From: Lepidodermella squamata
Taxonomy: Eukaryota > Animalia > Gastrotricha
DNA length: 64,000 bases
Assembly: GCA_047495785.1 (NCBI GenBank)
Contig: JBLDXI010000007.1
Span: 2,790,001-2,854,000, forward strand
Direction: 5' to 3'
Numbering within the stretch: the stretch's first letter is position 1; the number at the start of each line of letters is the position of its first letter. Positions 1 through 64,000 of the stretch are shown in pieces. Under the pieces are notes generated by a model. That model worked only from the letters and a program-made list of their open reading frames with translations, had not been told where the DNA came from and ran no database searches. The translations under genes and the position numbers were made by a program.

Positions 1-1090
1 TGAAAGCACAAACACGAACATCATCAGAGGCGATTCCAACGAAAGAGAGGTAACGAACTCGGCAGTCGAGCAAAGGCCTGTCTCTGTTATCAACCGAGTG
101 GTGAGCTTCAGAAGCGTCGCGGACAACTACAGCTGATGGAGAGATCATAACAGCGGCGAAATGCCAGCGCTCAACAGGGTGGCGGGTTAAAGCCCTCGCA
201 ACAGCGTCATTCATAACTTTCATTCCAACAGGACCATCGGCCTCTGCAGAACCAACAAAATGACATAAGATGATCTTTCGAGGCTCATCGGCTGGTTGAG
301 GTAACGCAAAAGATAACGCGGAGACGTCAAAACGAGGAGGGACACTACCATCCTCTTCGAGATTTCCGTTATTCTCATCACTATTTTCGGCAATCGATTC
401 GATTTTACCGCCGTTGTTGCTGTTGTTATTCGCGGCATTACAACCCTCGTAGATTGCGGATGCGATTCTACTGGCATCGCCATCTTCGCAGCGCAAGACA
501 TGACACTGAAAAACAGGAGGGCCTGTAGTCACCATCGGATCGCGGACAACATAGGCAAAGTCTCGGTTTCCGTCTGTACCGATTCCCCATGCTCGAATCG
601 ACAGAAGATTATGTGTGATAAGCGCCTTGCCCATTGCGCCGTCGTCGAAGATAAGCGATTCCACACTCATAGCGTCTCTGATTAATAATTCACCGCGTTG
701 GCAGTCTATTTCAATACAAATCTTCTTGCCATCGCCGCCCCAAGATCCGACACTATCAACAATATTGACAGCCGATTTGTCGCACGATAGGTTCTCGATG
801 CATCGCTGAATAGATCGCGACACTTGGTCGGCGGCCAAGTCGGCAAGCGTTAAAGGGCGCCATCCCAATGAGGTAACCAGAAACCGTTGGACGTAATTTT
901 GCTGGATTATTTCTTCACTAATTTCATCGTCATTTCCGTTGAGCGCTGTCGCAAAATCTTCATCACCCTGAAGACTGGTCGAAAGTGGATGCTCACGCTG
1001 CGTTATGCCACTGGCAACATGCCAATAATACGGCTTTCCATAACCATCTACATCTCGAACCCAGCCGTCGGGCAAAGTGCCTGTCTGCAT
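1..1090 (-). CDS. APBB: Fe65/APBB-family adaptor (WW + PTB1 + PTB2), 3' end outside window
   Basis: Frame from ATG 1090 to the window edge is absent from the ORF track because it has no stop. It has WW LPDGWVRDVDGYGKPYYWHVASG, PTB1 FLVTSLGW...IRAWGIGTDGNRDFAYVVRD...CHVLRCE, and PTB2 EPRKIILCHFVGS...VGMKVMN...CRVRYLSFVGI, all in the same frame. Confidence 0.92.
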   Translation of the reverse strand, partial: MQTGTLPDGWVRDVDGYGKPYYWHVASGITQREHPLSTSLQGDEDFATALNGNDDEISEEIIQQNYVQRFLVTSLGWRPLTLADLAADQVSRSIQRCIENLSCDKSAVNIVDSVGSWGGDGKKICIEIDCQRGELLIRDAMSVESLIFDDGAMGKALITHNLLSIRAWGIGTDGNRDFAYVVRDPMVTTGPPVFQCHVLRCEDGDASRIASAIYEGCNAANNNSNNGGKIESIAENSDENNGNLEEDGSVPPRFDVSALSFALPQPADEPRKIILCHFVGSAEADGPVGMKVMNDAVARALTRHPVERWHFAAVMISPSAVVVRDASEAHHSVDNRDRPLLDCRVRYLSFVGIASDDVRVCAF

Positions 1091-2290
1091 CTTAAGAGTA
1101 ATATCGATGCTAAATTAATGTCTATTCTGAATTATCTAAAAACTGTAGGAAATAGGACAATGAAAATCATTTGATAGCACAATCACAGCACATCATCTAG
1201 AATAAACGCTGATAAAACGGATGTTAATAGCTGGTCAGGAGAGATTTCAAGTTTAGTGATTAAAATGATTAAAGTGATTAAAAACTCAGAAAGAAACTGA
1301 AATAATCGAGAATCTACCCTGCCATACCTAAAATCTGCGAAAAATCTAGGTAAAAGCTATGGACGCTCCTCAATCTCAAATTGGTAACTAACGAATATTT
1401 TTGTAAAATCATAAATCAGTGAAGGTGAAACCTAGTTAAAACGGTAAGAAAAAAGTCGAGAATTCGAATTTTGCAGGGGAAAGATGGTAGGCGACGATAG
1501 GACGATAGTAACATACTCGTACTTAAATGAAACGTCCGACAACAAGAGTTCCGTTCGTTCCTCCAACTTGAATGCGGCGGGAAGGCAATAAACGACCTCT
1601 CGAGTCGACGCTTTTCGCACGAGACGAAATTTCAATTTTTCTCGACTTATATTAATTTTAAGGTCTATTTTTCGTCCGAGCACTTAAAATTGAACCAAAT
1701 TTCGCGAGCATAACATTGTTTTGATATAAAAAGAAAAATCGAAAACTCAAAGGTCGAACTCAGTATGAGCCAAAAAACGAAAAACGGGATCTCTCCTGAC
1801 TCTCCTGCGGTTGGATTCTCTGTCGTCTGATATCCGTCTTATCCGCTCAGTTGCTGGAACAAGATAAAAAAGACACCTGATATTACTAGTCCAAATTAAA
1901 GTAGGTATCTGGTATACGCCAAATATGTTTACGTGGACTTTCTCTACCTTTAGCCTTTAGCAACGCTTTAGAGTACGCCATTCGTCCAATGCTTGCCCAA
2001 TAACCTAGTTCTATTAAAAGAGCGTGTATCGCTCAGTACTTACTCTACTTTATAACATTCAACAATGTTTTCCTGTTTATGAGATTCCATGCACCGCTAG
2101 ATTTAAGGCTCTCCTTCTGCCTTCTGGCGTGCATTGTTATTTTTACAATGGTAAAGGACTCATAAAAATAAAGTAGAACTTCAACGTGGTTGTCGCTTTA
2201 ATCTTCATATCATCGCCTTTTTGTGAACAATATTATGTGCCTTCGCAATTTTGAAAATGTTATCTCTCAGGCTGTAGGTTTGCAACGAAA

Positions 2291-2952
2291 ATGTCTACTG
2301 AAACTGCCGTGCCTAATTCTAACGATCCGGCCGAGGAGCTTCGTCGTCGCAGACAAGAGCGGATCTTGCTGCGCTCAAAAGAGCGGCTCGACATCATATG
2401 TGGTTATCGAGGTTTGCTGATGACATCTGACAATGTAACCTTGAAAGCTGGACTTTATTTTCAGATAAAATTACCCCTATCGGAGAGGAGGAGCGCCTAG
2501 AGCTAGAAGCAAAACAACGTGAAAAGCCTGTGGATGCAAATGCAGCTATCCCTGACCAAGCTAAGCAGCCAGAGATTCCGGTGTATCCTAGCAGTCGTTT
2601 CTTAACTGTTTTCTTAGTCAACCTCATTGTATTTTTGCTATTTACAATCGCTTGGAATCAGCAATTGACAGCAAGCACCTTGTGTATATCGCTGACAATA
2701 AGTGAAATTCTAAGCCTTGGCGCTTTCACTATTATTACCGGTCGGCTTCCATTCATAAGCCAAGGCGATTCTAGTTTGCATGCAAATTTTGGTTTTCGTA
2801 TGCTCGTGACATTCCTCTTAGTAGCTTTTCGGACCCCGCAGCACCAAGTTACCTTCGCACTAAATACGGTGGTTAATATTAGCTGCTTCATTTTTGATCT
2901 TGCAATCGGACTAATCGTCGCGTATGCAACGATGTTTGCGGCTAATCTCTAG
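2291..2952 (+). CDS. CAML/GET2-like tail-anchored protein insertase subunit; exons 2291-2411, 2465-2952
   Basis: N-terminal basic motif ELRRRRQERILLRSKERLDIICG resembles the CAML/Get2 TRC40-binding motif. A 53-nt GT-AG intron joins it in frame to an exon with several hydrophobic TM segments. Confidence 0.7.
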
Positions 2953-3055
2953 CTGATCAAAAATTTGACATAAATCATTTTGCTATATGCTACGTGTCGC
3001 GTTTTTCATGCTTTATAGGGACATAAATTATTAACTACTGCATGCGTATTTGGAA

Positions 3056-3935
3056 ATGGCAGCAGAGCCGTCACAGCTATACGATGCCCTGAGCCAGGCG
3101 ACCAGTGAGCAAGACATACTGACAATTTTCGATCAAATTCTAGTCCATCCTCACGTGTTCAGCTTCTCTAGCTTTGCAAACCACCCAACTTTGTCTAAGG
3201 CTGGTAGTTCAGCGTACTGATGCGATGTTTAGTTATTTCTGCTATATAATTTTAGTATGCTGCTGACCATCCTGAAATTGGTCGTATTTTGGAGCTGTTT
3301 CAGTTTGGAACTATCAAATCATATCTTGGTCAGTAATACTAAAACTAATGAACTATTTTCGCATAATCATCATTTTTACAGCCAACGCTCAACTGTATCC
3401 TTCGCTGAATGACCGCCATCTTTCAAAGTTGCGCTTTCTGACATTGCTTTCTTTGACCAGTAAATCCAAGTCATTACCACATTCCCTGCTCATGGACGAG
3501 TTGGCCATCTCGGAGAAACGTATTTTGGAAGATTTGATCATCGAAGCCATCTGCACTGGATTGATTCGTGGTCGCATCGACGAGAAGAGTCAATTACTAC
3601 GAGTCGATTACGCTGAAAGCCGCGATCTTCGCGTCGAAGATCTGAAAGCCATCGTTGATAAACTAGATGCATGGAGTTCAAATTGCGAAAACACGCTGAA
3701 GCAACTGCTAGTTGAGATGCAGAAAGCGGACAAAGCTAAACTTGAGTCAAAAGCAGCGGCTGAAAGCCTCGCTGTAAAGGTTCAAGAAGCTAAAAATGCG
3801 ATGAAAAACTCCCTGGTTGGTGCTCGTTCGATGACTGGGCTCAGACCTGGTATCGACGACGATGACATGCATTTACCCACCCCGGTTCGACCTGAAAAGA
3901 AGCATAAGGGTAGAAAGGCCCGAGACGAACTTTGA
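3056..3935 (+). CDS. COPS7: COP9 signalosome subunit 7; exons 3056-3199, 3256-3328, 3382-3935
   Basis: PCI-domain motifs LELFQFGT, KLRFLTLLSL, LEDLIIEAI..GLIRGRIDEK, SRDLR and LDAWSSNCE. Introns are 56 and 53 nt; the first appears to need a GC donor. Confidence 0.9.
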
Positions 3936-4064
3936 TTACATGATTCTTTTTCAAACATGGTTCTCTGTGTAGCCTAATGAATTTTCGTTAATCAAGATAA
4001 CTTGCGTTATAGATTTTTAATTGTTCCGAATGTCCTAACACTTTGAAAACATTTCCTTCTTACA

Positions 4065-7000
4065 ATGGCTGATAGGAGAAAGCTCCAAAGTAAGGATTTA
4101 TCTATTTGTTTTACAGTTGTCTTGACAAATTTAATGTTTTTCAGATGAAATCGACCGAACATTGAAAAAAGTCGATGAGGGCGTCAAGTTATTCCAAGAT
4201 TTATGGGAAAAGGTGCAAACGGCGCCTAATCCTAATCAGAAGGAGAAGTTTGAAAGCGAGCTGAAGAAGGAAATTAAAAAGCTTCAGGTTAGTTAACTGA
4301 AACATTCTCCAAATTTTCTTTAATTTGTTGTTAACAGAGGCTACGTGATCAAATAAAGACTTGGATAACCTCTGGTGATATTAAGGACAAAAAGGCGCTA
4401 ATCGAGGCGCGGAAAGTCATAGAAGCTCAAATGGAACGGTTTAAAGTTGTGGAAAAGGAGACAAAAACGAAGGCATATTCGAAAGAAGGTCTCGGTTCGG
4501 TGCAAAAGATGGACCCGCTACAGCGCGAGCGGGAAGACCTCATCAACTGGCTTTCATCGAATATCGATTCGTTAAAAGTGCATACAGACACGTGTGAGTC
4601 TGAACTCGAGGTGTTGCAAGTTGCGTCGAAGAAGAAGAAGCTGGAGAAGGATAAGCAGGAACGCGTCGATCGGCTCAAGTACTCGTTGGAACGGCACTCG
4701 TACCACATCGGGAGGCTAGAGGCGATCATGCGGCTGCTCGACAACGAAGCCATCGATATCGAGCAGGTGAAGAAGATCAAGGACGACGTTGAGTACTACG
4801 TGCAGTCGAACGGCGAGCCTGATTTCAAAGAGAACGAGGAGATGTACGACGATTTGGACATTGACGAGACCGTCATTCCAGGTTCATTGACGCGCAAGAT
4901 TTTTTCGCTTTTATGCGTATATTTTCAGGGCTAGGTATAGTGTTTACATGTTTACTAATGCGTGTACATTCTACAACGGTTCTTTATGAAGTTCGGGTAA
5001 CATTTTTTTCATGGTATTCGGTTACATGGGAAAACTGTTTTTGTGTTCAGAGATCGGAAGTGTTATTTTTCTAACAGCAGCGTAACCATTGCGATCTGCC
5101 TCGGGATGACTCAGCTTCTCAGCTAAATCGTCATATTTTAAGGAATTATATAAAAATTCAGGAATATGAACAAAATGAGCAAATATTTTTTAAGGTGGAA
5201 TTTATAATTAACAAAAATTCAAGCTTTTCAGTTACAATTTTTTCACCGAGCTGTGTTAAAAGGGGTCTCAAACTTCGAGGGAAACTATTACTCAAGAGAT
5301 AGAGTTGCAATCGGGCGAATTTTATTGTATTTTTTCCAGCCCATTTATCTATAAAAATTTACTTCGTTATATGTTATATGCATTTTTCTGTTCATTTTAT
5401 TCATTTATCTTGACGTGAGTGTTCAAATTTCACTTATTTTGGCAGAATGCTGTTAACACTTATTAATAGAGTGCGAAAAAGTTCTAGTCGAAGTGACAGC
5501 TGTTTAATGTTTTCCGCATTCAACTAATTGATGTCCCTGCCATTAAATATCTTATTTATTCCAGTATAATTTTGGGTATATATATATCACTATTTTTGAT
5601 CAAAATTGGCGGCTCAAGCATTCGCTAATGAGTACCGTATTTCTCGAAAATTTACCGCGGGCTATATTTATGAACAAATGATTTTTGATTCGGGTTGTAT
5701 TAGGGAGTGGGGATATATACGGGTGTGCTGTTTAATTGCGAATCATCACAAAAAGCCGCGAGCAATTCGTATTAAGACGACGTTTTTAGATTGTTTTATT
5801 TGTCGATTCAGTGAAAAAGTGAAAAAGTTAACAATTTTTTGATCAACCAACAAAATCAATTATCAATAAAAAAAAGTCAGGTTCACTTTCGTCATCGTTG
5901 AAATCATCCAGGCTGATGACTTGATCGAACGTGTCGTTTGATGCCATCTTCGAAGCCAGTAGCTCTCGGCCAGCAGCGCACGGCTTTCCATCCTTGAAGC
6001 GATAGCTAATCACTGATTACGTTAATGCGTCATTAATAAGGCTTTTCTTTTGTTCCAACGCATGCTTCGCCCAAATTAAAATAGCTGTGGTACAATTTCG
6101 AGGCCTGGGTTAAATATGAACAAACGATTTTTTCGTCGGGTTGTATTAGGGAGCGGGGATATATACAGGTGTGTCGTATATTTTCGAGAAATACGGTAAT
6201 TGTATTAAGGTGGAATTTTTAAGCTGGATTTTTTCACGCCCTTTGTACATTCAATTTTTGAATTCCAAAAGATATCGAAGGATATCTTTTTAAATTGGGC
6301 TTCTGCTCTAAACGATGATATCTGAAAGTGGAAGTCTGTTAGAAATCGAGGTTTTTGTTATTTAAGATTTTTCGACCGACTCGTAAAAGGTTGAATCAAG
6401 GTTAATCGGACTCGGATACGTACGTATGGATGGGTATAATAATTTTTTGTGTTAATATCAATTTTTCTCTTTGTGATGTTTAATTTGTGATTTTGCTTGT
6501 TTCCCCCGTACCAGATGCTGCTTCCGTCGGCGGCATGGCATCGACGAATACGGACGACGGCGATGAGCTGGGTTCACCACTCGCCCTGACGTCGTCCGGC
6601 GGCCTCGGTGGCTCGCTGGCGAACAACGTCGGCGGGACAGGCACGACGAACTCGCATTCGCCGCCGTCGTCGTCCTCGAACTCGCCCTCGCCTACCCCTT
6701 CGCTGTCGACCGGGCTGCCGCACGCCGGCGGCTCGGGCCACCATCAACAGGTAAATCGATCGGTTTCAAGCGATTTTTCTCCCTCCTCGATTTCGCTCAA
6801 TGACGTGAAATCCGTTCAATACCAGCAGAACAGCTCGGCGAATAGCAACAGCAACAACAAGGGCCGGTCTACGTCGCAGTCCTCGGCGAACGCGAATCGG
6901 CACAACAGCGGAGGGTCGGGCGGCTCGAACAGCGCCAGCCAGCTGCAGCAGCAGAACTCGAGCGGTGGCCGGCCGCAAATGTCCATCACGCCGTTGAAAC

Positions 7001-10000
7001 AGTCAATCAACGACGGCCACTACTCCACCTCTGGTTAGTTGCGATTTTTTATTCTATTTTATTCAATCACGAATTTCGACTGATTTTCATTAGAATAGCC
7101 CTCACCTTGTAATTTCGATTTCATTAGGTACCTAGCTAGAATATAGATAGTTAATAGTTGAATTGTCTCATTCACCTGTAATTGAACTGAAATTACTTGC
7201 CGAAACTTTCTGATAGAATTAGAATTAGCTTGAATTTCTCATTGCCATGACATCGTCCGCCTTAAATCGAATTTTTGAGAAACAACTTTTCTGCTGAAAA
7301 TGTTCAAGATTAGATTTACGAATTTAAAAAATCCGTATTTCAGAAAAATTTGATTTTCAAGAAGGTTTTCTCATGCACTGAATTGAAAATCCGGTTTTCG
7401 ACGATTAGTTTAAATATCAAATTTTCAACTAGATTTAAGGAATTTTTAACGATCCTCTCTACAAATTCGCTGATCTCTCTTTTATTTTGAATAAAATTAA
7501 GGTCGATATTGAACTAAAAAAAATCCAATTTGACCTAAATTAAGGTGACTCGCTAGAAATTTTAATTCGTTTTCCAATGATTTAAAATTTGTAAAAAATA
7601 AGAAAATTGATGCATTTATGTTGCCAATGTTCATGTTTAATATTATGGTTGTTATTCGAATGTCAAGCGATTGGAAGTAAACGAATTAAGGCCCTAAATG
7701 ACCCGAACGTGCCGACAGTCATAATAAAACCTTCAACAGGTTTGTGCCAAATACAGCGCTGGTGTCGGTATTCGGTTTATCAATCTAGCCGTTGTCCTAG
7801 CTATATTATAATGTTCTATTTTTAAAACCCATCTCTCTCTATCTCAAAAAAATTGAGAATTTCAAAACTGAAAGAAACTGTGTACATTTTATGTTGTTGT
7901 CTATCGCTGGTTTATGATACATATTTCTGGATTAATAACTGCGAATATTTTTTGATAATATTGTAACGTAACTACGTTGTTTTCCGCGCTTTTTTTGAGA
8001 AATTTTTTACGAAAGAGATTCGAAGCTTTTTTGTCTCCTATATGTGGTTTCGTGGCTTTTTATCGAGGCCTAAATCTCGTGCTTTTTCCAATTTTTTCTG
8101 GATGAAAATTGATTTTATTTCGATTTTTCAGGCTTGCCTGAACGGGCTTCGTCCGTAGGTCCCTCCGCGTCGATGCCGCCGTCCCTGGGCGCCAACGACT
8201 CGAACCACCACCACCACGGCAGCAGTAACAACAACTCGAACCAGCCGTTCCCGTTCAACTTCGCCGCCGTCGCCGCAGCTCAAGCGCCGGTGTCGAACAA
8301 CAACAACAACTCGTCGAACTCGAACAGCAACAACAACGGCCCGGCGGGTCACTCGGTCGACCACTCGCCGCACTCGATGACGTCGAGCCAGACGTCGTCG
8401 TCGCTGATGACGTCGCCGTCGGACGGCTTCACGCGCGCGCAGGGCCTCGAGCAGGAGATCATCATCAAGTCCGGGTCGGGCGCGGGCGGTCTGCTGACCA
8501 CAGCGGGTAATAACCAGTCGGACCTAACCCCGGCGTCGACTACTAACCCCGGTGTTTCGTTCGCATTTAAAGCTAGCCAATCCGTGTTCACGGCGCCGGC
8601 GCAGGCGACCAGTGGCCGCACCTCGCAGACCACGTCGACGACCGGCACCCCGTCCCAGCCCACCTCCGCCCCATCGCAGCAGCCGCAGCAACAACAACAA
8701 CAGCAGCAGCAGAATTCGGCGAGTAGCAGCAGCAGCCAGCAAGCGGCGGCGCTGCTGGCCGCGGTGACTTCGCACTACTCGAACTCGCTGCCGGGCGGGT
8801 GGAACTCGACGGACCCGACCTCGACGGCGTCGAACGCGGCGTCGTCGGTCGTGGGGTCGCTGCTGCCGCCGAACTCGACGTCGGGCGGCGGCGTGGGCGG
8901 CGCGGTGCGGAGTGCGCGCATCTCGGCGCGGCAGGGCATTTCGCCGCTCGGCAAGGTGCAGCTGCGGCACGAGCAGGTCTGGCAGCGCAAAATGGTCGAA
9001 TCGGCGTTGGCGCGCGTGCCGATGCTGGGCGATGCGGAACGCGTGCGGCACTACCTGCCGCGGCAGCCGTGCGCCGGCCCCGTCTACTACCCCTCGTCGG
9101 CCATCGACGGCTGCTCGTCGCTCGAATTCTACAAGCGGCTCAACGTCGACTCGCTCTTCTTCGTTTTTTACTTCATGGAAGTAAGTCACTCGACCGTTTT
9201 GTCTTGATAATTTCCCCGTTTATTGCCGTAAAATTCGAAGGAATATCGCCATTATTGATAGGATGTAGCATTTTTGGGATGAATATTTCGAGATATTAAT
9301 TCTCAATTTGACCAATTTTCCCCGAAATTCATAAGTATTTTGAATATTTTTTGTGTTGGCTTCAATATTCGAAGCGCTAATTGCTCCATATAACCTATGT
9401 TCTATGGTGAATGAAGTAAGAAGAATATTTTGAAAATTTGGCCGCAATAATAACAATAATGAAAAAATGTTTATGATAGCTTTGTTTTGAGCCTTTTCGC
9501 AACGTTATGGGGATCTTTTTATAATTTTTCGAAAATTTAGTAATTCAGTAACAAGCTACGAAATTTCGTATGCTATAGTGCAGTGAAAGTAGTGTAAACT
9601 GGAGTCGTCTAAACCGGACGGATTTCAGTTCATATAGAAAAATTGGGCTTCTAGACCGGACTAGCCCAAAACCGGACGATTTTGCCTGGCGCTATTCTAC
9701 TCCGGTTTTCACAATTTTAACTGTAAATTCCAAAATTATTTCACCTTTTAAAACTCTTCCCTGGTAGGGTAAATTTTCTCGCGTGAGCTTCCTAGTATTA
9801 TAGATGAATGAATAATATGTAATTTTTGAAAATTTGGACGCATAGGGTTCAGATTGAATTTCCGCTCTTTTTCAAAAATGAATCAATTGTTGTTTTTTGG
9901 TCAAGTGTTAAGGACAAGGCAAAATTTGCCAACGCTCTTACCTTTTATCTAGAGTATTGCGCTCATTATTTTTGCTGTTTTGATGAAACAAACTTAATTT

Positions 10001-10827
10001 TGTTTATAATCCCTTTAACAATTTGTCCGCATTTATCAGCAAAATCGTGATTTGTTGAAACCGCTATTTTCACCATGATTCGTTGAAAAAACTATTCTTT
10101 AGGTGTAAAATTGCTATAACGCGAAATTTTATCGATCTCTGGCCTTGTCAATTACACGGCCGCTTCTCTCGGTACACAATAATTGCCACCTGGTCGCGCT
10201 TCCTATTGATCATAGCTGAATAGATAATTGCGATAGGTATTCAGAAATTCACGGCGATAATCGTAAAATATCAACTTTTTGAGATGGACATTTAATTTGT
10301 CAAAGAGATATCTAATATTTTTCGCGTAATTTCAGGGTACCAAGGCGCAACTGTTAGCAGCTCAAGCACTCAAGGATCTCGCGTGGCGGTTTCACACTCG
10401 TGAGCTAACCTGGTTCCAGCGCGCCGAGACCCCGAAGGAGGTGACTGAATCCTACGAAATGGTTTGTTATTGATTGAAAAAATCGGGGATTAAAAACGCT
10501 GGGCATATATGAAACCAGGGCACGTACCTGTACTTCGACACGCAGCGATGGCAAACGAGGAAGCGCGAGAACTTCCGCTTCGAGTACCAGTTTCTAGAAG
10601 ACCGCAACCTGCAGAGCTACCTCGACGCGGCCGAGGCGACGGCGCAGGCGGCGATTGCGGCCAACTCGGCGGCCGCCGCAGCCGCGCTCATGATGGCGGC
10701 GGGCGCGTCGGCGACCAACAACTCGAACGGCCCCTCCTCGTCGGCGCTCACCGGCGGCTCGTCCGCCATCAACGCCTCGGTGCAACAGGCCGGCCAGCAG
10801 GCGGTGGCGGCCGGCGGGCGGAAATAA
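4065..10827 (+). CDS. CNOT3: CCR4-NOT subunit 3; exons 4065-4089, 4145-4287, 4338-4881, (4929-4934?), 6515-7033, 8132-9180, 10336-10461, 10519-10827
   Basis: [42 protein letters not shown], a low-complexity middle, and NOT box [31 protein letters not shown]...[10 protein letters not shown]. Splice phases are consistent. Confidence 0.97.
5635..6196. mobile_element. Non-autonomous Tc1/mariner-superfamily (pogo/Tc2-like) element in a CNOT3 intron
   Basis: 17-bp perfect TIR CCGTATTTCTCGAAAAT with TA on both flanks. A ~60-bp internal direct repeat (tatgaacaaa...gggttgtattagggag.ggggatatatac) lies near both ends. Confidence 0.85.
9581..9723. mobile_element. Small CAGT-ended MITE remnant (pogo/Tigger-like)
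   Basis: Imperfect TIRs cagtgaaagtagtgtaaactggagt / actccggttttcacaattttaactg, with an internal repeated aaaccggacg. Confidence 0.55.
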
Positions 10828-12855
10828 CGGACGGACGCACAGACAACAACACACCATCACCGGACCCCGATCGCGGAACAATCTGAGCCACCTTAACACT
10901 ACATTGCATTCATAATAAATTTAGGGACTCGCGGTTTTTTTTGCAATCTAGCACACACCTCTCGGAAATGATGATGATGATAATAATAATAATAATGGCG
11001 CAAATAATGTGAAAATTTGTTACAAATTTAAGAAGTAAAACTTGGCAGAAATAACCAGCTCCACATCATACACCGCTGCTGCTGTGTGATCAAATCGCAT
11101 GCTCCATGTTTCTTAGTAAAAAAAATAACAGGCTAAAATTAATCACTATGACGAAAACTATCGTTACTGTTGTTTTTTTATATCATCTCATGGCATAGTT
11201 TTCCAATATATTACTGCAAACAAATTGAACCAGGAACCAAGAAGTTTTTCGCGGTCTCGTTCGTCGTTCCGTTATATTTCTCGCGTTTCGTTTCGTCTCG
11301 TGTTCATTCGTTCGTTCGTTCGTTATTGTGCGTGTGTACATTCAACAACTACTAAAACTACAACCACGGCTATTGTGAAAAACCGGAAGGCAAAAATGAT
11401 AGCGACGTGGTCGCATTGATTATTCTTAAATTTTGAAAATAAAATTGTCAGCAAGCGCTTGAACATCGCCGTCTTGTGAACTCGGAAGAAGAATTGCAAC
11501 AGACACAGCCACAAAAATAACTACAACTACTACTAATACTATAACAATCTTGAAAAATCGCGCAATTGTAATTTTAAGGCGGAGTTTTTCACGTTTTGTA
11601 ATACTGCGTAAAACGCGCCTTGAAATTTGCCGGTTTTTTATTTCACTGTCCATAATACATTATAGAGAAATAATCCGTTTTTTCGAAGTCATTTGATCAA
11701 TTTGAAAGGTGATTATTGTGTAGTGTAATAAAGCTACCTTGTTAGATATTGATATAGAAAGAGAAATTATTCTTCTTATTAATATTATTATTGAAGCAGT
11801 GAAATTTTTACCGAATAGAGGTGCGAAACACCGTTATACTTGTGAAAAGGAGTCTTATTACTATATATATAGCGTCCAGCCATTTCTATCATCTCTTAGC
11901 TGACGATGTCAATAATTTTCTTGTGGCCGCCGATTTTGTGTCTACAACGCGCGCAATGTTTTTTCGCTCTTTTTTGTAATAATGAAACTGGCCTGAAAAA
12001 AACGATAAAAAGTGATGAGTGAAGACGATGATGATAACTGAATTCTGCTCTCTCGATATGTGGCTCTCTCAATTCGATAGAAAACTTGTTACTTCAAAAT
12101 CAGAAAAAAAATAAAATTGAATTCTAATAATGGGACGTCATTCCTTTTGATCAGAAAGATATTTTTCGGCCGTGGGAAAATAAGATTAACTACGGAGATT
12201 TTTTCAGAAGAATATATTTTAGCGGTAATTATTTTCCTGTATTAACATTAATAATTAACGGTAATTAACAAATTTTTCACCAAACACAGGCGCATTTTTT
12301 GAATAAATTTTTAGATTATGACTGAGTTCTAATAATGAGGACCAGGCCTTGTAATGCAAAATAATTGATTTGTATTTTTTTAATTAATCGTAAAAATCCA
12401 GAAAATTAAAAAAGGCATTTTTTGGCGAATTTCAATTATAGTTGAATTGTTCCGCTTCCAGTCAAGTTGGGCTCCGCTACAAGTAAGGCCTTTTTTCTGA
12501 ACCGAAAGTAGTTAGATCAGGAATTCTCATCATATGCCTGTGAAGTGAGTATAGTTTCGTATAGTTTGAATGCTGCTGCTTCAACAAAATTTCTGAAATT
12601 GTTGATATATTTTTCAGCTTCGCGATTCCGCAGAAACCCGAGAATTTCGAAAAATTATGAAAAAACACAATAAAATTATGCCAATCATTCCTTTATTTCG
12701 AGGCTTTTCGGTGTTGCCCGTTTTTTGAAAAATAGGGACAATTTTTTGATACAACATCAAGTGCGACGGGTAGAAGTGCGTCAATAGAGGGTGAGTATTA
12801 CAGTTTGTGCAATAAGGTGGTGGTACACAGGTATCATCTATAAATGGTGTATAGT

Positions 12856-13860
12856 TTAGAGGAGACGGCCAGCTCCAAGACCAACGAGGCCAGCGTTGCC
12901 GACGAGGCCAGCGCGGTTGAGGCCAAGACCGTTGACGCCGTTAACGCCATTGACACCGAGGAGACCAGCATTGCCAACGAAGCCGGCGTTGTTGACGAGG
13001 CCAGCGTTGCCGAGGAAGGCACCGTTGCCGACGAGGCCAGCGTTGCCAAGGAAGGCACCGTTGCCAACGAGGCCAGCATTGTTAACGCCAGCACCGAGGA
13101 AAGCGCCATTTCCGACGAGGCCGGCATTGTTGACGCCAGCACCGAGGAAAGCACCGTTGCCGACGAAGCCAGCGCGGTTGAGGCCGAGGCCATTGACGCC
13201 ATTGACGCCAACGAGGCCGGCGTTTCCGACGAGGCCAGCATTGCCGACGAAACCAGCATTGCCGACGAGGCCAGCGTTGCCGACGAGGCCAGCACCAAGA
13301 CCGAGGCCGTTGTTGGCAGCCTGCTGAGCACCCTGAGCACCCTGGGCGGCAGCCTGGTTGAAGCCCTGAGCACCAGCGGACTGCTGGGCACCCTGAGCGC
13401 CGGCAGCCTGGGCAGCAGCCTGCTGGGCAGCACCGGCGGCGGATCCCTGAGAGCCCTGGGCGCCCTGAGCACCTCCGTAGGCGAAGCCAGTGTCGAAGTC
13501 GCCGGCAGCCTGCTCGGCACCAGCGGAGGTGCGCTCAGAGGCGGCGAGGAGGGAAGCGGCGTGGTCGTAACGGCCAGCAGCCTGCTGGGCATCGGCGTGG
13601 GTGGCGCCCTGGCCGAAAGCTCCAGCGTGGTGAGATCCCTGGGAACCCTGAGCCTGTTGAGCAGCAGCAGCGGCAGCCTGGGCAGCGTGGCCGGCAGATC
13701 CAGCGGAAGCCTGACCACCCTGGGCGCCACCGTTAGCGAAGCCCTGGGAACCAGCGGCGGCGTTGGCAGCAGCAGCGGCATTGCCACCGAAGCCTCCGAT
13801 GGGGAGAACGCCGGCGTTGGCGACGGCGACTACGCCAAGAAGAACGGCAACCTTGAACAT
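12856..13860 (-). CDS. Secreted Gly/Ala/Asn/Gln-rich structural protein, paralog 1
   Basis: Signal peptide MFKVAVLLGVVAVANA, shared core HADAQQAAGRYDH..., GLVGNA/GNGAFL tail repeats, upstream TATA. Confidence 0.9.
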   Translation of the reverse strand: MFKVAVLLGVVAVANAGVLPIGGFGGNAAAAANAAAGSQGFANGGAQGGQASAGSAGHAAQAAAAAAQQAQGSQGSHHAGAFGQGATHADAQQAAGRYDHAASLLAASERTSAGAEQAAGDFDTGFAYGGAQGAQGSQGSAAGAAQQAAAQAAGAQGAQQSAGAQGFNQAAAQGAQGAQQAANNGLGLGAGLVGNAGLVGNAGFVGNAGLVGNAGLVGVNGVNGLGLNRAGFVGNGAFLGAGVNNAGLVGNGAFLGAGVNNAGLVGNGAFLGNAGLVGNGAFLGNAGLVNNAGFVGNAGLLGVNGVNGVNGLGLNRAGLVGNAGLVGLGAGRLL

Positions 13861-13956
13861 TTTAATAGCTGTTAAAGTGAGCTTTAAAACGGGTTATCGA
13901 CTTGGTGTTTTGATTCGCGGCTGGATGATGATGAACAAACCGTCGAATCGAGCCTC

Positions 13957-13963
13957 TTTTATA
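13957..13963 (-). promoter_or_regulatory. TATA box of paralog 1
   Basis: TATAAAA about 100 nt upstream of the ATG; an equivalent element occurs in the paralogs. Confidence 0.7.
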
Positions 13964-16090
13964 GCCATCAACCTGGTAGAATTCTCGCGAAAACCCCTTT
14001 GGACTTTGCACCCACTATTTGCTTGGTGCAATAATTATTTTGAACTTGCACCGGAATAATGGAACTATCCACAAATTATCGATTCTTCTAATCAAAATCG
14101 ATGTCATCGCTAGTCATGATAGTTCTTGAAGGTTCGAACTAAATTTTTTTTGGCGCATTGAAGCGTAAATTAGGGCCGCGATATTTTACCGAGTTGATAC
14201 GGTGTAGGGCTAATTTAATAAAGTTGCATCATCGCGCTAGCCACAGGTGAGTTGGCACTACGGCAAATATTGCATCAGCCTGGCCACACGCATGGCCAGC
14301 CGTAGCCGTGGAGATGGTCTGTCTCATCTAGTGCATTTTCCGTTACTCGTGGGCTCCGTTAGTAGTAGTATACGAGTACTTGAGTGCAACGTCTGCCTTC
14401 AAACACACCGTCAAGGTCAACTCGGCGGCCTGTATGTAGTGACGGCCACGTGTTTTCGCTCATGGAGTTGGTATTCACGTGTACATCATCAAGTAGAGCC
14501 TTTCTTGTTTAACCCTGTTGAGGGTAGGTAATTGAGAAGAGAGTTGACAGAAAAAAAGAAATTTTTAGAATTCGTAAAATCATAAAAAATCGCTTGAATA
14601 AATTGTTCGAATTAACCGAAAAGTTTACTGGAAGGAAACCGTAATCGAGAAACGAGAAATGACCGCAAGGGTTAGCTTGGAAATATTCTTGGTGTTTGAG
14701 AATTGGAACGCGTCTACTTTCCAACGAGGCTCTGAGAACTCTTAGACTGCTGTTATTCATAAATGGAGCCTGATACCTTGATCAATATTCACGATGATCC
14801 TATCAATTTATATACGACAAGCTCTGCGCGCACCTCGCACTTGTAAAGGTAGCGAATTCCTGGAACTTACCAGCTTCTTCCCATTACCACATCAGTCAAT
14901 AAAATGTAAAAATTGCTGGATTATTCAGCGAGTTTTGTCCTTATTATCGAAGGAACCAGAGTTTTCCCCATCAGATATATTATAGAATTATTTATTTTCA
15001 AACTTTTTGGATAGATTCTTGTTTCCACAGTGAATTTAGCAGTATACGAGGAATGCCGCGGAATTTCATCGTCAGTTAATTTTTCGTGGCGAACAGGCGC
15101 ATTCACATTTTTATTACTAATTAATTGCTAAATTCCTCTGCCGAAATTCTGAAAATAAATTTTCTTTCGATAATTCGCCACAAAGGTTTGAAAATGGGTG
15201 TACCAAGCGCCTACCCTAAATTTAGGGTTCCAGCAATAACATTGAGGTTCCAACATAAAAGTTTGATTTTTCGAGTTCAAGTCATCCTTAGAATCTCAAT
15301 TTCTATGCTAATATCTGTTACGGACACATCTCTCGGCGCTCATTTTACGACCTATAATTCAGCATGCAGAGCCGATATCGATTCCAAGTATCGAGTTTAC
15401 GAATTATTTAACATTATTTGTTTAGATCAAAGTTTAAACGCACACATTTCCTCTTTGTTCATGGTCCATTCTAATATCAAGCAGATTTATTTTGTAAATC
15501 AGCTATGTATTATCGCTCTTTATGTAGCATTAGGCTTGGGGCTTTCAATTTCCTGGCTTTCAAATTGTCGAGGTTCCTTGCGCAAGGTCAACAAAGGCTT
15601 AATTGAAGCCACTATAATAAGGCAGGAGTTCAAGAGTAAAAACACAACTGAGATGATGAATGCTGACATCAGCTAGCTTTTCATATAAGCACCTTCAGTA
15701 TTCAGCTTTCATCTCAAACTATCGAGAATTAGGATTCAACCAAAAACAGACAAGATGTTTGCCTAACGTGCTTCATTTATTGAAAGTTCAAAAGTGATTT
15801 CATGCCGATGAAATAAAATGTAAGCAGCTTTGAGAAACAAAAAAAATGATGGCAGGCAGAGTGATGGAGTGAAACACCGGTTGGTTTCCATTTGTCGACG
15901 CCGCGCTGATGTTCGCGTTCCAGGTCATCGTCCGAGTCGTGCGCTATAGAGCAGAATACATCAGGTACAAAAAATCATTTCCATCCAAAGTGCTTTGGTG
16001 CGTTCAGCGTGAAAAAATTGAGGTAGATGATGGTGTATATAGTTGATGTTGTGCAAATGTTGTTGGTAGACTGGATGTTGCGTGAGCTGT

Positions 16091-17035
16091 TTACCAGGCG
16101 TAGCGGGCGAAGCCGAGACCGCCGAGGTGACCGGCGCCATAGCCGCCGAGATGGCCGAGGTTGGCATTGCCGTAGCCGAGGCCGAAGCGACCAGCTCCGA
16201 GACCAGCGCCATAGCCGAAACCAGCACCGTGGCCGAAACCGTTTCCGAAGCCAAGACCAGCGCCGTAGCCGAAGCCAGCGCCATGGCCGAGACCGGCGCC
16301 ATAGCCAGCACCAAGACCAACACGGCCAGCGCCGAAACCAGCACCGTAACCGAGACCGTGACCAGCGAAGCCAGCGTTAGCACCACCAGCGAAGCCGGCA
16401 GCGTTGGCACCACCGAATCCACCATGGCCGTAGAAGACGGGGGCAGCGTGTTGCTGGACAGCGACTGGCTGGACGACAACGTTGGGCTGCTGCTGGACAG
16501 CCTGCTGGGCGACCTGGTGAGCACCCTGGGCGGCACCCTGGTTGAATCCGTGAGCACCAGCGGCATGGTGACCTCCCTGTTGGCCGGCAGCCTGGGCAGC
16601 GCCGAAGTGGCCGGCAGCAGCCTGGGATCCCTGAGAGCCTTGGGCGCCCTGGGCACCACCGTGGGCGTAGCCAGAGTCGAAGTCACCAGCAGCCTGTTCG
16701 GCGGCAGCAGAGGTGCGCTCAGAGGCAGCGAGGAGGGAAGCTCCGTGGTCGTAACGGCCAGCAGCCTGCTGGGCATCGGCATGGGTGGCGCCCTTTCCGT
16801 AGGCTCCAGCGTAGTGGGATCCCTGAGAGCCCTGAGCGTGATGGCCGTTGGCGCCAGCAGCCTGAGCGTGGTGACCGGCAGATCCAGCAGCAGCCTGGTT
16901 GGCATGGGCGCCGCCCTGGGAGGCAGCGTGGTGGCCGGCGTTTGCGGCAGCCGCGGCAGCATTGCTACCAGCGAATCCGCCGAAACTGGCGTTGGCGACG
17001 GCGAAAGCAGCGCAGACAACGGCGATCTTGAACAT
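16091..17035 (-). CDS. Secreted Gly/Ala/His-rich structural protein, paralog 2
   Basis: Start MFKIAVVCAAFAVANA at 17035 matches the paralog starts; conserved core; GYGAGLG/GHGAGFG tail. Confidence 0.9.
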   Translation of the reverse strand: MFKIAVVCAAFAVANASFGGFAGSNAAAAAANAGHHAASQGGAHANQAAAGSAGHHAQAAGANGHHAQGSQGSHYAGAYGKGATHADAQQAAGRYDHGASLLAASERTSAAAEQAAGDFDSGYAHGGAQGAQGSQGSQAAAGHFGAAQAAGQQGGHHAAGAHGFNQGAAQGAHQVAQQAVQQQPNVVVQPVAVQQHAAPVFYGHGGFGGANAAGFAGGANAGFAGHGLGYGAGFGAGRVGLGAGYGAGLGHGAGFGYGAGLGFGNGFGHGAGFGYGAGLGAGRFGLGYGNANLGHLGGYGAGHLGGLGFARYAW

Positions 17036-17083
17036 CTTTGTGACGTCTACAAGTGGATGGATAAAAGATTGAAAAAGTGAATG

Positions 17084-17117
17084 ACTGACGAATCCCTCTA
17101 ATCCGGTCGCTTTTATA
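17084..17117 (-). promoter_or_regulatory. TATA + initiator core promoter of paralog 2
   Basis: TATAAAA at 17117-17111 and TCAGT at 17088-17084, about 30 nt apart. Confidence 0.75.
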
Positions 17118-17827
17118 CGCTCAACCTTCAAAAACAACATGGACCGCGCGACGCTCCTTGCTAACCGCAGGGCCCTGTTATCTGAGTGCATTACCGTTTC
17201 CGAAATAAATTCCTCAGAAAATCAGAAACATTTTTTAATCTCATTTTATCGAAAGGTAGTCCCAACTAGAGCAAACTCGAAATTCTCTGCAATTCTCTGA
17301 TATTTTCCGATTTTTCGAACATCCCGCTGTTTTAACGGGGTTCTACGGTAGAGCGTGTTGTTTGACAAGGCCTTGTGACCATCTCCGCGCATAAACATAA
17401 ACGCACCAGCTTGTGATCGATGTTTTTTCAACGGTGGCGCTAATTAGTGCCATCTTACAGGCGAACGCTATTCATACGTTTTTTACTCATTTGCACTTGT
17501 ACACGCATGCATTTTTGCTACACACCGGCGATGGCAATCTTGCATCAATGTAAACAACACCGGCTATTTGTCAACATTTGAATAGTGAACGTCTTTGGAA
17601 TAAACATATTACACAGTACTTGCGAGTAAAAAAATTAAACAAATACGTAGCGCATTTTTATTGTTTATTATTTACTTTTTCGCGTAAAAATGTTACAAGG
17701 GTGACATAACATAAAAAGTTTGATTTTGAAGCATTTTGATTTTAATGGCCGAAGTAGAACTGCCTGGCATTGCCAAAGTTGTTGAAGTGACCTCCGCCAA
17801 GACCGAACCCTGAAAAAGTGGCCACTT

Positions 17828-18898
17828 TTATTGAAGATTAAGGCGTTGTAAGAAAGGCAAACCTCCAAGTCTGTTCAAACCGAGGCCCAGGCCAAGTTGT
17901 GCCCTGCCAAGCCCGAGATCGCCGACTGCGACGCGGCCATAGCCTGATCCGAATCTGCCTCCGAAGCCGCTGCCGAAGCCCGATCCGGTTCCAGCATTGA
18001 AACCACCGCCAAAACCTGAGTTTAGTCCCGACCCGATTCCAGCGTTGAATCCTCCGTTAAAACCCGACCCAACGGCAGAGTTGAAACCCCCTGAATTGAA
18101 ACCACCGCCAACTCCAGATCCAATTCCGTGACCAAATCCCCCGTTAGAAACTGATCCTACCCCTGCGTTAACCCCTGAGTTGAAACCACCACCAACTCCG
18201 GATCCGAATCCGTGACCGAATCCGCCTGCATAGTTACTACCGCCTACAGCAATAGGCTTGATGACTGAAGTGTGAAAAAAGAGTTTATACAAAGGCTATA
18301 CATATAGCAGTTGCTACCTACCGTACTGGGCCTGTTGTTGTTGGGGCAATTGCTGCTGTTGTTGCCGTGAAACGATCTGATAACCCTGATTCCCACCATG
18401 CGCCGCTCCAGAATGAGCCGCACCTTCCTGCCCAGCTGCCTCAGCTCCAGCAAACTTGCCAGCTGATGCTTTAGCGCCCTGAGAACCTTGAGCACCCTGT
18501 CCAGTGCCATAGGCGAAACCAGTGTCAAATCGTCCCCCTGAGTTCTCTCCAGCCGCCGAAGTTCGCTCCGAGGCTGATAGCAAGTTGGCGCTATGATCGT
18601 ATCGGCCGGCAGATTGTTCCGCATCAGCGTGAGTTCCGCCTCGTTTGTAAGCGCCTGAAAATTGCGAGCCTTGAGATCCTTCCGCTTGGTGAGCACCCTG
18701 GCCTGCGCCTTGGAAAGTCCCACCAGCAGACCCGGAAACAGCTTGACCCGCGTGAGCTCCAGCTGCCGATCCTGCATGGTTGCCAGCAAAGGCGTCTGCG
18801 GCGCTATTGCTACTGCCGCCTTGATGTAAGTTGATCGGGACTAAGTTTGCATTTGCCAAAGCAAGGGCAGCGAAGAAGGCTGTTGCTGTAATCATCAT
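17828..18898 (-). CDS. Secreted Gly-rich structural protein, divergent paralog 3; exons 18898-18322, 18264-17828
   Basis: Signal peptide and core THADAEQSAGRYDHSANLLSASERTSAAGENSGGRFDTG. A 57-nt GT-AG intron restores QQAQY-VIKPIAV, matching VVQPVAV in paralogs. GFNSG/GFGSG tail. Confidence 0.85.
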
Positions 18899-19629
18899 CT
18901 TCAATTTGTCAACAAATGATGCGAAATGATGCCACTGGGGGAAGAAGACCCATCACAACTTGTTTGCCCGAGATCTCAAGAGCCCTTGAGAACATTTCGC
19001 TCTTTAACGCCTAAGCCGATTAATTTTGACTTGACGGTGCCAAAATACGAAAGCTATCGGCTATTGGTAAAGAGTGACACAAAAGGCCAAGCCGGTGCAT
19101 CAGTATTGGCTGAAAGATGACTGCTGATATCTTAATATCGATTTGAATCCTCACATGAAAAGTTCACTTTTTTACGAGGTGATACGGTAATTATTTAGGT
19201 TCATTGTCGTCGGCCTTGCGCTAAAAACCCACTATGGAAGCTGTTAACAGCAGGCTGTTGCCGCCTGGAGTGGCATCTGTCATACGAGGCTACGTGCGTA
19301 AAAACAGACTACTCGTGCGTTGCGCAGCATTTTTTCGGTTGCACAAAAGTGAAGCGGAATTAAATTGTCCTTCAGCGTTTCCTTTTTTAAATGCAACAAA
19401 CACTCAAATGCAAAATCTGGCCCATCAATGCGAAAAATGATGCGTGGATGAGTTAAACTGGAGTTTTACAATTTTTGGCGCAAAAGCAACACGAATCCGT
19501 TGATCCTTCATGTACCAATTGCGACGAAAAAATAGGAATCTCGAGAATGCACTTGAAGTGAGGGAACAAAATCCAAATTAAAAGTTGCTTATTTCTAAGG
19601 CAACGTCATGCTTTTTAATTCCCGCTCTT

Positions 19630-21314
19630 TCAATACATATCATATTTTGGCCCAAGTGAAGTCTCCCGCATCGGTTTAGGATGATCGTCGAATTGGCAAA
19701 GTGTTCGCGGTAATAAGCGACGGGTAGGCACCAGCGAATAATGAGCAGCTGATTCACCAAATCCACTGAGACTAATAACTAATCGGTCCATTTTAGTAAG
19801 GAAGAGCCAATCGAGATAAGTCTTCGCTCCATCCATCCATAGTTCTTCCTCGCTTCTTCCATCAAGTTCAATTTTATCGATGTGAGAAATTTGACTACGA
19901 TCGGTAGTAATAATTTTGATTGTTTCCGACGAGCTCGCGATGAAGTCCGCCAAGTATAGCTGAAAATCGGCGTAGGCTTGCTCCGAATCAGCTGTAATAA
20001 ATATTGCGACACTTTGCCCCGCGAGATCAAGGAAGTTCAGGATTCGTTTAACCTCTTCAGCTTGACATCGCACGTCATCAGCTTTGTACTCAGCTATTTC
20101 GTCTAAAACTGAAAATTCGGTCCATACAATTCAAGTGGTTGGTTTATCAGTATTTGTTACATCTTAGTCTGGATATGCAGTGTCATAGTCCAACTACTTG
20201 TTGCTGGGTCGGTCGCGATAGTGGGGCTGGTCGGGTTGGTGGGTGTGATTTTTTTTCACACTATGTTAATCAATTGATAGAATCGCGTGCTGCCAAGCCC
20301 CATTGATCCCATTGATGCTATCATATCGAAAATCAGAGCAACACGTAGTTGGACTTTGACTCCGCAAAATCCGGCCTAAGATGTAACTGTTAACTTACGA
20401 AAGCTTCGGTGTTGGATACCAATTTTGATACAGTTCCTCCAGTAATCCATACCGACCGAAGTTGTGATGGTTTTTGCAAATAAGGCTCTCAGTCGTGAAT
20501 TCGGCCTTTCGAAGATCAGCCTTAAAGCTGCGGAGATTGCAATGTTAAAATCATAATTGAATCCAAGTAAGCCGGGGGAAAATGTCTCGAAATTGTCCTT
20601 GAAACCCTCGTTCCAAAGCACGCCGTCTAATCCAGCATGCCGATTTGACCATAGCTTCAAATATTTAAATCTCTCTGTTTCATTCAATAACGTCTCCCTC
20701 TGCATGAATGCAGAATAGTTTTCATTTAACAGTTCGTCATGATGTGATAACAGCTTGGTCCTGCTTTCGTTGTATGGTTCGGTGAAAGTTTGCCGGAATG
20801 TGGCAGCATCCACCTGGTAAAAGTGTTCGTTCACTTGAAAATAATCAGCAACATCACCAGGTTTATTCCATTCGAAGTTGAACACCCGATTCGAGCCAAT
20901 TGCGAGGTAGAGGGCGATGACAGAGCCCCTGAGACGATCCCCAAGGCCGTTGCAATTATGATGATCAGGCCTTAGGCAAATCCTGCGGCCTGGAGGTATT
21001 GCCGGATACATGAAATCGAAGCATGCAATATTTTGAGGCAATATGGATCGTTTACAAAACGAAGTTGCAAATTTAACATCATAGGTAGATTTCTCCTTGA
21101 ATTCAGCTGCCACTCGAGCTATGTAGTTTTCTTTGATGGACTTGGCAACAGCGATTGCCTGAGCTTGACGAGCTGATAGTCTGCGGATTTCAAAATCTGA
21201 AAACAGATCATCGTTGTCGCTAGTCGAGCTTTCCTTAACGTTGGTGTATAACAGGAGCAATAAACCTAAAACTGTGATGATAGCAAGATATTTCGTGGCA
21301 AGCTGGCTATGCAT
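19630..21314 (-). CDS. Type II membrane fucosyltransferase-like glycosyltransferase (GT-B, GT23/GT37/NodZ-like); exons 21314-20399, ~20102-19630
   Basis: N-terminal TM anchor and motifs NGLGDRLRG, KIGIQHR, IFITADS, LDWLFL...SLSGFG typical of the alpha-1,2/1,6/O-fucosyltransferase clan. GTAAGT donor with an in-phase acceptor. Confidence 0.75.
20182..20360. mobile_element. MITE-like element in the glycosyltransferase intron
   Basis: 24-bp inverted repeats (20182-20205 / 20337-20360, 2 mismatches); no clear TSD. Confidence 0.55.
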
Positions 21315-22040
21315 TGAACAATTGCCACATTGTGAAGGGGCTGTTATACCTGGGGAAGAGTAAAGAAACACGTAACGCTACATTCTCACCTCTTTTATTT
21401 ACAAATGTTCTTGGATCTATTGTTACTATTACTCGGCTCTTGGATGAACGCAAAAGAGGATCAAACATAAGGTCTAAGCAGTCTTAACACAATAGCGACC
21501 ATGTTGTGATCATTATATCTCATGTTCAGAGCTAGCCATGGTCTATTTCGGGGTGTATCAATACCACCAATAAAGAAGTCACCAATGCCACCAACGGCGG
21601 TTCTCATCTTTCATCTTTTAGCTTGACACCGTCTAGGGCAAGTACGAAATCATGTGTGAACGGTGGAGTTGTGTTGGCTATCTTCAATCCATTAGTGTTT
21701 TAACTGTTATTTACAAACAGGTATCCCAAGTGCCTCCAATCTTACAAGGTTAGATTGCTGCAAGGCTACGTTGGGATATCAACATCCCACATAATTTCTG
21801 GAAAATTCGTTAATAATGGCTACAACAGCCAAATGGGATTGGCAGTTCTCGAATTTTGGTTCGAGTCCATAATCCCCAGATGAGCAGACTTGCTTCAAGG
21901 TCACCCGTACTGAAAAAGAGGGCATGTTGGTGATATTCGACGGCAACAGACCAATCCTTAAAAATGAAGCAGAAAAAATGAAGCGAGTAACGATATTGAC
22001 ATTTTATCTTGAGTAACAGAACATCAACAGGTCACAAAAA

Positions 22041-23240
22041 ATGACAGTCATATTCCAAATTTTAATATTGTATCTTTTTGTCATCGAATCTATTTACGCA
22101 CCAGCCGCCCCAAAAGTGCCCGCCGCGAATGCCGTTATAGTACAACAGCGGTTATCTAACGACACCAAATGCGTAAGGATTCAGTCGAAATCGAAGCAAG
22201 AATATCTCAGGCTGGAATGCGACAGGATCCCGGAGGGAACTCCAATGACTGCTGGCGGAGGAAATTATATTTTTGAGGGGACTAAAGCGGTAGGCGATGG
22301 AATGCAAGACTTCTACGTTCTCTTAAACACAACGAGCAAGACGGCTCTCATCGAATCTGTCATGTCACGCGGGCGCTTTCTGCGGGTTGATTGCGCGACA
22401 TTGCGAATCAATTGCCAATCAGGTGTTGGCCGCAGTGAGACATTCAGTTACGAAACGAACTCTGATAACTCCTTATCTTTTTACTTTGGGGAGGGCACTT
22501 CAAAACGATATCTTACCGTTGGGAAAACCGTCTGCACGAAGAATTTAGCCACGCCTGGGCAAGCGGAGTCGTTCTTCTTGCGCAATGACTGCAAGCCGCC
22601 ACCACCTAAAACCACCACCGCAGCTCCCACTACTGCGAAAGCCGATTCTGTTGGTGCAGGCACAACCAAAGCTGGTAGCAGTAACGCGGGTGCGACCACG
22701 GCTAAGCCATCTGGCACGACATCTGGCACGACAGCAAAGGGATCTGATTCGGGCACCACGACTAAAGCTGGCGCAGCCACCACAAAACCGGGAGATGCTC
22801 CGCCAGCAACTACTGCAAAAGCGTCTGATACAACAACGACAAAAGCTGGACAAACCACTGCTAAGCCGGCGGATGCTGCGCAAACTACCAAGGCCCCTGA
22901 CTCCGCTGCTACAACTAAAGCCGCGGAAACTACAACTAAGGCTGGTGATGCCGCGACAACAACGACTGCCAAGGCCGGGTCAGAAACTACCACGACTAAG
23001 GCTGCCGATACTACAACCACCACGGCAAAAGCTGGCGAAACTACCACGACTAAGGCTGCCGCGGCTACAACCACCACAGCTAAGGCTGCCGATACCACAA
23101 CCACCACAGCTAAGGCGGTCGATACTACAACTACTACAGCTAAGGCTGCCGACACCACAACCACCACAACCACTACAACCACTACAACAACTAAAGCCAC
23201 TCAGGCTGCGCAAACCACTACCACAGCTAAAGCCGGCTAA
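22041..23240 (+). CDS. Secreted fascin-like beta-trefoil protein A with Thr/Ala/Lys mucin-like tail
   Basis: Intronless; signal peptide; YLRLEC, FLRVDC, INCQSGVGRSETF; about 210-aa tail of TTTTAKAAD-like repeats. Confidence 0.8.
   Translation: MTVIFQILILYLFVIESIYAPAAPKVPAANAVIVQQRLSNDTKCVRIQSKSKQEYLRLECDRIPEGTPMTAGGGNYIFEGTKAVGDGMQDFYVLLNTTSKTALIESVMSRGRFLRVDCATLRINCQSGVGRSETFSYETNSDNSLSFYFGEGTSKRYLTVGKTVCTKNLATPGQAESFFLRNDCKPPPPKTTTAAPTTAKADSVGAGTTKAGSSNAGATTAKPSGTTSGTTAKGSDSGTTTKAGAATTKPGDAPPATTAKASDTTTTKAGQTTAKPADAAQTTKAPDSAATTKAAETTTKAGDAATTTTAKAGSETTTTKAADTTTTTAKAGETTTTKAAAATTTTAKAADTTTTTAKAVDTTTTTAKAADTTTTTTTTTTTTTKATQAAQTTTTAKAG
22612..23237 (+). repeat. Coding tandem repeats (T)nAKA(A/G)D/E
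   Basis: Degenerate units of about 27-30 nt (e.g. actacaaccaccacagctaaggctgccgat). Confidence 0.9.
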
Positions 23241-23833
23241 ATGCCGCAGTGTGGCAGCTTACAAGTTACAAAATCCGAGTGGACTCCTTGTTATACTAAC
23301 TTTTATTTGAGGCTCTTGAAAGAATAAAAGTAATATAGGTAACTGCAACCTGCAACAAACTTGGGAAGCAACATTGCATTAAAACACATTTTTCCAGTCT
23401 GGCGAGACAAGTTGCACTTCCCTGAGTTTTTAAGCGATTATTTAAATGGGGAAGGCCAGACAAGTTAACAGTTGCCGGCTGTCGGTGTTCAGCATTGATT
23501 AGGAAAACTATTGAATATAAGTCAGAGTGAAATAATATTGCTTAAATTGTAGAGTTTGCCAAGTGAGTTCGTTGACCTGCTCATTTTTTTATTATTGATT
23601 GCACGAAAATTGGTGATGACTTAAAGAAGGAGAACAAATGTCGATCTCTGACTAATTATGGTGTAGAGTCTGTCGAATAACTCCGAAACTTTTTGGAGTA
23701 TTTAAGCAAGAACTCGAGCCCACGTTTCTTAGAAAACCTGCATGAAGTCGTGCAGATGCGTGGTTCAAAAGAAAACACCCTTTGTTGAGTCGTGGTTAAG
23801 CTGCAAGCGTGCTACTTCTCAAATTTTGCTCAA

Positions 23834-25087
23834 ATGCCAAGAATAGCCTTTATTCCATCCATATTAATTTTAAGCGTCTTATTTTCTCTAGTTCAATCTC
23901 AAGAAAAGGGTAAAATCTACGCTTTCGAATCAGCAGCTCATCGCGGTCGGTATTTGCGTCTCGATTGCGTTGGCTATAACGCCAATCTGCAACAAGGGTG
24001 GGGGCCATGGGAAAGGTTCTATATCATCCCTCGTCAGAACAATTCTCTGGCACTAGAATCCGTAGATAATCCTGGACGCTTTGTGACATCATCGTGTCCG
24101 AGTTATACATGTGGCCGGGGTGATTCACAATCACGCGATCAATTCGTACAGGAAACCAACGATGACGGAACAATTTCTTTCAGGCAGAGAACAACGGCAA
24201 TTTATCTTGGTGTTATGGGCGCAGAGAATTTCAACCAGTTTAGTTCCAGCGGCGGAGGTTACTCGGCTTGTCTGCTGGAGAAAACTATATTCGCTAAATT
24301 TTTTCTCACTGAAATTGGCACGGCTGCAATAACGGACTCCAACTCTACTTCACCTGGGCAGCTCATCGAACTCACTGAAAGACCAGGGTCATTTTTCGAA
24401 GCAGACTGCAGATCAGTCACTAAACCGGAAGGTGACGGCGGGGGTCGCTTTGGCATCTCAACGACTGTAAGTTCACTTAGTGAGTTCATCATGGCTAAAG
24501 ATGACGATGGCTTGTGGTCGATTCAAACGACCAGCCCTAAGGGTCGTTATCTTCGCGGAGATTGCAATAGCGCAACATCGCGATTAAGTGGGACTGTCAA
24601 CTGTCAGTATGGATTAGGGCCTTATGAGAAATTTGTTCGCGAATTCAATGCTGATGATGGATCTTACTCGTTCCGTTCTTACTCATTTAGTGCTTATATT
24701 GGTTCGGATGGTGTTAGCCTCAGGTGCAGAGCTAACAAAACTTCAACAGAAAGATTTTGTCTCCGAAACAGGCCGCAAGCAAATGATTCTGTTGAAGTTC
24801 CTTTTACGACAATCACCCGCAGCACCGCCTTCACCCCGACCCTTCTAACTCCTAGTACTACTGCATCAATCTCGACGAAATATGTTTTCCCAACAACAGC
24901 TGCTTCAGCTGCTGTGAAAAATGCTGAAGTTGTTGTTAGCGAAACAATGCCCATTTCTTCCACGGTCGAAACTGTTCGCAGAACAACAAAAGACAACAAC
25001 AGTTCAAAAAACTCTTCTGGTACTATTCATTCCTTTGTTGTTGCCCACATCTTAATTTGTTATTTTAAGAGAGCTATTGTGTCGTAA
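23834..25087 (+). CDS. Secreted, possibly GPI-anchored, double fascin-like beta-trefoil protein B
   Basis: Intronless; signal peptide from MPRIAF; repeats YLRLDC..NLQQGWGPWERF and YLRGDC..VNCQYGLGPYEKF; S/T-rich stalk; hydrophobic C-terminus. Confidence 0.8.
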   Translation: MPRIAFIPSILILSVLFSLVQSQEKGKIYAFESAAHRGRYLRLDCVGYNANLQQGWGPWERFYIIPRQNNSLALESVDNPGRFVTSSCPSYTCGRGDSQSRDQFVQETNDDGTISFRQRTTAIYLGVMGAENFNQFSSSGGGYSACLLEKTIFAKFFLTEIGTAAITDSNSTSPGQLIELTERPGSFFEADCRSVTKPEGDGGGRFGISTTVSSLSEFIMAKDDDGLWSIQTTSPKGRYLRGDCNSATSRLSGTVNCQYGLGPYEKFVREFNADDGSYSFRSYSFSAYIGSDGVSLRCRANKTSTERFCLRNRPQANDSVEVPFTTITRSTAFTPTLLTPSTTASISTKYVFPTTAASAAVKNAEVVVSETMPISSTVETVRRTTKDNNSSKNSSGTIHSFVVAHILICYFKRAIVS

Positions 25088-25180
25088 ATTAAAGAACAAG
25101 GAAATTGAACAAAAAGCCTATTATAGCTGGATAATTTCTCCAAGACAGCGTGGGTGCACTTTGAAAGACTTTAAAAAAAG

Positions 25181-26125
25181 ATGGACTCTTACATCCATTT
25201 GCTTTTCCTGTTGCAGCTTAATTTGCTGCTAATTTCAGTGACAGCGCTGAGTTTTGATGGTTCTAAAGTCTACTCTTTTGAATCCGGGGCTTATCGCCGT
25301 CGGTTTCTACGGGTTGAATGTGGCGTTGCTGCAAACCTACAAACTAGTGCAGGGCCGTGGGAACGATTCAAAATTACAACCAAAGCAAATGGCTTATCAA
25401 CTATTGAGTCTGAGTTCTTCACTGGTAACTACATTAGCATTGCAGGCTCCATTCAAAATCGGCGAATTGAGTGCAGTGATTGGTTGCCTGGTGATAACGA
25501 GCTGTTTGTGATCGAGAGAAATGCCGACGATACCTTTTCAATCAAAAATCGCGCGGCGAATTGCTATCTCGCTGCGTATGGAGGCGAAACCCAGGCTAAC
25601 CCAGGAACCCCAATCGGTTCTATAATATGCGCTGCTACTAAAACTCTCAACAGCAAATTTTTCATGCAAGAAGTTCCGATGTCGCCAACTTCGAGCCCTA
25701 CAACAACCAAAGTTCCCGAGCCTATTTACTTCGTGGAAAGTTTTGCGAAGAGGAACAACTTTCTTCAAGGCGATTGTGGCGCGGTGGTAAAGTATAACGG
25801 TGCCGGCGGCGGAAGGTTCTTTGTCTCTGATAAGCCGAGATACGATTTCTCGACCTTCATCGCTGAGCCGACTGATGACGGTCTATGGACTCTCCAACCT
25901 GTCAAAGCTAAAGGCCGATATCTTAGGATAGACTGCGGTGGAACGATCAATTGTCAGTTCGGTGTAGGGCCCTGGGAAAGGTTTCATCTCGAATTCAATG
26001 CTGAAGACGGAACATATTCTTTCAAATCGACTGATTACAACAAGTATCTTGGCATCACAGATTCCGGACTCGGCTGTAAACCTAACAGAACAAAAACTGA
26101 AAAATTCTTACTGAAACTCATTTAA
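25181..26125 (+). CDS. Secreted double fascin-like beta-trefoil protein C
   Basis: Intronless; signal peptide; NLQTSAGPWERF and YLRIDCGGTINCQFGVGPWERF; clear paralog of protein B without the stalk. Confidence 0.8.
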   Translation: MDSYIHLLFLLQLNLLLISVTALSFDGSKVYSFESGAYRRRFLRVECGVAANLQTSAGPWERFKITTKANGLSTIESEFFTGNYISIAGSIQNRRIECSDWLPGDNELFVIERNADDTFSIKNRAANCYLAAYGGETQANPGTPIGSIICAATKTLNSKFFMQEVPMSPTSSPTTTKVPEPIYFVESFAKRNNFLQGDCGAVVKYNGAGGGRFFVSDKPRYDFSTFIAEPTDDGLWTLQPVKAKGRYLRIDCGGTINCQFGVGPWERFHLEFNAEDGTYSFKSTDYNKYLGITDSGLGCKPNRTKTEKFLLKLI

Positions 26126-26394
26126 AAACAAGTCATTTGTTAAGCATTCATTGACATCTTTATTCAACTTGAATTTTCCGTTCAAGACAACTTATGAAAA
26201 TATTATTTGACTTTTCCGAAACTTGTTGTCACCCGGAGCTGGCCGAGGTCACATATTGAAGACTTTACGAGAAGGCGGCGAATCATAAGACCACTACCAA
26301 ATCATGCTGTCAGAAGGCTAAGAAAGAGTTGAGCGTGCGAGGTGAGGTAGAGTGCTGCAGGTAACGGGGGTGGCTTGCTGGACTGTTTCTTCGT

Positions 26395-27717
26395 TTAGTA
26401 GAAGAAGCCACGGCCATAACCGAGGTTGTTGCCACCGAAAGCCCATCCGTTGCGGCCAAGACCGCCGAGGAAACCACCGAAACCGGCATTGTGGCCAGCG
26501 TTGACGTTACCAGTGTTGAAGCCATTGAAACCAGCACCGAAGCCAAGGCCGAGGCCAAGACCGTTGACGCCGTTGGCACCACCGAAGCCCTGAGCACCAC
26601 CAAGGTGAACACCGTTGGCAGCACCGAAGCCACCGAAACCAGCGCGCTGGCCAGCGTTGACGTTAGCAGCGTTGAATCCACCGAATTGGGAACCAGCTCC
26701 GTAGCCAAGACCAAGGCCGCCGAGGCCAAGACCGTTGACACCGTTGGCAGCACCGAAGCCCTGGGCGGCACCGAGGTTGACACCGTTAGCAGCACCGAAG
26801 CCACCGAATCCACCGAAACCAGCGCGCTGGCCAGCGTTGACGTTGGCGGATTGGAGACCACCGAATTGGGCACCAGCAGCACCAAGACCAGCACCATAGC
26901 CGAGGCCAAGACCAAGACCGTTGACACCGTTGGCGGCACCGAATCCCTGGGAAGCACCGAGGCTGACACCGTTGGAAGCACCGAATCCACCGAATCCACC
27001 GACGCGGCCAAGACCGAGACCGAGACCAGCGCCATAGACTGGGACACCACCGAAGAGACCAGCGCCATATCCCCAACCACCATGGGCAGCGATGGGCTGC
27101 TGGACGGCAACGGGCTGCTGGACGGCGACGGGCTGGACAACAACCTGGGGCTGTTGGCGGACGGCCTGTTGGGCAGCCTGCTGGGCACCCTGGGCGGCAG
27201 CCTGGTTGAATCCGTGAGCACCAGCGGCCTGCTGGGCACCCTGTTGACCGGCAGCCTGGGCAGCAGCCTGCTGGGCAGCGGCAGCCTGGGATCCCTGAGA
27301 GCCCTGGGCGCCCTGGGCAGCGCCGTGGGCGTAGCCAGTGTCGAAGTCACCAGCAGACTGCTCAGCGGCAGCCGAGGTGCGCTCAGAGGCGGCGAGGAGG
27401 GAAGCAGCGTGGTCGTAACGGCCAGCAGCCTGCTGGGCATCAGCGTGGGTGGCGCCCTGGCCGAAAGCTCCGGCGTGGTTAGATCCCTGGGATCCCTGGG
27501 CGTGGTGGCCATTGGCGCCAGCAGCCTGGGCGTGGTGACCGGCAGATCCAGCGGAAGCCTGGTGGCCATTGGCGCCACCGTTCGAAGCAGCCTGGGCAGC
27601 GTTGGCAGCATTGGCAGCAGCGCCACCAAATCCACCGCCAAAACCGCCGAAACCGCCGATGAATCCGCTGGCGTTAGCCGCGGCAACAACACCGAGGAGA
27701 ACAGCAAGCTTGAACAT
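26395..27717 (-). CDS. Secreted Gly/Ala/Asn-rich structural protein, paralog 4
   Basis: Signal peptide, conserved core, GFGAANGVN(L/G) repeats, ends GRGFFY. Confidence 0.9.
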   Translation of the reverse strand: MFKLAVLLGVVAAANASGFIGGFGGFGGGFGGAAANAANAAQAASNGGANGHQASAGSAGHHAQAAGANGHHAQGSQGSNHAGAFGQGATHADAQQAAGRYDHAASLLAASERTSAAAEQSAGDFDTGYAHGAAQGAQGSQGSQAAAAQQAAAQAAGQQGAQQAAGAHGFNQAAAQGAQQAAQQAVRQQPQVVVQPVAVQQPVAVQQPIAAHGGWGYGAGLFGGVPVYGAGLGLGLGRVGGFGGFGASNGVSLGASQGFGAANGVNGLGLGLGYGAGLGAAGAQFGGLQSANVNAGQRAGFGGFGGFGAANGVNLGAAQGFGAANGVNGLGLGGLGLGYGAGSQFGGFNAANVNAGQRAGFGGFGAANGVHLGGAQGFGGANGVNGLGLGLGFGAGFNGFNTGNVNAGHNAGFGGFLGGLGRNGWAFGGNNLGYGRGFFY

Positions 27718-27758
27718 TTTCTTTTGAAGATGTAAGTAATGAAATTGAGAGGCTTGAG

Positions 27759-27796
27759 ACTGATGGTTTAGATGTAAAAACGCGGCTGCTTATATA
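27759..27796 (-). promoter_or_regulatory. TATA + initiator core promoter of paralog 4
   Basis: TATATAA at 27796-27790 and TCAGT at 27763-27759. Confidence 0.75.
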
Positions 27797-29847
27797 CCCT
27801 GCGCCCACAGGCAAAATTACCATTCACTAAGGTTATACTATTGGGTAGATCATGGCTGTTAAATCTCAGCGAACCTCATCTCAGCAGCTGCTAAAGGTTG
27901 ATAATTGAAATACTGTGACCGGGGATTTCATTGAATTCGGTTAGCTAAGTCTGGTGATGAGAATTTCCAATCGAAGGTTCAACGGATTCTCCGGTTGATT
28001 TAAACGAGTGGCAACGGTTGTTCACGGATGGCACGGCGCTCGCGCGGTGTTTTGAACATAACGCGATGCGCTCGGAGATATCATCTATTTACTTAGCGCG
28101 GGTGGCCGCACCGGCGCCTGTCTAAGTGTAATGCTACGGGTTATGATGCTTTGAGTGCTAAACAACACGCGGCTTGTTTTGATCTTGGTCCTAATTATAG
28201 CACGGTAAAAATAGGGCTTTCGTAATTAAACCAATCCTAGTTTAATGTTGTCGAGGCAATCATTTTTACTTTTTTCATTCACATATTTTTTACGAATTTA
28301 TTTTTGTAATTCTTGCAACCGGTAGTTGGTGTGGCTTAAAGGCCCCCGAGCTTTATCTACCGAGAAAGGAGAATTACTGAGGCTGTAGTAGAATTTGTGT
28401 TTTCACGTTTAGGGTTTAATGTTCTAACCAGTTATCAACGGTCGTTTAGCGTAAAGCTTATACCTAGCTCGGTTTGGTCTTTATTTTTCGACTTTTGAGC
28501 CTTTTGAATTTTGTAAGTATGATTTAATGCTCCGATGAGTCGCATGCTGCATGGTACTGTCAAATTCGGATGCTGATTTTTGCTTATTACTGAAGCGAAG
28601 GTAAAGCAATCCGATTGACTTGCTGAAATTTTGCAGAGATGGCGGTCTTATTTGGGCTCCGTAGGGCAGCTAGACGAGAAAAGCAAACTTATTCTGAATG
28701 GCCTTCGTTTACAGAACTGAATGAATGATTTTCTCCCGAACTCGGCGAATGTCGTTCTCATTATCGTAATTGGCATGACATCAATTTGTCATTTTTGTTG
28801 ATGAAGAACAAGAAATTGGAGGAGGAAAAGTTCCAAATTTTTTCATCCAGTCAGCAAACAAGTTATCCACAATAGTTGGTTAATCCATAAGCTATTCCAT
28901 ATCACTTCGGTACTTTTCGCGGCTTAAATTTGTGATCGCACGCAAATGAAATACTGTGAAATACGTTTATGTGTTTCTCGCGAAGGACCTGGAAATTCTA
29001 CTTGGAAGGAAAAGTACACAAACTTTACTTTTCACATTACGCCATCGGAATTCGTTTTCAACGTCGCGTTTTCAAAGGCTTGAGGTGGATATTTAATTTA
29101 GGTTTATTGCGGTTATTGGATATCATTGAATCAAGTGAAAATCAGAGAGACCGCAGTAATTGGAACTTTTATGAAACATTGGACACTTAACGCATAGCAG
29201 CCAAGATCAGCAGATATTATGCAAAGTTGAGAAGCACGATAGGTGAAATTGGGAATATGATAATCGAGCCAATTAATTGGATTAAACAAATATGAACGAA
29301 TCGTGTCACCCGTACCTCACAAAGCGTGTCGCTCGCAAACTGGGAAAGATCGCGTTTATGTTTTTCTGTGCTTTCTGATTTGGTCAATCACCCGTTGGCT
29401 AAAATTAGCTGATAATCTTTGAAATAAAATGACGAATGAGGCCGTAATATTTGTACATGGTTACATGCATCCCCGTCCGTTCTCATATATTTTCACGTGC
29501 CATTAAGTTTTAGCGCAACATTATTGCTTGCCATTCGGCTATGCTCGAAACATGAATGCTGTCTATCAGCCTACACTTCAGAGCCTCAAGGTCTGAGAAA
29601 CCTTTCAGAAATTGATCCACGTAGACCGCTGAGACTCATAGTGTGTTAACAAGCTTCTTTTACTGCAAACTGCGAAACCATGGATGTTGGAAATATTGGA
29701 TGTTGGAACGTAGGCTCAGAACTCTGCGGCCATAGTGTGAGTTCAATGTTGCTCTGCAAGCTTCCTTCTTCATTTCCCCAACTTGAACTCAGCTGAAATA
29801 AATGCGTCGTTGCAAGTTTGAAGAATGAGAACAGCCGACACGTGGCT

Positions 29848-30190
29848 TAAGTAAGTGCGCGACAACTTGAGTGCGCGACAGTCACGCTATTGCACGCGAC
29901 AATCGCGCCTGTGTTCACTGACTCCCGACAATGTCGCACGTCGCGAGTGTCGCATCAGTGTTGCGCGCCTGTCGTTGCACTGCTATTTACAAACTAGAGC
30001 TTGAAACAATGCGCGCGTTGAACTGTTGGGCGCGCACTTGAACAAAAGAAATCGTCGCGAGCTCACAGTTTGCGGTGTCGCAGGTCCCGTTTTAGCGGAA
30101 CTTCGGCCGCGCGACAGGCGGAAGTCATCGCAAGTTACTCTTGTAATCAAACTGCGTCAAGATTCAGTCTTGTCGAGCCACTTATACTTA
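29848..30190. repeat. Possible degenerate MITE rich in CGCGACA/TGTCGC motifs
   Basis: Imperfect terminal inverted match taagtaagtgcgcgacaa / ttgtcgagccacttatactta and many internal (c)gcgaca copies on both strands. Confidence 0.4.
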
Positions 30191-30656
30191 TTTGTTGATC
30201 GACTAAGTAAAACTATGGTTGCATTATGATCATTCAACTATCTGCAGCCACAAGATGTCTCTTCGAGTGTTAACTTGAATTTAACCTTCGAAGTCAGGGT
30301 TCTTGGGAAACATTTCCTCATTTTCTGCTGCCTGCTGATTCTGAAACCTCAAAGTTATAAACAAAAGTCAGATTTTTCTTGCCGTCATGCAGTCTTTTTT
30401 ATTTGCCTTTACTTTCCTTTCAAGATTGCCTCAGCGACACAAAGAACAAACTTGACAAAAAAAGCGCCGTCTTCCGGAGCTGGCCGGGGTGCATGCATGA
30501 TGACTCCACAGAAAGACAAACATTCAGTTTCAAACTAAAATTCACCGATCCGCAAAGTCAACGTGCGAGAAAGGAATTGAGTGAACACAGAGAAAGAAGG
30601 TGCGGGGAATGGGAGAGTGCAGTAGGAGGGTTGGACTGGCTTGGTTCGTTCTTTGT

Positions 30657-31868
30657 TTACAAGAAGAATCCGCGGCCATAACCGAGGTTGTTGCCGCCGA
30701 AAGCCCAGCCTTGACGACCGAGACCGCCGAAGCCAAGACCGTTTCCGTAACCAGCGCCATAGCCGCCGAGGCCAGCGCCATAGCCGAGGCCAAGACCGTT
30801 GACGCCGTTGGCGCCACCGAAGCCCTGAGCAGCACCGAGGTTGACACCGTTGGCAGCACCGAAGCCACCGAAGCCAGAGCGCTGACCAGCGTTGACGTTG
30901 GCACCCTGGAATCCGCCGAACTGGGAACCAGCTCCATAACCAAGACCAAGACCGCCGAGGCCAAGACCGTTGACGCCGTTGGCGGCACCGAAGCCCTGGG
31001 CAGCACCGAGGTTGACACCGTTGGCAGCACCGAATCCACCGAATCCACCGACGCGCTGGCCAGCGTTGACGTTAGCACCGCTAAGACCGCCGAACTGGGC
31101 ACCAGCAGCACCAAGACCAGCACCATAGCCGAGGCCAAGACCGTTGACACCGTTGGCAGCACCGAAGCCCTGGGCGGCACCAATGTTGACACCGTTGGCA
31201 GCACCGTAGTTACCACCATAGGCGGGGACTCCACCGAAGAGACCAGCGCCATATCCCCAACCGCCATGGGCAGCGACGGGCTGGACGGCGATCTGCTGAA
31301 CCTGGGGCTGGTAAGCCTGCTGGGCAGCCTGCTGAGCACCCTGGGCGCCAGCCTGGTTGAATCCCTGAGCACCAGCGGCCTGCTGGGCACCCTGTTGACC
31401 GGCAGCCTGGGCAGCAGCCTGCTGGGCAGCGGCAGCCTGGGATCCCTGGGAACCCTGGGCGCCCTGAGCACCACCGTAGGCGAATCCGTTGTCGTAGTCA
31501 CCAGCGGACTGCTCAGCAGCAGCCGAGGTGCGCTCAGAGGCGGCGAGGAGGGAAGCAGCGTGGTCGTAACGGCCAGCAGCCTGCTGGGCATCAGCGTGCT
31601 GAGCACCCTGACCGTAGGCACCGGCGTACTGGGATCCCTGGGAACCCTGAGCGTGATGACCGTTGGCACCAGCAGCCTGAGCCTGGTTGCCGGCAGCGCC
31701 GTTGGAGGCCTGACCACCCTGAGCGAAACCGTTGGAGGCAGCCTGGGCAGCAGCGTTGGCGGCGTTGTTGGCAGCAGAACCACCGAAGTTGTTGAGGCCG
31801 AAGCCACCGACGAATCCGCTGGCGTTAGCGGCGGCGACGACGCCGAGAAGAATGGCAACCTTGTACAT
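30657..31868 (-). CDS. Secreted Gly/Ala/Asn-rich structural protein, paralog 5
   Basis: Signal peptide, conserved core, tail nearly identical to paralog 4, ends GRGFFL. Confidence 0.9.
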   Translation of the reverse strand: MYKVAILLGVVAAANASGFVGGFGLNNFGGSAANNAANAAAQAASNGFAQGGQASNGAAGNQAQAAGANGHHAQGSQGSQYAGAYGQGAQHADAQQAAGRYDHAASLLAASERTSAAAEQSAGDYDNGFAYGGAQGAQGSQGSQAAAAQQAAAQAAGQQGAQQAAGAQGFNQAGAQGAQQAAQQAYQPQVQQIAVQPVAAHGGWGYGAGLFGGVPAYGGNYGAANGVNIGAAQGFGAANGVNGLGLGYGAGLGAAGAQFGGLSGANVNAGQRVGGFGGFGAANGVNLGAAQGFGAANGVNGLGLGGLGLGYGAGSQFGGFQGANVNAGQRSGFGGFGAANGVNLGAAQGFGGANGVNGLGLGYGAGLGGYGAGYGNGLGFGGLGRQGWAFGGNNLGYGRGFFL

Positions 31869-31941
31869 GGTTATTTTCAGTTGTTTAACTGTAAATACTT
31901 TGAGGCTGGAGACTGGTGACTACTGCCTGAAATTCGCCAGC

Positions 31942-31948
31942 TTATATA
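31942..31948 (-). promoter_or_regulatory. TATA box of paralog 5
   Basis: TATATAA about 75 nt upstream of the ATG. Confidence 0.7.
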
Positions 31949-33813
31949 GCCAACGCCAGACTGCTGAATCTACTACCCGCAGTGTAACCGAATATCATGT
32001 TATGTGTTTTGTCACCGGTGCACTTTTCCCAACTCGATTTTCACCACAATGTCCCAGCCCATCGATCGGGAACCCTTGCATCAGAGCTCCGGGCGTCCTA
32101 TAACCCTGCTAGGGAGGTCTCTATCAAATTTTTGAAGGTCGAAGTTTTCGACAGGGTACTAGGTGTTTTAACGAGTGGCTACGGTTGTCCAGACTTTGTC
32201 GTCGTTTTTGCGCGCTCTGCATGGCAAAAAACGCGATGGTCGAAGATAACAACAACTTAACGTGGCGCATGTGGCCGGCCACACCAATAAAGGTGCTGGC
32301 GTGAGCTCGCCGGTTGCCGGCCTCCGAGGGCCCTCGTGCGGCCACCATGTTTCGCGCCTTGTATTTGCATATATAACATATAACCTCCAATATTATTATT
32401 TCAAACCCACCATCGGCGTACACGCGCATAAACACGTTTTTTTGCATATGTTGATAGGCTTCGGCACGCGCTACACGGCCCGGTGCTGCTTGACTCTGCC
32501 GCGGCCATTACGTTAGTGTTAAGCGGCCACGGCGATTAGGAAAATTGCCGTAATACAAATTATACCTAGAATTTTGTCCTTCAGCAGCTTTACATTGTTT
32601 AAACCCCGGTTATATGACGCTTATCTTGTTAAAATTAAAGTATCACGCTCTGCTTACGTGTGTTGTTTTAAGCCGGATGAAGCATAATAAAAAAATTGAC
32701 CGACATTGCGTTCGCTTTTTTGTCAAATAATGGTTTATTTTATTTCTCATGAAAAATAAAGCACTGGGAACAGATCGCGAAAATTGTAATAAATTGTCGA
32801 TCAGTTCAGGCAAATTGAAGTGTGTCGATTCGACCTCCGATTCGATATAGGCCTTGCTCGCGCATTTTGAGGTGTTATCTTTTACTCTCTCCGGAATTTC
32901 GGAAAGTTATTCACCTTTTTTCATTTCAAGGTTAGCTTCATTTCAGTGGGCGACCCTAAAATTTGGGGAGAATAAAAAACAGCCTTGCCTTTTTTGCTGG
33001 AAAAAATTTAATCATTGACTCAAATTTTTAATTCAATTTTTTCATTTGTTAGCAATTTTTTGCTTGATTTAGGTTAAACTTTGTTTTTCTTTCTGGTCAA
33101 ATCTTGGGTTCTCTCCAAGAGCGGCTTATTTTCACGGCGTGCGAAAGCTGGGATTAAGGTGACCGCTATACCGATAATATCCCTCGCTGAGCCTCGGGGA
33201 TTAGCTTCAAAGAGGTTAAAACATCAAACATTCAGCTCCTTTTGGGTTGGCACGACAAACACCATAGAAAATTAGAAAAATACCTGGATTCAAGCTTGAA
33301 CATAATAATATGCATATAAAGCAGGTTCACCTTTTTTACCGATAATTCAAATTTCTTGGAAAATCAACTCAAATGAAACCGAAGGGTTAAAATGTTCTAG
33401 AATTGTGGAGTGATATGGATTATTAGGCTCTTAAACAGTTTCAGTTGAAACCAAAAATGGTGGGAAAATTTGATTCATTTACATTCATTTTTCTCGATTT
33501 CATTGGATATTATTGTGTTATTAAAATTTCGAAAAATAAATCGCCTCAAGTTCCCAAGTCCAACGTCCTCCATCCGGAAAGGCTTCGGCTCGGAGACAAA
33601 AACGGAACAAGTATTTTGAAAAATTCATTGCCTTTTTATTTTTAGCGATGTTTTTTCAACACCGCCGATCTTCGATCCGAAATCTAGGCTACTCTTACAT
33701 AGTTTGGAAAACGAATCAACGTTGGTGAAATATTTCAAACGGGCTACGATAGGACTTTGAGTAAATAATGTTCTTCTCAGGCAGTGATAGCAGGGTTTGA
33801 GAATAGCGGCTGC

Positions 33814-34855
33814 TTAACCGAGGAAGGCGCCGTTGCCAACAAGGCCGGCGTTTCCGAGGAAGGCACCGTTGCCGACGAGGCCAGCGTTGCCAGCGAAGCC
33901 AGCGCGGTTGAAGCCAAGACCGTTGGCGCCGTTGACGCCGAGGAGACCAGCGTTGCCGAGGAAGGCGTTGTTGCCGAGGAAGGCACCGTTGTTGACGCCA
34001 GCGCCGAGGAAAGCGCCGTTGCCAGCGAAGCCAGCGTGGTTAAGACCGAGGCCATTGACGCCATTGACGCCAGCGAGGCCAGCGTTGCCGCCGAGGAAGG
34101 CACCGTTGCCGTAGCCATAGCCGAGGTTGGCACCTCCGAATCCGAGGTGGCCAGCGCCGAGGTTGGCAGCGCCATAGCCGAGACCAGCGCCATAGCCGAG
34201 GCCAAGACCGTTGGCACCGACGAGGCCAGCACCAAGACCGAAACCGTTGTTGGCAGCGTTGGCAGACTGGGCGGCGCCGTTGGAGGCAGCCTGGTTGAAT
34301 CCGTTGGCACCAGCGGACTGCTGGGCACCCTGTTGGCCGGCAGCGTTGGCAGCAGCCTGGTTGGCAGCAGCGGCGGCGGATCCCTGAGAGCCCTGGGCGC
34401 CTTGAGCACCACCGTGGGCGAAGCCAGTGTCGTAGTTGCCAGCGGCCTGCTCGGCACCAGCGGAGGTGCGCTCAGAGGCGGCGAGGAGGGAAGCGGCGTG
34501 GTCGTAACGACCAGCAGCCTGGTTGGCATCAGCGTGCTGGGCACCCTGGCCGAAAGCGGCAGCCTGCTGAGATCCCTGGGAACCCTGTTCGCCGAAAATG
34601 TCTTAAAAAAATCCGATTTTTCTATCGAATTTGTCTCACCTGAGCCTGGTTGGCGGCAGCAGCGTTGGCAGCAGCCTGGTGGCCGCTGGCGGCGCTGGCG
34701 GCGTTGCCAAAGTTGGCACCACCGTTGGAAGCGGCGTTGGAACCGAAGTTGGAACCGAAGTTTCCGAAGCTTCCACCGAATCCGCCGAATCCTCCGAGGG
34801 GGAGACCGGCCTGGGCGACGGCGAGAACAGCGGCGAGAACGGCGACCTTGTACAT
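33814..34855 (-). CDS. Secreted Gly/Ala/Asn-rich structural protein, paralog 6; exons 34855-34640, 34584-33814
   Basis: Signal peptide MYKVAVLAAVLAVAQA. A 55-nt GTGAGA..AACAG intron restores AQ-GSQGS; conserved core; GNGAFL tail; in-frame TAA at 33816-33814. Confidence 0.88.
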
Positions 34856-34900
34856 TTTCTGGTTGATTTTACAACTTGAAAATTAAAACTACCAACGTTG

Positions 34901-34936
34901 AATGAAATTTAGCACTGACCATTCGCCGCTTTTATA
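34901..34936 (-). promoter_or_regulatory. TATA + initiator core promoter of paralog 6
   Basis: TATAAAA at 34936-34930 and TCATT at 34905-34901. Confidence 0.7.
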
Positions 34937-36384
34937 GCCTCAAACGGCATATTTAGCCTAATACACGCCGTTTCATCTCACCGCATTGGATCATTCTATA
35001 TCATTTCCACCTCAAGTCCCAACCTCGAAACTGAATCTTTCAATCATGGCACTTCCGTCTTGATATTATCATGTTAAATTTTGATAATTGGAAAAAATTT
35101 AAATTAATTGAACCGTGGCCTGTTTAACCGAGCTGCTACGGTAAAAAACTCGGAACGGATGATTTTTTTTCCTCTTAATTGCCAAACTCGCCGCTGCGTG
35201 TAGGAGATGCGCCCAGGGTGGTTCATGTGCATACCCGCGCTTTTAATGGCCGGCACGCTTCGTTAGATTAATCGCTGCCTTATCCACTTGTATTATGTTT
35301 TAATCTTTTTAATATACAAGTGTATTTCCCCTCTCTTGCGTCAAGTATAGTATAAACTTGACAATGGCCGGTCCATAGTTGAGGGTGATGCGGCAAAACC
35401 ATTAACAATGCCGCTCTTGTTAATACTTTGTGTTAACACTTTTTTTACGATGGCCAACGAGTGGCCGCACGGCTTTAAACAAATGACTGCTGTGAGCCGA
35501 TTATCACTATTATTTTACGCACGTGCGGATTATTGCACTGCAATTTAATTGACCGATAAAAAAATACCTGTGTTTTTTATGCCGCCTGTAGGAACCCTAA
35601 TAATCAGGTGCGAGAATTTTCTCATAAAATTAAAAGACGGGGGCCCGTTGGCAGGTGAAATCCGCCAAGGTGTCAACCAGTTTAAAATAATTACAGAATC
35701 ATCAACGTTGAGACAAGAAAAAGTCCGAGAGCGATAGGATGCTCACTTGATGAGTGCAAATTCTGAAAATTTGCGCTGTGAACATGAGTGCAGAAAGTTC
35801 ACAAATATTTGGGGTCACGTGACTGCGCGAGGTTCAAAATCATGTAATAAATACTCTGCATTTTGCATTTTTCATTCAAATTTTTAAGGTGGCCTTTTTC
35901 AAGCTGGAACAAAACTCCATTCAGCAGAAAAAACGTCATTAAAATTAGCGTTTTCTTTATTTCAAATGTGATTTTATAAAACAATAATTCTTTCCGTACA
36001 TACATTAAAACATTTCTTTACATTGTGTACCTGTTGATATTGTTCAAATTAAAGCCCTGTCTACACCTGGCCAAGTAAAAGCGCGGATTGAAATTTGTAC
36101 AAGAATTTCGAAGCCTGCTTCGGTGAATGAAGTGAAAATTTATAACAGAAAATTTCACCAGCTGAAACGATATGATAGAAACTCAACATGAGATGCCGAT
36201 CGGACGAACACGTGACAAAATTTCCAATAAATAAAATAACAATAATTATTCGATAAAAGCAACAATTAATTTTACACGATTTATAATTATCTATTTTCGT
36301 GCGAAGACGGGTTTTTTTGCTAAAAAGCTGTGTGAAATTTGTGTATTTTGAGATGAAAAACACAGTGGTGATGGTGCATTGTGG

Positions 36385-39300
36385 TTACATTTCCCATAGC
36401 GACGCGTCGTTGACGTCCTTGCCGCGGGCGAACACGACGCCGCTCTGTTCGCCGACTAGATAGAGCAGGCCGGCGCCGTCGCCCGACGGCGCGTTCTCGG
36501 CGTGCCGGATGGCTGCGCGCCCGCTGCGCCGCAGTTCGAAACGGAAGCAAGAAGCAGCGGCAACGTCATCACAATCAGCAACTACCGACAGCTCACCGTC
36601 GACAACTCGCCAGAACTTGCCATTCATCGCTTAATTAAAAAAATACCAATTTTTAATTTATTTAATTCAAATCCTGTATCAATTTTTTCTATTTTTCAGG
36701 CTGTTCAATTTTTCTAGACATTTTTCAGTTTTTGTCAAGTTTTTTGGTCAAGCTTTGTTTATCTCCAGTAGTTGCTGCTTTTTTCTAGCAATAAAACGGA
36801 TTAAATTATTATATCTACGGTGCGCAAAAGCTGTAAAAGTCGAAAGGAGATGACCATGAAATCCCTCGACGTCAGCCACGAGGATTAGAGGAAAAGAGGT
36901 TAAAACAATAAGGGCAAAATTCCAATCCTGGAAAGCACCTAACACCATAAAAAATAGTGCGGCGAAAGCAGGAAATTTTGAAAAAAATTTTAAAAAATTA
37001 AAAAAAAATCGAATAAAAAAATGAAAATTTCTAAAAAAATAATTTCGAGACAATTTCGAGGTTAAAAAGTCGATGAAATTTTGCTATCTTATAGGAAATT
37101 AAATTGTCAACATTTCTAATATTCCTTCATCAAAGAGCTGAAGTAAAGCTAAAAATGTGGCATACCTTTAATTTTGTACGTTCCAAGTGAATGTTGGACG
37201 AGTTCGAAGACGTCGTGAACAACTCGCGAGCAGTCGAGTCGATTGGCGATGCCCTTGGACGAGACAGCGGCACTGCCTATGCCGATGAAGCCGTAGATGC
37301 CTCGAAAGACGGTCAACGGCCGGTTGACAATGTCGACGTAGAACTTTTCGCGATCAGTCAACGCCGTTTGCGCGTTTGTCGTCGCCTGCAGCGCGCCCGT
37401 CGGATTCGCCTTCACGTAGCACCCGTTCGAAACTGATTTGAAGGTAACAGCCCCGGTCGACGCGTGCCACGTCGCCTCAAACAACGCATCTCCACTTGTT
37501 TTATCGTCACAGGCCGCTGTAACCCCGGTTGATTTCGCTCCCTTAGCGTTAATTTGCCAGTACTTGCCCTTGGCGCCTAGTAGGGTCCAGTGACTATCGC
37601 GATTTATTTCGACCTGGAAAACTTCGTTGTTAGAATACGGCGTGAAATCTGGCGGTGAATCTTCGTCTGGCTCGAGTTTATGTTGATTCGCGCTAACGTC
37701 CATTCCTTGTTTAATCGAGACATATTTCCCATTGCCGCAGTTAGTTAGCGTGACTTGGGGATGTGCCTCGCAGATTTCGAACAGTTCGTCCTTTGTGATG
37801 GCCTTGCGGATGGAGGATCGTAGCATGCCGACGCCTGATGCGCAGAGGCATGAGCCGACAGCGTCGCGAAATACGACGCCGCTTAATTGCTGGAGGCCGA
37901 CGCAGGTTTTGAACTCGAGCGAAAACAGCGTGTCACGTGACAAACACGGCACAAGGCTGCCATCTCTGCGTTTAATTGAATTAATCAAAGAAAATTTATA
38001 AAAAAATATTTTTTTGTTTTAAAAACCTAAAAATTACAACTTCATCACATTCGGTGCATTTTTCACCAGAAAATATTGCTAGTTATTTGAAAAAATAGAG
38101 GTGATCTTCAAGCAAATTAAAATCCAAAATTTGGCTCCAAATTTTAAATTATGATGGAATATATCGATTTTATAAACTATTAGTCCTACTTTCCCAATTT
38201 TTACCTTGATTTGTTTATATTACTGTTAGGAATTTACTCCTCATTTTTCTTATTTTCGGCGTGTTTTCGTTTCGGGTAACATTTTTCCGTAATTTTCGCA
38301 TATATTGGATTTCAGAAATTCTAGATTTATTTATTGATTCATTCTTCAAAGGAAAATTTTCTAAATTTCTTAATTTAATTTCTTTCATAAGAAACATTTT
38401 CTTCGAGTTTCAGCCTTCAGCCTTCAGTTTTACTCCGTCCTCTATTGCGTTATAATATTACGGCTCTTCATTCACTTCAAAAAAAACAGCTTGTGACAAC
38501 TCCTCCTTGAGTTTTCCGGCCCGAAGCGTTAAAATGATCGATTTTCTCTAGACCCTAATTTCATCCTCAACTTCCAACCTTAGCAGTATCCTTAACAAGT
38601 TTCCCTGGATTTTTTAGTTTGATATTCGGCATTTGAAAAATTTGAAAAATTCCCGTTGCTGCATCACTTGTCGCCGCTAAATTTGTTATTTCATCAACAT
38701 ACCTGTGCAAATATTTGTTATTAGCCGCCGATCGAATGGCGTACTTGCCGTCGTAGAACTCGAGCAGAAGAATCGGTTTCTGGCCCCACGGTATAACATC
38801 CGTGCATAGAAACGCATCGCCATCGTTGTTCAGCGTCGCGTAACGGCATCCTCGCCCGAAATTTTTCAAATGCACCATAGGCGTAGCACTCAACTGAGCA
38901 TGCCACAGCTCACTGTCGCCCACCGCCGCCGTTCGATCCACCTTACACTGAACAGTATCCGGCATCTCCTCCTGGTGTTTACTCCCAGCTTTTTGCTGCG
39001 GTTGCCATACCCCAAGATAGCACCCACTCGCGACATTTCGAATCGCCCATCGTCCGACTGTGAATGAAGAAGGCGACGAGGAGGCTGAGTTAGAATCTGG
39101 ACTAGATTCCCCGTCTTCGCCAGCTGGCGGGGCCCGTTCGAATTCGATGACGAACTGCGTTTCCGGGGTGCGTTCGCTCGAGTCGCAAGTGACGATGCCC
39201 TTCGCCGTGGCGGATAAATAGCAGCCGCTCGCTGATTTGAGGTACACAATATCACTTGGGCCGCCGTTTGGCGACGGTTCCGAACACTCGAGGGTCCATT

Positions 39301-40461
39301 GTTGGCGCTGCTTCAACGCTGTTCCAAGTACGTTTAATCGATTATTGAACTTTTCGGCAGTCTGAAATGGACAAAAAGGAATAAAGCAAAATATCTAAAA
39401 AAAAATTTAAAAAATTTAAAAAAAAACCCAAAGTTCGAACTTTAGAGTTTTTAGGCTGGGATAGTAAAAAAAAATAAAATCCTGGTTATTATCAAACGAC
39501 GCAGATTTGACCAAAACGAAGCAAGATTAGCCAGAATCCTATACCTAACCATTTTTTCATTTTTTTGAGGCAGAACTTTCACTGTCCAACATAGAAATAG
39601 AAGTCGAATCTTAGCTGAATGATATTTCAGCGGAACAGCTTAAAAATCCATCTTATCGATCAATAAATCAATGTCGAGAAATGCCAAGCTTGGGTAAGTT
39701 ATTTCAGGGTTAAACTAAGTCTTATTTCATCGAAATGAAAACAAGTTTATTCAATTTAAAAAAAAGTTAAAAATGATCTAGAAAAAACTGAAAGAGCAGA
39801 AAAAACATGGAGAAAAAATTCAATGCATTAAAAATATGAAGTCTTACTTTAAGCGGCACCGAATCTCGAATCTTCAAATCGCTCGGAAATGATTTTTTCC
39901 CAATTTTTACAAATTTCATGAATAATCCTTAGTAAATCGAAAAAAATTACTATCAAATTCCTTACGAAGAATTTGAACAAAATTAGCTTGACGCCGCTAT
40001 AATTTTCCGAAATTAACCCAGAATTCGATTTGAAAATTACAAACCAGGTAGCGACCAGTCATTGAATTGCAGAAGCCGACTTTAAGCGACAGTGGTTCAC
40101 TGGGCAGTTGTTGTTGAAGCTTAGCTTGGGCCTTGGCCTGAACCTCGCTAAGGCGTCGGCCTGAATTCGGCCGGCTGTTGTTCGCCGAGCCGTTGCCATT
40201 CGACTCCTTTGAGCCATTGCTACTGCTCTCGAACGCGTAGTTCTCCGGTTTATTGTCACCATTCACCATGGTTGGCGAGACTGGTTCGGTCGGGGTAGTC
40301 GGCGAGAGTGGCGCTGGCGATGATGTGTCACCTTGTCCATTAGCCACCGACGCAGCGTCGCCATTTTCTGAATTAATTGACGACGCCTGCTCGATAACTG
40401 TTAGCTCAGCACTGGCGGCGGACACGTGCGGGTTGCCATCGCTATCCTGTGTCGTCTCCAT
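36385..40461 (-). CDS. FSCN: Fascin (actin-bundling, singed-like); exons 40461-40045, 39361-38703, 37965-37166, 36629-36385
   Basis: GRYL-TAEKF..LNVLGTALKQRQQWTLE, KDELFE...HPQV, GKYVSIKQGMDVSANQ, IVNRPLTVFRGIYGFIG and C-terminal LWEM. All junctions are GT-AG and in phase. Confidence 0.95.
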
Positions 40462-43400
40462 TTTTATCTTGGCAAAGCCTATTAGGCGCATGATTGATCA
40501 GTTGAAAAAGCAAATAGGTATGAGGCGAAACAAAAATTATTACACTATCTGCATTTTTGTTGCTAGTGTATCATGTTATTTGTTCCAGCGAAACAATAAC
40601 AATAACAACAAGACGAGATGACAACGAGGCGTAAAAGCAGCGGCCAACGCCTGTTTACGCCTCGCGCGGTCGAAAGGTCTCGCTTTATTACGCGCGCGCG
40701 CTCATTATTTTACTACAGCCCCTGATATGTGTATGCAAATCGAACAGTGGCGCCGCCGCGCGGTCATCGAAACGCTCCTTTTCCGCTTAATTTAACATAT
40801 GCTGGCCGCGAATGACAGCAGGCGTAAATAAAACTAGTCAACTGCAGTATTAATTACACAAAAGGTCGCCATGGCGTTCCGACGGCGCATCGAACAATTT
40901 TGATGGCAAATCTATGCAAATTTTTCGGCCTGCAATAAATATTACTCAGCTAAAAAATATATTACTGCAGAAAAGTACTTGCATCCGTAAAAAAATTGCG
41001 TGACCTGTTTTGAAGGCATCATAAAAAAAACCTATAACCATCTTTTTTCAAACAAAAAAAATGCAAATAATCTAAAGGTGACGAAATAGGTATGATGGTA
41101 TGATGAGTGACCACAAAAGTCAAACAAGGCACTAGATAGTTCTTACTTTTATCGCGTAGCGGTATAACAAGCTGTATGTTTAGAAATGTCCCGTCTATTG
41201 GCTCGCGATTATTATGATGTAAAGGACCAGCGGTGAGAGTATAGGTATATAGCAAGTAGCGACAAAAGCCAAGTTTTTATGATGCTTTGGCACACGTGTT
41301 CGTTCTTCTGCTATATTAATGTGTAATCAAACAAAGCCGAGAATGTGAAGACCACTATCACGGTGGTCGCGTAGTATAAGAAGACAACCTGCTGCTTCTG
41401 AAGCGCGCGGTTTTCGAACAAGTATAGCCAATGGTCCAATTAGAAATGCTCTGGCTATCACTACGTCGAAAGCGCATCAAATAATAATAATAAACGCGGA
41501 TGAGAAGTTCCTGCTTTATAAGACAGTTTGCCTATCATCAGTTTACCTGTACCGCGTTTCAAAAAAAAGGCGCAGTCTACGTAACATTCAATATAAGCAT
41601 CGTTTTTTTCTTTTAAACGCGCTCGCAATCATCGTTATACTCTTTCTGCTATAAACGATGGATACAAGAAATATGCAACTATATAACTAGCTGTAACGAA
41701 GATGTGATTCGTTATTCAGAAACCGCAGTTCTTCAGTGCGCCTTTTTTTACCCGCCCAGAGGAACAGGAAAAAATGTATTCACACCTCTCCTCCGGCGTA
41801 ATGAGTTGGTTTACAAAAAACAATCCCCGCAGGTCTGCAGGGATTAACGAGCGGGCAGAAATGATAATATCGATGGTTTACAAATACACCGCTTTTTACG
41901 CTGGTACACCTATTCGCGCTGCTCTAAGCGTAAGAAGAAGCGGGAAAGCACTAAAATTCATACCCACGCATTGACCACAAGCATTACAACATACGATTTG
42001 AAAGGCCATACGAAGTGATAATAAAATTGATGATTTTTATGTAGTTCCGGCGTAACTTACCGCCTCCATAAACTCCCGGCTGGATTCGCAGGTCTTGTTG
42101 TTCGTAGTAAGTTGCACCTAAATATTGGTGCCATAATTATGATAATAAAGCGATTTTTTGCATAAATAATATATCATAATATACAAATAACTCTGTACAC
42201 TGGTGCAATCACTATTTTTATACGCATTGGTGGCAAAATATACATCATTTTTGATAAGGGGAATCTCACCTCCACGCCGGAATGAAAAACAATCGCAAAA
42301 CAGCATTTGTTTATTGCGGCCAGAAATCTCGATCAGAGCGAGCAGCAAGTGATCATCAGAGCCAACGTCAACAAATAAAACATTACATTGCTGAATTTGA
42401 ATCTGGCGAGTTCACTATTCTAGAATGAAATTATTATTTTGATATTACTTTACGCTGTTATTATCTGATTTGTACTGCGTAATGTAGCCGGCAGTTTACA
42501 ACACCCAAGAGACTCATTGCATAGCAACTGTAGAAAAGGCATTCACATTGCTTCGGAAAATATAATGCCTACCTGGGTTCCAATCATTGTCTTGTTGATG
42601 CCGAGAATGAGGCAGCTTTTCCAGAGCCGCAGCGCCCAAGTTTTTATTCATAGGGAATAAATTTTGATAACTTCAATATATTTATTTGTATTGCTTACAA
42701 TTTTTTCAGAAGCAGTTTTTGTCGCACCTTAGTGACACCATATTGACCATATTGCGGATCCAGCGCAATTTTTCTACGAATTAAACCTCTCGATTCTTAC
42801 GGTCATGCCGGTAATATATCTGTTATTTATTTTCAAGGAGTTCTCCTTTTAGAAATCAAAATTGTAAACTAAATGTCGGATCAAGAAGTCATTCGTGAAG
42901 GTGGTTATTGATTCTATTGCTATGATTAACTCCAGATTAATTCCGCGACGTCATCATTGTGCAGGAAAGTGGCGCTACCTTCAGCAATTGATCAAGTACA
43001 ATTAAAAATGAGCTGAAAATCAGCACAATTTTCAGAAGCGTTAAGTTATAACAAGGTATGTACATCTACCAAGTATACCAAGCTCGGCATAATTTGTAAG
43101 GACGTGTTTTTCCTCGGCATGCGGTCTATCTGGAAAGTAATCTGAAACTCGAAGACATCTAAAAATCGATATCCGACCAGCTCCGATGGTATTAATTCAG
43201 TCAGTTTTAGAACTATAGAGTTAACTTCAGCTGATGACCTCAAACTGCAGCCGCAGCCGGATAATCGGCTTAATAAGGCAGTTGTCTTGGGGCCCGATGA
43301 AAATGTTGACACTTCAGATAAAAACCATCAAAGGACCAGAGGGGGGCCGGTCAGCATATTTAAGGGCCCGTGGTAAATTTATGGAGTCATGATCCGGCAT

Positions 43401-44141
43401 TGACTGCAACGACCGGTGCCAGTTCTCTGTCAGGCCCGAGGCTGACGCAGGCCTACGGCTTACCTGTGGTTTCATAATCACAGAACGAAACAGAAAATAT
43501 GATATTGGTGCGTATAACTGTTGCTTGAACCTTGCTCATGGCTTCGCGACCAGTGACTCTCTGTTAACACTCGAGGTTGCGTCGACTGATCAAAATAACC
43601 TGGAAAAAGAAAAAGCGATCATCAAGTGGCCAGAAATGTTTGAAAAGGAGCTTTGACTGTTTCCGCAAGTCAAAAAAGCATGCAAGCAAATATTCATTAA
43701 TTATGCATTCCTACGTTTATAAATTAATTTTAATTTTGCTTTAGTAGTGAATTTAGCGTTTTGAGTTTGGCCTTGAACGGTGACCTGTTAAAATCAGAAT
43801 TTAAAATGTTACTCCCGCGTGTTCGCGCCCCATCGCGGAGAATCTCTATTAGGACCTAGGAAGTTAGTTACTGGCTTAACGCCAGGACGCCAGGATCCGT
43901 GACCACTGCGTCCTGCGTCCAATGTGTCTAATCAGATTTTAGATGTCCTGCTAATTAAAGTTACTGAAACTGATCTAATCTGTTATTTTCGAATCTTCCC
44001 TCGTTGCCTGTTTAAGTTACGTGATATGAAACAGTGCTCACGAAGAAGTCTGATTGGTTCTTTTCGGATTTTTTCAGTGCTAACATGCTAAATGTGAAAC
44101 ATTTGTTGCCTTTAGTCTCGAATTAGGCTTTTGGCTCATGA

Positions 44142-45681
44142 ATGCTCCCAATTGCCACTTATGTTTTTATCAGCTCGCTATTGAGCGGTGAGTGATCGGC
44201 TTCGATGCCTCTGCTCATTCTGAATTTAAAATTGTTCGCTCACAGGTGTTGGTGCCCTTCTCTGTCATTGCAACTACTGCGTTCAGTATCAACCTGATAG
44301 TCCGTTGGCTCAGAATAATTCTTGTTCCGTGTCTTCCTCTGGATTCTGTTATTCGTCGGTTTCACCGGGACCAAATCAGCCAATTGTGAAGCATGGATGT
44401 ATGGACATTGACACGAAGATTGCGGATCTACAATGCCGCGCTAATTTCGAGGCAGTTCGCAGCGATGTCAAAATAGTTTGTTGTCGTGAATCAGACTTTT
44501 GTAACACAGCGACACTGTTGGTATCTGGAGAAGCAATCATAAACCTGGAGAGACATTCTTCGCCATTGCCTTTTCCTGTGGCGGCTGTTATTTGCATTGT
44601 CTCAGCATTAGCATTGCTAGGAGTTGCCTTTGTTCTATCGTGTTACTGTTATCGAATTCGTCATGGAAAGCGATTTTTCTCCCTGAAGACTGCTGAATCG
44701 ACATCATGCAGCACTCCTGTCACGTTTTCGACGCTGGATGACCCCGAGGCAACAATCAACTCTTCGTATTCTTCTAATGTCAAGAAACTTACTACCATCG
44801 ATGTCAAGCTTGACTTTGGTGCTATTCTGAATTCTTCCGAGAGTAAAATGTCTTTTCGCGGCACTTGGTCAGGGGAAGATGTTTATGCCAAATTATACCG
44901 CCATCATCATGAATGGTTCCGAGAAAAATGTCTGTACGAAGAGTTTCCTCTTCAATTCAGTCAAGTAGTGACCTACATTATGGCCGATGAGCTTCCGCGT
45001 GACGCACCTTTAGGTATTAAATTCAACATTACGTCCGATTCGCCAGTTTATTACACTGTTACTGAGTACTATCAACGCGGCTCTCTGTTTGATTTGCTCA
45101 AATCTGATTCGCCTGTGGACGAGGACTTTGCATTAACGCTGATTTTATCGGTTACGTCAGCATTGTCTTACCTACATCAACCAATCAAAGGTTCAAACTG
45201 CTTTAAACCATCGATTGCTCACTGTAATCTAAAATCGACAAAATTTTTATTGAAAAGCGATGGGAAATCGCTTTGCCTTGGTGATTTCTCGTGTGCTCGT
45301 GAGATCTTGGATGCAGAAAGCATGATTTTAACCCAAGTTACTACACCTCGTTACTCTGCGCCTGAACTTCTCGCAAATATCGGAAAGTATATGCACGTGG
45401 CTGATTTGTTACCGGCTGATATGTACAGTTTGTCGCTTATTGTTTGGGAAATACTGACGAGGATTGACTCTGGCCACAAGTTACCGTTTGACTTCGTACA
45501 GGGAGATCCCGATGCAACGACTATGATAGAAATTCATCGACATAATACTGACTTGGCAATAGATTGGACCCGGTTTAATCGTTTAGCCAAATTGCAAATG
45601 ATGTTAACCGATTGTTTTGCTCGCGATCCGCGGTATCGACCATCCGCGCTTCAACTAAAGAAGTTTCTCGCCTCTCTTTGA
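44142..45681 (+). CDS. TGF-beta/activin receptor-family protein with degenerate kinase domain; exons 44142-44187, 44246-45681
   Basis: Signal peptide exon; Cys-rich ectodomain CHCNYC...KHGC...CCRESDFCN; TM helix; kinase-like EYYQRGSLFDLL, KPSIAH, RYSAPE, DMYSLSLIVWE, RPSA. Confidence 0.88.
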
Positions 45682-45953
45682 TCCTCATTTGTTGTTGTTT
45701 CGTTCCGGTATATTTGCATCGAATGCTTGCTCATTACAGGGTAATCGCGAGAGCTCTTACTGAGCGATTTTCGCTCCATGTGCAATGTTTACTCGATATT
45801 TACTTCTTTCGACTGCTTCTGGTCACGGTTTCGACTCGGACAATAGCCAATTTTATTGACGGTTGTTATACTGCTGGTTTCTTATTGTCGACTCTTACTA
45901 AAAGCGTTTTCTTAATTTCGCGTTAATTTTTTGTAGGGTCTTATTTCATTTTG

Positions 45954-48900
45954 ATGATGAAGAAAAATTCATTGTATTTCTCAGTTTTCAATGATGGTGA
46001 GTTGCGATTATCTTTTATAATTAATCAAAATTATATTCATTTTTATATTTTCAGACCCAGACACGAGAAAAAATTGTGCTAGGCTTTGTTATGCAATGGA
46101 CCATGATGACCCAGACACAGCTCGCCGACTTCTGTCTCACACACCTGAATTGACCCTCCTAAAATACGGCGCGGATAAACAAGTACCTCTCGAGAGAATG
46201 ATCATTCAAGGCAAAATGGAGTATTGCGAAATGCTGGTTCAATTCGGCGCTGACGTTACTTACGTTGACGAATTCTCCGGAGATTCATTGTTGCATCACG
46301 CTGCTCGTCAGACAAAGCCTGAAATTTTGCAATTTTTAATCGGCCAAGGCGCGCCTTTAGACTTTCAAAACACCGATGGCATTACGCCGTTGATGGAATG
46401 CGTTGAAAATGTGAGTTGAATTTTTAAGGAAGATCAATATATTTTACCTTGATTTTTTAGGTTGATTTAGAGGGCTGTGTTATGCTGCTGAGTGCTGGCG
46501 CCGATACTTCAACCAGGCGATCTAGAACTGGGTTCAATGCCGTGCACCTGGCCGTTTCGCAGTGTAGTGCAATGCAAGAAACGCTCGATTATCGCCACCT
46601 GGCTCTGATTCGCAACCTTATCACGTTCACCGCACAACAGGACAAACAATTGCTCGACAACGTTGCGGCAGACCGTGATACGCCGCTGCTAACCGCCATT
46701 CGCAACGGAAATTACACAGTCGCTAAATGGCTGTTAGAAAGTGGCGCTTCGCCAAATATCAGCGATAAACACAGTTACTCACCTATGAAGCTTTTGCTTC
46801 ATTACTACCACGATTTTGTCAAATCGAACCGAGTTACTAAGGATAAAGATGAGGAAGAGGTGAAGGTCGAAAAAATCGGCGATTTCACCCTAGCCACAGC
46901 CGATGAGGTTGCTTATTTGATGATCGAAAGCGGCGCTGATTTGGCGTTAGCGAATAATCGCGGTGAAACTGCGCTGCATTTAGCTATTCAAAATAATTTG
47001 ACTGAAATTGCGTCGAAAATCGCGTCTCGAGTTCGAGGAGTCGCGTCTGTCCTACGCCAGTTGAATCACAACGGCCATTCAGTTCTCCACATGCTAGCTC
47101 GTGGCATGCATGAGCAGAAATACACGCTGGAGGTGATGGCGAAATTGCTGGACGGCCATGTTCCGCCGGAAGTTGTTGATGTTCGAGCGAAAGATGACTC
47201 GACAGCCATGTTTGCGGCGATTTTGAACAAAAAATTGGATGTTGCGCGGTATTTGATTGAAAAAGGAGCGGATCTGAAATGCGTTTGCAACGGAGAGACG
47301 ATTCTACACGCCGCTTGCCGTAGCAAGAAAATCGAATCCGTCATTTTTGCTATCGAAAAAGGTGAAACAATGAGTCAAATCAAATTTTAAATAAATTTCA
47401 GAGATTTTTAAATTAAATTAAATTTTAAATGCATATTTTTTATTTTGAAATTTTATTTAAATTTGGTTGGAAGGGGAGCAAATTATCCAATTAGGAGCCA
47501 TGTGATCGAAGTAAATGTTTTTATAAAAAGCTGAAATTAAATAAATTTTGTCGTTTTGAGCTAAAAAATATTTAAATTTTACCGTTTTTCGGTAAATTTT
47601 TATTTAATATTTAAGATTCGATAATTTTTGAGCCAGATCGGCGTCAAATTTATCAAAATGTATTTAAATTTCCTGTTTGACCTCATTTATGACAATTTAT
47701 TGTCAACTTTTAATAAAATTTGGCTGAAAACGACAAAATCTGGCAAAAATCAAATAAAATCTATGTCCTGCCCCGAGCAGGACATAGATTTTATTTGATT
47801 TTTGGCGAAATTCCTTAAAATTAATATATTTTTGCCCAAAATCGATTACGCAACAGGGCTACAAACATCGCCAATTCCTGTCCAGAGACTTTCTCCTTCG
47901 AACTGCGCTACGTTTGAGCAGGCACTTGTGATGTTCGTCTTCATATCAAGTTTATTGAAGTCGAGCTTGATTTTTATCAATTTCGTCAAAATTTCATCGA
48001 AAATTTCGACTAGTTGACCCCGACGAACAAAGCCTACTGCACTACCCTTAAAAGCGCTAGATAAGTGGGAAAAACTATGTGAGCCTTCTTTCTCTTGAGG
48101 TAGCCAGTTTTCATCAACACGCTCGTTTCGCGATGTTGCAATATTATGAAGCACGCAACGGGCACACAGAATACATGTGTAACGGAGTCGAAATTTGTTG
48201 TCATCATCGCGAATGACTCTGAAGCAACCTTTGAGTATACCAAAAAGACATTCGATGACAATTCGAACGTGGCCTGGGATCGACGCTGAACTTCGCTCAA
48301 AGGATCACTCAGATGCGTTATGAGGGACACCAAACATGGATTCCCGGAGTCGCATGAGGTTCATACCAAGATATCGAATTACAATTTTAATTTCTTGTGT
48401 AATTCTTGCCCCTTTCTCTCTTGCCCTTCTTCTCTTTATTATCATTCTGTTTCCCATCGCGAACCGATCAACCGATCAACGCGAAGCGAAAATTGAGACT
48501 ACGATTATAGTTTCAAGTTCTAGAGCACGAAATAAGGCTATAACTTGGACAACCTTGAAATTGAATTTTTTTCGAAATGTTGAATAAGAAGGCTGAAAAA
48601 TTCAAGTTTCGTCAAGGAACTTGAAGTCGCCTTCATTTTTCAATATTGAGAATGAAATTAAGAATGACACCTGACACCTACATCTGTGTTTCGCAATATT
48701 TTCACTTGTTACGCAACAGCAATAATTTTCAGGTTTTCTCAAAATCAGATAAATTTAATAAAAATTGGGGCAAATTTCCTTTCGATCACACCCGGAAAAA
48801 TATTAATTTAATAAATTTACTGAGAATAAGATTTCATAAAAACATTCTTTTCGATCACATGGCTCTAGGTGATGGGAATTTATTGATGGCGTTGGTGAAA

Positions 48901-50876
48901 TTAAAAGTGAAATTAAAAAATTGAAACGATATTAAGCTGGATTTTTCATTCTCATCTTTTTCTGGTGAATTTATGGCTATTTATTTCTAATTTTAGGTAT
49001 CGAAATCAACGCTATAAATCGTGACACCATGTCGGCAACTCACGTAGCCGCGGTTAATTGCCCCCGAGCCGTAATGACCGCATTAATTGAAGCCGGTGCC
49101 GATGTTAATCTGCCGACTAAGCCCGACGGCTATTCGCCTTTTTACATGGCCGTCCGCCATGGTCAACACGAAGTCGTTGAGGCTATGCTGCCACGTGCCA
49201 AACTCGACCAGTTGACAGCTTACGGCGAAACGGCGATGACTGAGGCGGCTCGGCACGGTAACATACCGGTGATTTCATCGTTAATCGCCGCTTGTTCGAA
49301 TGAGAGAACCGCCGATGGCCGGCGATTGATTGATCTGTACGCGTCTCGTGGAAAGCCGCCGTTAGTCGCGGCCGCCGATCGTGGTCAGCGGCAAGTTGTT
49401 GATTTGTTGCTGCGAAATGGTGCTAATCCTAATCTGGTGATTCTCGACGGAACCACGGCGCTGTACGCGGCGATTGCGCAAGGTCAAATAGCCACGGCGC
49501 GGATGTTGTTCGCGTGGGGAGCGGATTTGAAGGCGGTGTACAAGTGTGGCCCGCGGCTTTGTTGCTTCAGCTATGTTGATCCGCATCCTCACCTCGAGAT
49601 GAGTGCCTTCTTCTATGCTGCAAAATTCCAGAATTTGAATGTAAGTTGGAATCAAAATCTTGCTGTTGAAAGGAAAATTGAGTAAAACTGGTATAAACAA
49701 TTGGCAAAAAAATCCAAAAATTGTATCGTTTATCGAGGAGAAAAGCGATACATTGGATTAATGAGTCATCAATACCCTCAGTACCAGTGAACCTGGCAAT
49801 TATTGAACTGAGGTCTGCAGCTTTCATTTTCGCACTCTATGTTGGCGTTCCGTGACTGAAGTGTCACCCAGTTTAGTGCTGAATTTGGATTCAATTTTTT
49901 CATTTCTAAATTTGGAGCAATAATTTTTAAATTCGCCGCAAAATTGGTTAATTTAAGCGTTCCTAACAAAGCGGATACCTAGGCTTTAAGAGAGATTGTC
50001 CAGTGAACTAGTTCTTTGCTATTCACTCAATTTGCTCAATAAACACCGACATTTACCTACATCGATTCTGAGATATTAAGTACTAGGCTGAAATGATTTT
50101 ATTGCCGAGTTGAGTATTCATTCAAGGGTTTCTGTTTTTACTCCAGTCCTTCTCCCCCTCAGTGTTGCATTTTTGAAAGCGCGATTTAAATATTAATATC
50201 AAATTGATCAATCAAGCTCATAAATAATTCATTCACCGAGCTTCGCGGTTTTTCGCGATTTTTACTAGTTTTCCATATGCATATTCCTGCGGATTGTAAG
50301 TCATTATTTAATAGGTATAGGGGTATCTAGTGGTGAACCTTCGAATTGGCTGCTCTTTTTACTACATGTAGCAAATGCTTCCCTCTATATGCCTATATTA
50401 ATTTTACGGGTGGAAAAAGTTTCATTGACTATTGGTGAATTTTCAAAAAAGTCCACTCTTTCCTGTTTTTCTTTGAGATCGTTGTGTTGCTGGGTTTCAC
50501 CTTATTCCTATTTGAATTTCAGCTTGCGAAACTCTGCTCGAAATTCTATCAAGTTCCACCTGGAGCACTAGTCCGCGATATTCTCACTGTTTTCGCCGCC
50601 TCGCTGGAAGACGAAAACGAAGCCAACTGGTCGCCTGTTTTCATCGCTTCATTCATCGAATATTTGCAAGATTACTTAAGCAAACCTCCTCCTAGTCTTC
50701 AACACCAATGCCGCATGCGAATTCGATCGATTCTAGGCGCCCCTTTGCCGCTGAGACTTGCGTTTCTGAACGTTCCTATCGAAATCAAAGAGTATCTGCT
50801 GATGAAGCCTGAACTGACTGATGGTGCTTCGGACGACCCTAAAGTTCCGAATCCACCTCAATATCAAACGCCTTGA
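45954..50876 (+). CDS. Ankyrin repeat and SOCS box protein (ASB-like); exons 45954-45996, 46055-46410, 46461-47361, 48997-49640, 50523-50876
   Basis: Multiple ankyrin repeats (TPLLTAIRNG, GETALHLA, TTALYAA) and C-terminal SOCS box PPSLQHQCRMRIR...VPIEIKEYLL; junctions in phase. Confidence 0.9.
47744..47804. repeat. Perfect 28-bp hairpin with 5-nt loop (intronic)
   Basis: caaaaatcaaataaaatctatgtcctgc-cccga-gcaggacatagattttatttgatttttg. Confidence 0.9.
48130..48330 (-). mobile_element. PIF/Harbinger transposase remnant
   Basis: Translates HVRIVIECLFGILKGCFRVI...CARCVLHNIA, matching the DDE_Tnp_4 C-terminal R..(I/V)E..FG.LK.RF...C.LHN motif. Confidence 0.8.
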
Positions 50877-51089
50877 GCAAATCGGGCTTTCATCGTAATC
50901 AAACAATGACTTTATTTATTAATATTATTTGATTTGCTGTGGTGCTATAAAATACTCTGGTTTGCTATCCAACGAAGAATCTCCGCTCATTTTTTATTAC
51001 TTGTGCCCTGTTTTTCACTTTGCGACGCTTTTATTATTGATTAAAACCAATTTTACAAGTTTGTCCGTGTGTTTTTGCTAGATTTTAAA

Positions 51090-51536
51090 ATGAGAACTCG
51101 CAAGCCTCGTGTTTTCGCCGAAGATTACAAGCCGAAAGATGCGGCGAAATTGTCAGCTTTGGCTGAAGAATTCAAGCCAGAAGCCTTGGAGACACGGTCA
51201 GTGATTTCGTCAAAATCGCTGAAGCAAGTCGCTGGTGTGAAGAAAAAATCCGAGAAATCCGCACTAAAACGGCTTGTTCGCCGCAATTTCATCGGAAAAC
51301 AGCAGCAGGAAATGCTGGCGAAACAGGGCAAGAAAGGCAAGAAACTAGCTCAACAGCTGGCTGGGCCGGCTAGTAATCAGCAGCTGAAAGAGTGGATCAA
51401 CGAGCAGCAGACTGGTAGTAAGGACAAAAGCTCAAAACGACCTGTTTCTAAGAAAATTCGCTCAGTTTTGCCGAAGAAACAGCGAGAAAAGTGCTTTCTA
51501 GATATGATGGCTGCCTTTCAACAACCTCATTTATAA
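51090..51536 (+). CDS. Small Lys-rich protein, possibly SLX9/FAM207A-like ribosome biogenesis factor
   Basis: Single-exon 148-aa basic ORF just after a pyrimidine-rich AG acceptor. The resemblance to SLX9 is weak and by eye. Confidence 0.5.
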   Translation: MRTRKPRVFAEDYKPKDAAKLSALAEEFKPEALETRSVISSKSLKQVAGVKKKSEKSALKRLVRRNFIGKQQQEMLAKQGKKGKKLAQQLAGPASNQQLKEWINEQQTGSKDKSSKRPVSKKIRSVLPKKQREKCFLDMMAAFQQPHL

Positions 51537-51605
51537 TATTCAACCAATTATGAAAAATTTGTTGGGTCTGTTATTTTATTTTATCTATTATTTTTAGGAT
51601 TTTTA

Positions 51606-54600
51606 ATGGCTGAAAATCCTAATTTGGTCTATGAAGATTCGACTGACTATGACCACGAATTCGCTACCCCGGCCAAGCCTGATGTGATGGAAATTGGCGG
51701 GGCGTTGGTCAGTGGAGTTGCCGCCCCAGATGAAGCGACCAACGATTCGGAGGAGTTCTGCCTCGGCCCTCCTGAAAGACCCCTGGAACGGCTCTGTCCT
51801 GAGGCGTTGGTAAACGCTGACGTTCAGGAGTTTTTCCCGTCCTACGAGCCGCATCAAACTCTTCGTTTTTACGAGCTATTTAAACCAGCCCACCGACCGC
51901 CCCGGTACTGGGCGAGAAAACCGAAAAAACCGGCGAAAAACGCGGCGAATCAAGATGAGGCAAGTGTCTCTATCGCCCCGATTAATCTCACTGACGTTGC
52001 TGCTAAAACTGAAAATGATGAAGACCTGCTTATGAGATGCACTGAGGCTGAATTGTTGAAAATGAGGCAGGAAAAAATTCGTAAAGGCCTGCTAATCGAT
52101 CTAACTTCGCCGCATACTTTGCAATTATTCGGCGCTGGCGATTCGCATAAGGTGGACGAAAGTGCGAATCAAATCGCGCCGTGGCGTTACGGACCTGCTG
52201 CGTTATGGTACGATCGAATCGGCGTGCCTCCTGATGCGAAAACTGTCAATTACGGTTTTAAGCTGGATCCGGCGAAAAAGCATGAGAAAAAACAGCATGG
52301 TGAATTGGCTGATCCGCTGTTTCAGATTCCGGAGGATACTTTCAATATGGTCGCCCATTATCGATGGGAAGATGATATCATCTGGACCCCAGAACAAGCT
52401 AAAGAAATTGAAACAAGGTCAGTAAAAAGAAAACATATTTGGTGTCTTTGGTTCAACGGAAAAAATTATTTCCGGCCCAGTGATTTTTGCGAAAATATTT
52501 TTAATCGTCAACAAAAATAACAAAAATCACGATTCGGATCAATTTTTTGAATTTTGGAACATTTTCGTTTTGATTTTTTTAGGAATTTTGAAATTGCTTT
52601 CCGCAAAAGATAATTTGAAATGTTGTGATTTTAAAGGTATGAGAGTGACAAATCTCGACTTGCTCGGGCTGGTTGGGTTCCTCATGGCGAGGTCCGAACA
52701 ATGGCTCAATTCTACGCGAAGTATAAGGACTCGCTACCCGGAATAAATACCGGTGCGTTACTCGACCTACTCAACCCAAAACAGCCGCAAGATCCGACTG
52801 CGCCGAAGCCGCGCCTAATCTACCCAATTTTCCCGCCCGAATCAGCCGATCTGATCTCCGGGAAGTGGGAGGATAAAATCATCTGGGATGCGGAGCATAT
52901 GCCGGAATTACCCGAGCCTGAATTGGTCCCGGCAGCGCCTGGGGATGATTTCGCAAATTTACAACTGCCGGAATCGGGCGAGTCCGGGGTGGAAGAGGAA
53001 GATGAGCCGGCTCCTGGTACAACCCCATCTAGCCCAATTAAAGGTAAACTATATTTTTAAGATGGATTCTTTAATTGAAATGAATTTTCTCAGGTCAAAA
53101 CCGTATGGCGAAAAAACGCAGCCGCCTGCTGTTGAAAACAGGCGTTCGAGGCTTGGGCGGTGCGTTTGACGATGTTGATATCGAAGGCTCAGCAAATCCA
53201 CTTTCCGGTGCTAAAAACATCTTCAACCTGTCAAATGACGAATTCTACGAAGGTCTTTCCGCGGCTTCTAAAGCTTTTGGGGGTCGGTCGATAGCCGTCG
53301 GCGTTTTGCAGCATTCAACTCCGGCTGTTGAATTGAGACCGCTATTCTTCCCAACGTGTCTTTCACTGACTAAATTACGCCAGTACCACAGACCCTGGCT
53401 GAAGAAATACCCGAATCAGCCGAATGATTTGAATAAAGCTATGTCAGTTTTGTCTCTGACCCAGAGAATCAAAGAACAAGCTGAATTGCGCGAGGCTGAG
53501 CGGCAAAAGTCGGGCGGCGGGCATGTCTTCTTCATGCGCCACGTGTCTGATCTAACGGCTCGTGACGGCGATATTGTCCTGGTCGAATATTCCGAGCAAT
53601 ACCCGCCTTTGATTTGTCAAAGTGGCATGGCATCAAAAATCATCAATTATTACAAAAGGGTGAGTAATAAAATCCATCCAAGCTTATTTAAAAAATTTCG
53701 AAATTTCTTTTTTGAAACGAAGTAAGCACCTATTTGTACGTAATCATGTGGTATATTTTAACTATTTGTAAATGATTTTTAAAATTGGAAATTCGGGTTG
53801 AGGTTAGGGTAGTCTCTCCCACTGAAAAACATTAATCGTTGCTTTTAACAATACTTTAATGCCCTTGGTGTTGAGCCGCGGGCACTTCAGAATAACCGTG
53901 GTGCAGTCTTCCGACGATTTCACAGGCTGAGGTGACGGGCGAATGACGTTGCGAAACCACAATAGACGAAGTCGTGGTCGTTTTTGAAACGATATCGCAA
54001 GATTTCGCAATGAGACGAAATAACTTCTGAATTAGAATATCCATCTTAACCCGTCTGATTAATTTAAACTCAAATCGATGGTTTTAGCCAAATTATTATC
54101 GATATCGCGTTTTACAAAGTTGGGGAAGTTGGGACTTTTGGCAAGTCGGTAAATCGGGTTTTTCCGAGCAGTCGATTGGGGAAAATCGATTTTCAGATTA
54201 CTTGGAGAATTAGCCACCACAGGCTATGTGCTCATTAGCGCAGTTGCTGCATTTTTATGGCATTCGAAATTAGAGATGCGTCGTTTAGAAAGGAAAGTAA
54301 GCGGCCGCCGGTTAACCCGGTTCGGTTTTCTCCGCTGCTCGGTTGTAACCGAACCGAAAAATCCGGTTTTCCGAAATCCTAGAATAAAAATCTTCACGTT
54401 ATAATCACAGACCTCTCATTTATCCTGAGAGGAGATCGCAACAACATGATAGCGTCCACTAGATTGGAAGACGTGCGATTTTTCAAAGGTGACAAGTCGA
54501 ATATAATCTAAGAAAACAATTGCTCGACGCATGTTGATGTTGTGGGAACGGCTAGAATTTTCAGGGCTGCGGAATAGTAGTCAGCCGTACAAGTGAATCA

Positions 54601-57600
54601 CTTTCCAGCGGTCCAAGTTTTTTCTCGAGCGGAAAGCAACATCCACGAATTTCCTTTTTGAGCTTGCTAGCTCTCCCGGGCGAATATCTACACATTCGAT
54701 TGCGCGTTGCTCTTCGCCAGTACGCATTCCAGCGCACAACACAAGCACAACTTTTGCGGTAAACATCACCCTCCACGGGTTGTCGAATCCCATGCACTTT
54801 CGTGCAAGAATGCCAACGGCTTTCTTGGAGAGCATCGGTGCACCGACGGACAGGCCGAGCCCGGCCTGTTTTGCCTCTTTCAATTTAGCTGCCAGCACCT
54901 GCTGGGACCGAAAAAAGGCGCCTGACTTGATATCGACTCGTCCTTGGGTCAACCTTTTGATGTAGCGAGCTAGGGCGTGATAATAAGCCCGGAGTGTTGC
55001 CACTGTTAACAGCATGCTGGGATCATCGGTGTTTTCTAGTTAGTTTGAAAAAATATCTTAGATTGGGCGCCAGATTTTTGCCAGATTTTGCACCAATAGC
55101 AATATTTCATCCAGTAACGCAGAGTCCGTAAAACGGCTGGGTAATTTAATCGGAGTATCTGAACATCTGGCCTTATCTTTCGAGATGTACATCGCAGTGC
55201 AGCAATTCATGAGGCTTTTTTTGTAAGGACGTCCTCGCCGAAAAATTTTCCGAATTGAGAAAACCATTCTCTGAATAAGTTAGCAACTCCAGAAAGAGTT
55301 GAACCACAAAATCCCCATGTGTTAGCGCAAACAGAGGCCAACGCAAACTGCTGAAAATTGTTGATAAACCTGACAGGAATCTTCGCCATTTTCGAGAGGG
55401 GTAGTTCAGTAACAAGCACAAAAACATTTTCACCTGACCCATCCATTGGGACAATTCATTAAGTGCAGCGGGGTCGGAAGTATTGCATCGCTTAGAAATG
55501 CTCAATTTCCATTCCATGGTCCGATCTATTTCAGGTTCTGTAATAACGCTATGCAGCCCAAGCGAAAACGTTTCGTTAAGCGGTCAGCTTTTCGAGCTGC
55601 CGATAGCCAGGTTGAATGTAGATGCAAAGCGTGGACATGAGTTTTGGTCCATAATATCAAAGAGTTTAGCAAAAACTTCGAATAGTTGGTTTTAAATATT
55701 GAAATGAAGAAATGCATCTGCGCATATATTTCGCTAGCATTGAGCATTGAGCATTTTTATTAATTAATCTTGACTAAATGTCGGTGAATTAAATGAAATT
55801 TAAATGAACATCTGCACTGACGTAGTGGGGCAACATAATAACATCAAATGAGAACATTAGGCTGGTTGAAACCCAGAATGGTGGTCCCTAGATTAATTTA
55901 ATTAAACGAAATTCTCATAATCCTCAACATTTTTTTTACAGAAACCTGAAAAAGACAAGGATGTTCCCGAGTGCAAATATGGCCAAATTGCTTCTGCTAC
56001 GTCTGGCTTGTTCCTCGGAAATCTTCAACCAGGACAGGTAACTTATTCCATTTATTCAAGTAAAATAATATATTTTTTCAAATTTTAGCTGCTTCAATCG
56101 CTATGTAACAACATGTTTCGATCGCCAATTTACAGCCACCAAGTGCCGTCAACCGATTTCTTGCTCATCAGAACCCGCAGGAAGATGTTCATCCGTCGCG
56201 TTGACGATGTTTTCCTCGCCGGGCAACAAGTCCCGATCATTGAAGTCCCACCGCCTAACTCGAAGGGCGCGTTCAATTTCGCTAAGGACTTCTTACTTTT
56301 CCATATTTTCCGCATGTTTTTACGGAGTACGGAAAATCCGCCTCGCGTTCGCATGGAAGACGTTAAAAAGGCGTTCCCTCAACACACCGAAGCCACAATT
56401 CGAAAACGGCTGAAATCAATCGCTGATTTCAAACGAGCGGGCGGGTCGGATGCGTGTTATTGGATCCTGAGACCGGAAACCCGGTTACCTAGTGAGGAAG
56501 AGCTGCATGAAATGGTCTCGCCCGAGCAGTTCTGCGCGAACTTCTCCACCCTAGCCGGCGAGGTCCGGTTAAAAGACGCCGGTTATGGCGACAGGGCGTT
56601 CCTGGCTATCGACGAAGATAACGCGGATGATTTACAGTCGAAAATGGAAGATGAAGTCAAGGCGGCTCCTTGGAATACAACCGGCGCTTTGATTAGCGCG
56701 ATGAAGGGCAAATGTGTCCTGGAGGTGCATGGAGTTGCTGATCCGACCGGGTGCGGCCAGGGTTTCTCGTACGTCCGACTGCCGTCGAAACCGCCGAAAC
56801 CCGATGACAAGCCGCCAGAAAAACCAGGCGGACCGCTCGCCTCACCTCAGCCCGGACCGGTAAAATAAATTACTAAAAACCATTAAAAATGAATTTTTTC
56901 AATAATTCAAGTTCTTTTAATTTTGGCAAATATTGCCTGATAGAGGGCAAAATTTATTTCATCGGAACTAAATTTTAAATCTTGTAAATCATTTTTTGAG
57001 TAGTTTTTTCAAATTATAATGACTTCGTAGGTTCAACGGGAGGTTATCCTAGCAAAATAAAGGAATGGATAATTATTTGCCACAAATTGCTTGGAAATTT
57101 TTACCAATTTTTGAGAAAAAGAATGTAAGAAATAGGGACCACACTTTTCACCGCAGAAACAAACTTTTTATTGTGAGTTCAAATTATTGTGTGTCAGTTG
57201 GTTTTATCACTTTAAATGCCAAAAATAGACTGCGAGGTCCGATATTTGGGTCTAATTCCTGGGTCTGTCAAAAAGTCTTTTTTTTCGGGTCAACGATGCG
57301 TCGAGGGGCAAAATGCCTGACGGCAAAGTGTAGGCCATGACCTGGCGGTTCTTTTGACACCGAATTTGGGGCCACAAGGTCTGAGCAGGTCATTGAAAAT
57401 GACAGTGAAATAACGTCGAAAATTTTGGATTAGAGCCAAAAATCAGACCCAAGAATTGGACCTAATTATTAGACCCAGATTATGGCGCAACAATCGAAAT
57501 TTCACTGTTTTTCAAGTTTGATTTCTGTGCGTTCCTTGAAGTCTTTGGCCCCAAATTCGGTGTCAAAAGAACCGCCAGGTCATGGCCTACACTTTGCCGT

Positions 57601-60600
57601 CAGGCATTTTGCCCCTCGACGCATCGTTGACCCGAAAAAAATGACTTTTTGACAGACCCAGGAATTAGACCCAAATATCGGACCTCGCAGTCTATTTTTG
57701 GCAGTTAAAGTGTTATTGGACAATGTATTGGAGAATGTGTAATGAACAACAAAGCAGTTAAGATTTGCTTAAAGCCATATAGTGGTTGGCATGAAGCAGC
57801 ACGTAAGTCGGCTTTCGACCTTGAGCTTCAGGTGTCACAAGCTTAACCAGCCGCGGCAGAACGCCATTGAGGTAGTGGATATTCACGTTTATGCCTTCCA
57901 AAACGGCCGTAATTGCTTCATCGCCTCACCAAAACCCGGAAACCGACAAACGAGCCATTGGAAGATACAAACACACACCGGCTAAGCATTCGGTCTGCTC
58001 TTGCATTGCTGGGACTGAGTATTTCATCATTTGGTATGCTCGTTCAATTGCTTATAGTTTACAACGGGGCGATACGAACCGTCGGATTTGCGAACCAGCA
58101 GCGGCGGCGACGAATATTCGATGGTCGACTCGCGTAAAATTCCCTGAGCGATCATTATCGATGACTTCGTGATCGATGACTTCAGCTGACACGTTCCCCT
58201 TTCCCTGATTTCCTTGAAGTCCGAAGTCTTCTGATTAGCCAAGCATCGTATTCGCCCAGCAACTCGATTATCCCTGAGTAATTCCCGTTATTCGGCGAGC
58301 CAAGCTTTCGCTAGCTGCATCTTCATGAGACAGAATGTCAAATCCCAAATATTTAGGTACAAAGTGATGAGTCAGTGCCTTTCGAACACCTTCAATTGCT
58401 TGACGGACAACGCCGATTGAGCGGCCAAATAGACTGGGCAGCAGTGGGTTTGACCAACCGAGTCTGAATTTCGACAAATAAATGGCTGCGTTTTGCGGTA
58501 GAGCGACGAGATGAAAAATACAAATAAAATTAAATGCAAAATAAACAACAACAAAATTGGGTATTTTAAAAATTTAAGAAATTCATGTTGAAGACGCCTT
58601 GAATTTGAAATTGATATGGAAATTTCAATTTACGACAACAACAGGAAAGGAATGAATATTAGAGTCCAATTCGCACTTACTCTTCAAAGCGAGAACGACC
58701 TCCTTCGGGATGGCCTTCTTCCGTTCCGAGACCAAAGCACAAAAGAGCTGTCGGCCCTGCGGCAACGAGAGTCAGGGTCCTCGTCACCCATTGTATGGCT
58801 TGCTAGGTAGGAGCTGAACGCAGCCAGTCTTGCGTCGTTCACGGCATCGTCATCAACCTCCTAGTTGAATATTTCTACCTATAATGAACTGAATCAACGC
58901 ACGTGCATATCCAATAACACTCTTAGGGCATTCAACCCAATGTCATTGGGGTTTTGCGAACTTCCCAGGCCAACCTGACATAGGTCCGTTATGTCCCGTT
59001 CTTCGTATTCCTAGAATATAATCCGTGATGGGTTAAATGTGAGCGCAATTTACGAATGAGAAATCCCAGTTGGGATTGTGGATTGTGGATTGTGGATTGT
59101 GGAAGAAACCTGCAAGAACGCCTCTCGTAGGGTGATTCGCTTTTTTGATAAAATTCGTAGCATTTTATAAATTTTTTGTTTTGATAGTATAATAGTAAAA
59201 AATGCATAGCTGAACATTTGAAATGTGTCTGAATCAATAAAAAAGTGTCATCGGATATGCAATCGAAAAATACATTATGAGAACTAGAAGATAGGCAATG
59301 ATTCTTGAAACGAAGTGAGGCCCCATTTCGTTGAGTTTCGGTTCAGCCGACCATTTCTTAGCGGACCACACTAATTGTCTCTTATTCCATAACTATCGAA
59401 GTGTGACACTTTGGTGCCACGCAATTTTTTGACGAATTTAATGGTCAAACTTGGGCTGAATAGACCTAGAAAATCAGGATTTTTTTCAAATACTCATCAA
59501 ATTAAATTAAATATTTCATGATTATTTTTTAGGCTGGTAAAGACGGCGATGCAGCTGCGGCAGCTAATAAACGCTCTGTTATCGGAACAGATTCCGATTT
59601 GCGAAAACTTCACGTGAAAGACGCCAGAAAAATCCTGCAAAATTTCGGCGTTCCCGAGGCTGAGATAAAAAAGTTGACCCGTTGGGAGATGATCGACGTC
59701 ATTCGAACAATGTCAACTGAACAGGCCAGGGCGGGTATTGACACGTCATTCTCGTCAAAATTCGCCCGATCCGGCCGGTTTTCAGTCCATGAATACCATC
59801 GAAATTTCCGGAAGGAGTGCCAAAAAGTTTTCGAGTTGCAAAATCGAGTGTTGTCAGTGACTGACCCGATGAGCTCGGAAGAGTCGGGGCCATCTGGGGA
59901 CGAAGATGACGGAAAACAACAGAAAAAACTGACGGAAGTCGAGCAAATCGGGCGAAGTGTTGAGACAATTTTGCGTGGCCGTGGTATCAATATTTCATCG
60001 AGCACTGGTACCGCCAGTGCTTCGACCTCGAAAACCTCCATAAAACAGCCTGAGCAGAAGGAGAAGCAGCGAATTCTTCAAATTACTCGAACATTCCGTG
60101 GCCCGGACGGTCAGACCTACGACCGGGTTGAAATCGTGCGAAGACCCGCCCTGGTCGATGCGTATGTCCGTATTCGAACCGCCCCGGGTGGTGATGAGGT
60201 CGTTCGGGATTTGGCTAGCGTGATCCTAGGCGATCAAAAGGCGAAGAAAGCTCCGAATAAAGAGCGTGATCTCGATAAACCGCCTGCTAAACGAGGCCGG
60301 CCCGCCAAACCCCGGCCAGAGGGTGAGGTGCCCAAGGTTAAGGGTCAGCGTGGTCGGAAGAGACGAATTTTGACTGCGGATGATATTCGTGAGAAGCTAC
60401 TCGGGGCTGGTGGAAGTGGGGCGGGCGGTAACCCTGACCAGCCGGCTGAACCTATCATCGGCCCGGATGGCCAACCAGTGCCGCGAATTCGTATCAAGCC
60501 GATGCCGAATATGAAGTTCAAATGCAGTGCCTGTGGCGCTATGGGTCACGTTCGATCGAATCGTAATTGTCCGTTGTTTGGTAAATCGCATGGCGAGGCA

Positions 60601-62720
60601 GCGTCTAGCTCGATGCAAGACTCGTCTTCGGCATTGAATTTGAGTGGTGATTTGTCTGCTGGTATGTCTGCTGATGCTATGCCGACTACGGGACCGGGCG
60701 GAGAGACCCTCATCAAGGTATGTTTTTCTACCTTCAACTGTTATAAGTTTGAAGTCAATTTTTATATCAAAATCTAGTAAGCGAGTGATGTACAAAATAT
60801 TTTTAAATATTCCTAGAAAATTTTCTGTAAATGAATGAATTTTTGCGATTTTTTATTCATCGCAGAGTTCTACCCTACTGGTTTTTTTTGATATAAAGTG
60901 TCGCTTTCAAATGAGGGTTATTGTTATTTTTACGATGGAATTTTTGCTTACCCAAAAAAAACAAAAATACACAGGAATGTCAAAATATTTCTGATTTTCA
61001 ATTTGATTCAAATTAAATTTTGGAGGTAGATATGGCAATTAAAATTGCATTATTACTTGAGCGACTTTCACATTTCGTTTTCACATTTTAAATTTCGACT
61101 TTTCTACTCGACAATTTTTCTATTTTTTATTTGAATGATCTAAGGAAGAATTTTAAATGGCAACTTATTGTCGTTTCTAATTAAATTCCATTTCATTTTA
61201 TTCTTAAATTCAGATATCAATTTAAAATCAATTTTATTACTAAATTTAAGGTCGAAGAAACGAAGCTGAAAGTTGCCCGCCGTTTGGTTGATCACTACTT
61301 CGAAATCAAACGCAAGTCCCAGCTGAAAGTCAAGCCGAAAAAAATGCTGAAGCTCGGCGCCAGCGGGGCGAGCAGCATGCCGTCGAAGGGCGACGACGAC
61401 GCAAATGACGGCGAAATCGAGGAAGGCGAGATGGACGAACCCGGCCACGAGCCCGGCGAATACGAAGGCAACGAAGACGCGCAAATGGCTCCGATGGACA
61501 ACGCTGGCCCATCAGGCGAGGGCGGCGAGAGGGTGAAACTGAAATTCAAATTCAGCGGCAGTAGTGGTAGTAACAGCGGGAAGCAACGAAATGCGAGTGG
61601 AAGTGGCGGTGGGTCGAGACGCGGGTCAACAGCCGGGGCTGGTGAATCGAAGCCAGCGAAAGGCCCGAGTCGCCGAATTGTCGACCCGTTACTCGCCTTG
61701 AACAACGTTTTCGAGCGAATTATCAACCCATTACGTACTAACCCGGCCTATGAAGTCTTTTCTCTACCAGTCGATACCCGGACCGCCCCGGATTATCCCA
61801 ATATCGTGACTAAACCGATGGATTTAGCGACTATGAGGAAGAAATGTGTCGATAAACTCTACGGATCGAGGTCCGATTTCTTGGAAGATGCTATGCTGAT
61901 TGTCACGAATTCGCGGCTTTACAACGGAGATTCTCATCCCTTGACAAATCTAGCCCAGCAGCTATCAGAGGCGATAATCGGCGAAGTTATGACGCATGAG
62001 GTTGACCTAGTTCCGCTCGAAAAAGCCGCAAATCCGTTGATTGAAGACGATTTCCGCGCGTTTGCCTTCATTTTAACCGGTGTGATCGATGAAATGAAGC
62101 GAGTCGAAGGTTCGTGGCCGTTCCACGACCCAGTCAACCGGAAAAAGGTGAAAGATTACTACGACATCGTCAAAACTCCGATGGATCTAGCCACCTTAAC
62201 GAAAAAACTCAATGCCGGTTATTACCGCCGTGTTTCTGAATTCCTCTGCGATTTAACGCTGATTCAGTCGAATACTGTGTTGTATAACGGGCAGGAACAT
62301 GCGTTGACTGGCATTGCGAATCGGATGATGGAAGTCGCGGGTGAACAGTTGCGGCGGTTTGCTGAGCGCCTAGCGGAATGCGAGGCCAATATCCCGCTGC
62401 CGAGCTCGAATCTCGCGGCTGATATCGACCGGGCTCGCGCGTTTTTAGGCGACGATACCGAGTCTGTAGCGACTGAAACCACCTTCTCCGACTTTTTCTC
62501 GGCGTCCATGGCTGGAGCGGGCCCGGTTGGCGCCAGCTCGGCTGTCGCTGCTTTCATCGGCCAGCAGCATACTGCGTTGAATTTGACTGAATCTGGCGGA
62601 AATACGACCGCTGGCCTGGAGGATGACCTCGAAATTTCTTCGTCGAGCTCTTCCGAGGCTGAGGAAGGCGAAATCGCCGAAGAGGGCGAAATTGCGGATG
62701 ATGATTTTGATATGAGCTAA
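51606..62720 (+). CDS. TAF1: TFIID subunit 1; exons 51606-52417, 52637-53043, 53094-53659, 55942-56037, 56089-56859, 59533-60717, 61251-62720
   Basis: WRYGPAALWYD, FNLSNDEFY, QHSTPAVEL, EYSEQYPP..GMASKIINYYKR, APWNTT, ADPTGCGQGFSYV, GTDSDLRKL, Zn knuckle CSACGAMGHVRSNRNCP, two bromodomains. Confidence 0.98.
54581..55015 (-). mobile_element. Crypton-type tyrosine recombinase (DUF3504-like) remnant in a TAF1 intron
   Basis: TLRAYYHALARYI..FFRSQQVLAAKLKEAKQAGLG..GFDNP..GMRTGEEQR resembles the CryptonA/KIAA1958/ZMYM domain; the ORF is short and truncated. Confidence 0.7.
57208..57712. mobile_element. Young MITE with ~165-bp TIRs, CAC...GTG ends and TTAT target duplication (CMC/Chapaev-like)
   Basis: 57208-~57372 is a near-perfect inverse of ~57547-57712; ttat lies on both flanks. 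Confidence 0.85.
57860..58170 (-). mobile_element. Degenerate Gypsy-type reverse transcriptase fragment
   Basis: MIAQGILRES..YSSPPLLVRKSDGSYRPVVNYKQLN, then a stop, YSVP...SGFW and AVLEG..YLNGVL; contains stops and an internal deletion. Confidence 0.8.
59073..59103. repeat. (GGATTGT)4 microsatellite
   Basis: Direct inspection. Confidence 0.85.
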
Positions 62721-62875
62721 TTATTATTATTTCTCGCTTTCTCATTCTACACAACTCTGATATTTGTGATTTAAGGCGTTGTGAATTGAATAAAACAAAC
62801 GAATAGTATCAAGTTTCTCAATATTAAAAATAATTTTTATTAATAGGCCAGATTATTATATTTTGTAACCCAAAA

Positions 62876-63462
62876 ATGGCGACCGGATTCCGTTCGAATT
62901 CAAGGTTTGTTTTATTTATTTCGAATTTTGACCTAGACAATTTAGCCATTATTAACCCTGAAGTATCTCTGATTTTTTTCGTATTTTTGTGAGGTTTGTG
63001 TGAGATTAGTGATTTTTCACTCTTAATAGTCCGTTTTGAGTCGAGGCGCGGTTGACTGCCCTGGACTAAAGTACGACGCAGTCATTTTCGTGTCTCTACA
63101 CGGAAATAACCTCATACCATGACGCAGCAGAGCTAGATTACAAATTTATGATCTATTTGCCGCGCGTTAATGATCGTGGCTTTCATGAGCGCTCATGCTT
63201 ATTCGATATTTGGCCGTTTTTTTCACGGACATGCTATCATAAGATACGGGCTAATGTGATTTTAACGCTATTTTTAGCCAAATATGCTATTTTTGTTGAA
63301 ATTCTGGCAACTCTCTTGACTAAACTATTTCTGCTGATTTTTTTCATCCAGGACGAATGAATGCGAAAGTTGGTCAGAGGCGGTTTCTTACACCGGCCGC
63401 AGCCGTCGCGAAAACGCAGACAGCGACGATTTTACTGGATCACGGGCCTCGAAATGTGACAG
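62876..63462 (+). CDS. Probable first two exons (62876-62904, 63352-63462) of an unidentified downstream gene
   Basis: AAAAATGG start 155 bp after the TAF1 stop; AG|GTTTGT donor, in-phase TTCATCCAG acceptor, open frame to AG|GTAAAT. No homology recognised. Confidence 0.4.
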
Positions 63463-64000
63463 GTAAATGTTTTATTGATACTCAGTTATTTCCTAAATTT
63501 TTATCATTATTTACCATCTACGGCTATTCAAACATTGGGCCTAAATTTCGTATTTGGCGCAACGCCGATATATTCCGTGTGCCACTGTAGCACAGGGTGT
63601 GCAGGATAGGATAGCAGAGTTACAAAAATCAGACCCGATCAGACCTGGGTTCAATACCCCAAACTTGGACCCTGGTGCAAACCCGGCGCATTCTTGAATT
63701 TTTTCTTGTTCAGGGAGGGAATTATGGTGGACGTTTGGACTTTTTTCACCCAAATTTCGCGGGACTCATTCGGCTTTCCCACTATAAAGTGAGGGCCCAC
63801 AGTTGGGAACCCAGATGTAGATATTGCTAATTTCCACCATGCTTATGTTTGCGGAGGCTGGAACGGGTTTGAACAGAAGTTTTGACAGGTTTTTTGGACT
63901 AGGCTTAAAGTCACTGTCGCTAGACTCCCATGTGCTTTCCGAGGTCTCAGCAATTGTAGCCTTTGTTTTAGCTGCAGAGCGACCTTGCCCCATATTACTC

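Follow-up and report, generated by a model that had tools for sequence, protein, structure and literature searches.

Spider and insect fibroins combine Ala/Gly-rich repeats with a small conserved non-repetitive module, through the charged and His residues of which storage and assembly could be controlled. The spidroin modules are five-helix-bundle domains at the termini, in proteins that exceed those described below in length by an order of magnitude. Coiled-coil silks, e.g., of the bee, ant, and hornet type, show a heptad (3.5-residue) apolar/Ala periodicity over a long helix. In chorion, variable Gly/aromatic repeat arms lie on either side of a central region, and the proteins self-assemble and are produced in large quantities. 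Lepidopteran chorion proteins are encoded by many tandem paralogs with a conserved central region (PMC13252134); a hexapeptide nucleates the beta-serpentine amyloid that forms this center. Arthropod low-complexity cuticular proteins carry Gly/Tyr repeats and GYR-like motifs (PMC2932725). Silk-like structural proteins (SLSPs) are recognized by the SilkSlider rule, i.e., a signal peptide and an 80-aa window in which Gly makes up 25% or more, and most of them arose independently within single animal lineages (McDougall, Woodcroft and Degnan, 2016; PMC4944945).

Here, we describe six tandem paralogs (g1–g6) whose products are, on balance, probably lineage-restricted, secreted, largely disordered silk-like structural proteins that are made in bulk; most likely, they leave the cell to form or coat a material outside it, for example an egg cover, a jaw or cuticular part, a tube, or a glue. 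The genes occupy positions 12856–34855 of the window (the entire analyzed stretch of 64,000 nucleotides), are co-oriented, and are all located on the minus strand (Table 1). Exactly six copies of the core, again all on the minus strand, were found in the window by tblastn and ORF analysis. The proteins share a common plan, in which a signal peptide is followed by an A/Q/G arm, a 74-aa core, an A/Q stretch, and a tail of Gly/aromatic tandem repeats. The sequence-only reading needs correcting for two of the genes: g6 contains one intron, and g3 is a clearly divergent member that has ordinary codon usage, lacks a TATA box, and contains two predicted introns. The latter (57 and 53 nt), read from the sequence, have GT..AG borders, keep the frame, and lead to a paralog-like C-terminus. 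For g2, the start was set at the Met of the signal peptide, passing over an upstream ATG of a longer ORF. Beta-trefoil genes are interleaved with g1–g6, and the neighboring genes include receptor kinase and bromodomain exons, for which protein searches retrieved distant hits only. No Rfam match was found anywhere in the window.

Table 1. Features of the six-paralog cluster (positions in the window)
Feature	Position	Strand	Description	Evidence
g1 CDS	12856..13860	-	intronless, 334 aa	ORF, alignment, tandem repeats, strong codon bias
g1 core	13438..13659	-	74 aa	alignment
g1 TATA box	13957..13963	-		
g2 CDS	16091..17035	-	intronless, 314 aa, His-rich (8%)	
g2 core	16622..16843	-		alignment
g2 TATA box	17111..17117	-	82 nt upstream of 17035	
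g3, divergent paralog	17742..18898	-	predicted exons 18898-18322, 18264-17863, 17809-17742	
g3 core	18470..18691	-	69% identical to g5 core	
g4 CDS	26395..27717	-	intronless, 440 aa	
g4 core	27286..27507	-		alignment
g4 TATA box	27790..27796	-		
g5 CDS	30657..31868	-	intronless, 403 aa	cDNA-type coverage, codon bias
g5 core	31437..31658	-		alignment
g5 TATA box	31942..31948	-	TATATAA	
g6 CDS	33814..34855	-	exons 34855-34640, 34584-33814; 328 aa	
g6 intron	34585..34639	-	55 nt, GT..AG on minus strand	absent from cDNA contig
g6 core	34375..34584	-	begins at first codon of exon 2	alignment
g6 TATA box	34930..34936	-		
g6 AATAAA signal	33635..33640	-		X1 coverage drops just downstream

Each copy is spanned by long ORFs in several frames and on both strands, as expected of low-complexity DNA, and the paralogs could in principle be chance open frames in GC-rich low-complexity repeats, or decaying copies. 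Several observations make this explanation extremely improbable. Firstly, cDNA-type coverage is restricted to the genes. In the cDNA-type run X1, the contigs of which (4885 on the stretch) were used to check g5 and g6, both genes are covered, while the 1.5-kb spacer between them has a depth near zero. The summed contig depth, a poor gauge of expression, is about 1e5 over positions 30400–31939 (g5) and about zero over the spacer (31940–33480). Secondly, precisely the 55 nt predicted as the g6 intron are missing from an X1 contig; the ends of this segment read CT..AC on the plus strand (cut +1). Since the borders of this intron read GT..AG only on the minus strand, transcription proceeds from that strand; the minus-strand expression presupposed in the sequence-only reading is thus observed for g5 and g6. 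Thirdly, the transcription signals are properly placed. TATA boxes precede five of the six genes (g1, g2, g4, g5, g6), the g5 cDNA contigs end at position 31917, approximately 25–30 nt downstream of the TATA box, and AATAAA signals lie 158–309 nt past the stop codons. Finally, the core is under purifying selection, and four complete relatives exist elsewhere (see below). Hence, g1–g6 are real minus-strand genes, five of them TATA-driven, and g6 is spliced as predicted. Besides the TATA box, no 7–10-mer is common to four of the five promoters, and the beta-trefoil genes between the paralogs lack the TATA arrangement.

The five TATA-containing genes also have an extreme codon bias, which is absent from the neighboring genes. 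In g5, all Asn codons (100%) are AAC, 96% of Gln codons are CAG, and GGG, GCA, and GCG do not occur. Both this bias and the X1 depth on g5 point to production in bulk, with g5 foremost and made in very large amounts.

The core is the most constant part of the proteins. The cores of g1, g2, g4, and g6 are 85–88% identical to that of g5. The dN/dS ratios of the core are 0.13–0.39; for g3 compared with the other paralogs, dS is saturated and dN equals 0.23. The core is kept by purifying selection, and the tails turn over through tandem-repeat change. The paralog tree is mostly unresolved, g1+g6 being the sole pairing. The core is Ala-rich, is flanked by QGSQGS, and contains two Arg and three or four His, and charge is nearly confined to it. 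The earlier claim that nearly all acidic residues lie there is borne out in five of the six proteins, where all 5–6 of them do, but not in g3 (6/11).

The designation of this region as a core domain was an overstatement, as the two AlphaFold models contain no globular domain and yield for the core a single, moderately confident helix with conserved QGSQGS flanks. In g5, this helix spans residues 94–122, with block-mean pLDDT values of 77 and 75 for residues 101–120. The leader is modeled as a separate helix (pLDDT 92). Beyond it, nothing stands out except the core helix, with a block-mean pLDDT of about 75, and an A/Q helix; the helices of the N-terminal half are of low confidence, and the tail is disordered (pLDDT about 35). 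The core helix is weakly amphipathic (muH at most 0.25) and has no heptad pattern, and self-pairing of the core is therefore not predicted from its sequence.

As the sequence-only reading had it, the core is not a recognized one: searches of Pfam, PDB sequences, the ESM Atlas, and 1.84 billion representative proteins returned no described family. In Pfam (E≤1), the only match for g1–g6 was a sub-threshold collagen hit in g1 (12.9 bits, with the cut-off at 27.2; E=0.098); collagen was rejected, the tail periods being 6 or about 60 aa, not 3. A profile search of PDB sequences and whole-protein and core queries of the ESM Atlas gave nothing usable, the nearest clusters being arthropod cuticle-like with a weak score of 0.78. 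Nothing usable came from a full-text literature search with three core or tail peptides either, and exact look-ups of g1 and g5 gave no match. The core profile, run against the 1.84 billion proteins, retrieved two metagenome proteins only, and no homolog in the annotated arthropod proteomes of that set; a third match, the 2138-aa repeat-rich protein P0003, was judged spurious. A scan of metagenome DNA added two further complete relatives, bringing the number of environmental relatives to four and the family to ten members. The relatives were found in environmental metagenomes and in a freshwater metatranscriptome; those from two other metagenome sources share the leader–core–tail plan, and two retain the C-terminal GLGYGR ending. 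On this distribution, the family looks lineage-restricted. A type II membrane ORF (20376–21371) lies within the cluster region; the look-alike ORF beside the metagenome relative P0002 (sequence L002) is unrelated to it, neither ORF has a Pfam family, and conserved synteny was rejected.

All six paralogs start with a hydrophobic N-terminal leader ending in A-N/Q-A. Across the ten members, the leader is 16–17 aa long, with a mean Kyte–Doolittle hydropathy of 2.1–2.8 and an A-N/Q-A or similar end. By this heuristic call, the leaders are of the signal-peptide type, and the proteins look secreted. The mature chains of g1–g6 contain 26–29% Gly and 14–26% Ala, almost no Met, and 0–4 Lys (0–1 outside g3); as was noted from the sequence at the outset, none has Cys. 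With Cys absent and Lys scarce, Tyr and His alone could provide the usual covalent cross-links, which counts against the structural reading. The N-terminal half is hydrophilic and rich in A/Q/G/N, and in the hydrophobic C-terminal half, Leu, Val, Phe, and Tyr alternate with Gly and Asn in regular repeats. The g1 tail consists of about 25 hexapeptide units (GNAGLV/GNGAFL) encoded by 18/36-nt tandem repeats; the DNA units are 18/36 nt in g6, 18/36/54 nt in g2, and 174–186 nt in g4 and g5, the g4 tail comprising about 2.6 units of about 60 aa.

Glycine-rich defense peptides are encoded by tandem NLP/CNC genes in nematodes and also occur in spiders and insects; the NLP/CNC type consists of small or processed cationic peptides with basic cleavage sites. 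A secreted, Gly/aromatic-rich, tandemly clustered family with fast-changing tails could consist of such antimicrobial precursors, and the single Arg per 58–62-aa tail unit of g4 and g5 could mark cleavage sites. We consider this very unlikely, as the proteins are long (314–440 aa) and near-neutral to mildly basic (pI 6.3–9.3), with no adjacent basic residues and almost no Lys, and their most conserved part is the acidic core, not the Gly-rich part; moreover, the codon bias of the five genes and the g5 depth fit a bulk product.

The composition agrees with that of SLSPs. In all ten members, the maximal Gly fraction per 80-aa window is 0.30–0.47, and the SilkSlider rule classifies 10/10 as silk-like (with the leader called heuristically). 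Like SLSPs, g1–g6 have a predicted secretion signal, a Gly-rich window, a repetitive and modular structure, and a biased composition, and look lineage-restricted. Thus, the silk- or cuticle-like composition and the secretion proposed in the sequence-only reading stand, and the lineage restriction appears to. At the same time, SLSPs are a composition class, not a homologous family, and their definition is silent on the conserved acidic helical core of g1–g6.

The likeness to lepidopteran chorion lies in the tandem paralogs and the conserved central region. However, no chorion Pfam model matches g1–g6, and in place of a beta-serpentine amyloid the core is charged, Ala-rich, and modeled as an alpha-helix; hexapeptide periodicity belongs to the tails of g1 and g6 and is absent from the core. 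Likewise, the Gly/Ala/Tyr repeats, together with the GYGR-type ends of several members, resemble arthropod low-complexity cuticular proteins, and the Pro/Val/Gln-rich linker QPVAVQQP present in the family is reminiscent of the AAP[AV] motifs in cuticle proteins, but g1–g6 lack Chitin_bind_4 (the R&R consensus) and any other Pfam cuticle domain. The family is best read as an analog, rather than a homolog, of moth chorion or of low-complexity cuticle proteins. With fibroins, it shares Ala/Gly repeats plus a small conserved non-repetitive module, which here is internal and modeled as a single helix, whereas spidroin domains are terminal. A coiled-coil silk was rejected, as only one of 14 region tests (the N-terminal half of g4) exceeded the 95th shuffle percentile for power near a period of 3.4–3.8, and the helical moment is weak.

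Products of this kind could stay soluble, which is a point against the structural reading. They might be secreted non-structural hydrophilic coats or protectants, i.e., soluble or gel-forming disordered proteins serving as a surface coat, a lubricant, or a protectant against desiccation or freezing. The hydrophilic N-terminal half with its low-confidence helices, the mostly disordered chain, the apparently very high expression, and the environmental and freshwater sources of the relatives are all consistent with this role. We nevertheless find it unlikely, given the hydrophobic, aggregation-prone C-terminal half and the scarcity of charge outside the core. In this, g1–g6 are unlike charged, Lys/Glu-rich protectants such as LEA proteins.

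If g1–g6 indeed encode silk-like structural proteins, the hydrophobic Gly/Asn/Leu/Val/Phe/Tyr repeat tails would provide the cohesive bulk, which may be beta-rich or elastomeric, and the core would serve as a specific contact through which association is ordered or triggered, acting perhaps through self-pairing, docking to a partner, or a pH or metal switch formed by His and Asp. In the sequence-only reading, the core would nucleate assembly, and the tails would tune the mechanics. A bolder version is conceivable, though we hold it to be doubtful: an animal biomaterial system not known before and limited to an invertebrate lineage with poor sampling, in which the acidic, His-bearing, QGSQGS-flanked helix is a new assembly switch (responding to pH, metal, or a polycation partner) that controls deposition of the hydrophobic Gly/Asn tails, with the hexapeptide arrays of g1 and g6 forming beta-solenoid or cross-beta fibers.

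If the structural reading is true, a silk- or chorion-like building protein was independently invented once more, in a lineage for which no molecular description of its secreted materials was found in the literature. It touches no long-standing open question; lineage-specific low-complexity structural families are common. The design, a conserved 74-aa module with exchangeable repeat tails, no Cys, and almost no Lys, is compact and tractable, and recombinant expression could show in what way one short helix controls the assembly of chains that are disordered and Gly-rich. Since its matches total four environmental proteins, the core profile can serve as a specific lineage marker for environmental sequence data. 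The ORF at 489–1475 of the sequence L001 was considered as a distant relative with two cores, the hhalign probability of which is only 22%.

A tblastn search of the window with the conserved 74-aa core, together with the ORF lists, placed the core at exactly six sites, each on the minus strand (genes g1–g6). The alignment shows one protein plan in all six: a hydrophobic leader of 16–17 aa with A-N/Q-A at its end, an A/Q/G/N/H-rich arm, the core with QGSQGS motifs on either side, an A/Q-rich stretch, and a C-terminal tail of Gly, aromatic, and aliphatic residues. A Pro/Val/Gln linker precedes the tail in g2, g4, and g5 and is weaker in g3. Identity to the g5 core is 85–88% for g1, g2, g4, and g6, and 69% for g3. 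The mature chains contain no Cys, no Met, and 0–4 Lys (0–1 outside g3), with 26–29% Gly and 14–26% Ala; acidic residues are confined to the core in five of six proteins. The clear outlier is g3: it carries extra charged residues, has predicted introns, lacks a TATA box, and its codon use is ordinary. The sequence-only reading, which described six co-oriented paralogs of this plan with Cys-free mature chains and nearly all acidic residues in the core, was accurate, the one exception being the outlying character of g3.

Coordinates of the family genes and accompanying features (window, unless contig L001 is named)
Feature	Coordinates	Strand	Structure
g1	12856-13860	-	intronless
g2	16091-17035	-	intronless
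g3	18898-18322, 18264-17863, 17809-17742	-	predicted exons and introns
g4	26395-27717	-	intronless
g5	30657-31868	-	intronless
g6	34855-34640, 34584-33814	-	two exons, 55-nt intron
ORFs antisense to family genes	12844-13875, 16082-17080, 26491-27735, 30600-31919, 33784-34866	+	
beta-trefoil (fascin/ricin-B-like) gene	22041-26125	+	long Thr/Ala-rich mucin-like tail
beta-trefoil (fascin/ricin-B-like) gene	37149-39316	-	
type II membrane-like protein	19630-21371	-	331-aa exon, 147-aa exon
TGF-beta/activin type I-like receptor kinase	44305-45681	+	nearly intronless
L001, Gly/Ala-rich low-complexity gene	489-1475	+	
L001, GYAS-repeat, Pro-rich low-complexity protein	2156-2722	-	

The tails are tandem repeats whose unit differs by paralog: 18/36 nt in g1 and g6, 18/36/54 nt in g2, and 174–186 nt in g4 and g5. 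Approximately 25 Asn-rich hexapeptide units [V/L/F]-G-N-[A/G]-[G/A]-[L/F] make up the tails of g1 (12856–13330) and g6 (33814–34240), a pattern that would suit a beta-solenoid or cross-beta array.

Since low-complexity DNA leaves long ORFs open on both strands, here in several frames according to the ORF list, the strand and reality of the genes were assessed by aligning four public sequencing runs to 30400–35000. In run X1, summed contig depth, a poor measure of expression level, is ~1e5 over g5 (30400–31939), 5e2–1e4 over g6, and ~0 over the spacer between them (31940–33480). One X1 contig omits 55 nt at 34584/34639, bounded by CT..AC on the plus strand and hence GT..AG on the minus strand, which is exactly the predicted g6 intron. 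A second contig stops at 31917, ~25–30 nt downstream of the g5 TATA box (31942–31948), and the sequence at one X1 loose end is that of the presumed SMART cDNA primer in reverse complement. The X1 record itself gives "RNA" only as a guess; the gene-limited coverage, spliced contig, contig end near the TATA box, and primer-like end therefore identify the run as cDNA. Coverage is likewise limited to genes in X2, labeled with another organism, and the freshwater metatranscriptome X14 contains pieces of the g5 core region, ~94% alike. Run X19, with an even depth of ~100 across the whole region, behaves like DNA from a related strain. Expression from the minus strand, whose absence would have refuted the sequence-only reading, is thus supported by X1 coverage and the g6 splice for g5 and g6, the two genes covered by the RNA check. 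That the family consists of chance ORFs is contradicted by these alignments over 30400–35000 and is hardly conceivable.

Over g5 (30400–31900), ~10 single-base variants stand at about 50% of the X1 depth, and at these positions X19 shows only the alternative base (100%). The pattern indicates that the X1 sample contains two haplotypes or near-identical copies, one of them fixed in the X19 strain, a related one. Within the g5 tail (30816–31216), contigs from both runs omit 318 or 160 nt, with a few letters replaced. They probably stem from alleles or paralogs (e.g., g4) whose number of repeats differs; if so, the tail varies in copy number.

A TATA box lies 79–103 nt upstream of the ATG in all genes but g3, and AATAAA is found 72–309 nt past the stop codon in all six. 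The same five genes use almost exclusively GGT/GGC/GGA, GCT/GCC, CAG, and AAC codons, as expected of very highly expressed genes; the bias is absent from g3 and the neighboring genes. Every family gene is mirrored by a long antisense ORF rich in Ser/Thr/Glu/Ala. These ORFs are by-products of biased composition, as only the minus strand agrees with the intron, TATA, and poly(A) signals.

Among g1, g2, g4, g5, and g6, core dN/dS is 0.13–0.39 at dS of 0.17–0.60, and in comparisons with g3 dS is saturated at dN of only ~0.23. Hence, purifying selection maintains the core; youth alone does not account for its conservation. Constraint is much weaker in the A/Q stretch past the core (dN/dS 0.3–1.4). 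Core dS is below that of the N-terminal arm, so some contribution of gene conversion or codon bias is possible.

The g5 core region, used as query in a word-seeded search, matched a single protein, P0001. The core profile search proposed by the sequence-only reading, run against 1.84 billion representative proteins, found no described family; its sole credible matches were P0001 (E 2e-25) and P0002 (E 5e-12), unnamed proteins from two contigs of one ENA metagenome, and a third match looked spurious and was set aside. Further low-complexity genes adjoin P0001 and P0002, as does a Cys-loop channel gene without introns. On L001, the contig with P0001, the adjoining Gly/Ala-rich gene has two faintly core-like segments (AAGYDREQTVLAAEEETRA; hhalign probability 22%). 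A back-translated scan of JGI metagenome contigs gave two further complete relatives (L003, L004) on contigs of ~1.2–1.3 kb, both ending in a GLGYGR-type motif, as do g4 and g5. Leader, core with bracketing QGSQGS motifs, and Gly/Tyr tail recur in all four relatives, none of which has a name or Pfam family. The protein collections looked up do not contain the window's own proteins. The family is real, and its known members come solely from this genome and from a few environmental fragments.

Run on the core segment with eight sequences, AlphaFold2 gives one long helix (mean pLDDT 46). In the full-length g5 model, the leader forms a confident helix (pLDDT 92), residues 94–122 a helix (QQAAGRYDHAASLLAASERTSAAAEQSAG; block-mean pLDDT 77 and 75 over residues 101–120), and residues 142–176 a second A/Q helix (pLDDT 63–70), and the tail is at ~35; neither the segment nor the full-length models contain a globular fold. 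Amphipathicity of the core helix is weak, and the N-terminal half lacks consistent heptad periodicity.

All ten members, i.e., the six genes and four relatives, have a predicted secretion signal and an 80-aa window with Gly ≥25%, the operational rule for silk-like structural proteins (SLSPs; PMC4944945), which are reported to have typically arisen independently, each in one lineage (PMC4944945). The earlier silk-like reading is partly supported: it stands in composition class and orphan status, and the models show the core as a helix without a globular fold rather than as a domain. We lean towards the family being building blocks of an extracellular material, because signs of bulk production and hydrophobic regular repeat tails combine with near absence of charge outside one conserved segment and with tandem diversification of paralogs. 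The same tails disagree with a soluble coat or protectant protein, with which the hydrophilic N-terminal half agrees, making this rather unlikely. Glycine-rich defense-peptide precursors are more doubtful still, given the protein size, near-neutral charge, lack of dibasic sites, and an acidic core as the conserved part. As building blocks, the proteins would owe cohesive bulk to their tails, and the six acidic residues, two Arg, and three or four His of the core may make it a specific contact or trigger site; pairing of the acidic core with polycationic secreted proteins is an attractive, putative extension.

The closest design analogue is the lepidopteran chorion, in which a central domain is flanked by variable Gly-rich arms. 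Chorion proteins likewise form many tandem paralogs with a common conserved central domain (PMC13252134). However, the family has no sequence match to chorion, and the chorion center is a beta amyloid nucleus, whereas the models give the family core as a charged helix. Composition and motif flavor are shared with arthropod low-complexity cuticle proteins (PMC2932725); ESM Atlas gives weak cuticle-like matches (score 0.78), and Pfam finds no cuticle domain. Therefore, membership is claimed for the compositional SLSP class only and for no homologous family: g1–g6 form an orphan family that is new and expressed, carries a previously undescribed conserved module, and belongs to a well-known kind of protein.

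Secreted beta-trefoil genes lie between and beside the family members. They are mostly intronless and lack the family's TATA arrangement, so co-regulation is not indicated. The membrane-like protein encoded inside the cluster, which has an N-terminal anchor, matches no Pfam family; it may be an uncharacterized Golgi enzyme. The receptor kinase is very divergent, its best named matches being only ~28% identical.

Follow-up and report, generated by a model that had tools for sequence, protein, structure and literature searches.

An orphan family of secreted glycine-rich proteins encoded in a tandem array in the gastrotrich Lepidodermella squamata, with an embedded transferase/beta-trefoil block and an adjoining fascin gene

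Six genes of one orphan family, all encoding secreted products rich in Gly, Ala and Gln, occupy the reverse strand at 12856-34855 of the 64,000-nucleotide stretch of the L. squamata genome analysed here (the window, to which all positions refer). Inside this array, between the third and the fourth structural gene (S3 and S4), a 6.5-kb block at 19630-26125 holds a gene for a GT37-like transferase and three genes for beta-trefoil proteins with signal peptides, and a fascin gene adjoins the array 1.5 kb past S6, likewise on the reverse strand. The best explanation, which we favour with modest confidence, is that the S genes constitute a silk-like matrix array whose neighbours are ordinary or are there by chance, fascin being independent of it.

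This layout, an array enclosing a glycosyltransferase and three trefoil genes, followed by fascin and flanked by housekeeping genes, had been proposed in an initial annotation, and every one of its elements has been recovered in place. The genes on both sides of the array are regulatory and housekeeping ones. For the spliced genes, exons were searched separately and were joined only to check the frame and the position of the stop. The features are as follows.

Left flank: a PCI-domain gene and CNOT3
12856-13860, reverse strand: S1, intronless, 334 aa, rich in Gly, Ala, Gln and Asn, comprising a signal peptide, the 80-aa core conserved in the family and NAGLVG-type repeats of 6 aa
16091-17035, reverse strand: S2, intronless paralog of 314 aa whose tail is rich in GxGYG/GFG
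17828-18898, reverse strand: S3, divergent paralog, 337 aa, exons 18898-18322 and 18264-17828
19630-21314, reverse strand: GT37-like putative fucosyltransferase, exon 1 at 21314-20399 and exon 2 at 20108 (or 20102)-19630, splice sites read
22041-23240, forward strand: T1, secreted, one beta-trefoil (about residues 38-186) followed by a Thr/Ala/Lys mucin-like tail of ~215 aa
23834-25087, forward strand: T2, signal peptide, two beta-trefoils, Ser/Thr-rich stalk and short hydrophobic C-terminus
25181-26125, forward strand: T3, signal peptide and two beta-trefoils, its start only 93 bp beyond the stop codon of T2
26395-27717, reverse strand: S4, intronless paralog of 440 aa whose tail consists of ~57-62-aa repeats (GFGAANGVNGLGLG...)
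30657-31868, reverse strand: S5, intronless paralog of 403 aa, sharing 86% identity with S4
33814-34855, reverse strand: S6, paralog, 328 aa, exons 34855-34640 and 34584-33814, with an S1-type tail
About 36385-40491, reverse strand: fascin, multi-exon, with Pfam Fascin on three exons
Right flank: an activin-receptor-like kinase gene, an ankyrin/SOCS-box gene and TAF1

The S proteins share a plan consisting of a signal peptide, a core of ~80 residues, and a fast-evolving tail in which Gly, Ala, Asn and aromatic residues abound. The core (HADAQQAAGRYDHAASLLAASERTSAAAEQ...) is strongly conserved, with a mean column identity of 86% in an alignment in which the tails diverge, and it carries nearly all the charged residues of the protein. 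Its dN/dS of ~0.28, at dS values of 0.16-0.6, indicates purifying selection and not recent gene conversion alone; the tree built from its 240 nt leaves the branching order without resolution. S6 reaches the lowest dS (0.16) with S1, and these two genes have repeat families D1, D2 and D9 in common, while S4 holds families D5, D7 and D10. The match of S1 within the family is at 61% identity. Mature S proteins contain 26-29% G, 22-26% A and 8-12% Q, with no Cys, and the motif G[YFW]G is found 12-20 times in each of S2, S4 and S5. Searching the genome gave 16 family matches, which represent ~15 genes: six in the window, seven on contig C32, one on C43 and one on C17. The family forms two tandem arrays, that of the window and that of C32.

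Promoters and codon usage set these genes apart from their neighbours. A TATAWAWR box is located 75-150 nt upstream of the ATG in 11 of the 12 family members tested, mostly with an initiator ~30 nt downstream; it lies at -103 in S1, at -82 in S2 (with a TCAGTC initiator) and at -79 in S4 (also with an initiator). This box is absent from the transferase gene, T1-T3, fascin and four flanking genes. Codon bias is extreme in four of the five S genes scored in the window, and GGG, GCA and GCG are essentially unused in S1, S2, S4 and S5 (in S1 they are absent), whereas no such avoidance is seen in the trefoil, transferase, fascin and flanking genes. S3, which has one GT..AG intron and a reading frame that was checked, exhibits a weaker bias and no canonical TATA box. 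In a k-mer enrichment analysis of 500-bp upstream regions, of low power given the few promoters, the TATA box was the only element common to the S promoters, and no motif was common to these and the upstream regions of the transferase, trefoil and fascin genes. TATA promoters and strong codon bias are typical of mass-produced proteins. Both features bear on expression level and promoter type, not on cell type.

Glycine-rich extracellular structural proteins that self-assemble and carry repeats of the GGLGY/GxGYG type include lamprin, silkmoth chorion, spider silk and the insect glycine-rich cuticle proteins. Judged by general features and not by alignment, the S family resembles them in its signal peptides, Gly/Ala-rich composition, aromatic-glycine repeats, tandem arrays, TATA promoters and strong codon bias, and differs from them in its unique, invariant, charged 80-aa core, and in the absence of Cys and of a chitin-binding domain, with almost no Pro. 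Among known cuticle, silk and eggshell families, such as the R&R cuticle proteins and collagens, no relative with a curated domain or solved structure was obtained in Pfam or PDB: S1-S5 matched no Pfam family, and a profile of the core retrieved nothing from PDB at E<=1. A metagenome scan with the core, which is a weak test, found no relatives, and a word-indexed protein search with the S N-terminus, a query swamped by low-complexity words, gave zero matches. By these weak tests, the family is so far known from this genome alone. Our literature search turned up no study of the proteins from which gastrotrichs make their cuticle, scales, egg shell or glue. It may be proposed that a secretory epithelium produces the S proteins in bulk and that they would self-assemble extracellularly, through their core and glycine-rich repeats, into a protein matrix. 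Among candidate materials, we rank the scaled cuticle first, the egg shell second and another secretion third.

The embedded transferase looks like a GT37-like, glycan-adding-type enzyme, a putative fucosyltransferase by its sequence. It shows the type-II membrane topology of Golgi enzymes. Neither of its exons matched a Pfam family, even at E<=10, but phmmer retrieved 21 relatives, and one of the 22 members of the family reaches Pfam XG_FTase, weakly (E 0.0024). The family profile hits the plant enzymes AtFUT4 (9nqh, E 5.5e-5) and AtFUT1, the xyloglucan fucosyltransferase (5koe, E 0.007), in PDB, and the profile alignment lines up the motifs GLGDRL, IQxR, TSDS and SRSGFxxxA with those of GT37 enzymes. 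In the window protein, these correspond to NGLGDRLRG and IGIQHR in exon 1, and to FITADS and ISLSGFGESAA in exon 2. Type-II topology, the GLGxRL loop, IQIR, TS(D/L)S and SRS(G/T)FG..A are thus shared with plant GT37 proteins, from which the window protein differs in falling below any Pfam threshold and in having at least 78 family matches across this animal genome. The atlas leads for this protein (XG_FTase, O-FucT and FUT8) are all fucosyltransferase families. The term fucosyltransferase used in the initial annotation consequently holds at the superfamily level, through profile and aligned motifs, but not for the protein itself, which Pfam assigns to no family. A single-sequence AlphaFold model of exon 1 reached a pLDDT of 37, too low to be used, and a word-indexed protein search with that exon gave zero matches. 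The paralogs are scattered over the genome, the nearest (52-58% identity) being on contig C19, and the closest foreign relative is on L006, a contig of 1.9 kb that carries that gene alone.

T1-T3 look like lectin-type (fascin/ricin-like) beta-trefoil proteins with putative sugar-binding activity. That they are secreted beta-trefoils, as previously noted, is borne out by the agreement among signal peptides, Pfam and modelled fold. Domain A of T3 scores 42.1 bits against Pfam RicinB_lectin_2 (cut-off 25.6, E 1.5e-10), T1 and T2 not being recognised by Pfam individually, and T3 matches fascin in PDB at E 0.002. The AlphaFold2 model of T3 domain B (pLDDT 91, pTM 0.85) has 12 strands, and Foldseek pairs it with many trefoils at probability 1.0; human fascin domains align at a TM-score of 0.78, with an rmsd of 2.3-2.4 A and an identity of 20-22%, while ricin-type lectins also match, at an rmsd of ~4 A. 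T2 and T3 are 37-39% identical, and T1 resembles both at E 1e-7 to 6e-9. The (QxW)3 ricin signature, read by eye, is essentially absent: the QGW of T2 is the only Q-x-W that the five domains contain, and the motifs that recur are YLRxDC and GPWERF. The 12-strand fold is shared with fascin, RicinB_lectin_2, CBM92 and DUF7910 trefoils, and T1-T3 differ from fascin- and ricin-type trefoils in being secreted, in their conserved Cys pairs and in their mucin or stalk extensions. They have one or two trefoil domains, in contrast to the four of fascin, and their similarity to the neighbouring fascin is no greater than a shared fold gives. An origin as recent copies of that fascin was rejected (best BLASTP E 0.03). 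The C-terminus of T2 is, by its sequence, a candidate GPI signal or short membrane anchor.

The fascin gene is genuine, as judged from its sequence and in agreement with its earlier identification. Pfam Fascin matches the exons at 38567-39316, 37149-37988 and 36385-36627, and phmmer alignments to human fascin are colinear (residues 99-217, E 3e-11; residues 197-427, E 2e-24). The N-terminal ~130 aa are of low complexity, and the annotated start is approximate.

An alternative that we regard as possible but clearly less probable is a partial module, in which the S genes, trefoils and transferase would serve one secretory epithelium and one extracellular layer, with fascin left outside; for example, a fucosylated mucin/lectin coat could cover the protein matrix or organise it. 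The block is tightly embedded in the array: gaps from S2 to S4 measure 93-792 bp, whereas the remaining S genes are 1.9-2.9 kb apart. Tight gene packing can accompany shared chromatin domains. Moreover, the transferase and T1 genes are transcribed divergently from a common spacer of 729 bp, the seven non-enzyme products counted for this reading all have signal peptides, and close paralogs of the trefoil genes are found at this locus only, genome-wide. The mucin-like tail of T1, made of 10-aa repeats (the 30-nt repeat family D8) with 26% T, and the Ser/Thr stalk of T2 could accept sugars. As acceptors, these stalks are far more plausible than the S proteins, whose mature parts hold no N-glycosylation sequon (the sole one sits in the signal peptide) and only 14-21 Ser+Thr. 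Against this reading also stand the differences in core-promoter class and codon bias between the S and embedded genes, the lack of a common upstream motif in the k-mer test, and the second S array, which has no such partners. No trefoil, transferase or fascin genes lie near the paralogous S loci on C32, C43 and C17, and the nearest transferase match on C32 is ~0.94 Mb away from its S array. The size of the transferase family likewise weighs against this reading. Against the preferred reading, in turn, stand the tight packing of the block, the restriction of the three close trefoil genes to this locus, and the expectation that, under uniform placement of ~78 copies over 121 Mb, a given 22-kb array would contain a copy in only ~1-2% of cases.

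It is improbable that the trefoil block is a defence unit (immune or toxin-type lectins) or a foreign one, horizontally acquired, that inserted into the array. The trefoil genes lack introns, and the word-indexed protein search with T3 gave zero matches, leaving them without animal relatives in that search; distant paralogs elsewhere in the genome carry an extra C-terminal domain, and Foldseek also pairs the T3 model with trefoil domains of insecticidal toxins. However, most of the S genes lack introns as well, animal fascin is the best natural structural match, the GC content and codon use of the trefoil genes are typical of the host, and bona fide animal genes border them on both sides, on a contig of several megabases. 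Scans of metagenomes and of bacterial and archaeal genomes with the trefoil alignment revealed no relatives, which leaves horizontal transfer unsupported.

Equally doubtful is a true animal material-building cluster, in which the S proteins, a dedicated fucosyltransferase and fascin-like lectins, either secreted or tethered to the membrane and in one case on a mucin stalk, would be co-expressed in the gastrotrich epidermis to deposit and pattern the scaled cuticle. Least probable is the full module of the initial annotation, in which scaffold, glycan writer and readers, and fascin as actin-bundle template would be co-regulated to build one cuticular structure, since physical adjacency is all that speaks for it, and against it fascin is multi-exon, TATA-less, ordinary in codon usage, the only match in the genome and missing from the other S loci. 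Being single-copy, it must serve all fascin functions of the animal. Nothing in the sequence supports a single co-regulated module that includes fascin, and several tests speak against one, the promoter class and codon bias separating the S genes from the trefoil, transferase and fascin genes. Overall, the array, the glycan-adding-type enzyme, the lectin-type trefoils and fascin stand, but not their union in one module with a cytoskeletal template.

The preferred reading, a silk-like matrix array among ordinary neighbours, would have the embedded block consist of genes for cell-surface or secreted glycoconjugate biology independent of the S matrix, and the sole, general-purpose fascin of the animal lying beside the array by chance. 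In insect cuticular-protein and chorion clusters, structural genes are interspersed with unrelated genes. The array shares with them its tandem duplicates, its secreted low-complexity products and the capture of other genes between copies; it differs in that the interspersed genes belong to the secretory pathway, which makes a functional link tempting. In a compact genome, the adjacency of secretory-pathway genes and fascin can be read as a module only with expression or synteny data. The TATA promoters and extreme codon bias of the S family, as marks of mass production, make its members concrete candidates for gastrotrich structural proteins. If the material-building cluster were true after all, it would provide a first molecular handle on the gastrotrich cuticle and a rare animal case of functional clustering of non-homologous genes.

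The window contains a genuine structural-protein array, in which six paralogous genes (S1-S6) for secreted proteins rich in Gly, Ala and Gln enclose a glycosyltransferase-like gene (hereafter, the transferase) and three secreted beta-trefoil genes (T1-T3), with fascin alongside. This arrangement, described in the initial annotation, has been borne out by paralog matches, superfamily motifs, the trefoil fold and Pfam Fascin matches, and the housekeeping clusters reported on both sides are also present. The GC content of the window (G000:C7:2790001-2854000) ranges from ~38 to 57%, being mostly near 43%. Searches covered the whole genome (121.2 Mb, 151 contigs); spliced genes were searched as separate exons, and exons were joined only to check the frame and the position of the stop. 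The genes are the following:

3348-3935: PCI-domain gene, an ordinary animal flanking gene (left)
4431-4934 (Not3 domain): CNOT3, ordinary animal flanking gene (left)
12856-13860, minus strand: S1, paralogous secreted protein
16091-17035, minus strand: S2, paralogous secreted protein
18898-18322 and 18264-17828, minus strand: S3, with one short GT..AG intron
21314-19630, minus strand: transferase, two exons with splice sites read and a type-II membrane anchor at the N-terminus
22041-23240, 23834-25087 and 25181-26125, plus strand: T1, T2 and T3, signal-peptide beta-trefoil genes
26395-27717, minus strand: S4, paralogous secreted protein
30657-31868, minus strand: S5, paralogous secreted protein
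34855-34640 and 34584-33814, minus strand: S6, with one short GT..AG intron
~36385-40491, minus strand: fascin exons, colinear with human fascin
44305-45681: activin-receptor-type kinase, ordinary animal flanking gene (right)
46096-50876: ankyrin/SOCS-box gene, ordinary animal flanking gene (right)
51606-62720: TAF1, with DUF3591 and a double bromodomain, ordinary animal flanking gene (right)

The S proteins share an A-x-A type signal peptide (MFKLAVLLGVVAAANA), followed by a core of ~80 residues with a mean column identity of 86% and by a divergent Gly-rich tail, which consists of 6-aa NAGLVG-type units in S1 and S6 and of repeats of ~57-62 aa in S4 and S5. The mature proteins contain 26-29% G, 22-26% A and 8-12% Q, no Cys, 14-21 Ser plus Thr, and approximately six acidic and six basic residues, almost all of the charged residues falling within the core when the sequences are read by eye. 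Their sole N-x-S/T sequon is located inside the signal peptide. Since the core shows a dN/dS of ~0.28 with dS values of 0.16-0.6, it has been kept by selection and not just by the homogenisation that gene conversion would produce. The same 18-nt repeat tail is found in S1 (12881-13329) and S6 (33778-34155), the two outermost genes of the array, which are separated by 21 kb. This shared tail, together with the lowest core dS (0.16, S1 versus S6), points to a recent event, either duplication or gene conversion, that reached across the embedded block.

The S family yields 16 genomic matches, counted as ~15 genes: the six of the window, seven in a second array (C32:4.436-4.453 Mb), and one each on contigs C43 and C17. 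No relatives were found in Pfam, PDB or the metagenomes searched, and a word search with an S protein was swamped by low-complexity words.

Two features of this family are hallmarks of mass production. In S1, S2, S4 and S5, GGG is never used among 82-122 Gly codons, and GCA or GCG appear 0-2 times among 83-98 Ala codons; these codons are freely used in S3, the trefoil genes, the transferase, fascin and the flanking genes. Furthermore, a TATAWAWR box, usually of the form GGCTATAAAAG, lies 75-150 nt upstream of the ATG in 11 of the 12 family members tested, and most of these members carry a TCAGTC-type initiator ~30 nt downstream of it. No such box precedes the transferase, T1-T3, fascin or four flanking genes.

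The transferase shows no match to Pfam even at E<=10. However, phmmer against 1.84 billion representatives retrieved 21 relatives, whose profile matches Arabidopsis FUT4 (9nqh, E 5.5e-5) and FUT1 (5koe, E 0.007) in an alignment spanning the GLGxRL loop and the IQIR, TSDS and SRSGFG..A motifs. All of these are found in the window gene, divided between both exons, and its ESM Atlas neighbours belong without exception to fucosyltransferase families. For these reasons, "fucosyltransferase-like (GT37-like)" is a reasonable label at the superfamily level for a putative activity. Genome-wide, the family gives at least 78 matches, including the window gene; the paralogs closest to it (52-58% identity) fall in a cluster on C19, and many of the matches are arranged in tandem clusters (e.g., C19:1.96-2.19 Mb, C13:1.21-1.24 and 1.95 Mb, C15, and C9:4.47 Mb). 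In some database relatives, which are 600-800 aa long, the transferase domain lies within the C-terminal half. The closest foreign relative (34% identity) is encoded in a 1869-bp Logan contig (L006, SRR23086389), in which the coding sequence is broken at the same place, directly after the IGVQVR motif, and continues at 1085-1612; the intron position appears to be conserved in another organism.

T2 and T3 have two domains each and are 37-39% identical, while T1 holds one domain followed by a mucin-like Thr/Ala/Lys tail of ~215 aa made of 10-aa repeats; T2 additionally bears a Ser/Thr stalk and ends in a short hydrophobic segment. Domain A of T3 lies above the threshold for Pfam RicinB_lectin_2 (1.5e-10), and domain B weakly matches human fascin in PDB (E 0.002). 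An AlphaFold2 model of domain B, with a five-domain alignment as input, reached a pLDDT of 91, and its best natural match in Foldseek is fascin (TM 0.78, rmsd 2.3-2.4 A, 20-22% identity), followed by ricin-type lectins, CBM92 and toxin trefoils. The QxW signature of ricin is essentially absent from the T1-T3 domains, where YLRxDC and GPWERF recur. A recent derivation from the neighbouring fascin was rejected on sequence comparison. Horizontal transfer is likewise unsupported, because no relatives appeared in the word search or in the bacterial genomes and metagenomes searched, and codon use is host-like. The three close paralogs are confined to this locus within the genome, and a domain-profile search revealed four or five distant ones elsewhere, including L007:1968-3041 (an extracted stretch of C1), L008:1598-2557 (of C2) and C2:1912579-1912932. 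Those inspected, on C1 and C2, bear an extra C-terminal region of ~150 aa, in which Cys residues are conserved (…CDNRDG…QQIVGRCG…) and which matches no Pfam family, a layout that recalls lectin-plus-effector proteins. Only 93 bp (25088-25180) separate the T2 stop from the T3 start, so a T3 promoter would overlap the 3' end of T2, and co-transcription of both genes is possible.

The co-regulated module proposed in the initial annotation is not supported. A looser version, in which the transferase and trefoil block is co-expressed with the array in the same tissue, is conceivable but doubtful. In its favour, S2, S3, the transferase, T1-T3 and S4 are tightly packed (gaps of 93-792 bp), every product is directed to the secretory pathway, the mucin-like regions of T1 and T2 could serve as acceptors, and, if copies were placed uniformly, we estimate that a given 22-kb array would contain a transferase with a chance of only ~1-2%. 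Nevertheless, no such partners occur at the C32 array or at the solo S loci on C43 and C17, promoter class and codon bias set the S genes apart from the rest, the TATA box is the only enrichment among S promoters, and S proteins have almost no glycosylation sites. In a compact genome with many secreted-protein clusters and expanded glycosyltransferase families, of which ~2000 windows were read, some such juxtapositions are expected by chance. The full module, with fascin as its cytoskeletal template, is very improbable: this is the sole copy in the genome and the animal's one general fascin, multi-exon, TATA-less and without codon bias, and its link to the array is most probably coincidental.

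The first fascin exon (39997-40491) encodes a low-complexity Ser/Asn/Pro-rich stretch of ~130 aa before the first trefoil, unusual for fascin, and the position of its start codon is uncertain. In TAF1, the DUF3591 region is split in two pieces (53105-53725 and 56113-56868), and the gap (53726-56112) holds minus-strand ORFs, opposite to TAF1 (54581-55015 and 55173-55517), that match no Pfam family and may be what is left of a mobile element in an intron. Regarding the assembly, two unrelated queries gave equal scores in opposite orientation at C10:2288785-2289198 and C48:205068-205481, and at C10:2456020-2456874 and C48:46742-47596; C48 probably duplicates part of C10 or is an uncollapsed haplotig of it.

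A literature search returned no molecular work on gastrotrich cuticle proteins. T1-T3 may be glycan-binding or glycocalyx proteins, and the transferase would act on mucin-type stalks or other glycoconjugates more plausibly than on S proteins. The S proteins themselves would be secreted in bulk and, by way of their charged core and glycine/aromatic repeats, would self-assemble outside the cell to form a protein matrix. The material that it builds may be, in order of plausibility, the cuticle and scales, the egg shell, or another secretion.

Follow-up and report, generated by a model that had tools for sequence, protein, structure and literature searches.

The three neighbouring genes g1, g2 and g3 of the gastrotrich Lepidodermella squamata raise the question of how an animal came to encode secreted-type beta-trefoil proteins whose nearest relatives appear to be bacterial, and what these proteins do. 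A preliminary description of the window (the whole stretch of 64,000 nucleotides analysed here) had taken them for a microbe-derived, fascin-like domain that was domesticated and triplicated. The explanation that we favour, at a probability of roughly 0.6, is that g1–g3 are real, expressed paralogues, that their products would be extracellular glycan-binding trefoils, and that the trefoil module would ultimately be of bacterial ancestry.

The three genes are single-exon neighbours, all on the + strand. The g1 CDS (399 aa, ORF 22041–23240) lies in a single-exon mRNA (22019–23342) running from the 5′ end of RNA contig X3 to a poly(A) site, where an RNA-like contig has a loose end at 23342 and AATAAA stands at 23323–23328. 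The full ORF of g2 spans 23792–25087, and the Met preceding its signal-peptide-like segment is at 23834, yielding a CDS of 417 aa (23834–25087) that is also recognised by its identity to g3 and by the family HMM described below. The g3 CDS (314 aa, 25181–26125) is identified by its ORF, a Pfam RicinB_lectin_2 match and an AF2 model. RNA-like contigs covered 23965–25063 in g2 and 25164–26216 in g3; across all three genes they were colinear with the genomic DNA, which makes the genes intronless and bears out the tandem, intronless arrangement first reported. In run X2, which is RNA by the program's guess only and whose contig depth is a poor gauge of expression, coverage was confined to genes and over g1 extended from 22100 to 23310, with none upstream. 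The independent DNA run X1, which carries SNPs relative to the window, covered 21127–26659 evenly at a depth of about 78–100, its contigs joining upstream DNA to g1, linking g2 with g3, and running from g3 into the Gly-rich gene downstream. GC3 and codon use of g1–g3 were inside the host range, and the listed coding differences (n = 33; 21 synonymous, 12 not) gave a pN/pS of about 0.18. Thus, g1–g3 are real, expressed animal genes that are physically part of host DNA.

Pfam identified a fascin and an activin-type receptor as animal genes near g1–g3 in the window, and from ORFs read by eye we take two further neighbours to be CNOT3-like and TAF1-like, which places animal genes on both sides. 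Bacterial contamination or a chimeric assembly, the latter a danger that the preliminary description had itself named, is suggested by nothing but the bacterial character of the best matches and is very improbable, indeed close to refuted, given the X1 contigs that span genes and flanks at equal depth, the poly(A) tail and AATAAA of g1, the animal flanks, the putative eukaryotic signal peptides and mucin tails, and an identity of merely about 25–40% between g1–g3 and any bacterial protein. The surroundings had been called intron-rich; the immediate neighbourhood is not, since the Gly-rich genes flanking g1–g3 are single-exon too. g1–g3 are embedded in a cluster of genes for secreted, structural-type Gly/Ala-rich proteins, at least six in number and expressed very highly.

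Read by eye, each of the three proteins begins with a hydrophobic, signal-peptide-like segment and contains 6–10 Cys, which suggests the secreted, Cys-bearing type originally proposed, unlike cytosolic animal fascin. In g1, a putative signal peptide (residues 1–20) precedes the only trefoil, a degenerate one at about residues 41–186 (22161–22598), and a mucin-like, Thr/Ala-rich tail (213 aa, of which 38% are Thr and 25% Ala) with 30-nt tandem repeats. In g2, the putative signal peptide (23834–23899) is followed by an N-trefoil (23900–24346), a C-trefoil (24347–24781), a Ser/Thr-rich stalk (24782 to about 25027) and a hydrophobic C-terminal segment (25028–25084) that may be a GPI signal or membrane anchor. 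In g3, a putative signal peptide (25181–25252), an N-trefoil (25253–25690) and a C-trefoil (25706–26122) make up the protein, with no tail after the C-trefoil. The AF2 model of g3 (pLDDT 86) contained two trefoils, at residues 29–166 and 181–314, and that of g1 (pLDDT 75) gave beta-trefoil matches at TMt 0.75–0.79; the models and their structural matches support the beta-trefoil assignment of the preliminary description, with two predicted trefoils in g3 and one in g1. The g3 model matched many trefoils at VIA Z of about 18–19, a score at which CBMs tie with FGFs, toxin components and other classes, and ricin-type two-trefoil proteins were among the matches in a shape search with the whole model.

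The reported repeat unit was present in all three proteins, as YLRIDC..INCQFGVGPWERF in g3, YLRGDC..VNCQYGLGPYEKF in g2 and FLRVDC..INCQSGVGRSETF in g1. A trefoil of the family to which it leads has three repeats of LRxDG...NCQxGxGPWExF, whereas g2 and g3 have one canonical unit per trefoil (N-alpha and C-beta). WExF with a nearby Arg, a CBM92-type motif, occurs once per trefoil in these two proteins, as WERF at 24008–24019 in g2 and at 25358–25369 and 25973–25984 in g3, and as YEKF at 24623–24634 in the g2 C-trefoil, where Trp is replaced by Tyr. g1 has no canonical unit and no aromatic residue at the Trp position, which reads SETF (22434–22445). g2 and g3 share 38% identity across about 300 aa (E 1e-60) and g1 matches g3 locally (E 2e-9); the genes did multiply by duplication, as first supposed. 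The tree joins the two N-trefoils of g2 and g3 (100/98) and their two C-trefoils (100/99), showing that a two-trefoil ancestor came first and was later duplicated into g2 and g3. g1 has kept one degenerate trefoil and has gained its mucin-like Thr/Ala tail.

In an exhaustive profile search of 1.84 billion representative proteins, 302 matches reached E ≤ 1e-3, 72 passed E ≤ 1e-10 and the best scored 1.3e-29, with the repeat unit common to the family matches; the unit is thus the signature of a real family. The listed named members were all bacterial except one sponge protein, the three of the top ten matches that were looked up (P0002, P0007 and P0010) lay on bacterial-type contigs, and 92 family loci were found in bacterial genomes, the family ranging over Actinomycetota, Bacteroidota, Pseudomonadota, Acidobacteriota and others. 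A family HMM built without the window sequences matched all five window domains (g2 C-trefoil 2e-23, g3 C-trefoil 4e-20, g2 N-trefoil 7e-17, g3 N-trefoil 9e-15, g1 trefoil 8e-10). Judged by sequence, g1–g3 are members of a large family of bacterial trefoils for which NCBI and UniRef use the name 'fascin domain-containing protein'. Single- and multi-trefoil examples occur in Nannocystis punicea (P0183), Embleya (P0226), Rhizobium/Agrobacterium (P0241) and Thalassospira (P0209); they have the same fold and the same unit, S.xFPxVYLRxDG...GGGxVNCQxGxGPWExF, and profiles match in both directions. The bacterial trefoils carry three near-identical units each, whereas those of g2 and g3 carry one canonical unit; the G of the bacterial LRxDG is Cys in the window proteins, which, unlike the bacterial ones, start with putative signal peptides of the eukaryotic kind and, in g1 and g2, carry a mucin or Ser/Thr tail. 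Bacterial modules of the family are often fused to astacin, papain-like proteases, tyrosinase and other enzymes. Pfam assigned CBM42/AbfB to 30 of 55 family members, RicinB_lectin_2 to 17 and Fascin to none; the family is without a Pfam model of its own, CBM42/AbfB being nearest by sequence.

Fascin itself is a cytosolic, actin-bundling protein of about 490 aa with four trefoils. The host has a true fascin gene on the – strand (37149–40491) with at least three exons (37149–37988, 38567–39316 and 39997–40491), in which Pfam Fascin (PF06268) matched at 4e-14 and 8e-11; the preliminary description was right about its presence, but the distance is 11–14 kb downstream of g1–g3 and not 10 kb. Pfam Fascin did not match g1–g3 at E ≤ 1, nor did tblastn of g1–g3 find the host fascin exons at E ≤ 1, and the family HMM had no significant match in these exons. 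The resemblance of g1–g3 to animal fascin consists of the beta-trefoil fold and, in profile comparison, a weak likeness to trefoil 1 of human fascin (E 0.016 with a g2+g3 profile, 9e-7 with a wider family profile), set against four tandem cytosolic trefoils in fascin and one or two behind a putative signal peptide here. The label 'fascin-like' thus holds at the superfamily level only, while the asserted likeness to bacterial proteins, far above that to the nearby animal fascin, is well borne out. That g1–g3 are divergent local copies of the host fascin gene, as proximity, the common fold and the weak match to human fascin trefoil 1 might suggest, is scarcely credible when Pfam Fascin, tblastn and the family HMM all fail to connect them and matches to the bacterial-type unit reach E 1e-29; fascin duplicates are effectively refuted as their source. 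Actin binding by g1–g3 is also unlikely for proteins of the secreted type.

We propose that g1–g3 encode extracellular, lectin-like proteins that bind glycans. The WExF and Arg combination suggests this by analogy with CBM92, described as 'bacterial fascin-like domains' that bind beta-1,6/1,3-glucans (PMC11039641; PDB 7ZOH, 7ZOI and 7ZON), in which WExF closes each subdomain with an Arg nearby and the sugar is contacted by Trp and Glu; a termite is the only animal mentioned there as having CBM92 (PMC11039641). CBM92-B superposed on the g3 N-trefoil with a Z of 18.5 (rmsd 1.7 Å over 124 residues, 17% identity), a score that ties with unrelated trefoils. The solved CBM92 chains 7ZOH, 7ZOI and 7ZON were not retrieved by profile A3 (E ≤ 1) or A4 (E ≤ 10), and because the family profile misses them, the WExF parallel may not hold for g1–g3. 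CBM92 is mostly found in Bacteroidota, typically joined to glycoside hydrolases, and has only WExF and the fold in common with the g1–g3 family; its ligand specificity is not transferable to g1–g3.

The Pfam assignments of the family likewise suggest glycan binding, as do the enzyme fusions of the bacterial modules, which are what a targeting module would show. CBM42/AbfB, an arabinofuranose-binding trefoil (PF05270; PDB 3KMV and 3AKF), is the best natural sequence neighbour of the family (3KMV, E 4e-5 with the family profile), but barely matches g1–g3 themselves (g2, E 0.24). RicinB_lectin_2 (PF14200) matched g3 residues 62–145 at 42.1 bits (curated cut-off 25.6; E 1.5e-10), and g1 and g2 did not match this model; ricin-type lectins have a QxW motif in place of the WExF of the g1–g3 family. 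To our knowledge, WExF is not a feature of CBM42. Based on the architecture, g3 would be soluble and bind at two places, each of its trefoils having an intact Arg...Trp-Glu-x-Phe site, and g2 would present a g3-type module on a Ser/Thr stalk, anchored through its hydrophobic C-terminus. g1 would be a mucin, its trefoil deprived of the aromatic site. They probably bind or cross-link a polysaccharide, in the extracellular matrix or on microbes. The motif is lost in two of the three subdomains of each g2 and g3 trefoil and everywhere in g1, which counts against glycan binding.

Beta-trefoils elsewhere inhibit proteases, act as cytokines or bind proteins, and the structural matches tie at Z 18–19 across all of these classes. 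It is conceivable, though unlikely, that g1–g3 are secreted non-lectins whose trefoil is a protein-binding or structural module (in matrix, cuticle or egg coat with the Gly-rich proteins), a protease inhibitor or a signalling ligand. The erosion of WExF, the position of the genes inside the cluster of secreted Gly/Ala-rich genes, and the FGFs and toxin components that match at the same Z as CBMs would fit such a role. Yet a complete Arg...NCQ...WExF unit is kept in each trefoil of both g2 and g3 despite their 38% identity, which suggests glycan binding, and the sequence-nearest families, CBM42 and RicinB_lectin_2, are sugar binders, CBM92 being linked through motif and fold.

We infer the bacterial ancestry of the module from the taxonomic distribution of the family and not from a resolved tree. 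A bacterial origin is plausible because the nearest relatives are bacterial "fascin-like" modules. Two histories have to be weighed. In one, which we hold only tentatively, g1–g3 descend vertically from a trefoil family that is ancient in eukaryotes or animals, together with the sponge and P0155-type genes, mostly lost elsewhere and evolving fast here, with any transfer far older. The sponge Ephydatia muelleri encodes members of the same family (P0210 and neighbours), also three in tandem and with introns; the close relatives P0219 and P0244 lie on large eukaryote-like contigs, and the two-trefoil protein P0155 is on an mRNA-like contig. In a careful tree, the window domains grouped with the second trefoils of P0008, P0011 and P0155 (no taxon assigned) at 96/87, and an AU test did not reject a single clade of window and sponge-type sequences (p 0.19). 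Against this, the 96/87 group unites the longest, most degenerate branches, so that long-branch attraction is likely; within it the tree program flags another long-branch join, of the g1 trefoil with the g2 and g3 C-trefoils. Vertical descent also demands loss in nearly all sampled animals, and the Ephydatia proteins, unlike g1–g3, consist of one trefoil in which all three units are intact, have an acidic N-terminus and no signal peptide, and form a separate short-branched clade.

In the other history, to which we give somewhat less than even odds, the lineage of this very animal took up a bacterial gene directly by horizontal transfer; on domestication the gene acquired a signal peptide, Cys and mucin tails, and it was then triplicated in place. 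The family is overwhelmingly bacterial, the best matches with context checked are on bacterial contigs, and the genes are single-exon and in tandem. Because no match better than E 1e-30 occurred among the 1.84 billion representatives, there is no close animal orthologue on record. But the longest branches of the tree are those of the five window domains, with no bacterial sister group or donor clade resolved, the AU test allows a common clade with sponge-type eukaryotic genes, and sponge-type single-trefoil proteins score 84–88 bits with the window profile (Ephydatia 86), inside the 64–105 bits spanned by single-trefoil proteins from bacteria or metagenomes. The composition of g1–g3 is fully host-like, and intronlessness is weak evidence for transfer, since the host genes next to g1–g3 also have just one exon. 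What stands of the proposed microbe-derived domain is a mostly bacterial family for which the search found no close animal orthologue; the tree names no donor, and sponge and eukaryote-like homologues exist.

A fuller scenario, which we consider doubtful, is that the animal lineage captured a bacterial WExF-type carbohydrate-binding trefoil and rebuilt it as a soluble two-site lectin, a stalked, membrane-tethered form and a mucin, which recognise or cross-link a polysaccharide such as a microbial beta-glucan or matrix glycan. If true, this would be among very few animal uses of a bacterial module class, the module being otherwise almost confined to bacteria; if confirmed, a lineage-restricted secreted beta-trefoil lectin-like family would join the invertebrate repertoire. 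The findings are of use to work on how glycans are recognised and how genes pass into small invertebrates, and overturn nothing. They also draw attention to a large and uncharacterised family of bacterial trefoils that has three-fold WExF units and occurs in fusions with proteases, tyrosinases and other enzymes; by keeping exactly one unit each, the animal g2 and g3 trefoils point to the site that matters.

We interpret the three adjacent plus-strand genes g1, g2 and g3 most readily as coding for a new group of secreted, lectin-like trefoil proteins restricted to this lineage. Their ORFs occupy 22041–23240 (g1, 399 aa), 23792–25087 (g2, 417 aa from the Met at 23834 that precedes the signal peptide) and 25181–26125 (g3, 314 aa), and a whole-window tblastn with the three proteins matched g1, g2 and g3 only. 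g2 and g3 are paralogues (38% identity over ~300 residues, E = 1e-60), and g3 has a local match in g1 (E = 2e-9). The preliminary description had called the products secreted and Cys-bearing; judged by sequence, all three have hydrophobic signal-peptide-like N-termini (MTVIFQILILYLFVIESIYA, MPRIAFIPSILILSVLFSLVQS and MDSYIHLLFLLQLNLLLISVTALS in g1, g2 and g3, respectively), with 6, 10 and 8 Cys in the same order. g1 has a tail of 213 residues (38% Thr, 25% Ala) that consists partly of 30-nt tandem repeats at the DNA level. The g2 stalk is rich in Ser and Thr and includes several N-glycosylation sequons; the protein finishes with a short hydrophobic stretch, HSFVVAHILICYFKRAIVS, that may act as a GPI signal or anchor it in the membrane. 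The g2–g3 tandem is very compact: 93 nt lie between the g2 stop codon and the g3 start codon (25087–25181), ATTAAA is found at 25088–25093, and the g3 RNA contig begins at ~25164. Rfam gave no match across the whole window.

A word-index protein search with g3 alone returned no match, and we therefore ran an exhaustive profile search with g2 and g3. This yielded 302 matches at E ≤ 1e-3; 72 of them reached E ≤ 1e-10, and no E value fell under 1e-30. The family trefoil is built of three near-identical units of ~48 residues, with the consensus S.xFPxVYLRMDGxGVTxxxxxGGGxVNCQFGxGPWEKFxL among the matches, exactly the repeat unit described earlier. Three of the top matches were on contigs with bacterial gene content, and named members from a second search (NCBI/UniRef) came from Nannocystis, Embleya, Micromonospora, Streptomyces, Rhizobium/Agrobacterium and Thalassospira, where they carry the label 'fascin domain-containing protein'. 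A scan of bacterial genomes, one per species, with a pattern from a 10-row alignment found 92 loci, mostly in Actinomycetota, with others in Bacteroidota, Pseudomonadota, Acidobacteriota, Planctomycetota, Cyanobacteria and Verrucomicrobiota; their identity to the g3 C-trefoil was 26–48%, mostly 28–40%. Fusion partners of the module in bacteria are tyrosinase, metallophosphatase, LamG and PASTA domains and three kinds of protease: astacin, papain-like (C1) and C70. The bacterial matches P0007, P0166, P0189, P0157, P0158, P0004, P0005 and others fall in this trefoil family without a Pfam or NCBIfam model, and the JGI label on its bacterial members ('phospholipase C') is often wrong.

Pfam has no model dedicated to the family, and NCBIfam has none for g1–g3 or for the bacterial members. 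In Pfam, g3 matched RicinB_lectin_2 over the cut-off (1.5e-10) and DUF7910 under it, g2 matched AbfB only (E = 0.24), and g1 had no match. Pfam contacts among 55 family members were with AbfB/CBM42 in 30, RicinB_lectin_2 in 17 and Fascin in none. The Pfam Fascin model also gave no match to g1–g3 at E ≤ 1; its score on the exons of the animal's own fascin gene (37149–40491, minus strand) was 4e-14. A family profile made without the window sequences picked up every one of the five window domains (2e-23 to 8e-10) and nothing significant in the host fascin exons, bearing out the proposal that the genes resemble bacterial fascin-domain proteins more than the animal fascin. That g1–g3 are copies of host fascin was rejected on this result and on the lack of a tblastn match. 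The term 'fascin-like' is valid as a superfamily-level label and as a database name, but g1–g3 are not fascins. Among solved structures, the family profile matched designed Symfoils and, at 4e-5, CBM42 (3KMV). It also matched fascin trefoil 1, at 9e-7 when two-trefoil and at 0.009 when single-trefoil in design. An exact-sequence search for g3 in public assemblies gave no match, and an Atlas feature search returned a generic trefoil result only.

The AlphaFold2 model of g3, built with 68 aligned sequences (pLDDT 86), contains two 12-stranded trefoils, residues 29–166 and 181–314, and as a prediction the trefoil fold of g3 is certain. Foldseek and VIA-align gave two-trefoil matches to HA33, mosquitocidal toxin lectin domains and fascin, and single-trefoil matches to Symfoil, FGF, Tpp80Aa1 and CBM92-B. 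All of these trefoil families tie at Z ~18–19, so that structure does not reveal the subfamily. The g1 domain was modelled as a looser trefoil (pLDDT 75).

CBM92 proteins are trefoils in which each subdomain carries WExF with an Arg close by, and beta-1,6-glucan is bound at three sites through Trp and Glu (PMC11039641). The g1–g3 family carries the same WExF and Arg signature, but its profile never retrieves solved CBM92 chains. Membership in CBM92 was thus rejected on sequence, and we keep CBM92 as a working analogy rather than as the family. When aligned to the family consensus, the g2 and g3 trefoils retain exactly one full unit each, all on the plus strand: WERF at 25358–25369 in the alpha subdomain of the g3 N-trefoil, WERF at 25973–25984 in the beta subdomain of the g3 C-trefoil, WERF at 24008–24019 in the alpha subdomain of the g2 N-trefoil, and YEKF, with Trp replaced by Tyr, at 24623–24634 in the beta subdomain of the g2 C-trefoil. 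The corresponding position of g1 reads SETF, and the aromatic residue has therefore been lost. In the arrangement we propose, g3 would be a soluble putative lectin with two binding sites, g2 would present a g3-type module at the cell surface on a glycosylated stalk, and g1 would be a mucin whose trefoil probably no longer binds canonically. A role in extracellular material is as plausible as one in immune recognition.

We consider it probable (roughly 0.7) that the trefoil module is ultimately bacterial: the family is broad and diverse in bacteria, and no close animal orthologue was found in a collection of 15 billion proteins. Several observations speak against so simple a history. The sponge Ephydatia muelleri has an intron-containing tandem of three single-trefoil homologues (CM110744.1, locus L005; 3726–4795, 8001–9119 and 10395–11448), with every trefoil within one exon and a guanylate kinase gene adjoining. 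Close relatives of the sponge proteins, P0219 and P0244, are on large contigs in ENA assemblies that look eukaryotic from their fragmentary gene calls and Ras fragments, and two-trefoil proteins of the P0155 type are on mRNA-like contigs. Neither a quick tree (128 rows) nor a careful one (87 rows) yielded a bacterial sister group for the window domains, and an AU test did not reject their placement with the sponge-type clade (p = 0.19). The taxonomic score comparison suggested earlier (an 'alien index') is not decisive, because the window-profile scores of sponge-type single trefoils (84–88 bits; Ephydatia protein, 86) fall inside the range of bacterial or metagenomic ones (64–105 bits). Intronlessness, originally taken as a foreign sign, is no such mark, since neighbouring host genes are single-exon as well. 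Horizontal acquisition of g1–g3 is accordingly plausible but unproven, and that the module entered this animal's own lineage directly seems somewhat doubtful.

The window domains formed the longest branches in both trees. The pairing of g2N with g3N (100/98) and of g2C with g3C (100/99) indicates that a two-trefoil gene predates the g2/g3 duplication. In P0008, P0011 and P0155 the second trefoil is degenerate, and the window domains grouped with these second trefoils (96/87); this grouping unites the longest branches, and could therefore stem from long-branch attraction. The tree program's own long-branch warning concerned the join of the g1 domain with g2C and g3C. P0008, P0011, P0017, P0155 and P0156 come from short contigs of environmental or transcriptome origin; they are two-trefoil proteins of ~300 aa that lack a signal peptide and have a canonical first and a degenerate second trefoil. 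Locus L006 has the appearance of a eukaryotic mRNA.

Read contigs were compared over 21100–27099. The depth of an independent DNA run (X1) was ~78–100, the same in genes and intergenic DNA, as for genomic DNA; its many single-base differences from the window indicate another haplotype or individual. X1 contigs join the upstream spacer to g1 (21698–22822), g2 to g3 (23981–25683) and g3 to the downstream Gly-rich gene (25736–26440). An RNA-like run (X2) had zero depth at 21300–22099 and 23700–23899 and almost none at 23500–23699; it reached ~110–280 on g1, ~9–20 on g2 and ~13–44 on g3. In a further run (X3), one contig begins at 22019 and another finishes in an A run at 23342, 14 nt beyond AATAAA at 23323–23328. 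No joints were listed within the trefoil-coding parts of g1–g3, and the sole listed joint inside coding sequence was in the repetitive g1 tail. The colinear contigs, the A-run end and the absence of trefoil joints show that the g1 mRNA is polyadenylated without being spliced and that g2 and g3 transcription is colinear with the DNA, which together with the ORFs upholds the description of three tandem intronless genes. A g2 3' intron suspected at an RNA contig end (25063) found no support, as the site lacks a GT and no joint was listed.

GC3 (0.38–0.52) and codon use of g1–g3 are inside the range of neighbouring host genes. X1 differs from the window at 33 listed coding sites, a partial sample; 21 of these differences are synonymous and 12 nonsynonymous, so that pN/pS is roughly 0.18, a sign of constraint. 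Contamination or a chimeric assembly, the latter named at the outset as a possible refutation, is very unlikely given the contigs bridging genes and flanks at even depth, the transcripts, the host-like codon use and the constraint. Animal genes flank g1–g3 on either side: Pfam identified fascin at 37–40 kb and an activin-type receptor kinase at 44–46 kb, and ORFs recognised by eye are presumably CNOT3- and COPS7-like (3–5 kb) and TAF1-like (51–63 kb). None of the tools marked any part of the window as resembling human sequence.

g1–g3 lie among at least six clustered minus-strand genes, all single-exon, for secreted proteins rich in Gly, Ala and Gln (12856–13860, 16091–17191, 17828–18904, 26395–27717, 30657–31868 and ~33777–34544). 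After a common N-terminal block (…AGRYDHAASLLAASERTSAAAEQ…GAQGSQGS…), these proteins continue in GFGG/GLGLGYGAG repeats, and they gave no Pfam match; in the Atlas, a Gly-rich neighbour showed weak (0.80) likeness to arthropod Gly-rich cuticle proteins. One of the genes is expressed at extreme levels: X2 depth on the Gly-rich neighbour of g3 was enormous, with a contig depth of ~150,000 for the copy at 26395–27717. Upstream of g1, a minus-strand ORF of 331 aa (20376–21371) with an N-terminal membrane anchor had no Pfam match. Its CNGLGDRLRG stretch resembles what we take to be a fucosyltransferase-type glycosyltransferase motif, and its position beside the mucin-like g1 may not be due to chance. 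The activin/BMP-type receptor kinase is a single plus-strand ORF of 458 aa (44305–45681) with 27–28% identity to fish BMPR1A, and a word search with it, which scored the 8000 candidates with the most words in common, gave just two matches at E ≤ 1e-20; the host lineage appears to evolve fast.
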